Of a stretch of 32,134 bases of DNA, positions 1 to 32,134 are shown piece by piece. Where the stretch lies: the IMG/VR virus record IMGVR_UViG_3300034060_000806, positions 1 through 32,134 of that record. The stretch is one strand, 5' to 3'. How positions within the stretch are numbered: the first letter of the stretch is position 1; the number at the start of each line of letters is the position of its first letter. Made by a program: the position numbers and the translations under genes. The notes under the pieces are model-generated. The model was given only the letters and a program-made list of their open reading frames with translations. It had not been told where the DNA came from and did not search any database. Source of the stretch: a virus (Duplodnaviria > Caudoviricetes).

Positions 1-1
1 A

Positions 2-2272
2 CTCGCCACAGTGTTTGGACAGGTAAGTGCCGCCAACCGCATCATGGGCGACGACGTTCAATCGTTCCAAGAAGTTGGCGTCAATGCGTTAGCCATTCTC
101 GGCAACTCTTTCGGTGTCACTACTGCCGAAATGCGAGACATGATCTCAAAAGGGCTTATCCCGGCCAATCGGGCTTTGGACATTCTTTCAGACGGCATCC
201 TCAACGGAACCGACGGTGTCAACGGTGCGACTGTTGCATTTACTGGCACCATGGCTGGTCTTAGAAAGACATTGTCGGGTGCAGTCGGTGGCGTTGGGGC
301 TGCTGTTGCTCGACTTGGTGCAGCGTTCCTCACACCACTTAGCCCCGCCTTTATTAGTGCCGCTAATACAGCAACTTCCGCTTTGGACAAATTGGCTGAG
401 TATGCGAAGAAACTCGGCACGGTGCTGGCAAATAGCAAAGCAATGAAAATGTTTATTTCTTTTTTAGAAAAGATTCCCGACAAAATCGGACCTGTTCTTG
501 AAGGAATGAACTCTATGAAATCAACTCTTGCGCCTTTGATTGGCTTGATTGTTGCCATGGCCTCAACCAATGTTGCTGCTGCTTTTGGTCCGCTTGGTGC
601 CTTGATTCCAAAAATCAATCCTTTAGTCGGCATTCTGCTCGGTCTTGCCACCCAATCTGAACCGCTCCGTAAAGCATTCAAAGACTTGATGACCGCAATG
701 CAGCCGGTGATTCAATCCATGATCCAAGCGTTGATGCCAATTATGGATCAATTGGGGGTTTTGGTTTCAACGACTCTTGCCCCAGCATTAGTGCAATTGG
801 CTCCGCCGTTTGTTGAATTGCTGGCGGCTCTAATTCCCCTGCTTCCACCGCTTATTGATTTAGCGCAAGCAATTATCCCAATTTTGACAGACGCTTTGCT
901 AATTCTTGTAAATGAAGGCCTTGTGCCTGTAATTGAAAAACTTGTCCCTGTTTTGACGACATTTGCTAATTGGACTACAGGAATTCTTGAAAACAAAGAT
1001 GCGATTGAGATCCTGACACCGCTCGTTATCGGTCTTACGGGCGCTTTTGCTGGTTTCGAGACGGTTACCTTCGTCATTGAAACCATCACAGGAATCACTG
1101 GAGCGATTACCGGTCTGAACGCTGCGATTATCGCCAACCCCATCGGAGCCCTCATCGCAGTTGCGATTTACCTCGGAGTAGTCATTTTTCTGCTGTGGAC
1201 AAACTGGGACAAAGTTTGGGGTTGGATTATGGATCACAAGGCTTATGCCTTGATTATCGCGACTCTTCTCGGGCCAATAGCCGGAATCGTAGCAATCGTT
1301 GGAATTGTTAAATATCTGTGGACGAACTGGGACAAAATTTGGGGCTGGATCTCCGATAAAGCCATTTGGGCTTGGGAAACCGTCATCAAACCCACATGGG
1401 ATGCGATTGTTGGCTTTGTCACCGGAACTCTTGTTCCGATATTTATTTCCCTTTGGGGATATTTCCAAACGGTATGGAATGGCATTGCTGCTGTCGCCAC
1501 CTTTGCTTGGAACAGCATTTTGTTTCCGATTTTTAAGGGCATCCATACTTGGATCAAAAACAACTTGATCCCAGCGTCGATCACACTTTGGGAAACTTTT
1601 CAAATTGTTTGGGACGTCATCTGCAACGTAATAAGTTTCGCTTGGAACAACATCATTCAACCAATTTGGGACTCGATTCAGTGGTACATCGGAAACATTT
1701 TGGTACCAATGTTCAATCTCATTTCAACAGTTGTAAGCACAGTGTTTGGTGCTGTCGGAACTGTTATCAGTTGGGTTTGGAACAACGTCATCAGCCCGAC
1801 GTTTGATTGGATCAAGGGTGCGATTGGTACTTTGCTCGACGTATTCAACACGATTAAAGATGGAATCCAAACAGCGTTTAGTGCAGTTTTTGACGTCATT
1901 GTTACTCCGTTTAAATTGGCTTTCAATCTGATCGCCGACATATGGAATAACACGGTTGGAAAGTTGACCGTTAGCACTCCGGATATCCCGGGCACTGACT
2001 TCGGTGGCATTGATATCAAGATGCCAACAATTCCAAAATGGGAACATACCGGTGGTCTCGTTCAGGGCTCAATGATGTCGCAGAATGTTCCTGCAATGTT
2101 GCAAGCCGGTGAGTTGGTTGTTTCCCGAGCGCAATTGAAGGCTATTGAGCGGGGAACTGTCCCTGAGGTCGGTGGTAGTCAAGGTGTTGTCAATGTTTAT
2201 GTTTCGGAAACGAATGCGTCTCCTTATGACATTGGCAAAGAAATCTTGTGGAGTTTGAAGGTGGCTCGATGA
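2..2272 (+). CDS. Tape measure protein (5' truncated by window edge)
   Basis: Frame is open from the window start; long Ala/Leu/Ile-rich helical protein with regularly spaced Trp/Phe repeats; lies directly upstream of a Dit-like gene. Confidence 0.92.
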   Translation, partial: LATVFGQVSAANRIMGDDVQSFQEVGVNALAILGNSFGVTTAEMRDMISKGLIPANRALDILSDGILNGTDGVNGATVAFTGTMAGLRKTLSGAVGGVGAAVARLGAAFLTPLSPAFISAANTATSALDKLAEYAKKLGTVLANSKAMKMFISFLEKIPDKIGPVLEGMNSMKSTLAPLIGLIVAMASTNVAAAFGPLGALIPKINPLVGILLGLATQSEPLRKAFKDLMTAMQPVIQSMIQALMPIMDQLGVLVSTTLAPALVQLAPPFVELLAALIPLLPPLIDLAQAIIPILTDALLILVNEGLVPVIEKLVPVLTTFANWTTGILENKDAIEILTPLVIGLTGAFAGFETVTFVIETITGITGAITGLNAAIIANPIGALIAVAIYLGVVIFLLWTNWDKVWGWIMDHKAYALIIATLLGPIAGIVAIVGIVKYLWTNWDKIWGWISDKAIWAWETVIKPTWDAIVGFVTGTLVPIFISLWGYFQTVWNGIAAVATFAWNSILFPIFKGIHTWIKNNLIPASITLWETFQIVWDVICNVISFAWNNIIQPIWDSIQWYIGNILVPMFNLISTVVSTVFGAVGTVISWVWNNVISPTFDWIKGAIGTLLDVFNTIKDGIQTAFSAVFDVIVTPFKLAFNLIADIWNNTVGKLTVSTPDIPGTDFGGIDIKMPTIPKWEHTGGLVQGSMMSQNVPAMLQAGELVVSRAQLKAIERGTVPEVGGSQGVVNVYVSETNASPYDIGKEILWSLKVAR

Positions 2273-3111
2273 TTGATTGGCAGATGGATTACAACGGTTT
2301 GACGTTTGGGGCTTCGACGGTTTATGGCATTGAGTCGATCACGGGTTTGCATGATCTTCCCGAGGTTCGGACGTCGGATCGTGCCCGGGCTCGAACTCAC
2401 GGACAGTTTCAGGGCAGCGATTATTTGGGTGGCAGGGATATTGATGTTTCCGTGACGATTACTTCTAAGCATCCGTCGAATGCGATTTGGCAGGCTTTTT
2501 CTCAGGCTTTGGTTGCTGGTCAAGTTGACGAGTTGCCTTTGACGATTCAAGTTCCGGGTGTCGGTTTGGGTGGGGAAATTCAAGTTGGGGCGAGGGTCAG
2601 GAAACTGTCTTTGCCGATAAGCATGGATTATTACAAGGGTGTCGGTCGGGCGGAAGTGCAGTTTCATTGCACGGATCCTCGGATGTATTCGTCGACGTTG
2701 CAGAGCGTGAGTTTCAGTCAGGCGACCACTTCGGGCGGTTTGTCTTTTAATGCGACTTTCAACCTGTCGTTTGGTGGTGCTGCAACGGGTGGCACAGCAA
2801 TTTGCAATAACGCTGGCGAGTTCCCTTCTCCGTGGGAAGCAACCATCACTGGCCCTATTGTTGACCCTCGCATCGAAAACGTGAACACGGGTCAAATCAT
2901 TTATTTCACCGGCACTCTTGCTGCCGGAGAAACCCTTGTTGTCGGGACTCAGGACCGTACGGTTCTACTCAACGGCACGGCTTCCCGGTATTCGTGGATC
3001 CAACAGGGCACACAATGGTTTGACCTCGCCCCCGGAGATAACACTATGCGATTGGCTGGGGCCTCCGGCACTGGCACAATGGCCGTAAACTTTCGTTCTG
3101 CTTGGATCTAG
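2269..3111 (+). CDS. Distal tail protein (Dit-like)
   Basis: ATGA overlap with the TMP stop; motifs GRDIDV, FHCTDPRMYS, WFDLAPGDN and terminal FRSAWI are typical of siphovirus Dit. Confidence 0.85.
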   Translation: MIDWQMDYNGLTFGASTVYGIESITGLHDLPEVRTSDRARARTHGQFQGSDYLGGRDIDVSVTITSKHPSNAIWQAFSQALVAGQVDELPLTIQVPGVGLGGEIQVGARVRKLSLPISMDYYKGVGRAEVQFHCTDPRMYSSTLQSVSFSQATTSGGLSFNATFNLSFGGAATGGTAICNNAGEFPSPWEATITGPIVDPRIENVNTGQIIYFTGTLAAGETLVVGTQDRTVLLNGTASRYSWIQQGTQWFDLAPGDNTMRLAGASGTGTMAVNFRSAWI

Positions 3112-3120
3112 GAGATTCTG

Positions 3121-4215
3121 ATGACTATTCGTGCTACACCTACATTCGTTCAGGCTGGTTCTCATCCGGCCGAGGAAACCCGCCTCATGCTCGGCGGAAT
3201 GCTCGGTATGCCTCCGACCTCGTTTGCCGGTGGCGCTGCTGCCTCTAACCCTGCTCACGGGATCGTTACCGCCACTGATCTTGCTGTCACTCAAAACGGC
3301 ACGCCAAATATGACTGTGAACGTGGCCGCTGGCGGATGTTTCATCCGTGGCACCGCCTCGTTGAATCAGGGCGCTTACCATCTTTGGAACGATGCGACTG
3401 TCAACCTTGCTATTTCGCCTGCTGATGCAACAAACCCTCGCCGAGACTTAGTTATCGCTGTTGTTAGAGATGCCGCTTATTCAGGTGCTTCAAATGACGC
3501 TCGTCTAATTGTTGTTACGGGCACACCAGCGGCTAGTCCTGTGGATCCATCATTAGCGTCCCACCCTAATGCGTTGGTTTTGGCTCGTATCACCGTTGCT
3601 GCTGGCGACACGGCAATCAACACCGCCGACATTACGGACCTTCGACCGATCGCTGACCAGCGCGGCAAGATTCCGACGTTCAACACCTCGGCGCTCGCTA
3701 CTACTGCGATTCCTTCTCCGGTTGACGGTCAGGCGTACTACCTGAATCTGAACACGGACCAAGAGGGCCCGTATTTTTTCAACGGCACCAACTACCGTCG
3801 CCCGTGGAACCTGCCGTGGGGTGCCGTGAGTTCGCAAGTAAGCGTTGCGGGCGCGGGCTTTGTTTCAACTGTAGAAACCGTAATTTATTCGGGACCGTCA
3901 ACAACGTTTGTTGCTAACCGTCGCTACCGTTGGACTTTTCAAGTAACGCACGTTGGGCAAGTGGCGGGCGACTTGTTTGACATAAAGTTGCGAGCAAACA
4001 ACGCGTCCGGCACTTTGTACGACACTCAGCGTTTCGCAATTGTCGGGCCGATTTTTCAAGGCATTTCAACAATCTCAACTATTATTTCGCCCGGTTCAGT
4101 TACATTCACGCCGGTCGTTTGTTTTGTGAGAACCGTCGGTAGCGGCGGTTGCGGAACCGCAATGAGCAACTTTCACTGTATCGAGGACATCGGACCTTCG
4201 GGCGCTCCGACGTAA
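3121..4215 (+). CDS. Minor tail / receptor-binding protein
   Basis: AGGAG RBS; N-terminal half (PNMTVNVAAG, ADATNPRRDLV, LARITVAAG, ITDLR) resembles actinophage minor tail proteins; beta-rich C-terminus ends IEDIG. Confidence 0.75.
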   Translation: MTIRATPTFVQAGSHPAEETRLMLGGMLGMPPTSFAGGAAASNPAHGIVTATDLAVTQNGTPNMTVNVAAGGCFIRGTASLNQGAYHLWNDATVNLAISPADATNPRRDLVIAVVRDAAYSGASNDARLIVVTGTPAASPVDPSLASHPNALVLARITVAAGDTAINTADITDLRPIADQRGKIPTFNTSALATTAIPSPVDGQAYYLNLNTDQEGPYFFNGTNYRRPWNLPWGAVSSQVSVAGAGFVSTVETVIYSGPSTTFVANRRYRWTFQVTHVGQVAGDLFDIKLRANNASGTLYDTQRFAIVGPIFQGISTISTIISPGSVTFTPVVCFVRTVGSGGCGTAMSNFHCIEDIGPSGAPT

Positions 4216-4217
4216 TC

Positions 4218-5357
4218 GTGACCGAATATCGCTGCATCAGCATGGATTTGTTGACAGGAACTCGGATTGCCGAACTTCCGTTAACGGGTTTGTCCTACTC
4301 AAAAACGCTATCGGGGGCTGGTGAAGCCTCAGGTACGTTGTATTTGCCTCCACCAAACTCGGTCGCTAATCGAGCGTTAGCCGCTGACTGGAATAATGCG
4401 GTTGATGAATGTCGACGCCAGTTGGTTATTGAACGTGACGGTGTCGTCGTTTGGTCAGGGATCGTGTGGGCCTCTCCGTACAACGATGCAGATCAAACTC
4501 GTTCAATTAAATGCGGTGAGGATTGGTCATATTTTCGCAAACTGACGATGCCTTACAACTACACGTTTTCGTCGACGCCACAGATGGACATTGTTGATTC
4601 CATCATGTACCTCGCCCAGTTTTGGTCGCCAGCGAACGTGGGTGTCTCCGTTGTCAAAAACCTTGCTTCGGGTTACACGGACATCAATCGGGATCGTACT
4701 TACAGTCGAAACGAATTAAAGACTGTTGCTGATGCGATTGAACAGTTGGCTGGAGTTTCAAACGGTTTTGAATTTGCAATCGATTCGTCGTGGAGTTCAA
4801 CTGGCACATTGCAGAAAGTGTTGAATCTGCACTATCCGAGACGTGGCCGTTCTTACAACGAAACAGGTCATGTTTTTGAGTTGGGTCGAAATATCGTTTC
4901 TTTCACTTGGCCTTCTGATGGCACAAGAACTCACAACCGTGTTTGGGTTCAGGGACAAGGCGAAGGCGATTCTCAGTTAATTGGCCTTGCTGTCGATTCT
5001 TCACAAATTCAACCTTTGTCGTCGGGTGGTCCCGGCTATCCGTTGCTTGAAGAGGTGTATTCGGCCGGGGACATTTCAGTCCAAGAAACGGTTGATTTGA
5101 TTGCTTGGGCTCGGGTTCAGTACACGTCGACGCCTGTTACTTTGCCCGAGTTGACTGTCAGGGCTGATTTGGATCCGGGTTTGGGTGCTTACATTTGTGG
5201 GGATGCGTGCCGAGTCATCATAAATCCGAACACGAGCCCAAGGTTTCCTGATGGCCTTGATACCTATTATCGAATTGTTGGTTACAGTGTTTCCGTTGAC
5301 GACATGGGTCAGGAAGACGTCAAGTTGGTTTTAGGACCGGAGTTTATTTATGCCTGA
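4218..5357 (+). CDS. Minor tail / baseplate hub protein (ReqiPepy6 Gp37-like)
   Basis: GTG start just after the upstream stop; AELPL, VVWSGIVW, YPLLE and GDACRV motifs; position in the tail module. Confidence 0.75.
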   Translation: MTEYRCISMDLLTGTRIAELPLTGLSYSKTLSGAGEASGTLYLPPPNSVANRALAADWNNAVDECRRQLVIERDGVVVWSGIVWASPYNDADQTRSIKCGEDWSYFRKLTMPYNYTFSSTPQMDIVDSIMYLAQFWSPANVGVSVVKNLASGYTDINRDRTYSRNELKTVADAIEQLAGVSNGFEFAIDSSWSSTGTLQKVLNLHYPRRGRSYNETGHVFELGRNIVSFTWPSDGTRTHNRVWVQGQGEGDSQLIGLAVDSSQIQPLSSGGPGYPLLEEVYSAGDISVQETVDLIAWARVQYTSTPVTLPELTVRADLDPGLGAYICGDACRVIINPNTSPRFPDGLDTYYRIVGYSVSVDDMGQEDVKLVLGPEFIYA

Positions 5358-5967
5358 TGTGCCTAAGCCCGAAGACCTCGGAACGTATGTCGCCGATCTT
5401 GAACGGCGAATCAAAATCCTTGAATCGGCCCCCAAATTGCAAGATTCGTCAGTGACTAACGGCACTTTGACTGTCAAAGATGCGTCTAACGTCGTCAAAA
5501 CTCAGTTTGGACTTTTGTCTGACGGAACATACGGCCTCGCTGTTCGTACACCCCTCCCCGGAGATGCGCTGGTCAACGTGAATAACACGTTGTTCCCGGT
5601 AATCGGTAGTTACGCTCCGACTCAAAACGTGACGACTACGTCGTATGCTTTGTTGCCGTCAGGTCCGAGTGTCACCGCAACTATTGGAGCATCGGGTCGT
5701 GCCCTTGTGACCGCAAGTTCGGACATCGGGTTACTGAACTCCAACTCAACTGCTTCAATCGGTTTTCGTGTTGATGGCGTTGACCGTGGGTCGGGTTTTG
5801 TCAGCGTCACCGATCCAGCATCACTTATCCGCATCGCATCGTCAGTCGGCAGACCGGTATTGGTTACCGGACTCCCTGCCGGTGCTAACACGTTTGCTTG
5901 CATTGCGCGTATGTCATCGGGTACAGGGCAATATTCGAACACAACGCTTATCGTGCAGCCGTTCTAA
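5350..5967 (+). CDS. Minor tail protein
   Basis: Overlaps the previous stop; N-terminal coiled coil (DLERRIKILE) followed by a beta-rich domain. Confidence 0.65.
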   Translation: MPDVPKPEDLGTYVADLERRIKILESAPKLQDSSVTNGTLTVKDASNVVKTQFGLLSDGTYGLAVRTPLPGDALVNVNNTLFPVIGSYAPTQNVTTTSYALLPSGPSVTATIGASGRALVTASSDIGLLNSNSTASIGFRVDGVDRGSGFVSVTDPASLIRIASSVGRPVLVTGLPAGANTFACIARMSSGTGQYSNTTLIVQPF

Positions 5968-6018
5968 TGCGATTTAGGTTTGATGACTTTGGGTTAAATC
6001 GCTAATAGCCTGCAACCA

Positions 6019-6396
6019 ATGTTTGCCATAAACCTGCTCCCCGACAACATTGAAAAAATGTACATCCCCGAACTCGTTGCTTTGGCGGCAGGAATCGGCG
6101 CTGTAATGGCAATTCTCAACTTTTTGGTCAAACCCCTTTACCGGGGTATCCGTAGACTCATCAATGCGATTGACGTAGTTTCGGAACGGATCTCCGAAGT
6201 CCCCGTTCATGAGGATCGCATCGACAGCATCGAGGCACAGATAAAAGCCATTCATGATGCACTGGAGCCCACGAACGGTGACCGGAGATCCATCTCAGAT
6301 CGTCTTGACACTGTTAAGTCTCAGACCATTGCAAACACAAACAAGATCGACGACCTGAGCGCAAAGGTCGAAAAACTTTGGAAGGAATCAGCATGA
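6019..6396 (+). CDS. Membrane protein with coiled coil (lysis-cassette type)
   Basis: One transmembrane segment followed by a coiled coil; precedes the holin-like gene; start may be 6058. Confidence 0.55.
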   Translation: MFAINLLPDNIEKMYIPELVALAAGIGAVMAILNFLVKPLYRGIRRLINAIDVVSERISEVPVHEDRIDSIEAQIKAIHDALEPTNGDRRSISDRLDTVKSQTIANTNKIDDLSAKVEKLWKESA

Positions 6397-6677
6397 CTGA
6401 TTATGGCCGTTCACTCATCCGCACCATTGTCCCCCTGCTTGTCGGTTCGCTAGTTGCTTGGCTCGCTACCCGTGGCGTTTCTGTAGATCAGGCTCTCATC
6501 TTGCCTGCCGCCGATGCGCTTTTCACTGGCGTTTACTATGGCATTGTTCGTTGGCTTGAAACGAAGTCTCCGAAGGCTGGTTGGCTGCTCGGCATTCCCG
6601 GCGCTCCCTCTTATGCGATTAGTTCTCCCGCAGGAATTGTTCCGGTTTCAGGTTCGGACGCTCCAACACCAAAATAA
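6393..6677 (+). CDS. Putative holin
   Basis: 94 aa with two hydrophobic segments; IRTIVP, YYGIVRWLE and GWLLG pattern resembles actinophage holins; ATGA overlap. Confidence 0.65.
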   Translation: MTDYGRSLIRTIVPLLVGSLVAWLATRGVSVDQALILPAADALFTGVYYGIVRWLETKSPKAGWLLGIPGAPSYAISSPAGIVPVSGSDAPTPK

Positions 6678-6679
6678 AT

Positions 6680-6720
6680 ACACAACCATGGTTGTGTCTG
6701 TCTGTTGACTCTGCTACCTT
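6680..6720 (+). promoter_or_regulatory. SigA-like promoter overlapped by an 18-bp perfect palindrome
   Basis: ACACAACCATGGTTGTGT at 6680-6697; TTGTGT-17 bp-TACCTT with TG extension. Confidence 0.6.
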
Positions 6721-6749
6721 TGCTGGCAACTACCACAAAGGAGTGAGAG

Positions 6750-7340
6750 ATGGCGTTTGATCTTTCCGATTACATCACGGTGCCCCAACGGGTCGCCATG
6801 TTTTATGAGCAGAACCCTGACGGACGGATCGTTTCGTCCGAACCAGTGATTGTCACCATTGACAACCGCACGTTCATTCAGGTCACAACCAAGGTCTACC
6901 GATCTCCCGACGATGCGGTTCCATGTCAGGCAACGGCCTATGAGCCATTTCCCGGCAAAACTCCGTACACCCGGGACTCGGAAATGATGAACGCTGAGAC
7001 CAGTGCCATTGGTCGTGCCATTGCTGCTGCCGGTATCGCAGTCAACCGGTCCCTTGCATCGGCAAATGAGGTTCGAGCCCGAGTCGAAGACCGTGGCGAA
7101 CCCAAGCCAAAAACAAAATCGGCTGACAGTTTCGTCAATGGCCTTGTCGAACGGATGACAGCATTGCCCGAAGCCAACCGACGTAAGTGCAAAGACTTAT
7201 TTGTCAAGAAGTTTGGTAAGCCCGTGGATCTTTCGAGTGACGACTACGACGCCGCCGATGCGTTTGTTACTTACTGGGAAACCATCGCTGCCCAACTTCC
7301 CGGCGCTCAAATCGTGGAAGATCCGGAGCAGTCCGAGTAG
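6750..7340 (+). CDS. Putative ssDNA-annealing protein (Rad52/Sak-like)
   Basis: AAGGAG RBS; YITVPQRV..F..P.GRI and NAETSAIGRA motifs; first gene of the replication module. Confidence 0.6.
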   Translation: MAFDLSDYITVPQRVAMFYEQNPDGRIVSSEPVIVTIDNRTFIQVTTKVYRSPDDAVPCQATAYEPFPGKTPYTRDSEMMNAETSAIGRAIAAAGIAVNRSLASANEVRARVEDRGEPKPKTKSADSFVNGLVERMTALPEANRRKCKDLFVKKFGKPVDLSSDDYDAADAFVTYWETIAAQLPGAQIVEDPEQSE

Positions 7341-7350
7341 GTTCGAAAAC

Positions 7351-7389
7351 GAGAAGAGCCCGGGACCGAGAACCCGGGCTCAACTTCTC
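7351..7389 (+). terminator. Intergenic stem-loop
   Basis: GAGCCCGGG (7356-64) / CCCGGGCTC (7373-81), extended by GAGAA/TTCTC; no U-tract. Confidence 0.4.
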
Positions 7390-7413
7390 CAACTACCACG
7401 AAGGAGATATGCG

Positions 7414-8232
7414 ATGAGCATACCTGAATCGAACCCCCGTTCGATAGATGCAGACAACTACTTTGCCATAATTCCCGAATGGGTTCTTGACGCTGACGTT
7501 TCCGCTCAGGCCGTTCGGCTCTACGGAATCCTTCGCCGATACGCCGACGCCGACAACCGGGCATGGCCCTCCCGCCACACGCTTGCCAATCGGATGCGAG
7601 TGTCAACGAAGACCGTCGATCGAAGCCTGAAAGAACTCCTTGGGCTCGGAGCATTGGCTATCAAACACCGCCGAGACGCTGCCGGAGATCCCACCACAAA
7701 CCTGTATCGACTCTTCACTGTAAATCCCGGGGTAGGGACACAGAAGTCGCCACCTAGAGACGCTGATGTCGCTAGGGGTAGGGACACCAGTGTCGCCACC
7801 GGTAGGGACACAGATGTCCCACATAACCAAAGCCATTTGGAAACAGAGCCAATTGAAACAAAAACAACTCAGACGTCGACTTCGTCTCCGTCAATCGTGG
7901 TTCAGGATCCCCATGAGCAGACTTGTGTCATGTTGGCAAACCAACTGGCCGACCGAATTGCTGACAACGGCTCGAAACGTCCAACCGTCACTCGGAAGTG
8001 GATTGATGCGATTGATCGAATGATCCGCATTGACGGTCGGGAGCCCGACAAGATTGCACGGGCTATCGATTGGTGTCAGAACGACACCTTTTGGGCAGCG
8101 AACATTCTCAGCCCCGACACTCTTCGCCGTCAGTATGACCGGATGCGATTGCAAGCCAAGCGGGCCAACGCCCCCGGAGCCACCAAAGGCATGGCTGCCG
8201 TCGCCGCCTATCTCGAAATGGTGGATGACTGA
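7414..8232 (+). CDS. Replication initiator (N-terminal winged HTH)
   Basis: AAGGAG RBS; FAIIPEWVL..LYGILRRYAD..AWPSRHTLA..STKTVDRSLKEL; C-terminal FWAANILSP.TLRRQYD; internal iterons. Confidence 0.8.
   Translation: MSIPESNPRSIDADNYFAIIPEWVLDADVSAQAVRLYGILRRYADADNRAWPSRHTLANRMRVSTKTVDRSLKELLGLGALAIKHRRDAAGDPTTNLYRLFTVNPGVGTQKSPPRDADVARGRDTSVATGRDTDVPHNQSHLETEPIETKTTQTSTSSPSIVVQDPHEQTCVMLANQLADRIADNGSKRPTVTRKWIDAIDRMIRIDGREPDKIARAIDWCQNDTFWAANILSPDTLRRQYDRMRLQAKRANAPGATKGMAAVAAYLEMVDD
7731..7820 (+). repeat. Four ~22-24 bp iterons (putative replication origin)
   Basis: GGTAGGGACACAGAAGTCGCCACC / TAGAGACGCTGATGTCGCTAGG / GGTAGGGACACCAGTGTCGCCACC / GGTAGGGACACAGATGTCCC, followed by an A-rich tract at about 7851-7870. 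Confidence 0.75.
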
Positions 8233-8723
8233 TGGAAGCAAAACAGGCCGCTTCACTCGTCGCCCTCATTGCTGCTGCTCACCCTCAGTGGCCTGCCACT
8301 CCGGAAACCATCGCGGTTTACCGGCAAATGCTTTCGGACGTGACTTATGAACAAGCCCTATCCGCAGTCCAAGACCTCATCGCAACAGAAGACCGTTGGC
8401 CGTCAGTTGCCTCCATACGCCGCCGTATCGCCCTCCAAGCGGGATTCCTACCTCCTTCCCCGTCAAACGCTTGGCAAGAGGTCTCCGATGCGATCAGCAA
8501 TGGAGGTCGGTCGACCCTCCCTGAGTTCTCGCACCCTGCGGTCAAAGCGGCGGTTACTGCTATCGGCTGGTGGGAACTTTGCAGCACGACGAATCCGTCA
8601 GCGACCCGAGCCCATTTCTTCCGATTCTACGAAGACGCTTCTGAAGAAGAGACTCGAAGGGCTTTGGGAATGGGAAGTCGGCATCTTGCTCTCGGAGGAC
8701 GAACCGAAATAGGTGCAGCATGA
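8232..8723 (+). CDS. Helicase loader/inhibitor (G39P-like N-terminal domain)
   Basis: Follows the initiator; LIAAAHP, MLSDVTYEQA..AV, WPSVASIR pattern. Confidence 0.6.
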   Translation: MEAKQAASLVALIAAAHPQWPATPETIAVYRQMLSDVTYEQALSAVQDLIATEDRWPSVASIRRRIALQAGFLPPSPSNAWQEVSDAISNGGRSTLPEFSHPAVKAAVTAIGWWELCSTTNPSATRAHFFRFYEDASEEETRRALGMGSRHLALGGRTEIGAA

Positions 8724-9163
8724 CGAAGATGACCGGATGCGATTGGTGTTTCGTCGGACCTGAAGACGAATGTTCCCCTGAATGCCCGTCAAATCAGCGC
8801 CCATGGAATTCCACGCTCAAACGGGGTAAACCGTTGCAGGCCAAAAACCCATGGAGACCTGTCCGGAAACCTCTTGCTCATCGATCAAAGAAGATGACCA
8901 AGATTTACAAAACCCGTCGAATCCTCGTCCAAGACCTATTAGATCAACGGCCCCTTTGTGAAGTGCGCTGGGACAAGCAATGCCAGCACGTTTCCGTTGA
9001 CGTACACGAAATCCTCCCCCGCTCTCAGGGCGGAAACATCATCGGAGGTGATGCGAACGAATATCTGACCACTTGCCGGTGGTGCCACGAACAAATCGAT
9101 AGGTACCCACAAGAAGCACACGACCGCGGATTCCGTATGTGGTCGTGGGAAAGAAAATCATGA
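8720..9163 (+). CDS. HNH-like endonuclease
   Basis: [18 protein letters not shown] and TCRWCH motifs. Confidence 0.7.
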
Positions 9164-9678
9164 CTAGAGATCGAATTCTTGCAGCAACACTCACCGCCTT
9201 GTTCCTAGTAGCCGCCTTTTTCTTTTTTGATGCGATTGCTCTATCAGCAAGTGCTGGTGGAGACTCGGTTCCTGTTGAAACAACCACAACGACGTTGCAA
9301 GTCGTTGAAACAACTACCACGACGATTGACCTTTCGTTCCTGAACACAACGACTACAACGCAAACCCCGAAGCCTGTTCCGCAATACCGGAACACTGAAC
9401 CGGTGACAGTTGAAACCACTACAGACAGGTGGGATCAGTTGGCTGGATGCGAATCGGGCGGCAATTGGGCCACCAACACTGGCAACGGTTTCGGTGGCGG
9501 GCTTCAGTTCATGCACCAACGCTCGTACTCAACGTGGCTGTCTTACGGGGGTGGAGAGTTCGCACCACACCCTTGGGAAGCAAGCCGAGAGCAACAGATC
9601 GTTATTGCTGAGCGAGTCCTCGCCGGATCGGGCTGGAAGGCTTGGCCGGGGTGTAGCAGAAGGTTTGGTTGGTTGTGA
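9160..9678 (+). CDS. Resuscitation-promoting factor (Rpf)-type lytic transglycosylase, secreted or membrane-anchored
   Basis: Hydrophobic N-terminus, Thr-rich linker, then [45 protein letters not shown]. Confidence 0.92.
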
Positions 9679-10457
9679 CCCTTCTCCGACAGAACTCCGA
9701 ACTTCGTCGCGATCGCATTTGGAATTGGACAATTCCGGCCAGCACCACCGTTCTGCCTGACGGGCGAATTGCCAACGGATGTCCCGCAGCCGATGGATGC
9801 GTAAACCTTTGTTACGCTCGGAATGGCACTTATCTGTTTCCGGCCGTGAAAGCCGCTCATCAGCGCAACATGATGATGGCCCTAGACGACCTCCCCGCAT
9901 GGGAGACGACGATGCTTACCGAACTGGCGAGCAAACGGTTCCGACCGAACGGGATCGCTCGGTTTCCTCACCTCGTAGAGTGGATGCAACTTGACGAATG
10001 GACAGCCGAATGGGCGGCTTCAGGCGGCGCTGCCATACGAATTCACGACGCAGGCGACTTCTTTGCGGACGACTACACCGAGGCATGGCTGCGAATTGCA
10101 GCCACAACCTCAGATGTTCTGTTTTACGCGTACACCAAAGAGGTTCCAAGATTTCGTGCGCTTGTCGAAGGCACGGCCCCGATTAACTTCCGCTGGCTTT
10201 ACTCACTCGGAGGCAAGTTTGACCACCTCCTTGACCTCGACCGAGACCGTCACGCCGACGTCTTCCCCGACATGACCACGCTGGCCGACGCCGGTTACAT
10301 CGATCAGACCGAGTCGGATCTTCTGTGCGTATTGGCTCCCACGACCCGAGTCGGGATTCCGGCAAACAACATTCGGCACTTCCGAAAGCGCCAAGGCAAC
10401 CGCACCTTCGGCACGATTCAACGAGATCGGGACGAAATCAGGGCGAAACGATCATGA
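9675..10457 (+). CDS. GP88-family protein (Cys cluster, radical-SAM-like)
   Basis: [30 protein letters not shown] and FYAYTKEV motifs. Confidence 0.75.
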
Positions 10458-10639
10458 CCGGAGTGCGTTTGAAGCGTTGCTGCAAGTGTTGGCGCTACCT
10501 ACCCATCACTGATTTCAACTATGACGCCTCAACTTCTGACCGGTTGACCTATCGGTGTAGCCCGTGCATTGAAGTACACGCCTTTTTTGACACGTTTACA
10601 CCAAGTCACCCAACGGATTCCGATGCAATTCATTCTTGA
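10454..10639 (+). CDS. Small zinc-finger protein
   Basis: KRCCKC..LPITDF..RCSPC; ATGA overlap. Confidence 0.5.
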   Translation: MTGVRLKRCCKCWRYLPITDFNYDASTSDRLTYRCSPCIEVHAFFDTFTPSHPTDSDAIHS

Positions 10640-10985
10640 ATACCCGGAACGTCCGTGGACGACCAACGCTGAACGTGCCGGTAACCGCTGGGACAGAGCA
10701 AAGAAAACAAAGGAGTGGAGGAATGCGTTTGCATGGCTGGCACTCGAACAAAAGATTCCGCCGCTCAAATGGTGTGACATCACCGCAGAACCTTGGCTTA
10801 AAGACCGTCGGGGAATGCAGGACACAGCCGCCTGCAACCCCGCAGTCAAAGCCGCAATTGATGGCCTAATTGATGCGAACGTCATCATTGACGACGGCCC
10901 TCACATCGTAAAAACCATCACCTTTCATGCACCACAAGTAGGACGAAACTCACTCGTCCTCATAATCCAAGGAGAACCCGCATGA
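10623..10985 (+). CDS. rusA: RusA-like Holliday junction resolvase
   Basis: QDTAAC..VKAAIDGLIDANVIIDD acidic motif. Confidence 0.7.
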   Translation: MQFILEYPERPWTTNAERAGNRWDRAKKTKEWRNAFAWLALEQKIPPLKWCDITAEPWLKDRRGMQDTAACNPAVKAAIDGLIDANVIIDDGPHIVKTITFHAPQVGRNSLVLIIQGEPA

Positions 10986-11344
10986 CCGAGCAAGCAAGCA
11001 TCTTTGATTTTGTTGAAGCCAACGAAGCATTAGACGAAGCCCTCAATCGGGTCGATGCGAATGCAGACGACGAATGGAAGACCACAGCCCTCCGAGCAGT
11101 CGGATGGCTTTCAATGACCCAAGACCGATTCACCACCGACGATGTTTGGGCTGTACTCGTTGACCGGGAAGAAGCAACACACGAACCCCGAGCCCTCGGA
11201 CCCATCATGCTCCGAGCCCGCAAACTCGGATACATCGCAGGCACAACCGACTACGTCCTTTCAATGAGGCCCGAATGCCATCGAAACCCCAAGAAAGTTT
11301 GGCGTTCCCTGCTTTTCGAGCCGTCAACTGGCGTTAGTATCTAA
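10982..11344 (+). CDS. Hypothetical phage protein (winged-helix-like)
   Basis: AAGGAG RBS and ATGA overlap; FTTDDVW and PRALGP motifs. Confidence 0.6.
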   Translation: MTEQASIFDFVEANEALDEALNRVDANADDEWKTTALRAVGWLSMTQDRFTTDDVWAVLVDREEATHEPRALGPIMLRARKLGYIAGTTDYVLSMRPECHRNPKKVWRSLLFEPSTGVSI

Positions 11345-11353
11345 CCCCACTAG
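11325..11353. promoter_or_regulatory. Two operator-like boxes flanking a -10 element upstream of the HTH gene
   Basis: CAACTGGCGTTA (11325-36) and TAACCCCACTAG (11342-53) around TAGTAT; degenerate matches to YAACC-NN-GGTTR. Confidence 0.45.
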
Positions 11354-11367
11354 GAAAGGAACCTCAG

Positions 11368-11586
11368 ATGGCAGAAACAAAGATCGCCACCGAAACCGAA
11401 TTGGTTCAGATCAGCGAACTCACCAAACAAATGCGATTGCACGAAGCCGCCGTAGTTGACTTAGGTAAACAACGCCGAGTCATTCTCCGAGACCTCAGAG
11501 AACAAAACATTCCGTACCGACTACTCGCCGAAGCCATGGGCACGTCCGAACAGGCCGTTTACAAGGATCTCCGATGGGGAAAGTGA
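11368..11586 (+). CDS. Small HTH DNA-binding protein (candidate repressor)
   Basis: GGAAAGGA RBS; IPYRLLAEAMGTSEQAVYKDL helix-turn-helix. Confidence 0.75.
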   Translation: MAETKIATETELVQISELTKQMRLHEAAVVDLGKQRRVILRDLREQNIPYRLLAEAMGTSEQAVYKDLRWGK

Positions 11587-11590
11587 CCTA

Positions 11591-11935
11591 ATGGAACTCA
11601 CCTCAGACCTCATCGACGAAATCTGCGAAAAGATCACCGACGGCAACTTCCCCTTGACCGCCGCAATTGCCTGTGGAGTCGCAACCCCGCAATACAACGA
11701 ATGGATCCGCCTCGGCAACACCGAAATCAATTCCATTTCGGAAGGCAACAAACTCAACGAGAAGAATGCGATTTACGTTCACCTCGTCACCCAAATAGCC
11801 ACCGCTGAAGCAACCGCAGAGTCCCGAGCCGTCGCCTTTTGGCAAAACCATGTCTCCGAGAACTGGCAAGCCGCCCGAGACTTCCTCGCTCGCCGCTACC
11901 CGGCCCGCTGGTCAAACAACCCACCTCAGCAATGA
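11591..11935 (+). CDS. TerS-like HTH protein 1
   Basis: LT..LIDEICEKI..G....AAIACGV....YNEW...G and WQAARDFLARRYPARW. Confidence 0.55.
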   Translation: MELTSDLIDEICEKITDGNFPLTAAIACGVATPQYNEWIRLGNTEINSISEGNKLNEKNAIYVHLVTQIATAEATAESRAVAFWQNHVSENWQAARDFLARRYPARWSNNPPQQ

Positions 11936-12918
11936 CTTCGGTACCCGGTCGACCATCGAAACGACCAACAGCAGCCGTAGTGAAACGAATATGCGATCAG
12001 ATCCGTGCAGGAACTTACCCTCACGTCGCAGCAGCAGCCGCCGGAATCGCCCCATCCCAATTCGATGACTGGATGCGAATCGGTTCAGGCCCCAACCCAC
12101 CCAAGTTGTACGCCGACGCCCACGCCGACGTAACCGCTGCCATGGCCGTCATGGAAACCAAAGCCGTCACATCCGTACTGGTAGGCATGGCAGATGACTG
12201 GAAGGCCGCTGCATGGTGGCTGGAACGCTCCCGACCCTCCGTATGGGGCAAAGGCACCACACGCCGCACCAAAAAGATTCCCAACGAACCTGAAGACCTC
12301 ACCCCCGAACCCATCCAAAACGCCGGGGTACAGAAACAACACGTCGAAGAGTTCAAAAAGATCCTGCTCCGCAAACGCCTCATGATTCATGCCGTTGACG
12401 GTGCCTGCTATGTCCCCTTCATCGGAGACGCCGACATAGCCACAGAAATCTACACAGACCGCAAAATCTATGGGGCCGACATTAAACAAGCCCGAGTCGA
12501 CATCGCCCGCACCCGACTCCCCAACGCCGACATTCGAGTCTTCGACTGTGACGAGTGGCCGTTCTCCGACATTCAAACAGAACCCACAGCAATCGCCGAC
12601 TTCGACGCCTTCAACTACCCCTACCATGCGTTTCGAGCCTTCATGGAACACGGCAACCCCTGTGACACCGTCGTCTGTTTCTTCACCGACGGAGCCCGAA
12701 TGCCCGCCCAACGCCTCGGTATCTACACCGACCCCGCAGGAATCAAGCACACTGGCCTCGATATCAAAGAGCGCCGCATCGTCAATAACCTTTACTGGCC
12801 CCGCATCGCTAAGCCATGGCTCATGGAATGGGCTAAGGCAAATGGCTGGAAAGTCATCACAACCTCGTTCTACCTTAGGGACCGAATCATCTACTGGGGT
12901 ACAGTTCTCAAACGCTGA
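11932..12918 (+). CDS. TerS-like HTH domain fused to a SAM-dependent methyltransferase-like domain
   Basis: N-terminus GRPSK..IRAG..AAAAAGI..WKAAAWWLERSRPSVWG; C-terminus YVPFIGDADIA, IYGADI, DFDAFNYPY (Rossmann-like). Confidence 0.55.
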   Translation: MTSVPGRPSKRPTAAVVKRICDQIRAGTYPHVAAAAAGIAPSQFDDWMRIGSGPNPPKLYADAHADVTAAMAVMETKAVTSVLVGMADDWKAAAWWLERSRPSVWGKGTTRRTKKIPNEPEDLTPEPIQNAGVQKQHVEEFKKILLRKRLMIHAVDGACYVPFIGDADIATEIYTDRKIYGADIKQARVDIARTRLPNADIRVFDCDEWPFSDIQTEPTAIADFDAFNYPYHAFRAFMEHGNPCDTVVCFFTDGARMPAQRLGIYTDPAGIKHTGLDIKERRIVNNLYWPRIAKPWLMEWAKANGWKVITTSFYLRDRIIYWGTVLKR

Positions 12919-12951
12919 ATCCGTAAATCCCGTGCCATAGAAAGGATTCCG

Positions 12952-13371
12952 ATGGCTGCAACACCGGCAAAACGCAAAGAAAAGTTCGATGCGATCAAAA
13001 AAGAGGAATACCTGAACCTGCTTCGCAACGGGGGACGCCGCCATGTCTCGGCCCGAACCGTTGGCATTGACCCCACAACCGTCCTTGACCACATGAACAA
13101 ATATCCCGAGTTCGCTGACTCCGTTTCCCGAGCGGAGATGGAAGCCAACGAAATGGTCGAAGACGCCCTGTATCAAGCCGCCGTCGCCGGACACGTCACC
13201 GCCTGCCAAGTGTGGCTGTACAACCGAATCCCACAGAACTGGGCCGACAAACGCAATATCAAAGTCCAAGGCGATGCGAACAACCCTGTGCAAGTCCACA
13301 CAACTGTCGATCCTGCCGAGTTAGAAGCAAAGGTGCAGGCTGTCCTGAAGCAGCGCAATGACCGCGGTTAG
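12952..13371 (+). CDS. terS: Terminase small subunit
   Basis: GAAAGGA RBS; HTH followed by VEDALYQAAVAGHVTACQVWLYNRIPQNWADK; overlaps terL. Confidence 0.7.
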   Translation: MAATPAKRKEKFDAIKKEEYLNLLRNGGRRHVSARTVGIDPTTVLDHMNKYPEFADSVSRAEMEANEMVEDALYQAAVAGHVTACQVWLYNRIPQNWADKRNIKVQGDANNPVQVHTTVDPAELEAKVQAVLKQRNDRG

Positions 13372-14980
13372 TACCAGCCTCTACGAAGATTTCCTGAGAG
13401 CCACCCCGGCCGCTCGAATGCGATTGCTTAACAAACTGTCGCCCAGTGAACGTGCCGAATTCGATCTTGTGTTGCAGGAAGAACTTTCTCACCCGTGGTT
13501 TCGTTATGCCCGTGACCCGGTGGGCTTTGTCCGTGATGGCCTCGGGGAAACCATTTGGTCCCGTCAGGCTCAGATCCTCGAATCGGTTCGGGACAACAAA
13601 CGAACTGCCGTACCCGCCTGTCATGCCCCCGGTAAGTCCCACATTGCCGCTAGAGCCGTCTCATGGTGGATCTCTTGTCATGCACCCGGAACGGCTATTG
13701 CGATCACCACGGCCACCACACACCGCCAAGTCCGAAACATTCTGTGGCCCCACATTCGCCGAGTCGCAGTGAGACACAACCTGCCCGGTGAAGTTTTAAC
13801 GACGACATGGAAACTGGACGACGACATCGTTTCCTACGGCTTCTCCCCTTCCGACTATGACGAAACGGCCGTGCAGGGCATCCACGCCCCCCACTTGCTC
13901 ATCGTCGTCGACGAGGCTGGCGGCATCGGACCAATCATCGGCCAAGCCTTAGAAGCCCTCATGACCGGCTCTCACACCCGACTACTATTGCTCGGTAACC
14001 CACCAACCGACTTGGAAGGCTCATGGTTCGAGAACGCCTGTGGGTCAGCGAACTACAACGTCATTCCTATCAATGCGTTTGACACCCCGAACTTCACTGG
14101 CGAAGACGCCGGAATCTGCCACGCCTGCCCGCCTTCAGTGCCTCAGCACTCAGTAGCCACCCACCTTGTCGACCGGGAATGGGTCGAAGACGTCATATCC
14201 GAATTCGGTGAAGAGTCCCCATTCGTTCAAGCCCGTGTATTTGCCCGTTTCCCACGCCAAGTATCGAACAAGGTCATTCCCTTCGATTGGGCTGAAGCGG
14301 CCTCTCAGAACGAATCACCGACCGAATCAATGCGAATCAGGCTCGGAGTCGACGTCGCCGCTGACGGTGGAGACGAATTCGTTATCGCTTGGGCTGACGG
14401 CTACCGGGTTTCCATCAGGCACAACTCATCAGGTTCCGTGAACGCCAACCCTGTCGACGTCGCCGGGAAAATCCTTGAACACATTCATCAGGCCGAGAAG
14501 ATCCACGTCGAAAGGGAACTAACACAGCCGGTTCGAGTCAAGATCGATGCGATTGGTGTCGGCTGGGGTGTCACCGGGATGCTGCAACGCTGGAAAGACG
14601 AGCGTCGCCATGGCGCTGAGATCATCGCCGTCAACGTCGCCGAACGATCCGCTTTCCCCGACAAGTTCCACAATCAACGAGCCGAAATGTGGTGGAACGG
14701 CCGAACCTTGGTGCAACCGGCACCTGACGGCGCTCAGGAGATGCGTTTAGACATTGACCGTCGGGCTATCGCCCAGTTGTCAACCCCGATGTACAAGTCG
14801 GACTCTGCCGGTCGAATCCAAATTGAGAAAAAGTCGGACATGAAACGCCGGGGACAAACCTCCCCTGACCGTGCCGAGGCCGTCCTGCTGGCCGTCTTCG
14901 AGCCTCCGGGCCATGTCGCCCCTCCTGCTGTGCCTGCGATTCAGTTCAAGCAATCAAATGACTGGAATATCAACATTTGA
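13358..14980 (+). CDS. terL: Terminase large subunit
   Basis: Walker A ACHAPGKS, Walker B LIVVDEAG, LLLGNP, nuclease LGVDVA, C-terminal SPDRAEA. Confidence 0.93.
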   Translation: MTAVSTSLYEDFLRATPAARMRLLNKLSPSERAEFDLVLQEELSHPWFRYARDPVGFVRDGLGETIWSRQAQILESVRDNKRTAVPACHAPGKSHIAARAVSWWISCHAPGTAIAITTATTHRQVRNILWPHIRRVAVRHNLPGEVLTTTWKLDDDIVSYGFSPSDYDETAVQGIHAPHLLIVVDEAGGIGPIIGQALEALMTGSHTRLLLLGNPPTDLEGSWFENACGSANYNVIPINAFDTPNFTGEDAGICHACPPSVPQHSVATHLVDREWVEDVISEFGEESPFVQARVFARFPRQVSNKVIPFDWAEAASQNESPTESMRIRLGVDVAADGGDEFVIAWADGYRVSIRHNSSGSVNANPVDVAGKILEHIHQAEKIHVERELTQPVRVKIDAIGVGWGVTGMLQRWKDERRHGAEIIAVNVAERSAFPDKFHNQRAEMWWNGRTLVQPAPDGAQEMRLDIDRRAIAQLSTPMYKSDSAGRIQIEKKSDMKRRGQTSPDRAEAVLLAVFEPPGHVAPPAVPAIQFKQSNDWNINI

Positions 14981-14989
14981 TCGAAAGAC

Positions 14990-15058
14990 TTGCACACCTA
15001 ACCACGGTGTAGTAACTTTGCCTTGGAGGGAGAGGGACTTCCTCCGGAAAAGGACATC
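14990..15058 (+). promoter_or_regulatory. Promoter cassette A
   Basis: TTGCAC-17-TAACTT; CCTAACCACGGTGT in the spacer; hairpin GGAGGGAG-AGGGA-CTTCCTCC; SD GAAAAGG. Confidence 0.8.
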
Positions 15059-15397
15059 ATGAACCTTGCATACCGCCCCTACAACCAATTTGCAGCCGAT
15101 CTTGCCCCCGGTGGCAAGATCACCATTGATGACGCAGTGGTCGGCCATGTAGCGCACTACACGACGGAAAAATGGGGGGCCATGGCTAACGGCAAACCTA
15201 AAGGTCTCGGCCTCTTTGACAATCAGGCCGATGCGATCTTCGCAGTCATCGAAGCCGCCATCACTGAAGATGCACTGGAAACTCACTTCACCGCCATCGA
15301 CAAGTTCGTGACCCAGTTCCACACGGCCGAACAGCAGCAGCAACTCGCACAAATCGACGAAGCCATTGAAGCCGCCAAGTACGGAGAGTACGCATGA
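15059..15397 (+). CDS. Hypothetical protein
   Basis: ATG after the cassette A SD. Confidence 0.7.
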   Translation: MNLAYRPYNQFAADLAPGGKITIDDAVVGHVAHYTTEKWGAMANGKPKGLGLFDNQADAIFAVIEAAITEDALETHFTAIDKFVTQFHTAEQQQQLAQIDEAIEAAKYGEYA

Positions 15398-15618
15398 AAT
15401 TCGTCAAGACCGACAACCGAACCTTTGAAACCGAAGACGGGGCTTATGCGGTTTACCGCTACGCCAACAACAGTTACGCCCTGCAAACTCGTCTGACGTA
15501 CATCGTCTATGAAGGCAAAACCGCCGTCACGGACGAACTCGGCGACTTGGTCACTTTCAAATCAATCACAGATGCGAAGCAATTCGTTATCAACAAAGTA
15601 ATGGGGGTCGCACAATGA
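15394..15618 (+). CDS. Hypothetical protein
   Basis: ATGA overlap, GGAG RBS. Confidence 0.65.
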   Translation: MKFVKTDNRTFETEDGAYAVYRYANNSYALQTRLTYIVYEGKTAVTDELGDLVTFKSITDAKQFVINKVMGVAQ

Positions 15619-15932
15619 CCGACCAACAAATCCCTGAACCTAATTTCATGTCGGGATCCGATATGAATCCGAACCTGCCAATCGAAATCTCAATGTCCAT
15701 CCGAGAATGGTCGCTCATCTGCATGGCGCTCCGAGCCAAGGAACACGACATCGAAGATGCGATTGAAGGAATGCCATCCGAAGCCGCCGCCGCTCAACTC
15801 ACCCGCTACGCAGCGTCGTACACCCACATTCGAGTCTCCCTCCTGAACACCCTCTTGGACGCTGAAGAAAAGTGGATGGACAACGAAGCCCGTGAAATCG
15901 CCGAAATTGAAGAATGGAGAGAAGACCAATGA
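15615..15932 (+). CDS. Hypothetical acidic protein
   Basis: ATGA overlap. Confidence 0.65.
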   Translation: MTDQQIPEPNFMSGSDMNPNLPIEISMSIREWSLICMALRAKEHDIEDAIEGMPSEAAAAQLTRYAASYTHIRVSLLNTLLDAEEKWMDNEAREIAEIEEWREDQ

Positions 15933-16111
15933 AATACATCCTTGAATTCACCGAAAAGGCCACCTACAACTGTGAGGTCATCGCCAACTCCAAGGCTGAA
16001 GCAATCGCCAAGGTCAAGGCAGCCGACTTCGACGTAATGGATATGTGCTGTGGCGGAATGCCCTACGCCGTCAAGGTCATCGGAGTTGTCGAACAGGAAG
16101 TCGACGCCTGA
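15929..16111 (+). CDS. Hypothetical protein
   Basis: ATGA overlap, GGAG RBS; VIANSKAEAIAKV motif common in small phage proteins. Confidence 0.6.
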   Translation: MKYILEFTEKATYNCEVIANSKAEAIAKVKAADFDVMDMCCGGMPYAVKVIGVVEQEVDA

Positions 16112-16299
16112 TGCGATCACCTGAATTCACTGAAGCCGAACTCTTGGCCGTTGAACTGTCGCTCATGGAAACACTGACGATGCTCAACGCTCACATTCGA
16201 GCCTCAGAGCCCGACGATCCGGAGAACCAGCGTCGCCGCCAACTCATCATTCGAGTCCAGCAGGCTTTATTTAAAATCAGGTACACACATCAGCCTTGA
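16111..16299 (+). CDS. Hypothetical protein
   Basis: TGATG overlap with the upstream stop. Confidence 0.5.
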   Translation: MRSPEFTEAELLAVELSLMETLTMLNAHIRASEPDDPENQRRRQLIIRVQQALFKIRYTHQP

Positions 16300-16334
16300 T
16301 CGTGCGTTATCTCAGTGGAAGGCACCAACCATCC

Positions 16335-16399
16335 ACCACACCTAACCGTGGTGTGGTACAGTTACCAACGAGCGAAGGGATCGCTCAGGAAAGGCAAAT
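16335..16399 (+). promoter_or_regulatory. Promoter cassette B
   Basis: ACCACACC-TAACCGT-GGTGTGGT; extended -10 TGG-TACAGT; hairpin GAGCGA-AGGGA-TCGCTC; AGGAAAGG. Confidence 0.85.
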
Positions 16400-16822
16400 A
16401 TGCGAAAACTTCACACAAGCCCAAGGTTCGGCGGTTCGATAGACCTCTACGAACTTGTCGACACTTGTGACGGCGAGCCGTTGGGCGCTACTCACATCGG
16501 CACTGTTGTCGCTACCGAAGGTGGCTTCACCCACGGCAAGACAAATGCTCGCCCCTTTGAGACCCAAGGCGCTGCACTCGTCAACCTCGCAACGATCCAC
16601 TACCGAGGGATCCCGCAACACCTCCTTGACGCCATGCCCGAACTCATGGGCGCTGATGCGTTTGGCTCGGCGATGGACAAGATCGCCGCCGCTGCCAAGC
16701 GTGCAGGAGCCGCTCACGACGCCGCTACCGCACGCTGGGGCTCGAACCCGGCACCGGTTGTCGGCCGCTATGTCACAGGATCGTCAGACAATCCTCTTCA
16801 GGGCCCCGCCTCTCTGAATTGA
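16400..16822 (+). CDS. Hypothetical protein
   Basis: ATG 5 nt after GGAAAGG. Confidence 0.7.
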   Translation: MRKLHTSPRFGGSIDLYELVDTCDGEPLGATHIGTVVATEGGFTHGKTNARPFETQGAALVNLATIHYRGIPQHLLDAMPELMGADAFGSAMDKIAAAAKRAGAAHDAATARWGSNPAPVVGRYVTGSSDNPLQGPASLN

Positions 16823-16835
16823 GTGTGTCTGATGC

Positions 16836-16870
16836 GGCCCCGGGCTCGGACCCGCCCCAAGCCCGGGGCC
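16836..16870 (+). terminator. GC-rich stem-loop after gene
   Basis: GGCCCCGGGCT / AGCCCGGGGCC inverted repeat; no U-tract. Confidence 0.5.
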
Positions 16871-16878
16871 ACGCTCTC

Positions 16879-16944
16879 ACCACACCTAACCCCGGTGTGG
16901 TACCGTCTCCGACGAGGGCAGGGAGCCCTCAGGAAAGGCAAGAC
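16879..16944 (+). promoter_or_regulatory. Promoter cassette C
   Basis: CCACACC-TAACCCC-GGTGTGG-TACCGT; hairpin GAGGGC-AGGGA-GCCCTC; AGGAAAGG. Confidence 0.85.
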
Positions 16945-17229
16945 ATGACCAAAGTATTCGACACCCGAGACCTAAAAGCCCTCAACACCATCGCTGCCCT
17001 AGAGCAGAAGAGCCGAGTCCTCTCCCCGGGGCTGATGCGATTGCTTGACCCCGACGGTTACCACGTTGAGTTCTTCAGCATGATCCACAACGACATCGAA
17101 TTACGACTTGGCCTCATGGTCAAACTCGTCAACACCGACGAACCGGTCGAAGTGTTCCTAGACGTCGACCCCGACACCTACGACCACTACGGCTTCCAAC
17201 ACACCGACGTCTTGAAAGGAACGGCATGA
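16945..17229 (+). CDS. Hypothetical protein
   Basis: ATG after the cassette C SD (the ORF-track start at 16819 is unlikely). Confidence 0.7.
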   Translation: MTKVFDTRDLKALNTIAALEQKSRVLSPGLMRLLDPDGYHVEFFSMIHNDIELRLGLMVKLVNTDEPVEVFLDVDPDTYDHYGFQHTDVLKGTA

Positions 17230-17582
17230 CCAAGACAATGCAAGAACTCAACTACCTCGGCGGATGTCTTCATCCCAAGACCCCTGAAGGCCGTGCATTC
17301 CTTCACCGGGTCTACTGGGCTCACGTCGAAGAACTCCCCAACTACGAAGACCGTGAGGTCGGGCTCTACGAACTCGCCGAAGCCGCCGTGCCCGTCGCCA
17401 CCCAAGAACAGTGGATGGTGTTCGCTGACTTAGGTGGCTGGATGGTCGACGTCGACGAAGTCATGGGCGACGAAGGCACCCCTGCCGAACGAATGCGAAT
17501 CGCTTTGTGCATGGTCGCCGACCTACTCATGGCAGGACTCGAAGCAGAACACATTGAACAGGAAGGCAAGGTGACGGCATGA
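17226..17582 (+). CDS. Ocr-like acidic protein (candidate DNA mimic / anti-restriction)
   Basis: 118 aa, acidic; LYELAEAAVPVATQEQWMVFADLG resembles the T7 Ocr core [24 protein letters not shown] (recalled from memory). Confidence 0.5.
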   Translation: MTKTMQELNYLGGCLHPKTPEGRAFLHRVYWAHVEELPNYEDREVGLYELAEAAVPVATQEQWMVFADLGGWMVDVDEVMGDEGTPAERMRIALCMVADLLMAGLEAEHIEQEGKVTA

Positions 17583-17761
17583 CCCGAATGCCATCAATTG
17601 TTGGTATCGCTATCGACATGAAAACAGACAGGATCATGAGTTACGTCGGGAACCTCGGCGATGTCCGCAAATGGGCTGCCGAACTCTCAGACCCTCACAC
17701 CAGTATCCAAATCCGGGAAATCGGCGAAATCGTTATGTTCGTCGGAGAGGTGAAGTCATGA
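17579..17761 (+). CDS. Hypothetical protein
   Basis: ATGA overlap. Confidence 0.55.
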   Translation: MTRMPSIVGIAIDMKTDRIMSYVGNLGDVRKWAAELSDPHTSIQIREIGEIVMFVGEVKS

Positions 17762-18243
17762 AAGCCCGCAATCACGACAACCTGATGTCATGGCCTCACG
17801 GCTATTTCGAGGATTTTTACAGAGAAGACCGCCACCCCAATGCCGAGTCAATCCGGACGGCCGTCGAAACAACCCTGACCACGAGTCGGGCCGATGCGAT
17901 TGTCCGAGACAGTGGCAGTGCCTCGCAAACAGCGTGGCCCGAAGACGACCCTGAAGGCTTGCAGTGGAAGGTCAGCGAAATCCTGAGGCTCTTTCAGTCT
18001 CGTCCCGCAACTGGCGCTGTCGAAGAGTTCTTTGTCGGCGAGCGTCACATGGAGAGAAGCAAATATGTGAGCGTCACCGTTTGGGATCATTCGGTGAAGC
18101 ACTCCACGCCGGAAAACCCTGCCTGCTACACGACCGTTTATCACGTCGACGAATTGCCTCTCCATTACCAAGGCTATGAACTCCCGTATGCGAGCCGTGG
18201 CTTGCAAATCCGGGCTTTGTTCACCTTTGGTGTTGGTGATTGA
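17758..18243 (+). CDS. Hypothetical protein
   Basis: ATGA overlap, GAGGTG RBS. Confidence 0.6.
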   Translation: MKARNHDNLMSWPHGYFEDFYREDRHPNAESIRTAVETTLTTSRADAIVRDSGSASQTAWPEDDPEGLQWKVSEILRLFQSRPATGAVEEFFVGERHMERSKYVSVTVWDHSVKHSTPENPACYTTVYHVDELPLHYQGYELPYASRGLQIRALFTFGVGD

Positions 18244-18303
18244 CAGTTTCTACCGGGGTTGCCCTACACTGGGGTTGACCGATGCGACCACGGGAGGATC
18301 CCG
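18240..18303 (+). promoter_or_regulatory. Degenerate promoter/operator variant
   Basis: TTGACA-19-TACACT containing CTACCGGGGTTG; small hairpin CGGGA-GGA-TCCCG before ATG 18304. Confidence 0.4.
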
Positions 18304-18642
18304 ATGACCGATTTTCGTAACGTGATGACACACACTGCATTGCACGGTGAAGAGGCCGAAGTTGAGTGGGCCCATTCCCTTGTCGACGAACTCTCCGAGG
18401 CTTACGGGCTGCACTGGGCCGGTCTCATGGAAGATCCTGAGATCGAAGCCCAAGACGCTCTGTTTGCCACGACCGACGAGTTCAACCGGCTGGGGATCGA
18501 ACGCCTTCAGGCCACCAACATGGGTGATGCGATTGAACGGATCTTCCTGACCGCCCTGATTGAGAAGAATCCGGGGCTCGGGAATCTGTTGGAGCATGAG
18601 GCCGAGCAGCGAAAGCGGATCATCATCCCCACAGCGTCCTAA
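18304..18642 (+). CDS. Hypothetical acidic protein
   Basis: GGAGG RBS before ATG 18304. Confidence 0.6.
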   Translation: MTDFRNVMTHTALHGEEAEVEWAHSLVDELSEAYGLHWAGLMEDPEIEAQDALFATTDEFNRLGIERLQATNMGDAIERIFLTALIEKNPGLGNLLEHEAEQRKRIIIPTAS

Positions 18643-18693
18643 CTGTGGTAGAGTTTCAGTGAAGCGGAGGGACCGCTTCAGAAAGGCAGCAGC
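18629..18693 (+). promoter_or_regulatory. Promoter cassette D
   Basis: CCACAG-CGTCCTAA-CTGTGG-TAGAGT; hairpin TGAAGCGG-AGGGA-CCGCTTCA; GAAAGG. Confidence 0.8.
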
Positions 18694-18975
18694 ATGAACA
18701 CCATCACATCAGCCCAATTCAAGGAACTTACCCAAGTTCTCTACGCCAAAGACATCGTCGATTCGATGGATGACGTCGAAGTTGAGGAACATTCCGGGTA
18801 TGCCCCACGAATCGCAATCACGATGAGTCAAGGAATCGACATGGCGGTTCAATGCGGTGCAGCAATCGGCTCTATTCCGGAACTCGCTCATCTCGTCAAA
18901 AACGCTGTAGTCGAGGGCGATTGCCGGATCGGCACTGTGTACATCGACAACTACAAGGTGGAGGAAGCAGCATGA
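18694..18975 (+). CDS. Hypothetical protein
   Basis: ATG after the cassette D SD. Confidence 0.7.
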   Translation: MNTITSAQFKELTQVLYAKDIVDSMDDVEVEEHSGYAPRIAITMSQGIDMAVQCGAAIGSIPELAHLVKNAVVEGDCRIGTVYIDNYKVEEAA

Positions 18976-19178
18976 AAACAATCACCGTCGACCTCTCAAA
19001 GACGATCGGACAAGAGTCCGCCATTAAGGCGAACGGCTCGCCGATCTTCGACATTGAGGTGACGCTCCCGGCTGTCAAGGATGAACTGAACCCCATTGCA
19101 GGATTCGGTCGGGTCGTCTCAGCAGGACCGGTCAAAGGTCATGAGGTTCTGTTCACGGCCGATGCGATTGTCCAATAA
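18972..19178 (+). CDS. Hypothetical protein
   Basis: ATGA overlap, GGAGG RBS. Confidence 0.6.
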   Translation: MKTITVDLSKTIGQESAIKANGSPIFDIEVTLPAVKDELNPIAGFGRVVSAGPVKGHEVLFTADAIVQ

Positions 19179-19180
19179 CC

Positions 19181-19244
19181 ACCACACCTAACCCCGGTGT
19201 GGTATTCTTCAGGTGAAGGCAGGGAGCCTTCGGAAAGGCAGCAC
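19181..19244 (+). promoter_or_regulatory. Promoter cassette E
   Basis: CCACACC-TAACCCC-GGTGTGG-TATTCT; hairpin GAAGGC-AGGGA-GCCTTC; GGAAAGG. Confidence 0.85.
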
Positions 19245-19403
19245 ATGACCAAAACCAACAACGCCGAGGCGCTTGCCCGACTGTTCGAAATTTGGAACGT
19301 CGCTGTCGAAGCCGCACTCGCCAACGGATTCAGCAAGAAAGACGCCGCCGAGGCAGTCGGCATTTGGCTTGACCAGCAACTTGACGGAAAGGAATCAGCA
19401 TGA
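19245..19403 (+). CDS. Hypothetical protein
   Basis: ATG after the cassette E SD. Confidence 0.65.
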   Translation: MTKTNNAEALARLFEIWNVAVEAALANGFSKKDAAEAVGIWLDQQLDGKESA

Positions 19404-19657
19404 CCAAGATCCACGAAGGGTTCGAGTGGACCGTCGATATCGACCAGTCCGGAGAACTCAACTACCACGACCAGCCCACCCTCATCCTCTTCATCATCAA
19501 TGAGGAAACCGGTGAACCAATCAATGCGATTGGCGGAATCGACGTTGATTACACCGTCTCCGACCACGGCAACATCCACATCCACCCCGACCATGAGCCC
19601 TACATCGTCGACCTCGCCAACGCCTACATCGAAGATGCACTGGAGGAAGCAGCATGA
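19400..19657 (+). CDS. Hypothetical acidic protein
   Basis: GGAAAGGA RBS, ATGA overlap. Confidence 0.65.
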   Translation: MTKIHEGFEWTVDIDQSGELNYHDQPTLILFIINEETGEPINAIGGIDVDYTVSDHGNIHIHPDHEPYIVDLANAYIEDALEEAA

Positions 19658-19830
19658 CCCACCCACTCGCTAAGCACTGGACGCCCAACGATTCGGTCTG
19701 TGAAATCTGCGGCCAACAATTCGCAGAGAACATTCCCGAAGCCGATATGTGGCATCCCCAGTACGAAGAACACGGATCGCTAGTCGTTCACAAAGCCTGC
19801 GGAGAACAACGAGGAATGGAGTACTCATGA
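19654..19830 (+). CDS. Small Cys/His protein (58 aa, absent from the ORF track)
   Basis: MTHPLAKHW..CEICG..HKACG; GGAGG RBS; ATGA overlaps at both ends. Confidence 0.6.
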   Translation: MTHPLAKHWTPNDSVCEICGQQFAENIPEADMWHPQYEEHGSLVVHKACGEQRGMEYS

Positions 19831-20072
19831 GCATCAACTACCCAATTGACGTCACGATCGACGGTCTCTGCGACCTAATTGAAATGGCTGAAGGCGAAGT
19901 CTCTAAACCGGTCGGAGAACATTCTCTGCCAACAATCGGAGAAGAGTTTATCTGCATCACGCCAGCACAAGCCGATGCGATTCTCACCCAAGTCTCAAAC
20001 CTCCAAGAAGAAATCCTTGACCTCATGGAAATCATCAACCCGCTTGACCCCGACGAGGAAGGCGAATCATGA
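19827..20072 (+). CDS. Hypothetical acidic protein
   Basis: ATGA overlap, GGAG RBS. Confidence 0.6.
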   Translation: MSINYPIDVTIDGLCDLIEMAEGEVSKPVGEHSLPTIGEEFICITPAQADAILTQVSNLQEEILDLMEIINPLDPDEEGES

Positions 20073-20323
20073 ACGCACCACACGAATTTTTTGAACCTTT
20101 GACCTCCGAAGAAATTATCGATGCCATTGACCTCACCTATGAGGTTTTTGCCGACCCGATCCTCCGAGATTCGCTGCTCATGACGGCAGGGGACTACCAA
20201 CCTCACGTTCGAGACCGCATTACAGCCCTGTACCACGAAGCCGCCACAACCCTCGCCGTCCTAACCGCCGCCCTAGAAATCGCCGCCAAGACTCAAACCG
20301 TCTCGGCTGATGCGATTGCCTAG
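20069..20323 (+). CDS. Hypothetical protein
   Basis: ATGA overlap. Confidence 0.6.
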   Translation: MNAPHEFFEPLTSEEIIDAIDLTYEVFADPILRDSLLMTAGDYQPHVRDRITALYHEAATTLAVLTAALEIAAKTQTVSADAIA

Positions 20324-20355
20324 ACGCTTCCATCTCACCCCTGTAGAGTCGACCC

Positions 20356-20505
20356 ATGGCTATCGAACCGAAGAACGTCCCGTCTTACATCGCTGAAGAC
20401 GAGGATCTTGAAGGTATCCCCGACCCAAACCTCACCGGATCTCTTCGAGGCACCCTCGTTGACCATCACGGGCAACCGCTGGAGGTTCCTGATGGCGACC
20501 GCTGA
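20356..20505 (+). CDS. Small acidic ORF (49 aa), probably leaderless
   Basis: TAGACG-17-TAGAGT, then ATG 6 nt later; MAIEPKNVPSYIAEDEDL. Confidence 0.45.
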   Translation: MAIEPKNVPSYIAEDEDLEGIPDPNLTGSLRGTLVDHHGQPLEVPDGDR

Positions 20506-21247
20506 ACAGGTACTTGACCTTTCCCGGTCTCAACTCGGCAACGGACCCAAGAAATACACAGACTGGTACCCCTCAGGAAATGTGGCTTGGTGCTGCATCT
20601 ACCAAAGTTGGGTTCTGTCGGAATGTGGACTCCCAACTCATTACGCTTGGGTCTCGGCCCTATTCGATGCGATGAGAGCCGACGGCAGGAACACTTACGA
20701 CATTCGATCCGCAATGCCCGGTGACCTAATCGCCTTCGAGTGGGGATCCACGGCCGGTGGCTACGACCACATCGCCATGGTGGAATCCGTAGACGGCAAC
20801 GGGGTCACCGCAATCAATGGCAACTGGGGCAACAAAGTCACCCGTGCATGGCACTCGTTTAACGGCGGCGGCATCGCCGAAATCGCCCGACCTGCATACT
20901 CAAACACCCCGAGCCCCGGACCCACACCAACCCCGGGCCCCATCAATGCGAAGGAAAAATCCATGTTTCATCTCAAAAACACCGACGGTCGCGACGAATA
21001 CATCGCCCTCACCGACGGCGGACAAGTTGTGTCCTGTTGGTCGGTAACCCCGAACGGCAAGATCGGCCCTTGGGTCGAACTGAAGCCCGGTATCGCCGGA
21101 TCAAACCTTGTTGCTGAATACGCCCCCGACGGCCGTCTCTGCGTAACCCTCGCCGCCACTGGCGAACTGTGGGGGTCATGGCAGGCAGCACCATCACAGG
21201 GCCCATGGTGTGACTGGTTCCGAGTCAACGACCTTCGGGGCCTCTGA
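20492..21247 (+). CDS. CHAP-domain peptidoglycan hydrolase (endolysin candidate)
   Basis: GGAGG RBS; AWCCIYQSW (Cys), PGDLIAF, DHIAMVE (His), INGN; Pro/Thr linker; Trp-rich C-terminal domain. Confidence 0.85.
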   Translation: MATAEQVLDLSRSQLGNGPKKYTDWYPSGNVAWCCIYQSWVLSECGLPTHYAWVSALFDAMRADGRNTYDIRSAMPGDLIAFEWGSTAGGYDHIAMVESVDGNGVTAINGNWGNKVTRAWHSFNGGGIAEIARPAYSNTPSPGPTPTPGPINAKEKSMFHLKNTDGRDEYIALTDGGQVVSCWSVTPNGKIGPWVELKPGIAGSNLVAEYAPDGRLCVTLAATGELWGSWQAAPSQGPWCDWFRVNDLRGL

Positions 21248-21254
21248 TAACACC

Positions 21255-21476
21255 ATGTCTGAAACCTCCGACCCTGATGCGATCAACCAAGACGCCCGAA
21301 TTGAACTCGGTGGCGTCCACATCGTTCGCATCTTGGAACCGGACGGCACCATGTCCCTAGAAATCAGCACCGACGACGAAGTCGACCCGTGGACTGCCAT
21401 CGGCATGATCCGAGTCGCTTTGCAATGGGAACTGGACGCTTATCCATTCCCCGATATCAACGACGACAACTTCTGA
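21255..21476 (+). CDS. Hypothetical acidic protein
   Basis: ATG 7 nt after the lysin stop. Confidence 0.55.
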   Translation: MSETSDPDAINQDARIELGGVHIVRILEPDGTMSLEISTDDEVDPWTAIGMIRVALQWELDAYPFPDINDDNF

Positions 21477-21584
21477 TGATCGAATGGTTCGGCTTTGCAG
21501 CGTTCTGTGCAGTGCTGGCCCTTTGGTGGATCATCGGCGGAATCGACGATTAAGTCTTCAACTACCACCCCCAAGGAGAAACAA

Positions 21585-21974
21585 ATGAAGAACCGCAAGA
21601 TCCTCGGCGCTTTGTGTGCCGTTGTAGTCATGGCAGTGCCCCTCATCGGATGCGAATCATCCGAAACGACGGGAACAACTGCTCCTGAAAAAGTAACAAC
21701 GACGACAGCCAAGAAAGCCTCGGCCATTGACGTTTACGTTGCTTCAATGAAGGTCAAGTACCCGAACTCCAGTGACGCTCAACTCATTGACCTCGGCAAG
21801 ACCTCTTGTGAAGTAATCGATGCGTTTGGCTCTGTCGCTGACGCCATCTTTGCTATTGCTGAAGATCCGACTTGGGATCGAGAGATGGCCCGCAACGCCG
21901 GGTACACGTTCGGAGCGGCAGTACCAGTGTTCTGTCCCGAGTACACGGCTGAGATGAAGGCGCTTGTGGACTGA
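21585..21974 (+). CDS. Lipoprotein (DUF732-like)
   Basis: AAGGAG RBS; signal peptide with lipobox LIGC; LIDLGKTSC and AAVPVFCPEY. Confidence 0.7.
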   Translation: MKNRKILGALCAVVVMAVPLIGCESSETTGTTAPEKVTTTTAKKASAIDVYVASMKVKYPNSSDAQLIDLGKTSCEVIDAFGSVADAIFAIAEDPTWDREMARNAGYTFGAAVPVFCPEYTAEMKALVD

Positions 21975-22345
21975 TGTCTCAGGATCTTGTTCGGCGGCTT
22001 CGTGCATGGGCTGAAATCAATGGTGACGAACTGTTCACTGAAGCCGCCGACGAGATTGAGTGGATGCGTTCGAAGAGTGACGCTGCTGCTCTCCTAAAAG
22101 TCAATCGGACACTTGCCGAACGCAACTCCGAGATCCTGAAGTTGAAAGACGAGATCCGGGGCTTGCAGGAAACTGTTGACGGACTCGTAAAAACCATTGA
22201 CGCGATTGTCCCCGAAGAGGGAATGGTTGATGTCACGCTCGCACGCGAGACCGTTGAGAAAATGATTGGCCCTTGGTACCTCGTAAAGAAACCGATGGCC
22301 GACGAATTCCGAAAGGCTTGTAAGGACGCTTTATGCCTGAGTTGA
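21974..22345 (+). CDS. Hypothetical coiled-coil protein
   Basis: TGATG overlap; DLVRRLR..EAADEIE motif common in phages. Confidence 0.6.
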   Translation: MSQDLVRRLRAWAEINGDELFTEAADEIEWMRSKSDAAALLKVNRTLAERNSEILKLKDEIRGLQETVDGLVKTIDAIVPEEGMVDVTLARETVEKMIGPWYLVKKPMADEFRKACKDALCLS

Positions 22346-22977
22346 ACGCCAGTATCCCGCCCATTGAATGCTTTGTTCGAGGCAACTTCCTGCGACAGCA
22401 ACAAGACAGTCACGAAAAAAAGTTCCCAGTAGTCATTTTCGGTGTCGCCTCAGTGCAGCATCGGAGCCCGCTGTTTCACTTCCTGATGGAAGACGGAGCG
22501 ATTTGGTGGAGGATGCCGATTTCAGCGTTCTGCTGGAAAGAAGACTCCCCTGAAATTGATTTGCACGACCTCGTTCTTTGGAACTCTTTCTCACCGTATG
22601 TCTCAGTTACGCAATTCGCTCATATGCGAAACATGAGGATGACGTACAGAGACAGAACTGGCAAAGAAATCAGCGGCAAATACCTGATGACCCTTGACTG
22701 GCATTCCGCCGACTCAAACACCTTGGATATCGGCTATTCAGAGAACCCCGGCCAACACAAGTGTGGACACGTCATTGAACGAGACGACGGCAACTATGCG
22801 ATTCAACCAAACAACCGATGCCGTATGTTCGAGCCTTCCTTCACCGTAAAGATGGGCCAAAACGTCATAGACAGGCTGATTAACTTTGACTTGTGGGACG
22901 TCGAAGACGCTGCCAAGTCGATCACCGAAGACTCCGATGCGTATGAATACGGGCTCAGCAGCGAAGAAAAGAAATGA
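22333..22977 (+). CDS. Conserved phage protein of unknown function
   Basis: 214-aa ORF with LNASIP, RMPISAF, HKCGH and QPNNR motifs. Confidence 0.65.
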   Translation: MPELNASIPPIECFVRGNFLRQQQDSHEKKFPVVIFGVASVQHRSPLFHFLMEDGAIWWRMPISAFCWKEDSPEIDLHDLVLWNSFSPYVSVTQFAHMRNMRMTYRDRTGKEISGKYLMTLDWHSADSNTLDIGYSENPGQHKCGHVIERDDGNYAIQPNNRCRMFEPSFTVKMGQNVIDRLINFDLWDVEDAAKSITEDSDAYEYGLSSEEKK

Positions 22978-23234
22978 ACGCTGAACACCTTTGGACGTGG
23001 ATCCTCTTCGCGTTCGAGATCGTCGGCGTCACTGGCACTTGGATTGTTGGGCAACGTCGCCTGTGGTGGGGATGGCTCATCATCCTGATTCATTCAATCC
23101 CTTGGGTCGTGTACAGCATCGTGTACAACAAGCCCGGGTTTATCGCTATGGCTGTTATGTGGTGGTCGGTGAATTTGGCGAATGCGATTAAGTGGCGCTC
23201 CGAAAAGAAATCCCTAACTGGGGTTGCGGACTAA
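22974..23234 (+). CDS. Small Trp-rich membrane protein (about 3 TM, PnuC-like)
   Basis: Three hydrophobic segments; ATGA overlap. Confidence 0.6.
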   Translation: MNAEHLWTWILFAFEIVGVTGTWIVGQRRLWWGWLIILIHSIPWVVYSIVYNKPGFIAMAVMWWSVNLANAIKWRSEKKSLTGVAD

Positions 23235-23290
23235 CCGCAGTTGCACTAGGTTGGCAGACAGCCGGTAAGGGACCGGCACGAAAGGAAACA
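23213..23290 (+). promoter_or_regulatory. Promoter cassette F with two operator-like boxes
   Basis: TAACTGGGGTTG and TAACCGCAGTTG; TTGCGG-17-TAGGTT; hairpin GCCGGT-AAGGG-ACCGGC; GAAAGG. Confidence 0.75.
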
Positions 23291-24436
23291 ATGACCATTG
23301 AAACCACGACTCGCAACGCCGATCTCTCAGGGCTCGTCGACTTGCTGAAAACACAACAGGACGTCAAGTACGACGTCGTCGCCCCAGCCTCAGCACTCGA
23401 ATATCAAAACGGACTGCTCGTCGTCAAAGACGGCTCTGCCGTAATGGACAGCGAAGGGGTCTCACTCACCGATGCGTTTCTCTCCCCCACCGAAATCTTT
23501 GAAGAGGGAGTCTCCCAACGCCTCGGAATCCCACGCGGCTATGTCACCCGCATGAGAAACGAACACACCGAACTCCTTGATGCGAATGTCAACGGATGGC
23601 TGCAACAGGAACCCAACCGAAAGTTCCTTGTCCGAGGATTCAAATCTGACGACCCGTCAGAAACCGGAATTGCCCGGGCCCTCCTGTCCGACCGCTTCAA
23701 AGTCATCGACAACGTCGACATCCTCTTCGCAGCCCTTGACGGAATCCGCTTCTCAGGAGCCAACGTCGAAATCGCTGGAGCCGACCTGTCCGAACGTCGC
23801 ATGACAGTAAAGGTCTCAGCCCCCGAAATTGCTGCACTGGCCCCCGAACTGCTCGGCAACTACCGGTCACCGTTCTCAGGGCAATCAGGATCAGACGTTC
23901 CCGTCGTCTTCGCCGGACTCGTCATCTCAAACAGCGAAACCGGTGGCGGAGCGTTCACCATCACTCCCCGAGTCGTCTTTCAGGTCTGCTCAAACGGACT
24001 CACCGTCAAGAAAGACGCCATGCGACAGATCCACATCGGTGGAAAGTTGGATGAGGGTGTCATCAAGTGGAGTGACGAAACTCAGCAACGCACCTTGGAA
24101 CTCGTAAAGGCTAAGACGGCCGATGCGGTTCGCACATTCTTGGACGTCGACTATGTCCGCATGGTCATCGCCGGAATCGAAGAGGCAGCAGCAGTCAAGG
24201 TGACCTCCCCAGTAAAAGCAGTGGACAACATCGCCAAGGGATTCGGATTCAACGACTCGGAGAAAGATCAGATCATGACCTTCTTCATTCAGTCAGGGGA
24301 TGCGACTGCCGGTGGAGTCATGAACGCTGTCACTGCAACTGCTCAGGTGCTTACCGACCCGGATCGTGCAAACGAACTCGAAGACGTTGCACTGGATGTT
24401 CTGACTGCCACGGCACAGTTCGCTGCTAAGGTCTGA
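23291..24436 (+). CDS. DUF932-like protein
   Basis: RALLSDRFKVIDN, GLVISNSETGGGA and VCSNG motifs. Confidence 0.7.
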   Translation: MTIETTTRNADLSGLVDLLKTQQDVKYDVVAPASALEYQNGLLVVKDGSAVMDSEGVSLTDAFLSPTEIFEEGVSQRLGIPRGYVTRMRNEHTELLDANVNGWLQQEPNRKFLVRGFKSDDPSETGIARALLSDRFKVIDNVDILFAALDGIRFSGANVEIAGADLSERRMTVKVSAPEIAALAPELLGNYRSPFSGQSGSDVPVVFAGLVISNSETGGGAFTITPRVVFQVCSNGLTVKKDAMRQIHIGGKLDEGVIKWSDETQQRTLELVKAKTADAVRTFLDVDYVRMVIAGIEEAAAVKVTSPVKAVDNIAKGFGFNDSEKDQIMTFFIQSGDATAGGVMNAVTATAQVLTDPDRANELEDVALDVLTATAQFAAKV

Positions 24437-24551
24437 ACCCGTGGAGCGTCAGGGGATCCCCCATCTGCCCTGACGACTTCGACGGTCCAAGCGCAGGCCG
24501 TCTCAGTTTGCACGGGTTACTCCTTTCCCCTGAACTGAACCATATGCGTTA

Positions 24552-24592
24552 GAAGGCCCTCGGGAACCGCCTCCCGGGGGCCTTCGCTATTT
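24552..24592 (+). terminator. Intrinsic terminator-like hairpin
   Basis: 14-bp stem GAAGGCCCTCGGGA / TCCCGGGGGCCTTC followed by GCTATTT. Confidence 0.65.
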
Positions 24593-24617
24593 GCTGTTGG
24601 TGTTGTATCTTCCGTGC

Positions 24618-25484
24618 ATGACTGATTTCCATGCAGAACTTGTGGCCGATCTCAATGCGATTGGTGTTGAGGTTGAAAAGGCGAAGATGTCTCGCTCCGA
24701 GGCCGGTCGTGTAGCGGCGAACGCCCGTTGGGGAAACAAGGGTGGCGCTCCAAAGATGGTTGACTGGCGTTCGGCAGCAGGGATCTCTGCCGCTGAGCAA
24801 AAGTCCAATGCCCGCTCGAAGTCGGCGATGCAAGGCGCACGCACTCGGGCTCAGAACAAAGAAGCAAACACCCGCACCCCGGGGAGCATCCAAGCCGAAA
24901 TGGAACGCGCTGGCGTCCCCAAGAAAACGATTGATGCGATCACCAAAAACCCTCTCGGTTCTGCCTCAGCGAAAGCAACGGCGGCTCACATCAAACGAGT
25001 AAAAGACGTCAACGGTCTGTCTTCGAAGCAAAAGGCCAAGTACAACGAAAAAATGGATATGGCGACGCCCGGGATGAGCCCGGACATGAAGCATCAAGAC
25101 GCCATTACATACGCTTTAGATGCAAAGGCGGCTAGACCACGCGCTACTGCTGCCCGTGCCGCAGCATCCGCACGATTCAAAACAGTCGCCTCTCAAACTT
25201 CAGGCAAAAAAGTATTTACTTCTTCAACAGTTCCCAACCCGGGCATGAGGGCACCAGTATCCGCCCACAAAGAGGCTATTGCCGCGGCTGAATATCATTT
25301 AGAGAACTCGAAGTTAACTGGCGCTCAAACAAAGAAACTCAACAACACTGTCAGACGTTCAAAGGATGCGATTGATCGGCTTGAACGTCCCGAATACAAC
25401 GCCTTAAAAGACCGTGCATTAAGAGATATGCCAAGCCGAAACAACGGAGGAAGTCGTGGCACGGGATACCTTGTCGGAAGATGA
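24618..25484 (+). CDS. Basic Ala/Lys-rich protein sharing its leader and AANARWGN tag with the giant protein
   Basis: TATCTT lies 6 nt before the ATG (leaderless-type); MTDFHAELVADLNAIGVEVEKAKMSRSEAGRVAANARWGNKG. Confidence 0.7.
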   Translation: MTDFHAELVADLNAIGVEVEKAKMSRSEAGRVAANARWGNKGGAPKMVDWRSAAGISAAEQKSNARSKSAMQGARTRAQNKEANTRTPGSIQAEMERAGVPKKTIDAITKNPLGSASAKATAAHIKRVKDVNGLSSKQKAKYNEKMDMATPGMSPDMKHQDAITYALDAKAARPRATAARAAASARFKTVASQTSGKKVFTSSTVPNPGMRAPVSAHKEAIAAAEYHLENSKLTGAQTKKLNNTVRRSKDAIDRLERPEYNALKDRALRDMPSRNNGGSRGTGYLVGR

Positions 25485-25497
25485 GGTCACGGAGCCA

Positions 25498-28400
25498 ATG
25501 GCTAAAATTTTTCACGAACGGTTGATCGCTGACCTTGAAGCCATGGGTTATGCGATTGGCCCTGTCACTAAAGCCGACACTTACACACCCCCCGAGGGTG
25601 TGCAGTCTGCTGCCCGACGGGCCCTGAAACTCATTGCTGACGGTCACGCTGGTGACGGTTTTACTGATGTCGGCCGTAAACGTGCCTCAGACCTTGCTGC
25701 TGGCCGTTCAGTGAGCCTCAATACGGTGAAACGTATGCACTCCTATTTCGCCCGTCATGCCGTCGATAAGCAAGGCAAAGACTGGGACAACGCTGAGAAA
25801 CCATCGCCGGGGAAGGTTGCTTGGCTCGCTTGGGGTGGCGATGCCGGTAAGTCTTGGGCTGATGCGATTGTCGATCGTGACAACGTGACTAAGGCGTACA
25901 AACGGAAATATGCCACTCGCGAAGAGGCTGCACGCGCCGCCGCCAACGCAAGGTGGGGCAATCGAACGCCTGATGTACCTGAGGTCAAAGAAAAGCCGAC
26001 CAAAAAAGTCGATCCCGTCAAAGAGGCTTACCGTGCTTTCCAAGCGGAAGCCAAAAAGAAAAAGAACCTTGAAAAGACTTTGGAACTCGAAAAGGTTTGG
26101 CTGAATGCTGTCCGTGATAATGCTCCACCTAAGGGTGACTGGCGTGAATGCGATTCAATCAAAGAAGCAAAAGCACAGTTCTACGGTCAAGGTTGGATGA
26201 CCGAAGTTCATTTCGGGAAATTGTCTGTTCCGATGGTCAACGAAGTTTGCAAGACATGGAACGAACTCGGAACGAAATATCCGGAAGTTGCTGCTTACGT
26301 TGAAGTCCTTGGTGGGCATAGCGGTTTGCGTGATGCAGGGGAATTGCCGGTAAAAAAGTTTTCTGCCTTAGGCACCGCCTTTTACGGTCCTCGCACGATT
26401 GCCTTAAATGACTCTTATTCGCGTGACCAATACGAAGATTTTGCTCAACGTGCCGCAGCGACGGGGTTTCACCCTCCGAGAACCGGAGCGAAGGGTGACG
26501 GCGTCAGGTCCGTTCTTGTCCATGAGTTTGGGCACATGGTCGGTCGGAAAACGGGTTTGTCACAAACAGAGGCTGCTATCAAAGAAGTGCGTTCAAGTCG
26601 CCCTGCTGGCATTAGAGAAAAAACTGTAAAAGAATTCACCAAAACCAATCTTTCTGAATACGCCACTAGAAATTCTGACGAAGCCTTTGCTGAGGCCTTC
26701 ACCGAATACCACATGAGCCCTAACCCTCGGCCTCTTGCTACCGCAATCGTTGAACGCTCATTTGATGCGATTGGTAAGACCGAGTGGAAACGAGACACTG
26801 TCGCCAAGGCGTACAAACGGAAGTACGCAACTCGGGAGGAAGCGGCTCGGGCGGCCGCTAATGCTCGCTGGGGTAACCGGACGCCGAAGGTTGATGCTCC
26901 AGCCGAACCCGCCGGACCGGTAATCGAGCCGTGGGTCGATCAAAAATCCGCTGCCGCTGTCGACAGGGAATTCAATCGACGTTGGGGCAATCGCACATTG
27001 ATGCGTTTGACTGGCCTTTCACCCGAAGCCGCTAACGGCTCTGCCGAGGCAATCAACGAATTACTGACCCTGTATCCGGACACGACGTTGCATTTGGTTG
27101 GCACTCAAACCGGTATTTCACAGATGATTAAATCAGGTACCTATCCGCCCGGAACTCCTGAGAGTGTCAAGTCCCTTGCATCTCGGGGCCGTTACCCGAA
27201 AATGAATTTAAGTGAGGGTGGCGATTACTCCCCCCAGTTGCAATTCATTCGAATCAATAAGAACAATCACTCGTCCGATGGTTACGGAAGTGTTTCGACG
27301 CGACTCTCCGAGGAAACAGGTTGGTATACGCCAACTGGTTTTCCAGTTGGCGCAGGTCAACCTGAAGGCATTCGTCACGCAGCAAAACGATCGATGGTTC
27401 ATGAGTTCGGCCACGCGATTGACTTACACCCAAAAAGGAATTCTCTTCCAAGTGATTTCAGCAATTCAAACAATCCAATTACTAAAGCAACCCGAGAAAT
27501 CACTGGCGCTCCGGCAAGTTCCGCTGCGGCAAACAAAGCGGTTATCGAAACCAATATTGGAACCTACGCCGCCACCAATGCAAAAGAATTGTTTGCTGAG
27601 ACTTTCACCGAATACCACATGAACCCTGCGGCCCGTCCGTTGTCTGTTGATTTCGTGAAGTTTCGGATGGGTGAAATTGGGGTGCCTCTTGCTGCTCCGT
27701 CAACGCTTGGCACGATTGCTAAGGCTTACAAGCGGAAATATGGATCTCGGGCCGAGGCTGCCCGGGCCGCAGCGAACGCTCGCTGGGGAAACAAGGGCTC
27801 TGCAACACAGGAAACTTCCGCAGCCGATGATGCGGTTTACAATCCGTCACCCAAAGAGATGTTGGCCGGAAAAACTGCAAGCGGAAGAAAACTTAGAAAC
27901 ACGTTTTCCCAAACGCCGGTCAACGGTTACAACATAGAAACCGATCCTCGACCTTTCGGTTCAGCACCGGAACATTTGAAACGTGGCGCTCTTCTACTTC
28001 AAGGCACCGGACAGGCTTTATGGCAGGTCACTTCCGTCAAGGGAGACGTCTTGCGCTCAAAGCCGGTTTACGACAAATACGGACGCAAGATTTACAAGCC
28101 CGGGACTTCACAGTCATTGCTTCGTCAGTATTGGGATAATGTCACGGCCGTGAAAGGAAACGCTGCCGATCTTCCCGATCAAGACGATGCGATCGCTAAG
28201 GCGTACAAGCGGAAGTACGCGACTCGTGCTGAGGCTGCACGCGCGGCCGCGAATGCACGTTGGGGAAACAAAGGCTCAACTTCTACTGCTGCTCCTGCCG
28301 AGCCCAAGCCACAAATTACTAAAGAGACCGACAAGGTTCTCCGCCAGTTTGCCCAAGCCGGATATGCCGCACAAACCGGTATGGGCATGAGGCAACAAAA

Positions 28401-30294
28401 AGGCCAATTGCACGTCGGTGTTGACGACACATCTGTGACGATCACGGATCTTTATGCGATGCAAAAGTTTCCCCGGTCGGATCCCCGAGCCAAGGCTTTG
28501 TTGGCTTATCAACCTGAAGGCAAATCAAGTTTCACTGTCAAAATCGGCAAAGGAGGCAAAGTCGGTTTGCATCCGGAGCAAAACGGTCCTGATATGAACT
28601 CTTCAACAATTGATGAACTGACCAAAAAGTCCCGTGTCGACATTGGTGGCTTCAAACCAATCCCCACAATTGAGGGCAGCAAACAACAGTACGTTGCTAC
28701 CGAAGTCAAAAACCCTAAGACAAAAGAAACTGCAACTGTTTATTTGCGACGGGATCAGTACGACGGGATTCTCGCCAGTCAACCTCCCGGAACCGAATTG
28801 AAAGTCGGTTTTGGAGAAAATTATCGAGGCAAATCCCGGATACTTTCTGTTGTCGCTATCAATAATGGCGAGAAAGTCGCTGCCGTCATGGCTATGGGCC
28901 CAAATTTTGATCCCACTACTGGGGGCGATGGAAGGCTGACGGTGAAGAAGGTTGTCTCTGTTCACGATATGAGGGCACCTGTCGAAGACGATGCGATTAC
29001 CAAGTTTGTTTCTTCAAAGCGTTCTGCTGCCGGTCGTAAGGCTGCCGAGGCTCGATGGGGTAAGCGTCTAAAGAAATTCCCGAAAGCATTGGGACGGATG
29101 ACGCCACGGCAGCGAGCAAGTCTGATGCTCAGTGCCGATAAGCCTGCAAAGGTCAAATTCGTGGGCCCTGAAGGCAAGACAGAAGAGGCGCTCCGTGACG
29201 ACGCCGGAAATGTTGTAACTGAGCGCATGAACCCTTCGACCGAGTACAAGCGACGTCTTTACGGGTCGGATTCTTGGGTTCAAACGGGCAAGGGCCCGGT
29301 GCTTGGCCCGAAGTTGAAGCGCAAGAAGAAGGTTCAGGGAAACGCTGTTCGAGAACTTGCACGGGTGCGGTTTGCCGATGCTCCTGTTCAAAAGGCTGGT
29401 GATCGTTCTGCTGCTGGTCGTAAGGCTGCCGAGGCTCGATGGGCAGGTCATCAAAAAAAACAAACTCAATCATCACCGCCTGCTGACAAACCAATTTTCA
29501 GCAGAGAAGAACACGCTATTGCTATTGCCTTGGTTGAACGAGTAGCGATTGAAGAACCGGCCCTGACGAAACAAATGGAAGATTTCGCCGAGGAATTTGG
29601 TGGTGAACTGACCGGTTTGCAGAACCGATTGAAGAAGTCGGGCTCTTTGGCTCGTAAAATCCATATGGATGCGATTGAAAAGAGTCTTTCTCCGGAGGCT
29701 GCCGCTGCTCAAATAAAAGATGCTGTCCGGTACACAATGATTCTGCCTGACACTAACTACGGTTTGTCGGGCCAAGCAATTGTTGATAGGCTCAGAGCCG
29801 AAGGAAATGACGTAAAAGTCAAAAATACTTGGTCCCCTGATTCTGAATACAAGGGGATTAACTTGCAGGTGTACAACAAGAAAAAAGGATTTTGGTCTGA
29901 ACTGCAACTGCATACGCCGCAATCATTTGCTACAAAAAACGAAACTCACAAGATTTATGAGTTAGAGCGGGTTGAAAAAGATCCCAAGAAAAAAGCGTTG
30001 TACACAGCGCAGATGAAAGCGGCCTCCGGCAGTTTGCGTATTCCGCCCCGGGCCGAAGTCATCAAATCAAAGGAGGACAGCATGAAAGAAATTTGGTGGA
30101 AACGGGTCTCAGACGATGGGGAAACTGTTTACAGCGTGTGGCACGCTCACGGCCCTGAATCGATGATGGAAAAGAATTATGCCGGTGAATGGGTCGACGC
30201 TTCCGAGCAGTACTTCACTCCGTTCGAAGAGACCGATTTCATTGAAATTTCAGAAGACGAAGTCGAAGCCGTCTTGAAAGACTTGACGGCCTAA
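25498..30294 (+). CDS. Giant multidomain (polyvalent-type) protein: conserved phage N-domain, two HEXXH zincins, unknown domains, RelA/SpoT-like nucleotidyltransferase, acidic tail
   Basis: About 1598 aa; HEFGH at 26521 and 27400, each followed by YA..N..E.FAE.F; RLKK..SLARKI, DAVRYT, YKGIN, ELQLHT, HKIYE; six repeated basic linkers. Confidence 0.85.
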   Translation: MAKIFHERLIADLEAMGYAIGPVTKADTYTPPEGVQSAARRALKLIADGHAGDGFTDVGRKRASDLAAGRSVSLNTVKRMHSYFARHAVDKQGKDWDNAEKPSPGKVAWLAWGGDAGKSWADAIVDRDNVTKAYKRKYATREEAARAAANARWGNRTPDVPEVKEKPTKKVDPVKEAYRAFQAEAKKKKNLEKTLELEKVWLNAVRDNAPPKGDWRECDSIKEAKAQFYGQGWMTEVHFGKLSVPMVNEVCKTWNELGTKYPEVAAYVEVLGGHSGLRDAGELPVKKFSALGTAFYGPRTIALNDSYSRDQYEDFAQRAAATGFHPPRTGAKGDGVRSVLVHEFGHMVGRKTGLSQTEAAIKEVRSSRPAGIREKTVKEFTKTNLSEYATRNSDEAFAEAFTEYHMSPNPRPLATAIVERSFDAIGKTEWKRDTVAKAYKRKYATREEAARAAANARWGNRTPKVDAPAEPAGPVIEPWVDQKSAAAVDREFNRRWGNRTLMRLTGLSPEAANGSAEAINELLTLYPDTTLHLVGTQTGISQMIKSGTYPPGTPESVKSLASRGRYPKMNLSEGGDYSPQLQFIRINKNNHSSDGYGSVSTRLSEETGWYTPTGFPVGAGQPEGIRHAAKRSMVHEFGHAIDLHPKRNSLPSDFSNSNNPITKATREITGAPASSAAANKAVIETNIGTYAATNAKELFAETFTEYHMNPAARPLSVDFVKFRMGEIGVPLAAPSTLGTIAKAYKRKYGSRAEAARAAANARWGNKGSATQETSAADDAVYNPSPKEMLAGKTASGRKLRNTFSQTPVNGYNIETDPRPFGSAPEHLKRGALLLQGTGQALWQVTSVKGDVLRSKPVYDKYGRKIYKPGTSQSLLRQYWDNVTAVKGNAADLPDQDDAIAKAYKRKYATRAEAARAAANARWGNKGSTSTAAPAEPKPQITKETDKVLRQFAQAGYAAQTGMGMRQQKGQLHVGVDDTSVTITDLYAMQKFPRSDPRAKALLAYQPEGKSSFTVKIGKGGKVGLHPEQNGPDMNSSTIDELTKKSRVDIGGFKPIPTIEGSKQQYVATEVKNPKTKETATVYLRRDQYDGILASQPPGTELKVGFGENYRGKSRILSVVAINNGEKVAAVMAMGPNFDPTTGGDGRLTVKKVVSVHDMRAPVEDDAITKFVSSKRSAAGRKAAEARWGKRLKKFPKALGRMTPRQRASLMLSADKPAKVKFVGPEGKTEEALRDDAGNVVTERMNPSTEYKRRLYGSDSWVQTGKGPVLGPKLKRKKKVQGNAVRELARVRFADAPVQKAGDRSAAGRKAAEARWAGHQKKQTQSSPPADKPIFSREEHAIAIALVERVAIEEPALTKQMEDFAEEFGGELTGLQNRLKKSGSLARKIHMDAIEKSLSPEAAAAQIKDAVRYTMILPDTNYGLSGQAIVDRLRAEGNDVKVKNTWSPDSEYKGINLQVYNKKKGFWSELQLHTPQSFATKNETHKIYELERVEKDPKKKALYTAQMKAASGSLRIPPRAEVIKSKEDSMKEIWWKRVSDDGETVYSVWHAHGPESMMEKNYAGEWVDASEQYFTPFEETDFIEISEDEVEAVLKDLTA
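25885..28269 (+). repeat. Four 26-aa repeats [VI]xKAYKRKYxxRxEAARAAANARWGN
   Basis: At 25885-25962, 26800-26877, 27715-27792 and 28192-28269; the copies use different synonymous codons. Confidence 0.95.
29020..29443 (+). repeat. 40-bp near-identical direct repeat encoding RSAAGRKAAEARW
   Basis: 29020-29059 versus 29404-29443, one mismatch. Confidence 0.9.
30082..30294 (+). CDS. Putative in-frame internally initiated 70-aa acidic protein (immunity-like)
   Basis: AAGGAGG (30070-76) lies 5 nt before an in-frame ATG immediately after the RelA/SpoT-like domain. Confidence 0.55.
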   Translation: MKEIWWKRVSDDGETVYSVWHAHGPESMMEKNYAGEWVDASEQYFTPFEETDFIEISEDEVEAVLKDLTA

Positions 30295-30351
30295 CCGGGG
30301 TAGGGTATCTTTGTGGTGCGGGGAGCGGGGGCTCCTCCGGAAAGGGACATC
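30283..30351 (+). promoter_or_regulatory. Promoter cassette G
   Basis: TTGACG-17-TATCTT with CCTAACCGGGGTAG in the spacer; hairpin GGGGAGC-GGGG-GCTCCTC; GGAAAGG. Confidence 0.8.
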
Positions 30352-31098
30352 ATGTACAAGCGTTTCGCAGGGCTCTCAGCACCGAAACGATGCGTTTCCA
30401 CTGCCTGCTACCGCTGCGGCGGCACCGGCTACGTCCACCCATGGGGCACCTGTTTCCGCTGCGGTGGTGCCCAAGTCGACCCGAGCCACAAGGATTTCGG
30501 TTACCCGCAAACGTGGACCGACGCCGAAATCGAAGAATGGGACCGGGCTCGTCGGGCCAAGAACGAAAAGGCCCGGGTCGCCCGGGAGGAACGTCTCGCC
30601 GTCAAGAAAGCCGCCAAGTTCGCTGAGAACCTCGCCAAGTGCCCCGAGTTAGCCGACATCAAAGATTACGGCGGAATCCTCGGAGACCTTCGGGAAAAGG
30701 CTGAAAAGTACGATCTCAGCCCCGCTCAGTTTGAACTGGTCGCCAAACTGGTGGCTCAGGACAAGGCTTATGCGATTGCCAAGGCCGCTCAGGTCGAAGC
30801 CGACGCTCACCTCATCTACATCGGCGAGGTCGGCGAGAAGATCACGATCACTGGCACAGTGAAGGTCGCCAAGGCAATTGACACTCAGTTCGGTCTCAGT
30901 CGCCTCCTGATCGTCGCTGACACCGACGGCAACCTCATCAAAGCCTTCACCACCGCCCAGTTCGTTTGGGATCTCGAAGCCGGTGACGAGGTCACGCTGA
31001 TCGCCACGGTCAAGGCCCATGAGGTCTACGAGGATGTCAAGCAGACGGTCATCACCCGGCCGAAACTGATTGAACATAAGCAACTGGTGGATGCCTGA
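30352..31098 (+). CDS. Zn-finger (CxxCxGxG) plus C-terminal OB-fold-like protein
   Basis: CYRCGGTG..CFRCGG; C-terminal IGEVGEKITITGTV..GDEVTLIATVKAH..KQTVITRPK. Confidence 0.7.
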   Translation: MYKRFAGLSAPKRCVSTACYRCGGTGYVHPWGTCFRCGGAQVDPSHKDFGYPQTWTDAEIEEWDRARRAKNEKARVAREERLAVKKAAKFAENLAKCPELADIKDYGGILGDLREKAEKYDLSPAQFELVAKLVAQDKAYAIAKAAQVEADAHLIYIGEVGEKITITGTVKVAKAIDTQFGLSRLLIVADTDGNLIKAFTTAQFVWDLEAGDEVTLIATVKAHEVYEDVKQTVITRPKLIEHKQLVDA

Positions 31099-31204
31099 TG
31101 CCACAAGCCTCGTATCGGGCCCTGTATGCGTTTCTCTCGGATTCGCTTGGGGCCCGACGGGCAATTCCCCTGTTGCCCCGGTCGTTTCGACCACGGCCCC
31201 GTCA

Positions 31205-31269
31205 CACACCTAACCGTGGTGTGGTACACTTGTGTCGGGAGGAAAGGGATCCTCCCCGAAAGGAACCTC
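31205..31269 (+). promoter_or_regulatory. Promoter cassette H
   Basis: CACACC-TAACCGT-GGTGTGG-TACACT; hairpin GGGAGGA-AAGGGA-TCCTCCC; GAAAGGA. Confidence 0.85.
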
Positions 31270-31512
31270 ATGGCAATGACACCCGAACAACGTAAGGCAG
31301 CAGCCGCCAAGGCCGTCGCCACTCGCCAAGCCCGCAAGGCAGCAGCCGCCGCCGATGCGATTGGCAAGATCAAACAACGTGCCGGATTCTCCGCCTACGC
31401 CTGCCCCCAATGCCGCAACACGGTTTACGTCAAATCCGCCAAGGCCGACGTTTACCACCGCTGCCCATCGTTCGGCCTCAAATGGGTCGACTACATCCTG
31501 ATCTCCGAATGA
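31270..31512 (+). CDS. Small basic protein with a Zn-ribbon-like C-terminus
   Basis: ATG after cassette H; Ala/Lys helix followed by CPQC..HRC. Confidence 0.65.
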   Translation: MAMTPEQRKAAAAKAVATRQARKAAAAADAIGKIKQRAGFSAYACPQCRNTVYVKSAKADVYHRCPSFGLKWVDYILISE

Positions 31513-31523
31513 AAGGAAACCTG

Positions 31524-31832
31524 ATGCGATTAACTCGCTTCAAACGCAAGTACATACTTCGCACCGAGTTCGATGCCGATGGGACATGGACGCCAGTGAC
31601 GGTCGACGAAGTGTTCGGCCGCAACCCTCAGATCACCGACGCTCACGCTGCTTTCGCTAAGTACGCAGTGGTTGACGAATGGAACCAGTACGGCCCTACC
31701 GAGATCCGGGGCCGCACCTACCGTCTAGCCGTGTACAAGAAGCGGGGCTCTCGGATGCGATTGATTCAAACTGAGCAGATCCCCCCGACTCGCCCGGTTG
31801 ACTTGACTAACGTCGAATGGCCCAAGCCCTAA
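31524..31832 (+). CDS. Hypothetical protein
   Basis: GAAAGGA RBS at 31511. Confidence 0.6.
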   Translation: MRLTRFKRKYILRTEFDADGTWTPVTVDEVFGRNPQITDAHAAFAKYAVVDEWNQYGPTEIRGRTYRLAVYKKRGSRMRLIQTEQIPPTRPVDLTNVEWPKP

Positions 31833-31886
31833 CCCCGGTGTGGTACCGTTGGAGTGAAGGGCAGGGGCTCTTCGGAAAGGAACAGC
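31827..31886 (+). promoter_or_regulatory. Promoter cassette I
   Basis: CCCTAACCCC-GGTGTGG-TACCGT; hairpin GAAGGGC-AGGG-GCTCTTC; GGAAAGGA. Confidence 0.8.
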
Positions 31887-32134
31887 ATGACCGAATGGCA
31901 AGCATCACCAAAGGTCAGAGAATTCAAGGCCCAACGAACGTCACTTCGAAAGAACACGCCTCGGCCCGTCACTCAGCGAGTTCGTTCTTTCTCCGGAATC
32001 GTGTGGCGTAAAGTTGACAGTCAAGTTGAGCAAGGGCGTTGCCCTCACGCCCACTCCAAGCCGTCAAGCGCAACAAAATGCGCCGAAGCCCTTGCCAAAA
32101 GGCTGAACCGGGCAGCCAAAAGGAGCAACAGTGA
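31887..32134 (+). CDS. Hypothetical basic protein (3' truncated)
   Basis: ATG after the cassette I SD; frame is open to the window end (MTEWQASPKV). Confidence 0.6.
   Translation, partial: MTEWQASPKVREFKAQRTSLRKNTPRPVTQRVRSFSGIVWRKVDSQVEQGRCPHAHSKPSSATKCAEALAKRLNRAAKRSNS

Follow-up and report, generated by a model that had tools for sequence, protein, structure and literature searches.

The window, i.e., the whole stretch of DNA analysed (32,134 nt; IMG/VR record IMGVR_UViG_3300034060_000806 of a lake phage of the Caudoviricetes), holds 50 called genes, all on the + strand. The features considered here are:

84..32082, +, array of ATGCG words: 103 cores, 92 of them ATGCG(A/T), consensus G-ATGCG-A-T-T-G, 96 intragenic
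998, 1400, 4731, 8005, 8142, 8736, 9229, 14546, 15756, 17034, 17893, 18526, 19161, 20309, 25365, 25861, 26764, 29668, 31354 and 31754, +, starts of the exact 10-mer GATGCGATTG (20 copies)
7414..8723, +, genes for a lambda-O-like initiator and a helicase loader (family matches)
13358..14980, +, terminase large subunit, query for relatives, 53–55 % identical to Arthrobacter phages Laroye and Ottawa
24618..25484, +, p46, 288 aa, no family match, starting with one tag-A peptide; putative virion cargo
25498..30294, +, p47, 1598 aa, polyvalent-type protein with modules headed by six tag-A peptides; zincin-like and head-morphogenesis family matches
24657..24758, +, tag A copy 1 (EKAKMSRSEAGRVAANARWG), in p46
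25879..25980, +, tag A copy 2, in p47
26794..26895, +, tag A copy 3, in p47
27712..27813, +, tag A copy 4 (34-aa piece), in p47
28189..28290, +, tag A copy 5, in p47
28984..29085, +, tag A copy 6 (RSAAGRKAAEARW), in p47
29368..29469, +, tag A copy 7, in p47

Head-region domains encoded beside the portal and capsid genes comprise MuF, ADP-ribosyltransferase (ART), zincin, zeta-kinase, GNAT and the XkdF/S78 protease. Unrelated enzymatic domains joined in one chain and encoded among virion genes are characteristic of polyvalent proteins, which are predicted to be packaged and injected (Iyer et al. 2017, PMC5512222). Many of the tagged proteins lack a MuF domain. Across the actinophage family, tag A (RSEAGRYAAxxRW) is paired with ATGCGA (motif A) at three distinct places in the portal tree, tag B (GHPFRGNQ) with motif B, TG(C/G)TGA(A/T), and His-rich tags on similar cargo with no array.

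Composition and spacing of the array

All 20 positions given for GATGCGATTG in the preliminary description are exact, and the − strand carries none, the 10-mer being non-palindromic (20/0). The strand counts claimed for ATGCGAT (about 49 on + and 3 on −) and ATGCG (about 100 and 20) were recounted as 49/3 and 103/18, respectively. The 103 sites follow the profile (G62/A24/T15/C2)-ATGCG-(A72/T20)-T73-T69-G51, i.e., the motif is 9–10 bp wide with an invariant 5-bp core and nothing beyond. It is read in all three frames, as had been claimed, with 68 cores encoding D/N/Y/H-Ala, 19 Met-Arg and 9 x-Cys, and 7 lying outside called genes. Of the sites, 96 of 103 (93 %) are intragenic, called genes covering 94 % of the window, and they are spread evenly across early and late genes.

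Permutation of synonymous codons within genes (1000 runs) never reached the observed counts of ATGCG (96 versus 38.4 ± 3.8), ATGCGAT (47 versus 5.2) or GATGCGATTG (20 versus 1.1). A dicodon-preserving shuffle likewise fell short for ATGCGAT (47 versus 23.3) and the 10-mer (20 versus 5.2; 0 of 300 runs each), while ATGCG (96 versus 91.5; 2 of 300) is largely fixed by this null itself. Hence, the loss of enrichment under codon or dicodon shuffling that would have spoken against selection did not occur, the excess of ATGCGAT and of the 10-mer persisting in both nulls. The motif reshapes the phage proteome, as Asp-Ala-Ile occurs 29 times (3.9 expected) and Met-Arg-Leu 9 times (0.9 expected). Codon, dicodon and peptide artefacts as source of the array are all ruled out by the shuffles and the synonymous-placement null given below, which bears out the earlier statement that peptide constraint is no explanation. 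Tandem peptide repeats account for false matches of the pattern scans (G007, G008, G009 and L165), not for the window.

CGCG is depleted in the window (27 versus 101), and some sites of record G179 differ from G011 by a C-to-T-type change of CGCG. Decay of CGCG by C-to-T mutation as origin of the array was rejected, being unable to yield the excess or the spacing.

The gaps between ATGCG cores (median 282 bp, i.e., the word recurs about every 300 bases) are under-dispersed, with a coefficient of variation (CV) of 0.55 versus 0.99 ± 0.10 in simulations (0 of 5000), the lowest among 84 five-mers with 60–110 copies. TGCG on the + strand is even more regular (CV 0.49, lowest of 860 words). The locally regular spacing described previously thus holds for the core, but not for the full 10-mer alone (CV 0.95), and neither a fixed period nor a helical phase was found in the ATGCG spacing of the window. 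Compared with random choice among the 259 places where ATGCG is synonymously possible, the CV is 0.53 versus 0.97 (0 of 10000) and gaps below 80 bp number 1 versus 18.8 expected. Family-wide, such gaps number 5 of 524 for motif A (Poisson expectation 95) and 0 of 260 for motif B (51); at the background word frequency seen in relatives using other systems, a neighbour within 80 bp would already be expected for roughly 8 and 6 % of sites, respectively. Neighbouring sites are therefore separated by an exclusion zone of ~80 bp. Shuffles, spacing, the synonymous-site null and the polarity in inverted genes (see below) all support the earlier proposal of a selected DNA-level signal.

Polarity and turnover of sites

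Since all called genes of the window lie on the + strand, the window by itself cannot tell whether the polarity belongs to the genome or to the genes. Six B records contain 14 inverted genes, in which motif B follows the genome strand (20 versus 2), while the few motif-A sites in nine inverted ORFs of G474 are equivocal (5 on the genome strand versus 3 on the gene strand). The complete genome G473 has uniform polarity (194 versus 11) with 11–22 sites per full 5-kb bin. A purge of reverse-strand sites is clear in B and X records; it was not seen for TCGCAT in the window (6 versus 6.1), nor in G179. Type III/ISP restriction polarity was rejected, as it accounts for the purge alone.

These data bear on a transcription-coupled signal, i.e., stoperator-like repressor sites or ops-like elements re-recruiting an elongation factor. 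It is consistent with nearly all genes of A genomes lying on the motif strand, with the equivocal counts in G474, and with the inverted B cassette beginning at the TerL stop, from where it could be read through in antisense. However, the genome-strand sites of inverted B genes include some past a terminator-like hairpin (identified by eye), the array is intragenic and even over early and late genes, and no repressor or integrase match was obtained in the window or among 39 of the 79 ORFs of G473, which renders this explanation highly improbable.

Between diverged relatives, just 7 of 29 orthologous sites are kept. Conservation at orthologous sites, the absence of which had been named as evidence against a signal, thus largely fails for single sites, but the array itself is kept, so that site-wise conservation was judged the wrong test: density, polarity and spacing persist among relatives despite turnover, indicating that selection acts on these properties rather than on position.

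Site turnover, coverage-type spacing, uniform polarity over a complete genome, its independence of gene direction in B and the presence of lambda-O/P-like replication genes would also suit lagging-strand priming or primosome sites in unidirectional or rolling-circle replication by host DnaB/DnaG. Yet none of the 50 genes called in the window has a primase (or polymerase) match, and no primase was found among 78 proteins of relatives or 39 of the 79 ORFs of G473, so that the suggested primase sites gained no support in these sets. Moreover, G174 has the same replication module and no array, candidate hosts show no skew, and priming predicts neither the removal of close pairs nor a link to tags; DnaG-type primases are described in PMC6163395 as reading a trinucleotide. 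Priming is thus regarded as quite improbable.

Polarity and the reverse-orientation purge in B and X records could further point to an oriented signal read by the host (a Chi-like helicase-nuclease stop or KOPS-like translocase loading), amplified by the phage to protect or pull its DNA. Motif B resembles the TGGTG core of enterobacterial Chi, and TGGTGA shows leading-strand skew in candidate hosts (z 6.0). Against this stand the highest host density of ATGCGATTG, which among 301 genomes and 5 picked ones is 47 per Mb compared with 871 per Mb for the window, and leading-strand skews of z −0.9 for ATGCGA and 1.5 for TGCTGA (800 kb of the three best p12-matching genomes, which may not be true hosts). 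The signal was not found in 151 and 301 Actinomycetota genomes or in these 800 kb, and in the IMG/VR pattern scans, evenly spread motif-A arrays occurred only in this phage family (10 loci of 123 examined; 47–61 % GC). The Actinomycetota tallies include genomes flagged as unpublished (G030, G058, G065, G037, G295, G184, G345, G394, G228, G406, G200, G321, G260, G435 and G265), and no claim hangs on any one of them. The Chi- or KOPS-like host signals of the preliminary description hence found no counterpart in these candidate hosts, and such a signal appears very improbable.

Co-variation of peptide tags and DNA motifs

Tag A is present in every motif-A lineage with the cargo region in view: besides the 7 copies of the window, looser regular expressions retrieved 6 in G006, 12 in G176, 8 each in G177 and G179, 4 each in G183 and G468, 13 in G469 and 1 in G470. 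It is absent from all 14 motif-negative records and from G180. Tag B occurs in six of seven motif-B records (the exception, L280, has 5.5 kb) and in none of the negatives. In a survey of 242 loci of at least 6 kb, tag A went with motif A (10/10), tag B with motif B (7/7; one further locus with both tags has motif B) and the His tag with no motif (14/14); 198 loci had neither tag nor motif, and 12 had a motif without a tag in view. In a test outside this sample, contigs found by tag-A codons alone and bearing at least two tags carried ATGCGA at 1.36–2.56 per kb on the tag strand in 11 of 12 cases. Close relatives differ as the link predicts: G174, whose capsid is 81 % identical to that of G004, carries His tags but lacks motif B, and both tag A and motif A are missing from G011 (capsid 80 % identical to G179). 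Mapping the combination of tag A and motif A onto the portal tree takes three changes, and monophyly is rejected (p-AU 7e-28). The independent pairs are just three for A, all of which agree, and one for B, so that the sign test (p 0.25) could not reach significance.

Some records deviate. G476 has four tags yet a weak array (ATGCG(A/T) 27 versus 9), and L746 has the tag with ATGCGA at 3 versus 7. An array is missing from each of the 26 single-hit loci in unrelated phages, including Mu-type portal fusions with a good tag copy; ATGGGA as variant motif in one-tag Mu-portal phages (14/3 in L720) was dismissed, not being among the top words over the codon null. Among cultured phages, tag A has no match and tag B one real match, in an annotated internal head protein of Xanthomonas phage Rb1 (one HPFRGNQ, no array over the 40 kb covered); three cultured relatives, covered over 50 kb each, carry none of the tags A, B or H. 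For His-tag phages, no evenly spaced and polarised word was found, the top words being explained by AGCT avoidance or containing GATC.

Only three ORFs of G473 match three or more positive lineages while hitting no more than one of the 14 negatives, and all three bear tags. Neither motif A nor motif B was tracked by any protein family or 100-aa segment other than tag-bearing modules. TerS, TerL, the small HTH protein, initiator, portal, capsid, MuF and protease were rejected as motif readers, since none groups by motif; this includes the TerS-like and HTH proteins put forward earlier. Of the readings offered at that stage, oriented sites for an ejected protein, read by basic repeat proteins, fit best, the basic repeat being the tag that co-varies with the motif.

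The same comparison speaks against strand-specific nicking or base modification of virion DNA. The window encodes candidates for this, i.e., an HNH protein (8720–9163), a GP88-like protein (9669–10457) and a TerS fusion (11932–12918), and T5-like phages have asymmetric nick consensuses on one strand. None of these genes tracks the motif, however, and GP88 is also found in five motif-negative records. Graded flanks and a spacing floor are not known to be typical of methyltransferase sites, and C-to-T decay at a methylated site could not raise ATGCGATT to 38 copies or Asp-Ala-Ile to 29. The proposed modification or nick sites are therefore considered most improbable; packaging cues, proposed as a candidate on their own, gained no support either.

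A putative tag-read lattice and its relation to known systems

The observed lattice, its polarity, exclusion zone, site turnover and family-wide co-variation with tag type suggest that the motif forms a putative oriented, spaced set of sites for the tag heading each packaged polyvalent (anti-host) module, the modules being ejected hooked on the DNA. This reading is given about even odds (roughly 0.5). The looser form, in which the tag binds the motif either for packaging or for cis action on the DNA after entry, is considered probable. Tagged proteins would enter the procapsid, where cleavage by the XkdF/S78 head protease at a lysine immediately preceding each tag would split them into modules; the basic tag helix of each module may then bind one ATGCG(A/T)TT site, and on infection the modules would exit from the head one by one and in a single direction, attached to the DNA. 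For copy 4, the model shows a single helix at residues 13–28 of the 34-aa piece (mean pLDDT 71), and the tag-A helix sequence recurs in DUF1376 and Lin1244 family proteins, which are initiator-like proteins of phages. Towing of this kind would leave reversed sites unused (they are purged in some lineages), remove sites closer than ~80–100 bp and keep the mean spacing near the length of one extended module. Median module lengths are 276 aa (tag A) and 286 aa (tag B), to be set against median gaps of 282–335 bp. Since His-tagged cargo has modules of similar length (median 241 aa) and no detectable array, the match may be coincidental, and cargo delivery as such does not require an array.

Alternatively, the tag may be only a capsid-targeting or cut-here label resembling the T4 capsid-targeting sequence (CTS), the motif being read by another phage protein inherited with the cargo cassette, e.g., for genome organisation or packaging. 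A hydrophobic-X-Lys context precedes 48 of 49 tags (an uncontrolled count), the genomes encode the XkdF/S78 protease, and His tags mark similar cargo without an array; in addition, independent contrasts are few, most records are incomplete and ORF calls start at 35–50 aa. This alternative appears unlikely given that tag-bearing modules alone tracked the motifs, that structural and small HTH proteins do not group by motif, and that two unrelated tags each have their own motif. Searches of solved structures gave no credible relative of tag A or B.

As a tentative extension of direct reading by the tag, the phages may possess a two-part delivery code of ~15-residue putative DNA-reading tags and a lattice, which would be embedded in coding sequence and paid for with amino-acid replacements, so that the chromosome, on ejection, would tow dozens of anti-host enzymes through the tail in single file. 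Orthogonal tag/site pairs, numbering at least two (A and B), would have replaced each other in the family. If true, this adds an information layer to phage genomes that constrains protein sequence, accounts for the repeated header peptides on polyvalent cargo and implies very small sequence-specific DNA-binding modules.

The release of internal phage proteins together with DNA is called open in a 2026 P1 structure paper (PMC12810830). The present finding renders it cheaply testable with two peptides, two DNA words and predicted cross-specificity. No description of a tag-motif array was found in the literature, although the supplements of PMC5512222 may list such repeats, and five tag strings gave no matches. 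Even if the tow-line idea fails, the literature searched contains no account of a lattice whose sites keep a minimum distance of ~80 bp and whose sequence changes between sister phages. Contigs from four public lake runs span 29–30 of 30 bins of positions 6700–25500, none of the letters being listed as different; no RNA run was listed as holding the sequence.

DNA uptake sequences, Chi, KOPS and HIP1 are also short over-represented coding words which bend codon and peptide use and turn over, but they are host-chromosome signals; Chi and KOPS are polarised, DNA uptake sequences and HIP1 occur on both strands or are palindromic. The array described here differs from the latter two in its one-stranded, non-palindromic 10-mer, and from all four in its restriction to one phage family in the scans run, its absence from candidate hosts, its density of ~3 per kb, its spacing floor and its switching with a peptide tag. 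With primase-site arrays it shares single polarity, as in G473, but no primase family match was obtained among the ORFs scanned.

The T4 CTS, an N-terminal peptide, is removed by the prohead protease. The tags described here are internal, repeated and located after the presumed cut, and would thus stay on the cargo. P1 Dar and T4 internal proteins are packaged in the head and co-ejected with DNA, as may be the case here, and the CTS is likewise a short conserved peptide on diverse cargo; it targets the scaffolding core, and the sections of PMC12810830 and PMC3012670 at hand describe no sequence-specific DNA sites. None of the structural proteins examined here co-varies with tag type. Polyvalent and MuF-fused effectors (PMC5512222; SPP1 gp7, PMC6316719) are proteins of the same kind as the tagged ones, with similar head-region domains. 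Their loading is attributed to MuF or portal fusion, with neither a repeated header peptide nor a genome-wide array in the parts of these sources at hand; here, in contrast, tag type predicts the DNA motif and many cargo proteins lack MuF.

The stoperators of L5/Bxb1 (cluster A) phages, named as precedent in the preliminary description, are also many asymmetric, oriented sites across an actinobacterial phage genome. According to PMC9283540, they comprise more than twenty repressor-bound 13-mers that follow the direction of transcription and lie in promoters and in short spaces between genes. The present array departs from this precedent in site length (9–10 bp, or 5–9 bp across the family) and location, forming instead ~200 evenly spaced sites per genome, which lie within genes in 93 % of cases and follow the orientation of the genome in the B type.

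Selection, spacing and polarity of motif A

The plus strand of the window carries an array of motif A, in which the core ATGCG is invariant and the flanks are graded (G-ATGCG-A-T-T-G; full word GATGCGATTG). Recounting reproduced the numbers and positions of the preliminary description exactly, i.e., GATGCGATTG 20/0, ATGCGAT 49/3 and ATGCG 103/18 (plus/minus strand), and ATGCG indeed falls in each of the three reading frames (68, 19 and 9 sites; another 7 lie outside gene calls). Both null models suggested there were run: synonymous-codon permutation within genes yielded 38.4 ATGCG vs. 96 observed and 1.1 copies of the 10-mer vs. 20 (observed values reached in 0/1000 permutations), and with dicodon-preserving shuffling the enrichment holds for words of at least 6 bases (0/300). 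Even the protein content is changed by the motif, with DAI occurring 29 times (3.9 expected) and MRL 9 times (0.9 expected). The motif A array is real and selected.

The local regularity described previously stands as evenness, not as a fixed period: the coefficient of variation (CV) of plus-strand ATGCG gaps is 0.55 vs. 0.99 for random placement (0/5000), the lowest among 84 comparable five-mers. When the 259 places in the window able to encode ATGCG synonymously were binned by distance to the nearest other site, usage amounted to 0/43 at ≤40 bp, 2/41 at 40–80 bp, 14/47 at 80–120 bp, 30/56 at 120–200 bp and 50/72 beyond. TGCG not preceded by A is rarer than expected on the plus strand (34 vs. 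62), also within 50 bp of ATGCG (3 vs. 11.9 expected). Gaps below 80 bp account for 5/524 in case of ATGCG[AT] in 11 related records (Poisson 95) and for 0/260 in case of motif B of other relatives, TG(C/G)TGA(A/T) (word TGCTGATC; Poisson 51). Since background rates from relatives with other systems alone predict that ~8 % and ~6 % of sites have a neighbour within 80 bp, it seems that close pairs are removed rather than just unselected, the step being approximate.

All called genes of the window lie on the plus strand; genes inverted in relatives allow polarity of the genome to be separated from that of the transcript. For motif B, 14 inverted genes in six records (L255 omitted as a duplicate of G004) contain 20 sites on the genome strand vs. 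2 on the gene strand. The complete motif A genome G473 displays no polarity switch anywhere (194 vs. 11). The motif A count in G474 (5 vs. 3 in 9 minor-strand ORFs) is a weak test, the inverted block being nearly site-free. In G004 (6 vs. 24 expected under the codon null) and X-clade records, reverse-oriented sites are depleted; the window (6 vs. 6.1 expected) and G179 show no such depletion.

Motifs and peptide tags in related phages

Counts of ATGCGA (major/other strand) in related records are 22/3 (G003), 25/0 (G005), 23/1 (G006), 66/1 (G175), 43/0 (G176), 29/1 (G177), 34/2 (G178), 49/7 (G179), 30/0 (G183), 60/3 (G468), 121/5 (G473) and 128/10 (G474). Motif B behaves in the same way in G004 (146 sites, CV 0.69), G181, G182, L250, L255, L280 and L282, and neither motif was found in 14 other relatives' records. 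Orthologous sites, to whose conservation the preliminary description had looked, turn over individually: the window shares 7/29 with G003, G177 shares 5/18 with G006, and G004 shares 1/36 with G182; the near-identical G002 retains 39/44. Two IMG/VR pattern scans for motif A led to 123 loci of at least 4 kb examined among the matches listed; 15 of these passed a density filter, with 10 evenly spread, all in this phage family, and the other 5 clustered or weak. A skew of TG(C/G)TGA(A/T) with no tag in view was observed in L039 (15/1) and L279 (17/2), and their relative G019 has only a mild excess.

In whole-protein and 100-aa-segment comparisons of the relatives' mostly incomplete records (ORF calling excluded very small ORFs), no family was found to be restricted to lineages with a motif, apart from a single recurring peptide. 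This tag A, RS(E/A)A(G/A)R(Y/K/A)AAxxRW with invariant R, A, A, A, R and W, heads polyvalent-protein modules in every motif A lineage whose cargo region is covered; the window contains seven copies, one of them at 24657–24758. Records with motif B have the tag KGDYxGHPFRGNQW (tag B), and a His-rich HDQxxH tag occurs in 10/14 motif-negative records (tags A and B in 0/14). Across 242 loci, which are non-independent, those with tag A alone all have motif A (10/10), those with tag B have motif B (8/8, one also matching tag A) and those with the His tag have no motif (14/14).

Outside these records, an IMG/VR scan for tag A codons returned at least 203 stretches, 80 of which were fetched and 45 distinct loci examined. 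The array lies on the tag strand in 11/12 examined loci with at least two tags, some being near copies of known records. The 7 family loci with one visible tag have a clear array in 3 cases, L718 is borderline, L721 too short, and L719 and L746 are without; no array was found in the 26 examined single-hit loci from unrelated phages. On the portal tree (46 rows), the A state takes three changes, its grouping in a single clade being rejected (p-AU 7e-28). When independent pairs were compared (40 rows, six lacking the cargo region being dropped), 3/3 agreed for A and 1/1 for B, too few for significance. The tag, modelled as a single 16-residue helix and presumably resembling a bZIP basic region, matches 445 protein clusters and recurs in initiator-like phage proteins; no relative with a solved structure was found. 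Judged from these sequence comparisons, the tag probably reads the motif in some form.

In record G180 (L481–L483), GGGATC occurs 178/51 times, with 158 counted where the codon null predicts 32. Together with KHPGH..DQSVHGNG, a variant of the His-type tag in this record, it may form a third tag/motif pair, though the word is weakly spaced and contains GATC.

The phage genome and host signals

The window represents a partial, siphophage-type genome encoding tape measure and tail proteins, a lambda-O-like initiator with loader, an Rpf-like transglycosylase, TerL (53–55 % identity with the TerL of Arthrobacter phages, e.g., Laroye), three TerS-like proteins and a 1598-aa multi-module protein. Most listed holders of its sequence are lake-water metagenomes. 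By identical overlaps, G001 joins the window to G177, and the extended genome reaches a portal, a 2276-aa MuF protein and an XkdF protease. Further features are:

9669–10457, plus strand: GP88-family gene, occurring in motif-bearing and motif-free relatives alike
11591–13371, plus strand: the three terminase-small-subunit-like genes, arranged in tandem; the second carries ~180 extra residues that lack a Pfam match
14993, 16337, 16881, 19183, 30286, 31205 and 31824, plus strand: seven copies of a ~49-nt intergenic repeat starting CACACCTAACC
16400–16822 and 31261–31512, plus strand: two small proteins with Ala/Lys/Arg-rich stretches, loosely like tag A

The CACACCTAACC repeat copies sit upstream of small genes and look like a promoter cassette; one contig lacks 524 bp between 16360 and 16885, i.e., between two copies. 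AGCT, CCWGG, TCTGG and CTGCAG are absent from positions 1–32134, and CCAGA is also absent from the identical record G001. AGCT is missing from all 18 records in one comparison, yet present in lineage Z.

Chi/KOPS-like host signals and primase sites had been considered for the motif. Phage-like density was found in none of 151 (10-mer) or 301 (9-mer) sampled Actinomycetota genomes, the highest 9-mer density being 47 per Mb vs. 871 in the phage. In 800 kb of the three genomes best matching the phage transglycosylase, candidates that may not be the actual hosts, ATGCGA displayed neither clear enrichment nor leading-strand skew (z −0.9), and TGGTGA was leading-strand skewed (z 6.0). The Chi/KOPS candidate fails in the candidate hosts. 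In G213, G444 and G369 (L502–L541), GGGGAG follows the inferred leading strand whatever the gene direction (z 7.9), a KOPS-like behaviour. For primase sites, no primase match was found among the called genes of the window or the scanned proteins of relatives; DnaG reads a trinucleotide (PMC6163395).

A possible function of the array and known systems

Packaging and injection have been predicted for polyvalent proteins (PMC5512222), and these phage genomes encode an XkdF/S78 protease. Hydrophobic-X-Lys directly precedes 48/49 tags (counted without a control); cleavage there would place the tag at the N-terminus of each module, where it would be retained. A site-bound tag would fix its module to the DNA in one direction, and two modules hooked within ~80 bp would collide in the narrow exit channel. 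An extended chain measures ~0.35 nm per residue and DNA ~0.34 nm per base pair; the median module (276 aa), if extended, corresponds to ~280–300 bp, the observed median gap. This match is only suggestive, because His-tagged modules, occurring without a detectable array, are nearly as long (241 aa). Such a tow-line, i.e., tags binding the motif and cargo modules being ejected hooked to the DNA, would jointly account for polarity, spacing floor, evenness, site turnover and tag link, floor and tag link being covered by no rival; we assign it a probability of roughly 0.5. Counter-cases are G476 and L746, tagged with a weak or absent array, as well as lone tags in phages without array:

L720:7569–9686 and L767:6468–8510: Mu-type portal proteins, C-terminal extension headed by the tag A peptide
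L910:16802–20467: annotated internal head protein of Xanthomonas phage Rb1, near a DarA-like gene, with one HPFRGNQ tag and no array within the 40 kb read

Stoperators, named as the nearest precedent, differ in site length and location (PMC9283540). With regard to protein targeting, the T4 CTS directs to the scaffolding core (PMC3012670) and SPP1 gp7 is targeted via the portal (PMC6316719); co-release of the P1 Dar proteins is stated to be unexplained in PMC12810830. The literature searched, mostly main texts of papers free of subscription, describes neither an array of this kind nor these tags; the array is apparently undescribed. None of the families tested accommodates the DNA lattice; the tagged cargo belongs to the polyvalent class.

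What the first reader, a model, noticed from the sequence alone, without database searches (positions are those of the whole stretch)
15025..31873. Covarying 5'-leader RNA hairpin with a conserved AGGGA-type loop (CsrA/Rsm-site-like) in all nine cassettes
Seen: GGAGGGAG-AGGGA-CTTCCTCC, GAGCGA-AGGGA-TCGCTC, GAGGGC-AGGGA-GCCCTC, TGAAGCGG-AGGGA-CCGCTTCA, GAAGGC-AGGGA-GCCTTC, GCCGGT-AAGGG-ACCGGC, GGGGAGC-GGGG-GCTCCTC, GGGAGGA-AAGGGA-TCCTCCC and GAAGGGC-AGGG-GCTCTTC. Stem sequences differ but always pair, with G-U wobbles on the + strand, which indicates RNA-level selection. The hairpin starts near the predicted +1 and ends just before the SD. Established: CsrA/RsmE binds A(N)GGA hairpin loops. Inference: a cis-regulatory RNA motif I do not recognise, acting in translational control, boxB-like antitermination or 5' protection; two loops lack GGA, which weakens a strict CsrA model.
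Basis: partly seen in the sequence, partly recalled or inferred. Interest (0 to 1): 0.8.

Follow-up and report, generated by a model that had tools for sequence, protein, structure and literature searches.

The report
Hairpin caps on phage early messages
An uncultured virus, likely of actinobacteria, repeats one small unit (predicted promoter, short hairpin with a G-rich loop, ribosome-binding site) before nine blocks of mostly unknown genes; the hairpin is predicted to sit at the very start of each message and likely shields it from decay, and its loop is more likely a retained purine run than a CsrA switch.

Summary
Observation confirmed. A fold-blind scan finds exactly nine promoter + Shine-Dalgarno + start units in this actinophage-like contig, and all nine carry the hairpin. 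Shuffles give 0.02 such hairpins against 9. Stems covary (54 of 54 inner pairs). No Rfam match.

The stem starts within about 2 nt of the predicted +1, so the best reading is a 5'-terminal stabilising stem-loop in PeSL-like early cassettes.

The loop is conserved, but its invariant is GGG (9/9; 32/47 in relatives), not GGA (6/9; 29/47). Sister phages use the same promoter with no hairpin, and there the GGGA purine run is the ribosome site itself. Unrelated phages build the same cap with A-rich loops (GGA in 5/36).

CsrA is possible but weak. AGGGA is a reported high-affinity RsmE loop, yet csrA was found in 0/28 related phage records and in 1/66 genomes of the best-guess host family. The host is not established, and another GC-matched family has csrA in 66/91.

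This scan noted similar cassettes before on other phages. New variant of a known kind.

The parts
15023..15047 (+). Hairpin 1, loop AGGGA 15033-15037; -10 TAACTT 15013-15018; SD core 15049; ATG 15059 (112-aa unknown ORF), directly after the terminase large subunit gene
   Evidence: (-13.1 kcal/mol, z -1.96)
16370..16386 (+). Hairpin 2, loop AGGGA 16376-16380; extended -10 TGG-TACAGT 16357-16362; SD 16390; ATG 16400 (140 aa, unknown)
   Evidence: -8.8, z -3.14
16914..16930 (+). Hairpin 3, loop AGGGA 16920-16924; -10 TACCGT 16901-16906; SD 16934; ATG 16945 (94 aa, unknown)
   Evidence: -11.8, z -3.04
18660..18680 (+). Hairpin 4, loop AGGGA 18668-18672; -10 TAGAGT 18649-18654; SD 18682; ATG 18694 (93 aa, unknown)
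   Evidence: -12.3, z -2.77
19214..19232 (+). Hairpin 5, loop AGGGA 19221-19225; -10 TATTCT 19203-19208; SD 19234; ATG 19245 (52 aa, unknown)
   Evidence: -9.6, z -2.29
23261..23277 (+). Hairpin 6, loop AAGGG 23267-23271; -10 TAGGTT 23247-23252; SD 23281; ATG 23291 (381 aa, phrog_1362, unknown function)
   Evidence: -10.9, z -3.43
30320..30337 (+). Hairpin 7, loop GGGG 30327-30330; -35 TTGACG 30283, -10 TATCTT 30306-30311; SD 30341; ATG 30352 (248 aa, phrog_2319, unknown function)
   Evidence: -14.6, z -1.70
31237..31256 (+). Hairpin 8, loop AAGGGA 31244-31249; -10 TACACT 31225-31230; SD 31259; ATG 31270 (80 aa, unknown)
   Evidence: -12.5, z -0.45
31855..31874 (+). Hairpin 9, loop AGGG 31863-31866; -10 TACCGT 31844-31849; SD 31876; ATG 31887 (86 aa when read on into the identical record G009)
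   Evidence: -9.9, z -2.63
14992..15018 (+). Predicted sigma-A-type promoter 1 with the spacer motif CTAACC-N2-GGTGT(A/G)G in front of the -10 box, part of an imperfect palindrome
16336..16362 (+). Predicted promoter 2; perfect palindrome ACCACACC-N7-GGTGTGGT running into the extended -10
   Evidence: sequence
16880..16906 (+). Predicted promoter 3, same palindromic spacer motif
   Evidence: sequence
18630..18654 (+). Predicted promoter 4, shortened spacer motif (CCTAAC-TGTGG) before the extended -10
19182..19208 (+). Predicted promoter 5, same palindromic spacer motif
   Evidence: sequence
23229..23252 (+). Predicted promoter 6, degenerate spacer motif
30283..30311 (+). Predicted promoter 7, TTGACG-17-TATCTT with the CCTAACC spacer motif
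31204..31230 (+). Predicted promoter 8, palindromic spacer motif
31828..31849 (+). Predicted promoter 9, spacer motif and extended -10

Best explanation
The nine hairpins are real and covarying, and are likely 5'-terminal stem-loops that cap predicted early mRNAs and would slow 5'-end-dependent decay while leaving the ribosome site open. Each belongs to a repeated cassette head: predicted sigma-A promoter, hairpin from about +1, SD, ATG. A paired 5' end would block pyrophosphate removal and entry of RNase J or RNase E (inferred from mycobacterial DrrS). The AGGGA-type loop is most likely the exposed end of a purine run covering +1 to about +13. Sister phages use that run unpaired as their SD; here it is kept because a loop free of C and U offers no RNase E site and a purine-rich start favours promoter escape (both inferred). 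Shown: sequence, pairing, position relative to -10 and SD, distribution. Inferred: start sites, early timing, stabilisation, the reason for the loop sequence.
For: 9 of 9 fold-blind promoter units carry the hairpin. Predicted unpaired 5' nucleotides are 0-1 in 9/9 window units, 44/47 hairpins of relatives and 33/36 hairpins of three unrelated phages. The SD core is unpaired in the leader folds, apart from a 2-bp helix touching the last G in one. Stem sequence is free and pairing is kept: 22 pentaloop members, 90.5% of cells paired, 45 two-sided changes, 0/500 shuffles. Unrelated phages G002, G004 and G005 have the same promoter-hairpin-SD arrays with mostly A-rich loops, GGA in 5/36. Loops are purine-only in 38/47 and U-free in 43/47. 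Positions +1 to +12 are 74-94% purine, loops end at +11 to +14 in 38/47, and arm and loop lengths trade off (rho -0.48; rows not independent). Among units with the same CTAAC-type spacer, 39 (23 records) lack the hairpin and 18 (9 records) have it, with equal purine content at +1..+12 (0.80 vs 0.81) and GGG in 25/39 vs 16/18. An RNase J-family gene is present in 5/5 genomes tested of the best-guess host family, 4 over the cut-off. Passages read: a 5' stem-loop stabilises RNA in mycobacteria and added unpaired nucleotides undo this (PMC5360333); mycobacterial RNase E cuts 5' of C (PMC10641625); purine content of the initial sequence correlates with productive yield (PMC5961368).
Against: No start site or half-life was measured. 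GGG and GGGA are enriched beyond purine composition: GGG 32/47 vs 12.8 expected, GGGA 25 vs 6.5, and in the subset found through terminase alone GGG 15/27 vs 6.1. AGGGA recurs on unrelated stems in distant phages. A pure stabiliser does not predict this, and shared descent explains only part of it. Loops pair with the anti-SD no better than shuffled loops (-5.42 vs -5.20 kcal/mol, 46/300). With 30 coding bases added, predicted stem probability falls to 0.03 and 0.17 in two of nine units. Many sister cassettes do without the hairpin, so it is not essential to the design.
Confidence: 0.6

Rival explanations
1. The GGG(A) loop is a recognition site for an unidentified phage or host RNA-binding protein or nuclease, which would switch all early cassettes together (for instance cutting the loop to remove the cap late in infection).
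For: GGG in 9/9 window loops and enriched 2.5-fold over composition in relatives. The same loop sits on unrelated stems in at least three separate clades of a quick terminase tree.
Against: Loop length varies from 3 to 9 nt. Orthologous genes carry loops with and without GGG. Hairpin-less sister leaders hold the same run as their SD. No candidate RNA-binding protein among 50 ORFs scanned, though the record is about 39% complete.
Confidence: 0.16
2. The loop is a CsrA/RsmE site: one half of the dimer binds the loop and the other a GGA at the SD, repressing or protecting the message.
For: AGGGA pentaloops are reported as high-affinity RsmE targets (PMC4005645, passage). GGA in 29/47 loops vs 17.4 expected. 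A second unpaired GGA lies near the SD in 6 of the 7 leaders with a GGA in or at the edge of the loop. csrA occurs in actinobacteria: 56/301 of one class sample, 64/151, 66/91 in one family with phage-like GC. It is also in MAG G030, which carries a 58%-identical terminase, beside fliW.
Against: Three of nine loops lack GGA while all keep GGG; 18/47 loops in relatives lack GGA. csrA in 0/28 phage records, 6 of them at least 90% complete. csrA in 1/66 genomes of the family holding the closest bacterial match to the phage's Rpf-type enzyme, and 0/81 of the genus whose MAG holds a 62% terminase contig. GGA near an SD is expected from the SD itself.
Confidence: 0.09
3. The hairpin mainly serves translation: it insulates the SD from mispairing, and the SD-like loop and 5' arm act as a ribosome standby or entry site.
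For: The stem ends 0-4 nt before the SD and leaves it open. In some relatives loop and SD are the same 8-mer. Weak intermediate forms have the SD inside the loop (L280, L289).
Against: No anti-SD pairing signal beyond composition (anti-SD confirmed in 8 genomes). A 4-5 nt loop on a 6-8 bp stem can hardly form a helix with rRNA (inference). Insulation does not need the stem to start exactly at +1.
Confidence: 0.1
4. The hairpin acts on transcription coming from upstream: a PeSL-type attenuator or terminator, or a boxB-like antitermination signal.
For: PeSL stem-loops are G-tract/loop/C-tract, one subclass lies downstream of -10, and one tested stem-loop terminated transcription (PMC2839356 section 14). 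No U-tract terminator was called next to these cassette heads.
Against: The stems are followed by purines, not U. A terminator at +20 would also stop the cassette's own transcript. Each short gene block has its own promoter, so antitermination has little to do. No N-like protein was found.
Confidence: 0.05

Closest known systems
PeSL (promoter-early stem-loop) cassettes of T4-type phages (PMC2839356, PMC4122927)
   Same: Repeated sigma-70-type promoter + stem-loop (G-tract, loop, C-tract) + SD + start codon before small genes of unknown function; one of five subclasses has the stem-loop downstream of -10.
   Different: Here the phage is an actinophage-like tailed virus. The stem begins at the predicted +1, so it lies inside the transcript rather than just before it. 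No conserved loop sequence is mentioned for PeSLs in the sections I read (figures not seen). Termination and cassette recombination, shown for PeSLs, were not shown here.
5'-terminal stem-loop stabilisers (mycobacterial DrrS, PMC5360333; E. coli ompA as cited there)
   Same: Stem starting at the first nucleotide, sequence-free stem, 0-1 unpaired 5' bases predicted.
   Different: Nine copies in one phage with a conserved purine loop; stabilisation not measured here.
CsrA/RsmE sites, A(N)GGA(X) hairpin loops (PMC4005645)
   Same: Five loops are AGGGA, stated there to bind RsmE with high affinity; a second GGA often lies near the SD.
   Different: GGG, not GGA, is invariant; three loops lack GGA; the SD is outside the hairpin; CsrA is not found in related phages or in most genomes of the best-guess host family.
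Polypurine/SD-like 5' stabilisers (SP82 as cited in PMC7509114; mycobacterial katG, PMC2358910)
   Same: The hairpin-less sister leaders are short polypurine SD tracts starting at +1; the 5' arm and loop here resemble them.
   Different: In this phage the tract is paired into a stem and a second SD follows.
Start-associated sequences (SAS/ESAS) of cluster K mycobacteriophages (PMC3203893)
   Same: Repeated element at translation starts of actinophage genes, with an upstream inverted repeat.
   Different: SAS is a fixed 13-mer; here the stem sequence varies and only pairing and the loop are kept.

Membership tests
PeSL cassette | Repeated sigma-70-type promoter + stem-loop + SD + start codon before small unknown genes | tested here: met
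   9 of 9 units; 7 of the 9 first genes have no PHROG or Pfam family or only a sub-cut-off hit, 2 match PHROGs of unknown function
PeSL cassette | Stem-loop terminates or attenuates upstream transcription | not testable with these tools
   No U-tract after the stems and none called as terminators; needs a reporter
PeSL cassette | Genes gained, lost or swapped by recombination between cassette heads | tested here: inconclusive
   The cassette after terL leads non-homologous genes in the window, G001 and G003. The head differs more than its flanks in strain G011 (75% vs 96%). But none of three indels in G011 maps to a cassette head, and L471 is colinear
5'-terminal stem-loop stabiliser | Stem begins within about 2 nt of the RNA 5' end | tested here: inconclusive
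   Met for predicted start sites (0-1 unpaired nt in 9/9 and 44/47), but start sites are inferred from -10 spacing, not mapped
5'-terminal stem-loop stabiliser | Pairing conserved, stem sequence free | tested here: met
   54/54 inner pairs; 45 two-sided changes in 22 members
5'-terminal stem-loop stabiliser | Lengthens RNA half-life | not testable with these tools
   Needs stem mutants and decay measurements
CsrA/RsmE binding site | GGA unpaired in the loop | tested here: not met
   6 of 9 in the window, 29 of 47 in relatives, 14 of 27 in the terminase-only subset; GGG is the better-kept motif. Met for individual loops, not for the element as a class
CsrA/RsmE binding site | CsrA encoded by phage or host | tested here: inconclusive
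   0/28 phage records; 1/66 in the best-guess host family; 66/91 in another GC-matched family; host not established
ANTAR target RNA | Two hairpins with six-base loops (A1, G4), 2-25 nt apart (PMC8164766) | tested here: not met
   No second hairpin in any of nine leaders; only one loop has six bases
Any Rfam 15 family | Covariance-model match | tested here: not met
   0 at gathering score; 2 matches at E 6.9 and 8.7, neither on a hairpin

The most novel reading that the evidence does not exclude
The GGG(A) loop on the 5' cap is a shared docking site for one protein (an unknown phage or host factor, or CsrA in a host that has it). The early cassettes of a widespread group of uncultured actinobacterial phages would then form a single post-transcriptional regulon, built by folding an ancestral ribosome-site purine run into a hairpin loop.
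Probability: 0.22. Interest if true: 0.7.

Novelty: new variant of a known kind. Interest (0 to 1): 0.38.

Why it matters
If the best reading holds, this extends the PeSL-type cassette head to uncultured actinobacterial phages. It also gives a natural series running from naked purine leader, through weak hairpin with the SD in its loop, to capped leader with a second SD, which shows how 5' stabilisers can arise. The 35-nt leaders are directly testable parts for expression in actinobacteria. If the loop binds a protein, it would be an RNA-level switch over a whole early gene set in a group with few known regulators of that kind.

Tried and rejected
Rfam: nothing at gathering score, nothing on the hairpins at E up to 10.

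Reads: no RNA holder listed for 15000-20400; this says nothing on expression.

Annotated phages: blastn of one cassette head against INPHARED gave no match. A G003-type hairpin+SD pattern found nothing in genome contigs; a Dit alignment found no relative there.

Covariance model R1 recovers eight of nine hairpins as its top eight hits and the GGGG one at E 8. Six are in its training set, so it adds little; it was not run on other loci.

Operator or cruciform reading of the hairpin: rejected because the arms share no sequence and wobble pairs fall on the + strand. The palindrome in the promoter spacer is the better operator candidate. ANTAR: no second hairpin. Anti-SD switch by the 3' arm: leader folds keep the main stem. 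Loop as a better-than-composition anti-SD match: not seen.

Host from the polar repeat: the 7-mer is not over-represented in 17 stretches of genome G688 under an order-5 Markov model (60 vs 61), so it does not name a host.

The SPP1 (PMC6316719), cluster O (PMC4351075) and phage 7-11 (PMC8948821) passages described no such leader hairpin. The careful terminase tree did not finish; only the quick tree was read and no clade test was run.
Full report
Setting. The window is a 32,134-base linear virus record, estimated 39% complete, 54% GC, with the called genes on the + strand. It encodes tape measure, Dit and minor tail proteins, a replication initiator, HNH, an Rpf-type transglycosylase, GP88, RusA, three small-terminase-like proteins, a large terminase, a CHAP endolysin and a 1,612-aa head-morphogenesis protein (50 ORFs scanned). 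The terminase is 52-55% identical to those of Arthrobacter phages such as Ottawa and Laroye. Records G009 and G006 overlap the window, or each other, at 100% identity and continue the same phage, adding two more cassettes with loops AGGG and AGGGA.

The observation. All nine hairpins are present. Each follows a TAnnnT box by 4-8 nt and ends 0-4 nt before AAAGG and an ATG. Purine-loop GGG hairpins followed by AAAGG number 9, against 0.02 in 200 shuffles. A scan for promoter-like box + SD + start that ignores folding returns exactly these nine units in the window, so the hairpins were not cherry-picked. Registered on the loop, 54 of 54 inner pairs are standard (36 after shuffling; 0 of 10,000), with three G-U pairs and no A-C. 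The leaders fold at -8.8 to -14.6 kcal/mol, z -0.45 to -3.43, with the SD open except for a 2-bp helix on its last G in one. With 30 coding bases added, stem probability stays at 0.78 or more in seven units and drops to 0.03 and 0.17 in two. Rfam has no match.

Relatives. Loop-biased pattern scans and loop-blind terminase searches (best 80 of 161 viral and best 80 of 341 metagenome stretches kept, 3 in genomes) gave records that I scanned promoter-first and loop-blind. In 19 related records there are 47 distinct hairpins; I kept all that passed the filter, including a few probable false ones with pyrimidine loops. Loops are purine-only in 38 and U-free in 43. GGG occurs in 32 (12.8 expected from shuffled loop letters), GGA in 29 (17.4), GGGA in 25 (6.5). 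In the 27 found through terminase alone, GGG is in 15 (6.1) and GGA in 14 (9.1). The 22 five-base-loop members give 90.5% paired cells and 45 two-sided changes, 0 of 500 shuffles. These were chosen by folding, are related, and three rows were misaligned by MAFFT and left in. A quick terminase tree of 75 rows (loci under 10 kb and partial proteins left out) places hairpin-rich phages in three separate well-supported clades on a weak backbone (no clade test).

Position. Counting from the -10 box, position 6 is a pyrimidine in 89% and positions 7-18 (predicted +1 to +12) are 74-94% purine. Predicted unpaired 5' bases are 0-1 in 44 of 47. Loops end at +11 to +14 in 38 of 47, and short arms go with long loops (rho -0.48). 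So 5' arm plus loop form one purine run of about 13 nt, followed by the pyrimidine arm and the SD.

Two natural controls. First, three unrelated phages (G002, G004, G005) have arrays of the same promoter-hairpin-SD design: 36 hairpins, 33 with 0-1 unpaired 5' bases, but mostly A-rich loops with GGA in only 5. An unbiased sample of consensus phage promoters (75 distinct leaders from the first 80 of 122 loci) had 24 leaders folding at -4 kcal/mol or better, with no dominant loop. Second, terminase relatives use the same CTAAC-type promoter without any hairpin: 39 units in 23 records against 18 with a hairpin in 9 records. In these the leader is a short purine tract that is itself the SD, with the same purine content at +1..+12 and GGG in 25 of 39. 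G020 and G012 carry both forms, with similar first bases; L280 and L289 have weak stems with the SD inside the loop. The simplest history (inference) is that the hairpin arose by adding a complementary arm and a second SD behind an ancestral purine leader, which left the AGGGA-type loop. No orthologous gene pair cleanly showed the same gene behind both forms. Loops do not pair with the anti-SD better than shuffled loops (anti-SD read from 8 of 151 genomes).

CsrA. AGGGA pentaloops are stated to bind RsmE tightly (PMC4005645, passages), so the lead was sound. But GGG is the invariant, and csrA was found in 0 of 28 phage records. The host is not established. The genus of MAG G031, which holds a 1.8-kb terminase contig, had 0 of 81. 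Against this, csrA is in 56 of 301 genomes of G030's class (four of the 56, G038, G060, G065 and G220, are unpublished genomes), 64 of 151 of G031's order, 66 of 91 of G630's family, and in G030 itself beside fliW, a 73%-GC genome with a 58% terminase.

Mechanism. Most likely the stem sequesters the first nucleotide and slows 5'-end-dependent decay, as shown for DrrS in mycobacteria, where added unpaired bases destabilise the RNA (PMC5360333, passages). A purine-only loop offers no C for mycobacterial-type RNase E (PMC10641625, passages), and a purine-rich initial sequence is linked to productive initiation (PMC5961368, passages). These two points explain purines, not specifically GGG; that residue is what keeps the protein-binding rival alive. 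'Early' is inferred from the host-type promoters and small unknown genes.

Comparison. PeSLs are repeated promoter + stem-loop + SD units with G-tract/C-tract stems, one subclass downstream of -10 (PMC2839356, passages and section 14; PMC4122927, parts 1-2 of 3). I saw no figures or supplements of these papers, and their alignments could show loop conservation I did not see. PeSL-type recombination is not shown here: the cassette after terL leads different genes in three phages and its head is 75% identical in a strain whose flanks are 96% identical, but the indels in that strain do not fall at cassette heads. Other papers: PMC3203893, PMC8164766, PMC7509114, PMC4351075, PMC6316719, PMC8948821 (passages), PMC2358910 (abstract and outline). 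Ten literature searches turned up no description of this GGGA-loop leader in actinophages; the library lacks most subscription papers. Earlier AI notes of this scan describe like cassettes in other phages; none concerned this genome or sequence.

Verdict. A real, covarying RNA element; most likely a 5' cap hairpin in PeSL-like cassettes, with a loop inherited from a purine leader. New variant of a known kind, interest 0.38, with a 22% chance that the loop is a protein site.

Noticed in passing
window 1-32134, + strand: A dispersed polar repeat, ATGCGAT(TG): 49 copies on + against 3 on -, 47 inside genes against 3.7 expected after synonymous resampling, never closer than 137 nt (0 of 20,000 random placements). 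Also strand-biased in G001, G003, G012, G023-G026 and L427, which are the hairpin-rich phages. It resembles an oriented protein-binding site (stoperator- or Chi-like; comparison recalled) and may deserve more attention than the hairpin.
   Followed up: partly
window 14992-15018, 16336-16362, 16880-16906, 19182-19208, 31204-31230, 31828-31849: A palindromic motif in the promoter spacer (CTAACC-N2-GG, extended to ACCACACC-N7-GGTGTGGT in three copies), shared by many terminase relatives with or without the hairpin. Candidate operator; the small HTH protein at 11368-11586 (phrog_15152) is a candidate binder.
   Followed up: partly
L472 (G016), L443-L445 (G015), L434 (G020): Arrays of the same promoter with very short, almost pure-purine leaders (16-24 nt) and no hairpin.
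   Followed up: yes
window 25456-30294: 1,612-aa head-morphogenesis-type protein with several short basic repeats ending in ARWG, shared with the ORF at 24618, and two zincin-like metallopeptidase stretches (PF07737 at residues 346-425, weak PF06167 at 646-724).
   Followed up: no
window 11591-13371: Three consecutive small-terminase-like ORFs (phrog_4102 twice, phrog_309); the middle one has a C-terminal extension of about 180 aa with no family match. Conserved in G001.
   Followed up: no
window 14980-33127 (into G009): The cassette blocks, the endolysin and the large head protein lie between terL and a 477-aa ORF that looks like the portal (my reading, not scanned), so early-type cassettes are interleaved with packaging genes.
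   Followed up: no
window 24552-24585 and about 16835-16870: A strong intrinsic terminator after the cassette 6 gene and a GC-rich inverted repeat just before promoter 3 (seen in the sequence).
   Followed up: no
G002 (L217, L453), G005 (L207): Unrelated phages with arrays of about 19 and 12 promoter-hairpin-SD units with A-rich loops.
   Followed up: partly

Follow-up and report, generated by a model that had tools for sequence, protein, structure and literature searches.

The product of gene P0001, found in a tailed phage from lake water, is a polyvalent protein made of swappable modules. A short leader is followed by a row of cargo domains, most of which open with the same peptide tag placed behind a lysine site. 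This leader/site/tag/cargo layout recurs in four genes of the phage, and modules are gained, lost and exchanged at the tags among its relatives. The layout is real and well supported, and from it we infer a mechanism: on site statistics and by analogy, P0001 is probably, though far from certainly, head cargo that is cut at its lysine sites by the phage's own XkdF-family protease.

The window analysed is the whole 32,134-base contig of the phage, and all 24 runs listed for the sequence are lake-water metagenomes; 5 of these may be its source, and none is an RNA run. It starts with tape measure and tail genes and encodes the terminase at 12952-14980 and a CHAP lysin at 20408. The terminase is parted from the cargo and portal genes by about 8 kb (14980-23234), taken up by the lysin and by small genes that mostly lack an assignment. 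A transglycosylase-like domain, GP88 and DUF732 (all by Pfam) are also encoded in the window and a WhiB gene just beyond it, which, together with relatives of the protease in Arthrobacter phages, suggests an actinobacterial host. Two further contigs extend the sequence: L001 is 100% identical to the window across 16,637 bases, and L086 to L001 across 3,810. From these overlaps we gained a Mu-type portal, a 2275-aa MuF protein, a Zeta-kinase protein and an XkdF protease, the last encoded beside the portal and MuF genes. From the polyprotein gene it is about 2.8 kb downstream to the portal gene, across unrelated ORFs. This puts P0001 in a context of virion genes, as polyvalent proteins have, and we count the separation against P0001 being head cargo cut by XkdF. 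Another locus (L088) has a portal 77% identical and a gene layout like that of this phage. The phage's own scaffold and capsid genes, sought with tape-measure and protease queries, were not recovered.

The initial annotation had divided P0001 at eight boundaries of the form [VI]xK[ASF] and held that every module carries a basic AAxARW tag. All eight boundaries are present (VTKA 23, VTKA 130, VAKA 435, IAKA 740, IAKA 899, ITKF 1167, VQKA 1297 and VIKS 1521; Table 1). The statement on tags was too wide: eight sites give nine pieces, and the tag stands behind six of the eight sites, being absent from the leader, the first domain (residues 26-132) and the last piece (1524-1598). The pattern occurs 11 times in P0001 against 2.9 in shuffled sequences, a count reached in 1 of 2000 shuffles, but this enrichment is not independent evidence since the pattern was fitted to these sites, four of which lie in repeated copies. 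Three of the 11 matches are intradomain (VKKF 285, ITKA 661 and IEKS 1393), as are the near-matches LKKF 1191 and LKKS 1378. Two features here count against cutting by XkdF: ITKA 661 and IEKS 1393 fall within enzyme domains, and the ITK/F boundary has an atypical P1' residue. We predict that the 25-aa leader is a head-targeting propeptide. It is shared with the upstream gene at 24618, whose product has no family match in Pfam or PHROGs and whose relatives (P0035-P0037, P0040) keep the N-terminal part while the rest varies. No joints skipping a module were present in the contigs of 4 of the 24 listed runs.

Table 1. Features of the polyprotein gene and the gene upstream of it (window coordinates)
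Feature	Position	Strand	Remarks
Upstream 288-aa gene	24618..25484	+	Same leader, VEKA site, one tag; basic
Polyprotein gene P0001, 1598 aa	25498..30294	+	ORF call; GGAG ahead of ATG
Leader, 25 aa, ends VTK	25498..25572	+	Common to ORF 24618 and relatives' stand-alone cargo genes
First domain, untagged, 107-aa, helical, PHROG 2859 region	25573..25893	+	
Tag 1 + zincin 1 (HEFGH at 342)	25894..26808	+	
Tag 2 + zincin 2 (HEFGH at 635)	26809..27723	+	
Tag 3 + small beta-rich domain (low-confidence model)	27724..28200	+	
Tag 4 + predicted sliding-clamp-like (DnaN/PCNA) two-domain fold	28201..29004	+	
Short tag 5, behind ITKF, + basic module (33 K/R vs 12 D/E)	29005..29394	+	
Short tag 6 + SaEAS/Apk-like alarmone synthetase domain	29395..30066	+	
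Acidic C-terminal piece, untagged, 70 aa from M1529	30067..30294	+	
Possible internal start	30070..30084	+	AAGGAGG 5 nt ahead of in-frame ATG 30082

The four long tags of P0001 are conserved in protein and diverged in codons, as had been claimed: they have 21-26 of 27 residues in common, whereas base identity is just 72-79% and each pair shows 11-18 synonymous differences. When all 10 long tags of the phage are compared, identity is 82, 85 and 43% at codon positions 1, 2 and 3. The total for the phage is 15 tags in four genes, encoding the polyprotein, the ORF 24618 product, the MuF protein and the Zeta-kinase protein.

A tag that did not coincide with domain boundaries in homologues had been named among the grounds for rejecting the processed-polyprotein idea. 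We compared 47 tag-bearing proteins, two of them from the window itself, at E values up to 10 (module map P0001-P0049). Architecture varies among P0001 orthologues, and modules are lost or swapped at the tags, which thus mark true module boundaries. One relative (P0010) equals P0001 minus zincin 1, tag to tag, with the junction inside a tag; in two others (P0016, P0017) a zincin of the MuF-gene type sits in the counterpart of P0001's gene. Module 4 also occurs in stand-alone genes (P0025, P0026, P0027), as do zincin 2 (P0029) and modules 3 and 4 together (P0020), each with its own P0001-like leader ended by a lysine site. In P0024 such a leader is internal, ahead of a synthetase. The phage's MuF protein (L086 2399-9226) has seven tagged modules with four zincins among them, two ART-PolyVal-like domains (Pfam match for one; 38% identical to each other) and a further domain that, by its motif, we take to be ParB-like. 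P0001 itself has no PF04233 match, the MuF domain being in this separate protein. That the same tag opens seven modules of a MuF protein is comparative evidence for the proposed association of P0001 with the head. In some relatives (P0009, P0013-P0015, P0022) the ART/ParB-like part has a gene to itself, whose product begins with a 70-aa domain of its own.

The prohead protease that the initial annotation had called for is a candidate Lys-specific enzyme of the XkdF family, encoded beside the portal and MuF genes (PF14550, E 1.8e-8; His and Ser motifs present), whose domain begins at VVKS. We compared head and other proteins for sites of the form [VILM]xK[ASG], a search for such sites in scaffold and capsid having been suggested. 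Putative scaffolds of relatives are rich in them and capsid proteins of relatives are not. Putative scaffolds of 12 related loci, so labeled by position and composition, carry 93 sites against 13.8 expected (6.7-fold); PHROGs leaves this protein unnamed and calls the next, small site-free protein scaffold, and the Ottawa record gives head fiber. In relatives, 15 major capsid proteins have no propeptide or N-terminal site and 12 sites against 10.8, nine of the 15 with one common internal site, while the small proteins ahead of the capsid gene (14) have none against 7.1 expected. In this phage, the XkdF protein carries 5 sites against 0.9 expected, the tail proteins 3 against 4.3 and 27 other ORFs 10 against 10.5. 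Cargo interiors are at background as well (6 against 4.8 in P0001 and 6 against 5.6 in the MuF protein), so we rejected the idea that cargos avoid the motif. Since folded cargos do not avoid it, cutting would have to be restricted to exposed linkers.

Similar relationships were seen in cultured phages. Among records of cultured phages, 17 match the protease domain; 14 of these are Arthrobacter phages, at 58-65% identity, and the putative scaffolds of two of the latter, Edmundo and Ottawa, carry 7 sites against 1.2 expected and 8 against 1.1. Edmundo has neither of the two tags described here, and its one match to a zincin of this type (28 aa, E 0.005) is not credible. The first domain of P0001 offers another view of the site. 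Where it occurs in XkdF-bearing loci, a lysine site lies upstream in 11 of 11 rows and downstream in 10 of 11 (65 rows in all), whereas in 10 of the 65, all from one lineage (L002-L016), it has RYA/KEA ends and a lysine site on neither side. These ends are possibly another protease code, and the difference fits a lineage-wide protease specificity. XkdF has been suggested as a head-processing peptidase (PMC7824862); in the largely open-access literature searched, neither the specificity of XkdF nor this tag was seen to be described. The N-terminal domains of XkdF proteases are swappable: that of this phage is Cys-rich (L086 11363-11950), and that of Edmundo (L198 14669-15781) is annotated as RNA ligase in sister records.

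A profile search with the tag, of the kind that had been suggested for listing cargos, returned 74 cluster representatives with 153 tags. A hydrophobic-x-K site stands within 14 aa ahead of 141 of the 153 (background 17%), a count that is partly circular because the profile included the K site; in 59 of these 141 the spacing from site to tag is shorter than in the query. In the Zeta-kinase protein the tag lies about 25 aa behind the nearest site, which counts against cutting by XkdF. The families in 59 scanned representatives were DUF3626 (19), ADP-ribosyltransferase (7), GNAT (7), XkdF plus Zeta (1) and MuF (1), with no match in 24. The core helix of the tag also occurs in replication-initiator-like proteins, terminase small subunits (at their C-termini) and repeat proteins, which suggests that it binds nucleic acid. 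In 11 such non-cargo proteins, picked by eye, 3 of 16 copies stand behind a site. The tag has no match in PHROGs or in 50,697 cultured phage records, and a known Pfam family was rejected as its identity, there being no real family for 14 of 14 members. A degenerate copy of the helix (AAHDAATARWG) was seen in ORF 16400-16822, which has no family match.

A sister clade fills the same slot differently. In L091, L130, L159 and about 50 other loci, an unrelated His-rich tag (HxxHDQxTHGxW) directly behind the lysine site opens cargo modules. It occurs in 55 of 197 loci and the ARW tag in 9 (two phages), with both in none; a site precedes it in 238 of 244 distinct contexts, in loci that were not found by that motif. 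The slot is thus conserved and the tag peptide is not. This weakens the earlier proposal of a basic, DNA-binding tag as a general principle.

P0001 holds at least two disparate domains: two zincins, a predicted clamp-like fold and an alarmone synthetase. Both zincins are present as first described (HEFGH motifs, by Pfam), with ExFAE downstream at 395 and 697. The first domain is highly conserved, has no Pfam family and gave a confident model (pLDDT 91.6), whose best hit among solved structures reached Z 5.0 with no clear match; elsewhere it belongs to viral proteins annotated as prohead protease (8 of the best 50), XkdF (4) or portal. Module 4 is predicted to have a sliding-clamp-like (DnaN/PCNA) fold. 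From a mediocre model (mean pLDDT 53), rows 1-31 of the structure search were all clamps (best Z 6.2, rmsd 4.9, 167 aligned), Foldseek matched clamps at E 1.2e-4, and a homologue search gave 6 proteins, all of this phage group. The ESM Atlas had no usable match for module 4 or module 3. No identity was found for modules 3 (ESM Atlas and PHROGs; its model was too poor) and 5 (PHROGs). ATLF (Pfam) and XopAD (NCBIfam) were rejected as identities, the matches reflecting the zincin and synthetase folds (XopAD scored 85 against a cut-off of 2000).

The RelA/SpoT-like domain that had been noticed in P0001 is, by sequence, an intact SaEAS/Apk-like alarmone synthetase. It matches SaEAS (PDB 8VX3) at E 9e-17, and the active-site Asp, Arg, Lys, Asn, Glu and Gln named in the covered part of PMC12691689 are kept, by alignment spacing. 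Of 17 distinct related synthetases, 16 are followed by a separate ORF that has a small N-terminal domain, and this small domain is often the N-terminus of the XkdF gene (8 of 17; L091 15963, L130 20418 and L147 10887 among them). IapK likewise follows Apk2 (PMC12226406, in the part covered). We regard the C-terminal piece of P0001 as a candidate IapK-like immunity domain, and as a candidate only, because its likeness to that small domain is weak (probability 12.7). The VIKS boundary may mark an internal translation start instead of a cut, since AAGGAGG and the in-frame ATG 30082 stand directly behind it. A stretch of 32 bases spanning VIKS, the ribosome-binding site and the ATG (window 30057-30088) is all that one contig of run X6 has in common with the window; the flanks differ on both sides, and the match may be chance or another phage.

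We propose that the leader would load the polyprotein into the prohead, judging from the MuF, portal and protease context and from analogy with T4. The XkdF-family protease, to which the site statistics point, would then cut after the hydrophobic-x-Lys sites and free up to six enzymes, each beginning with the same basic helix. On weaker grounds, the tag as the new N-terminus may hold each enzyme on the packaged DNA in the head and let it leave with the genome, and the cargos would act early in the host. Either a cut at VIK/S or a separate start at ATG 30082 would part the synthetase from its candidate inhibitor. We favor DNA as the tag's partner, docking to protease or capsid being only slightly less likely in our view. 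A bolder reading, which we put forward tentatively and think rather doubtful, is that freshwater actinophages follow a general grammar: leader loading, XkdF cutting, a lineage-specific tag (the basic ARW helix here, the His-rich peptide in the sister clade) that docks enzymes on the genome for co-ejection, and a cut that arms the synthetase by removing a tethered inhibitor.

The protein could instead stay whole, site and tag being a linker cassette (for solubility or nucleic-acid binding) that provides recombination joints for shuffling. The junction inside a tag in P0010, which lacks zincin 1, would suit such a cassette, as would the two short tags of P0001, near-identical in DNA (97.5% over 40 bp) unlike the long tags, and the background level of the motif within cargos; packaging or transfer without cutting is known for some polyvalent proteins (PMC5512222), which also counts against cutting by XkdF. 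We nevertheless think it unlikely, because the long tags have kept their protein sequence while identity at their third codon positions has fallen to 43%, and because a cassette leaves unexplained why the motif stands before two unrelated tags and at leader ends and crowds the putative scaffolds. Release by the polyprotein's own zincins, in the head or after injection, is the model stated for polyvalent proteins in the covered text of PMC5512222, where embedded MPTases do the cutting, and intact HExxH...E zincins are at hand, two in P0001 and four in the MuF protein. Here, however, the lysine sites common to putative scaffolds point to XkdF; site and tag are found in the zincin-free P0020, P0025 and P0009 (where cleavage in trans is possible), and Edmundo pairs XkdF with a site-dense putative scaffold but has no such zincin, so we consider autoprocessing improbable. 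That P0001 acts outside the virion, as a cytoplasmic host-takeover protein of infection, seems very improbable to us: its gene has no portal or capsid gene as a neighbor and it lacks a MuF domain, but modules move between the polyprotein gene and the MuF gene (P0016, P0017), and in other proteins its first domain is joined to prohead proteases, XkdF and portals.

There is a fair, if lesser, chance that head cargo is cut at these sites and that the tag is no DNA anchor but a protease-docking (prime-side) element or a binder of inner capsid, portal or scaffold. The unrelated His-rich tag in the same slot agrees with this, and the tag always lies just behind the site, at variable spacing. A docking element fits less well with the strongly basic character of the tag, with the same helix lacking a site in replication-initiator-like proteins and terminase small subunits, which act on DNA, and with the untagged sites of leader and scaffold, which seem to work without one.

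The layout described here is a variant of polyvalent proteins with a T4-like maturation logic. Polyvalent proteins of the phage type, for which likely packaging, processing and injection have been proposed (Iyer et al., 2017; PMC5512222), similarly combine many unrelated domains per chain, among them zincin MPTases, RelA/SpoT, ART and ParB-like domains, in a late-gene context; the repeated tag and leader per module seen here were found nowhere in the covered text of that paper. T4 gp21 cleaves behind L/I-X-E; it breaks up the scaffold and trims off capsid-targeting propeptides (PMC9026906). Both it and SPN3US gp245 (A-X-E) are prohead proteases that cut at a three-residue motif, as proposed here (PMC9026906, PMC10052503). 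In both phages, according to the covered parts of these papers, the scaffold is cut many times and short N-terminal propeptides, in T4 those of the internal proteins and Alt, bring basic proteins into the head that are later ejected. Unlike in T4, the predicted P1 residue here is Lys rather than Glu, the protease belongs to the XkdF family and the capsid proteins of relatives lack a propeptide; moreover, many mature enzymes would arise by the cutting of a single chain, each keeping a common tag, whereas T4 removes only propeptides. The synthetase resembles Apk2/IapK of the MuF polymorphic toxins (PMC5576092, PMC12226406) and SaEAS (PMC12691689), as far as the covered parts describe them, in type, in head-gene context and in the small gene that comes next in relatives. 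It differs from Apk2/IapK in lying outside the MuF protein as one of several cargos, and in that the candidate immunity domain is joined to it in frame and has a ribosome-binding site of its own.

The way in which polyvalent phage proteins are parted into active enzymes has stood as a proposal since 2017, and this phage offers a specific site, protease and tag for it. The layout predicts the specificity of the XkdF family, whose members in cultured Arthrobacter phages are 58-65% identical to the protease here. Should the predicted functions of leader and tag hold, proteins would be loaded into actinophage heads in a manner like that of the T4 CTS.

The window also contains 28 copies of ATGCGATTG (999-31763), 28 on the + strand and 0 on the - strand, across tail, replication and cargo genes. 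We found no link between this repeat and the ARW tag. The repeat is rare in L091, L096, L097, L130 and L159, and it is polar also in L082, L165, L088 and L167 (5, 5, 7 and 7 copies against 0).

Follow-up and report, generated by a model that had tools for sequence, protein, structure and literature searches.

In-frame fusion of an Apk-type synthetase to a putative IapK/Tis1-family immunity domain in a phage head-type polyprotein

The last enzyme module of a 1612-residue phage open reading frame, which an earlier note on this DNA did not describe, is an apparent Apk/toxSAS-type synthetase that continues without a stop codon into a 70-residue domain resembling the IapK/Tis1 immunity proteins, and this domain retains a ribosome-binding site and a start codon of its own (Table 1). 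The fusion is real and is more than chance. The fusion, the ribosome-binding site, the intact active site and the recurrence of the arrangement can be read from the sequence itself, and the family and the binding of the tail are supported by prediction. A toxin-immunity fusion of the Apk type was not found in print.

Table 1. Features of the polyprotein gene and its fusion junction. Positions refer to the window, i.e., the whole stretch of 32,134 nucleotides that was analyzed; a slash in a motif marks the candidate cleavage point.
Feature	Positions	Strand	Remarks
Phage polyvalent, head-type polyprotein	25456..30294	+	1612 aa; modules headed by [VI]xK/[AF] and a basic ...AAAxARWG repeat
Alternative start ATG of the polyprotein	25498	+	1598 aa
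phrog_2859 N-terminal domain and first repeat	25561..26025	+	
Zincin metallopeptidase-like domain 1 (HEFGH)	26491..26730	+	Pfam PF07737, E 1.5e-8; MPTase-like by inference
Zincin metallopeptidase-like domain 2 (HEFGH)	27391..27627	+	Pfam PF06167/PF07737 stretch
VQK/A motif and basic ARW repeat heading the synthetase module	29386..29448	+	
Apk/Tas1/SaEAS-type small alarmone synthetase domain (predicted)	29503..30066	+	active-site residues match SaEAS
VIK/S, natural synthetase end and candidate processing site	30058..30069	+	TCA, not a stop codon, at 30067-30069
Internal Shine-Dalgarno AAGGAGG	30070..30076	+	5 nt upstream of the in-frame ATG
Putative IapK/Tis1-family immunity domain	30082..30294	+	70 aa; own start codon, in frame with the synthetase

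The polyprotein and its fusion junction

The open reading frame has the trait of polyvalent proteins, with several unrelated effector domains, a zincin peptidase among them, in one chain near virion genes. Its neighborhood contains WhiB, portal and MuF genes, and records carrying the phrog_2859 domain, from aquatic phages, are annotated as major head protein or capsid maturation protease. None of 73 loci with the same N-terminal domain has a synthetase or immunity domain. The earlier note had linked the synthetase to MuF-associated toxins. This link does not hold for the reading frame itself, which has no match to PF04233 or TIGR01641 in Pfam and NCBIfam, the MuF domain (PF04233) being encoded by a separate gene about 4.3 kb downstream. 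Given that it has no MuF domain, the protein is not Apk2 by definition.

All the synthetase motifs (RLKK at 29626, SLARK at 29644, DAVRY at 29719, YKGIN at 29848, ELQLHT at 29899, HKIYE at 29947 and VIKS at 30058), the AAGGAGG and the tail lie in one frame of the + strand, as had been noticed before. The tail, from the ATG at 30082 to a stop codon finishing at 30294, ends in ...EDEVEAVLKDLTA (KDLTA), five residues beyond the end quoted in the earlier note. The claim that no stop codon precedes this ATG is borne out. In Logan contigs, which are consensus sequences and not raw reads, four of four lake runs bridge 30067-30069 with no other letter; these runs are not marked as a possible source and may belong to one sampling campaign. 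An IMG/VR contig shows no difference in 1001 of 1001 bases, and the identical fused protein is present in JGI, ENA, NCBI and Logan records, on contigs of up to 56.8 kb. Three diverged alleles (P0002, P0200 and P0201), with synthetases 86-98% identical, are also fused; their linker residues have changed with no stop having arisen, and none of the four alleles has lost the catalytic residues. No RNA holder of the sequence was listed.

The AAGGAGG is one of two on the + strand of the window, and the combination of a ribosome-binding site with an in-frame ATG or GTG occurs a single time in the whole 4.8-kb reading frame. In relatives the tail start codon is exchanged between ATG and GTG (Met/Val), and stand-alone versions of 69-70 aa were found. 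Because of the ribosome-binding site, this exchange and the stand-alone versions, an internal start is well supported, and initiation at ATG 30082 probably occurs. It had been proposed that the antitoxin is made both tethered and free; the tethered form stands with the fusion, and the free form would be produced from this start. The small separate immunity gene known from behind Apk2 has its counterpart here in a homologue that is in frame, with no stop codon between. Near-identical tail genes without a synthetase in front also occur; their DNA, and that of two further fusions (P0057 and P0082), was not found, as the viral scans yielded nothing beyond the identical contig or an unfused relative and all three matches of the one metagenome scan were chance matches.

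The synthetase and its predicted inhibitor

The exported alarmone synthetase SaEAS (PDB 8VX3) is the best match of the synthetase domain both by sequence (E 8.9e-17) and by fold (Z 21.9, rmsd 2.6, 196 aligned), followed in fold by Tas1 (Z 14.0, rmsd 2.6, 164 aligned). Residues D1422, R1425, K1454, N1469, E1482 and Q1484 correspond to the active-site residues of SaEAS. The identity to the MuF-Apk2 C-termini of Streptococcus and Mannheimia phages is 36-39%, and the Apk SYNTH motifs are present as DAVRYT (RYT), YKGIN (GxN) and ELQLHT, which has xH rather than IR; RYT and GxN are Apk signatures (PMC12226406). Pfam gave no RelA_SpoT family on this domain, and NCBIfam gave only a partial match, far below cut-off, to the RelA-like end of XopAD-family models. 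The earlier assignment to RelA/SpoT-like, Apk/toxSAS-type domains is supported by sequence and modeled structure, with the catalytic residues intact. It had also been stated that the product cannot be fixed from sequence. We agree, and the evidence tilts to (p)ppApp, which is likely the product, in a family where related enzymes differ in what they make. According to PMC11782079, inhibition of the Tis1 type at the acceptor site goes together with enzymes that produce (pp)pApp.

The tail scored 16.6 bits over its full length on a profile of 66 sequences built without it, above all 1992 scored shuffles (best 11.6); this profile was seeded with syntenic phage homologues and not with the exact tested IapK proteins. 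Full separation from the shuffles was obtained with this profile only: on a 28-sequence profile the tail scored 10.6 bits and one of 1996 shuffles was higher, and on a profile of four IapK-like proteins it scored 5.7 bits with shuffles reaching 10.3, i.e., with no separation. In hhalign, the tail gave 92.3% (E 5.4e-7) against the larger, 66-sequence profile, and in another comparison 73.7% versus 27.7% for the best of 100 column shuffles. Its model (pLDDT 82.6) has the Tis1 fold, a small beta sheet and a C-terminal helix. Among 48,161 chains, Tis1 itself (6OX6_B) ranked third in a tie with the first and second; its Z of 5.4 is middling taken alone (rmsd 3.2, 63 aligned). Foldseek gave no match for the tail at E 0.001, and Pfam has no family for it, nor for the four phage IapK-like proteins. 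The first match in the ESM Atlas (0.84) is a lead only, with PF24154 Tis1_ImmP in 11% of members.

The predicted complex of synthetase and tail scored 0.83, versus 0.00 for the best of three controls, with contacts agreeing to at least 90% and a partner pLDDT of at least 87. The mark used is reached by 116 of 157 solved pairs and 2 of 215 mismatched pairs, and the score may reflect memory of, or likeness to, Tas1-Tis1 (6OX6). The predicted interface includes the catalytic Asp, the G-loop Tyr, the GxN Asn and the ELQ Gln, so that the tail is predicted to cover the active site. The view of the tail as immunity-like is supported, by profile, fold and predicted binding, in the form of an IapK/Tis1-family domain.

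Candidate processing and possible roles of the fusion

The motif [VI]xK/[ASF] heads seven repeats and the leader of the polyprotein, and it also heads the repeat of the MuF protein and that of the reading frame at 24591. The portal does not have it, nor do 13 of the 15 other proteins of the window that were checked. Outside the repeats there are 4 of 11 matches, about the number expected by chance (mean 2.9); two matches lie inside zincin domains and one inside the synthetase. The junction differs from the repeat sites in having Ile versus Thr, Ala or Gln at P2 and Ser versus Ala or Phe at P1'. At other synthetase ends [VI]xK[AS] is rare (7/284); [VI]xK alone is common at unfused ends (60/284). 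A second fused lineage has [VM]AK at its junction and similar motifs at its module borders, a pattern written down after that junction was seen. Among phage prohead proteases, some cleave behind the Lys of xxK/S. No prohead protease or major capsid gene was found in two partial contigs (39% and 48% complete). The head proteins of phage DSL-LC01 do not have the motif at the capsid propeptide and lend the protease no support, and no paper was found on XkdF cleavage or on a virion-packaged ppApp synthetase with a protease. VIK/S is plausible as a cleavage site, with a motif that marks module boundaries, and we place cleavage at the junction a little short of an even prospect. A cut alone need not dissociate a tight toxin-immunity pair, and a tight complex could be ejected together.

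We slightly favor the following mechanism as a whole. A lake phage of an Actinomycetota host would make a late, head-associated polyprotein, the last enzyme module of which is an active Apk-type synthetase. With the cognate IapK/Tis1-type immunity gene joined to its end in one frame, yet still equipped with a ribosome-binding site and start codon, each toxin molecule would be born with a tethered inhibitor on the acceptor-nucleotide site, and a pool of free inhibitor would be made besides. The polyprotein would be packaged in the virion, which is fairly likely, and is probably cut into modules at [VI]xK/[AS] sites during head maturation, possibly at the junction too. The synthetase piece would retain the basic targeting repeat and the inhibitor piece has none; the enzyme would therefore be ejected into the next cell without inhibitor and act there unless that cell already holds the immunity protein. 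More tentatively, the module may be read as a zymogen: aquatic phages would have repeatedly joined a (p)ppApp synthetase covalently to a Tis1-type inhibitor in a head polyprotein, their own maturation protease would cut a lineage-specific site, the untagged inhibitor would stay behind while the armed enzyme is injected, and free inhibitor or orphan copies in rival phages would decide which cells are immune. If true, this would explain how virion-borne toxins spare the producing cell and arrive active.

Both proposals compete with the possibility that the fusion arose by accident from translational coupling and is tolerated, a one-base change at the ATGA overlap usual for toxin and immunity genes having brought the two into frame. 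What is selected would then be the free immunity protein from the internal start, as a protection from related phages' toxins; the fused enzyme would be permanently self-inhibited or only leaky, with no cut at the junction. We consider this unlikely, though several features are consistent with it. The immunity gene is separate in 62 of 121 loci, and in 24 of 59 separate pairs the two genes share four bases, with the ribosome-binding site in the toxin's last codons. Known Apk2 ends resemble the junction linker, tail genes exist without a synthetase, and fusions are a minority (5 among the best 150 representatives; 3/131 unique loci). However, the catalytic residues are conserved across the diverged alleles, and the fusion arose repeatedly: in-frame fusions recur in about five synthetase lineages, and a single origin is rejected, as judged on quick trees. 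Moreover, the loss of a stop codon alone does not produce the arrangement of L037/L040/L068, P0013 and P0118, where the immunity domain is embedded in a long polyprotein and followed by additional modules; L037/L040/L068 have no clear ribosome-binding site ahead of this domain. Even as a tolerated accident, the fusion would be a real, recurring architecture of modest interest.

A self-inhibited toxin-antitoxin in one uncut chain, like CapRel, activated in the infected or lysogenic cell when a rival-phage protein displaces the tail, is improbable. Fused toxSAS switches exist, as PMC11782079 describes for CapRel, and the fused module has a short linker and is modeled well (mean pLDDT 88.9, pTM 0.74). 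Against this, the module belongs to a head-type polyprotein and follows packaging-like repeats that are also in the MuF protein, a switch of this kind would be damped by excess free inhibitor made from the internal start, and the inhibitor is Tis1-like, whereas CapRel, according to the same source, modifies tRNA and has a pseudo-zinc-finger antitoxin on the donor site. The weakest alternative, an ordinary two-gene pair in which a sequencing or assembly error hides the stop, is very improbable: the TCA at 30067 is one base from TAA or TGA and a separate gene is the rule, yet the bridging contigs, the identical records and the three fused alleles rule out such an error at the level of assembled contigs.

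Whether phage Apk toxins enter the virion and how they lose the immunity protein is an open question (PMC10083569), which a natural toxin-immunity module in one chain, with its candidate protease site, opens to direct tests of cut versus uncut and tethered versus free forms. Because it is self-neutralized, the module should be easy to clone and purify.

Comparison with known systems

The closest systems are the Apk2-IapK(-Aph1) MuF toxin loci of temperate phages (PMC12226406, PMC10083569), which have the same synthetase family with RYT and GxN, an immunity protein of 68-72 aa of the same family directly behind it, and a similar head-gene context. The present reading frame differs in having no MuF domain, in carrying the immunity domain in frame and not as a separate gene, and in its 1612-aa polyprotein carrier; a search of the two partial contigs (39% and 48% complete) for the HD-domain aph1 gene (PF13328) gave no match. 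Tas1 (Apk1)-Tis1 of Pseudomonas aeruginosa type VI secretion (PDB 6OX6) is alike in both folds and in the predicted binding at the active site, whereas the present case is a phage gene with no PAAR domain and with toxin and immunity in one chain. SaEAS of Streptomyces albidoflavus (PMC12691689), the closest solved structure, carries a signal peptide, lacks an immunity protein and produces both alarmones.

The polyvalent proteins of phages (PMC5512222) are alike in combining many domains, among them zincin peptidase-like modules and a RelA/SpoT domain, in their late-gene position and in their predicted processing into units; the available part of that paper makes no mention of an immunity domain fused behind the RelA/SpoT domain. 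CapRel shares the toxic synthetase and antitoxin in one polypeptide, but it is a defense gene, and in the accessible portion of PMC11782079 neither an internal start nor a head polyprotein is described for it. CapRel aligns to residues 7-193 of the model only, and its pseudo-zinc-finger antitoxin with anchors has no counterpart in the Tis1-like tail. Beside CapRel, the present fusion is a second and independent kind of fused toxSAS; its inhibitor has another fold, and it has arisen several times in uncultured phages.

Junction and candidate internal start of the fused tail

The synthetase and its tail lie at the 3' end of one polyprotein ORF, and all of the synthetase motifs quoted in the earlier note are in its frame. 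The expectation that no stop codon precedes 30082 was borne out, as a contig spans the junction without a differing letter in four of four runs not marked as a possible source (assembled contigs, possibly from one campaign). The DNA is present in 24 listed lake-water runs. An IMG/VR contig with the same junction is identical over 1001 bases, and the identical fused protein is recorded in several sources. The fusion also occurs in three diverged alleles, with the linker EIIKSKEGGM in P0002 and EIIKSKENGM in P0200 and P0201; mutual identities, window included, are 86-98% for the synthetases and 86-91% for the tails. The synthetase-tail fusion is real, and it is both conserved and recurrent.

Features of the polyprotein region and its surroundings
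Feature	Location	Strand	Description
ORF before polyprotein	window 24591-25484		297 aa, basic; overlaps polyprotein start; acidic leader, VEK/A motif and ARWG repeat as in polyprotein
Polyprotein	window 25456-30294	+	single ORF, 1612 aa
Zincin modules	window 26491-27627		two intact HEFGH domains, in polyprotein
VIKS	window 30058-30069	+	synthetase-tail linker
AAGGAGG RBS	window 30070-30076	+	directly 3' of VIKS, 5 bases before ATG
In-frame ATG	window 30082	+	start of 70-aa tail, C-terminus ...EVEAVLKDLTA
Two-part intergenic element	window 30290-30354, 31209-31272, 31828-31889		CCTAACC...TG.GGTA, then GAAAGG, ATG
Head genes	window 11839-14980; L001 9658-12503		dispersed
MuF protein	L001 11092-12503		repeat, then module similar to zincin modules; truncated by contig end

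The RBS and ATG at 30070-30082 are the only in-frame combination of an RBS with ATG or GTG in the whole 4.8-kb ORF. In relatives this codon position exchanges Met and Val, as between ATG and GTG starts, and stand-alone tail versions of 69-70 aa are recorded. Translation from ATG 30082 would yield a free tail. Of the proposal that the antitoxin is made both free and tethered, the tethered form stands, given the fusion in all four runs, and the free form is probable in view of the RBS, the Met/Val exchange and the stand-alone versions. In separate toxin-immunity pairs the RBS usually falls within the last codons of the toxin, with a four-base overlap in 24 of 59, and the fusion is therefore most simply a coupled pair moved into frame.

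Close copies of the tail gene (window 30057-30293, 76-96% identical) occur in the lake runs X7 and X10 and among proteins P0004-P0010 and P0161-P0184, with unrelated sequence and no in-frame synthetase upstream of 30057 but with the VIK[SA] linker and RBS retained; these are possibly orphan immunity genes of related phages. Most of the variation in the frame upstream of them is at second codon positions; the leaders of 21-54 aa that gene callers assigned are therefore probably not real.

Synthetase and immunity domains

The top PDB sequence match of the synthetase is SaEAS (8VX3, E 8.9e-17), whose active-site residues, named in PMC12691689, map onto D1422, R1425, K1454, N1469, E1482 and Q1484 of the polyprotein. 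The model of synthetase plus tail (pLDDT 88.9) aligns with SaEAS (Z 21.9, rmsd 2.6, 196 aligned) and Tas1 (Z 14.0, rmsd 2.6, 164 aligned), with RelP/SAS1 next. The synthetase shares 36-39% identity with the C-termini of MuF-fused proteins from phages of Streptococcus and Mannheimia, and it carries the Apk-enzyme signatures RYT and GxN (PMC12226406). Sequence does not fix the product, as the earlier note had held, because altering these motifs did not switch specificity (PMC12226406) and relatives differ, some making both alarmones and others (p)ppGpp only (PMC12691689). Tis1-type inhibitors are tied to (pp)pApp producers (PMC11782079). The product is probably (p)ppApp; (p)ppGpp or a mixture is rather unlikely, and action on tRNA highly improbable.

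In four phage loci with apk2 layout, a 68-72-aa gene lies directly behind the toxin; its products were taken as IapK by synteny and are distinct from the experimentally tested IapK proteins. The tail is 26% identical to one of them (E 0.002), and on a profile from these four seeds it scored no better than shuffles. For a larger profile, ORFs were collected according to where they lie after related synthetases, from 161 loci comprising the 80 best of 199 viral ones, the 80 best of 144 genomic ones and one more. Of these loci 131 are unique, and 121 have 200 bases or more past the stop. A separate ORF of the tail's family is found in 62 of the 121, and in 54 of the 92 with a C-terminal synthetase. 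Against the 66-sequence profile, made without the tail and its alleles, the tail reached 16.6 bits over residues 6-68, with all 1992 scored shuffles lower (best 11.6), and hhalign gave 92.3%; the column-shuffle control, confined to an earlier 28-sequence profile, gave 73.7% for the tail versus 27.7%. With the tail folded alone, Tis1 comes third among 48,161 chains (Z 5.4, rmsd 3.2, 63 aligned), tied with two unrelated entries, and a Foldseek search returned no significant match. The profile score and the place of Tis1 among the top fold matches support an immunity-like tail, as first proposed.

The two-chain prediction of synthetase with tail scored 0.83 versus 0.00 for the best control (contacts in agreement at 90% or more, partner pLDDT 87 or higher), the mark being one reached by 116 of 157 solved pairs and 2 of 215 mismatched pairs; this pass may reflect likeness to the solved Tas1-Tis1. 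At the predicted interface lie the catalytic Asp, G-loop Tyr, GxN Asn and ELQ Gln, together with the Ser of VIKS and the first two tail residues, an arrangement that would fit binding in cis.

Recurrence of the fusion and polyprotein context

Among 107 in-frame stretches behind synthetase domains (a redundant set; the best of 535 shuffles reached 10.5 bits, the next 6.1), the immunity family is fused twice in P0013 (22.6 and 22.5 bits) and also in P0057/P0185 (19.7), P0118 (17.4), the window's alleles (16.0-16.7), L040/L068 (15.3, 15.0) and P0082 with its cluster (14.1-14.2); L037 shares the junction of L040/L068. Fused cases number five among the best 150 of 3208 representatives and three of 131 unique loci. 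A quick tree built from 63 synthetases calls for five changes of the fused label, of which strong branches force at least two. A single origin was rejected by an AU test on 27 rows picked after that tree was seen (p 1.4e-10 for one fused clade). P0057 and P0082, both fused, are 52% identical, with an unfused relative adjacent.

P0013 and P0118 are phage polyproteins of 1.8-1.9 kaa carrying inteins, the former with a tandem pair of synthetase-immunity units and the latter with an additional immunity-like domain before its second synthetase. Long or tandem synthetase ORFs occur in several viral loci (L029, L037, L040, L048, L059, L068, L076, L082, L090); L037, L040 and L068 encode polyproteins with DUF6321 and GNAT-like modules, the module content varying by strain.

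The window covers part of a phage genome, with tape measure, tail genes, replication initiator and terminase, and an overlapping contig contributes WhiB, portal and MuF, which suggests an Actinomycetota host. The supposed MuF association does not hold for the polyprotein itself, which has no MuF domain, MuF being on the overlapping contig. Its N-terminal domain also occurs in aquatic phage head proteins, and its seven basic ARW repeats are each preceded by [VI]xK/[AF], a head shared with the MuF protein and ORF 24591, for which no Pfam or PHROG family matched. In P0200 the first zincin module is absent between two repeats and another module is exchanged, so the modules shuffle at repeats. No aph1 was found in the two contigs (39% and 48% complete). 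Between the terminase subunits and the later portal and MuF genes are some 18 kb containing lysis and unknown genes. The two-part intergenic element, likely a phage promoter cassette, precedes three small genes downstream of the polyprotein.

Candidate cleavage and relation to known systems

Cleavage at VIK/S, by which a phage protease would cut off the tethered inhibitor and the armed enzyme would be injected, is a tentative reading. The [VI]xK/[ASF] motif marks module borders in this and other freshwater phage modular proteins, and [VI]xK[AS] occurs at 7 of 284 other synthetase ends versus all four window-type alleles; [VI]xK alone, however, is found at 60 of the 284. A second lineage (L037/L040/L068) has [VM]AK at the junction and similar motifs at module borders, by a pattern drawn up post hoc. 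Prohead proteases of other phages cleave many packaged proteins (PMC10052503), but the two partial contigs contain no prohead protease gene and the literature search found no work on this motif. Against a cut also stand the four matches outside repeats, which are at chance level with three inside folded domains, and the junction's differences from the repeat sites at P2 and P1'. A cleaved pair would, moreover, remain a non-covalent complex; for release, the untagged tail would have to be lost or the pair to unfold during ejection.

A fusion between an Apk synthetase and a Tis1/IapK domain was absent from the literature searched, consisting of main texts with few subscription papers, and from the available parts of PMC10083569, PMC5576092, PMC3482391 and PMC11699363. 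Within that literature the in-frame fusion appears new, its component systems being already known. Apk2-IapK, Tas1-Tis1, SaEAS, CapRel (its paper being PMC9712102) and polyvalent proteins each partly match the fused module. In its predicted action the module resembles Apk2-IapK; it departs from Apk2 in having no MuF domain and no separate immunity gene. The modular, repeat-shuffled build of the polyprotein fits phage polyvalent proteins (PMC5512222).
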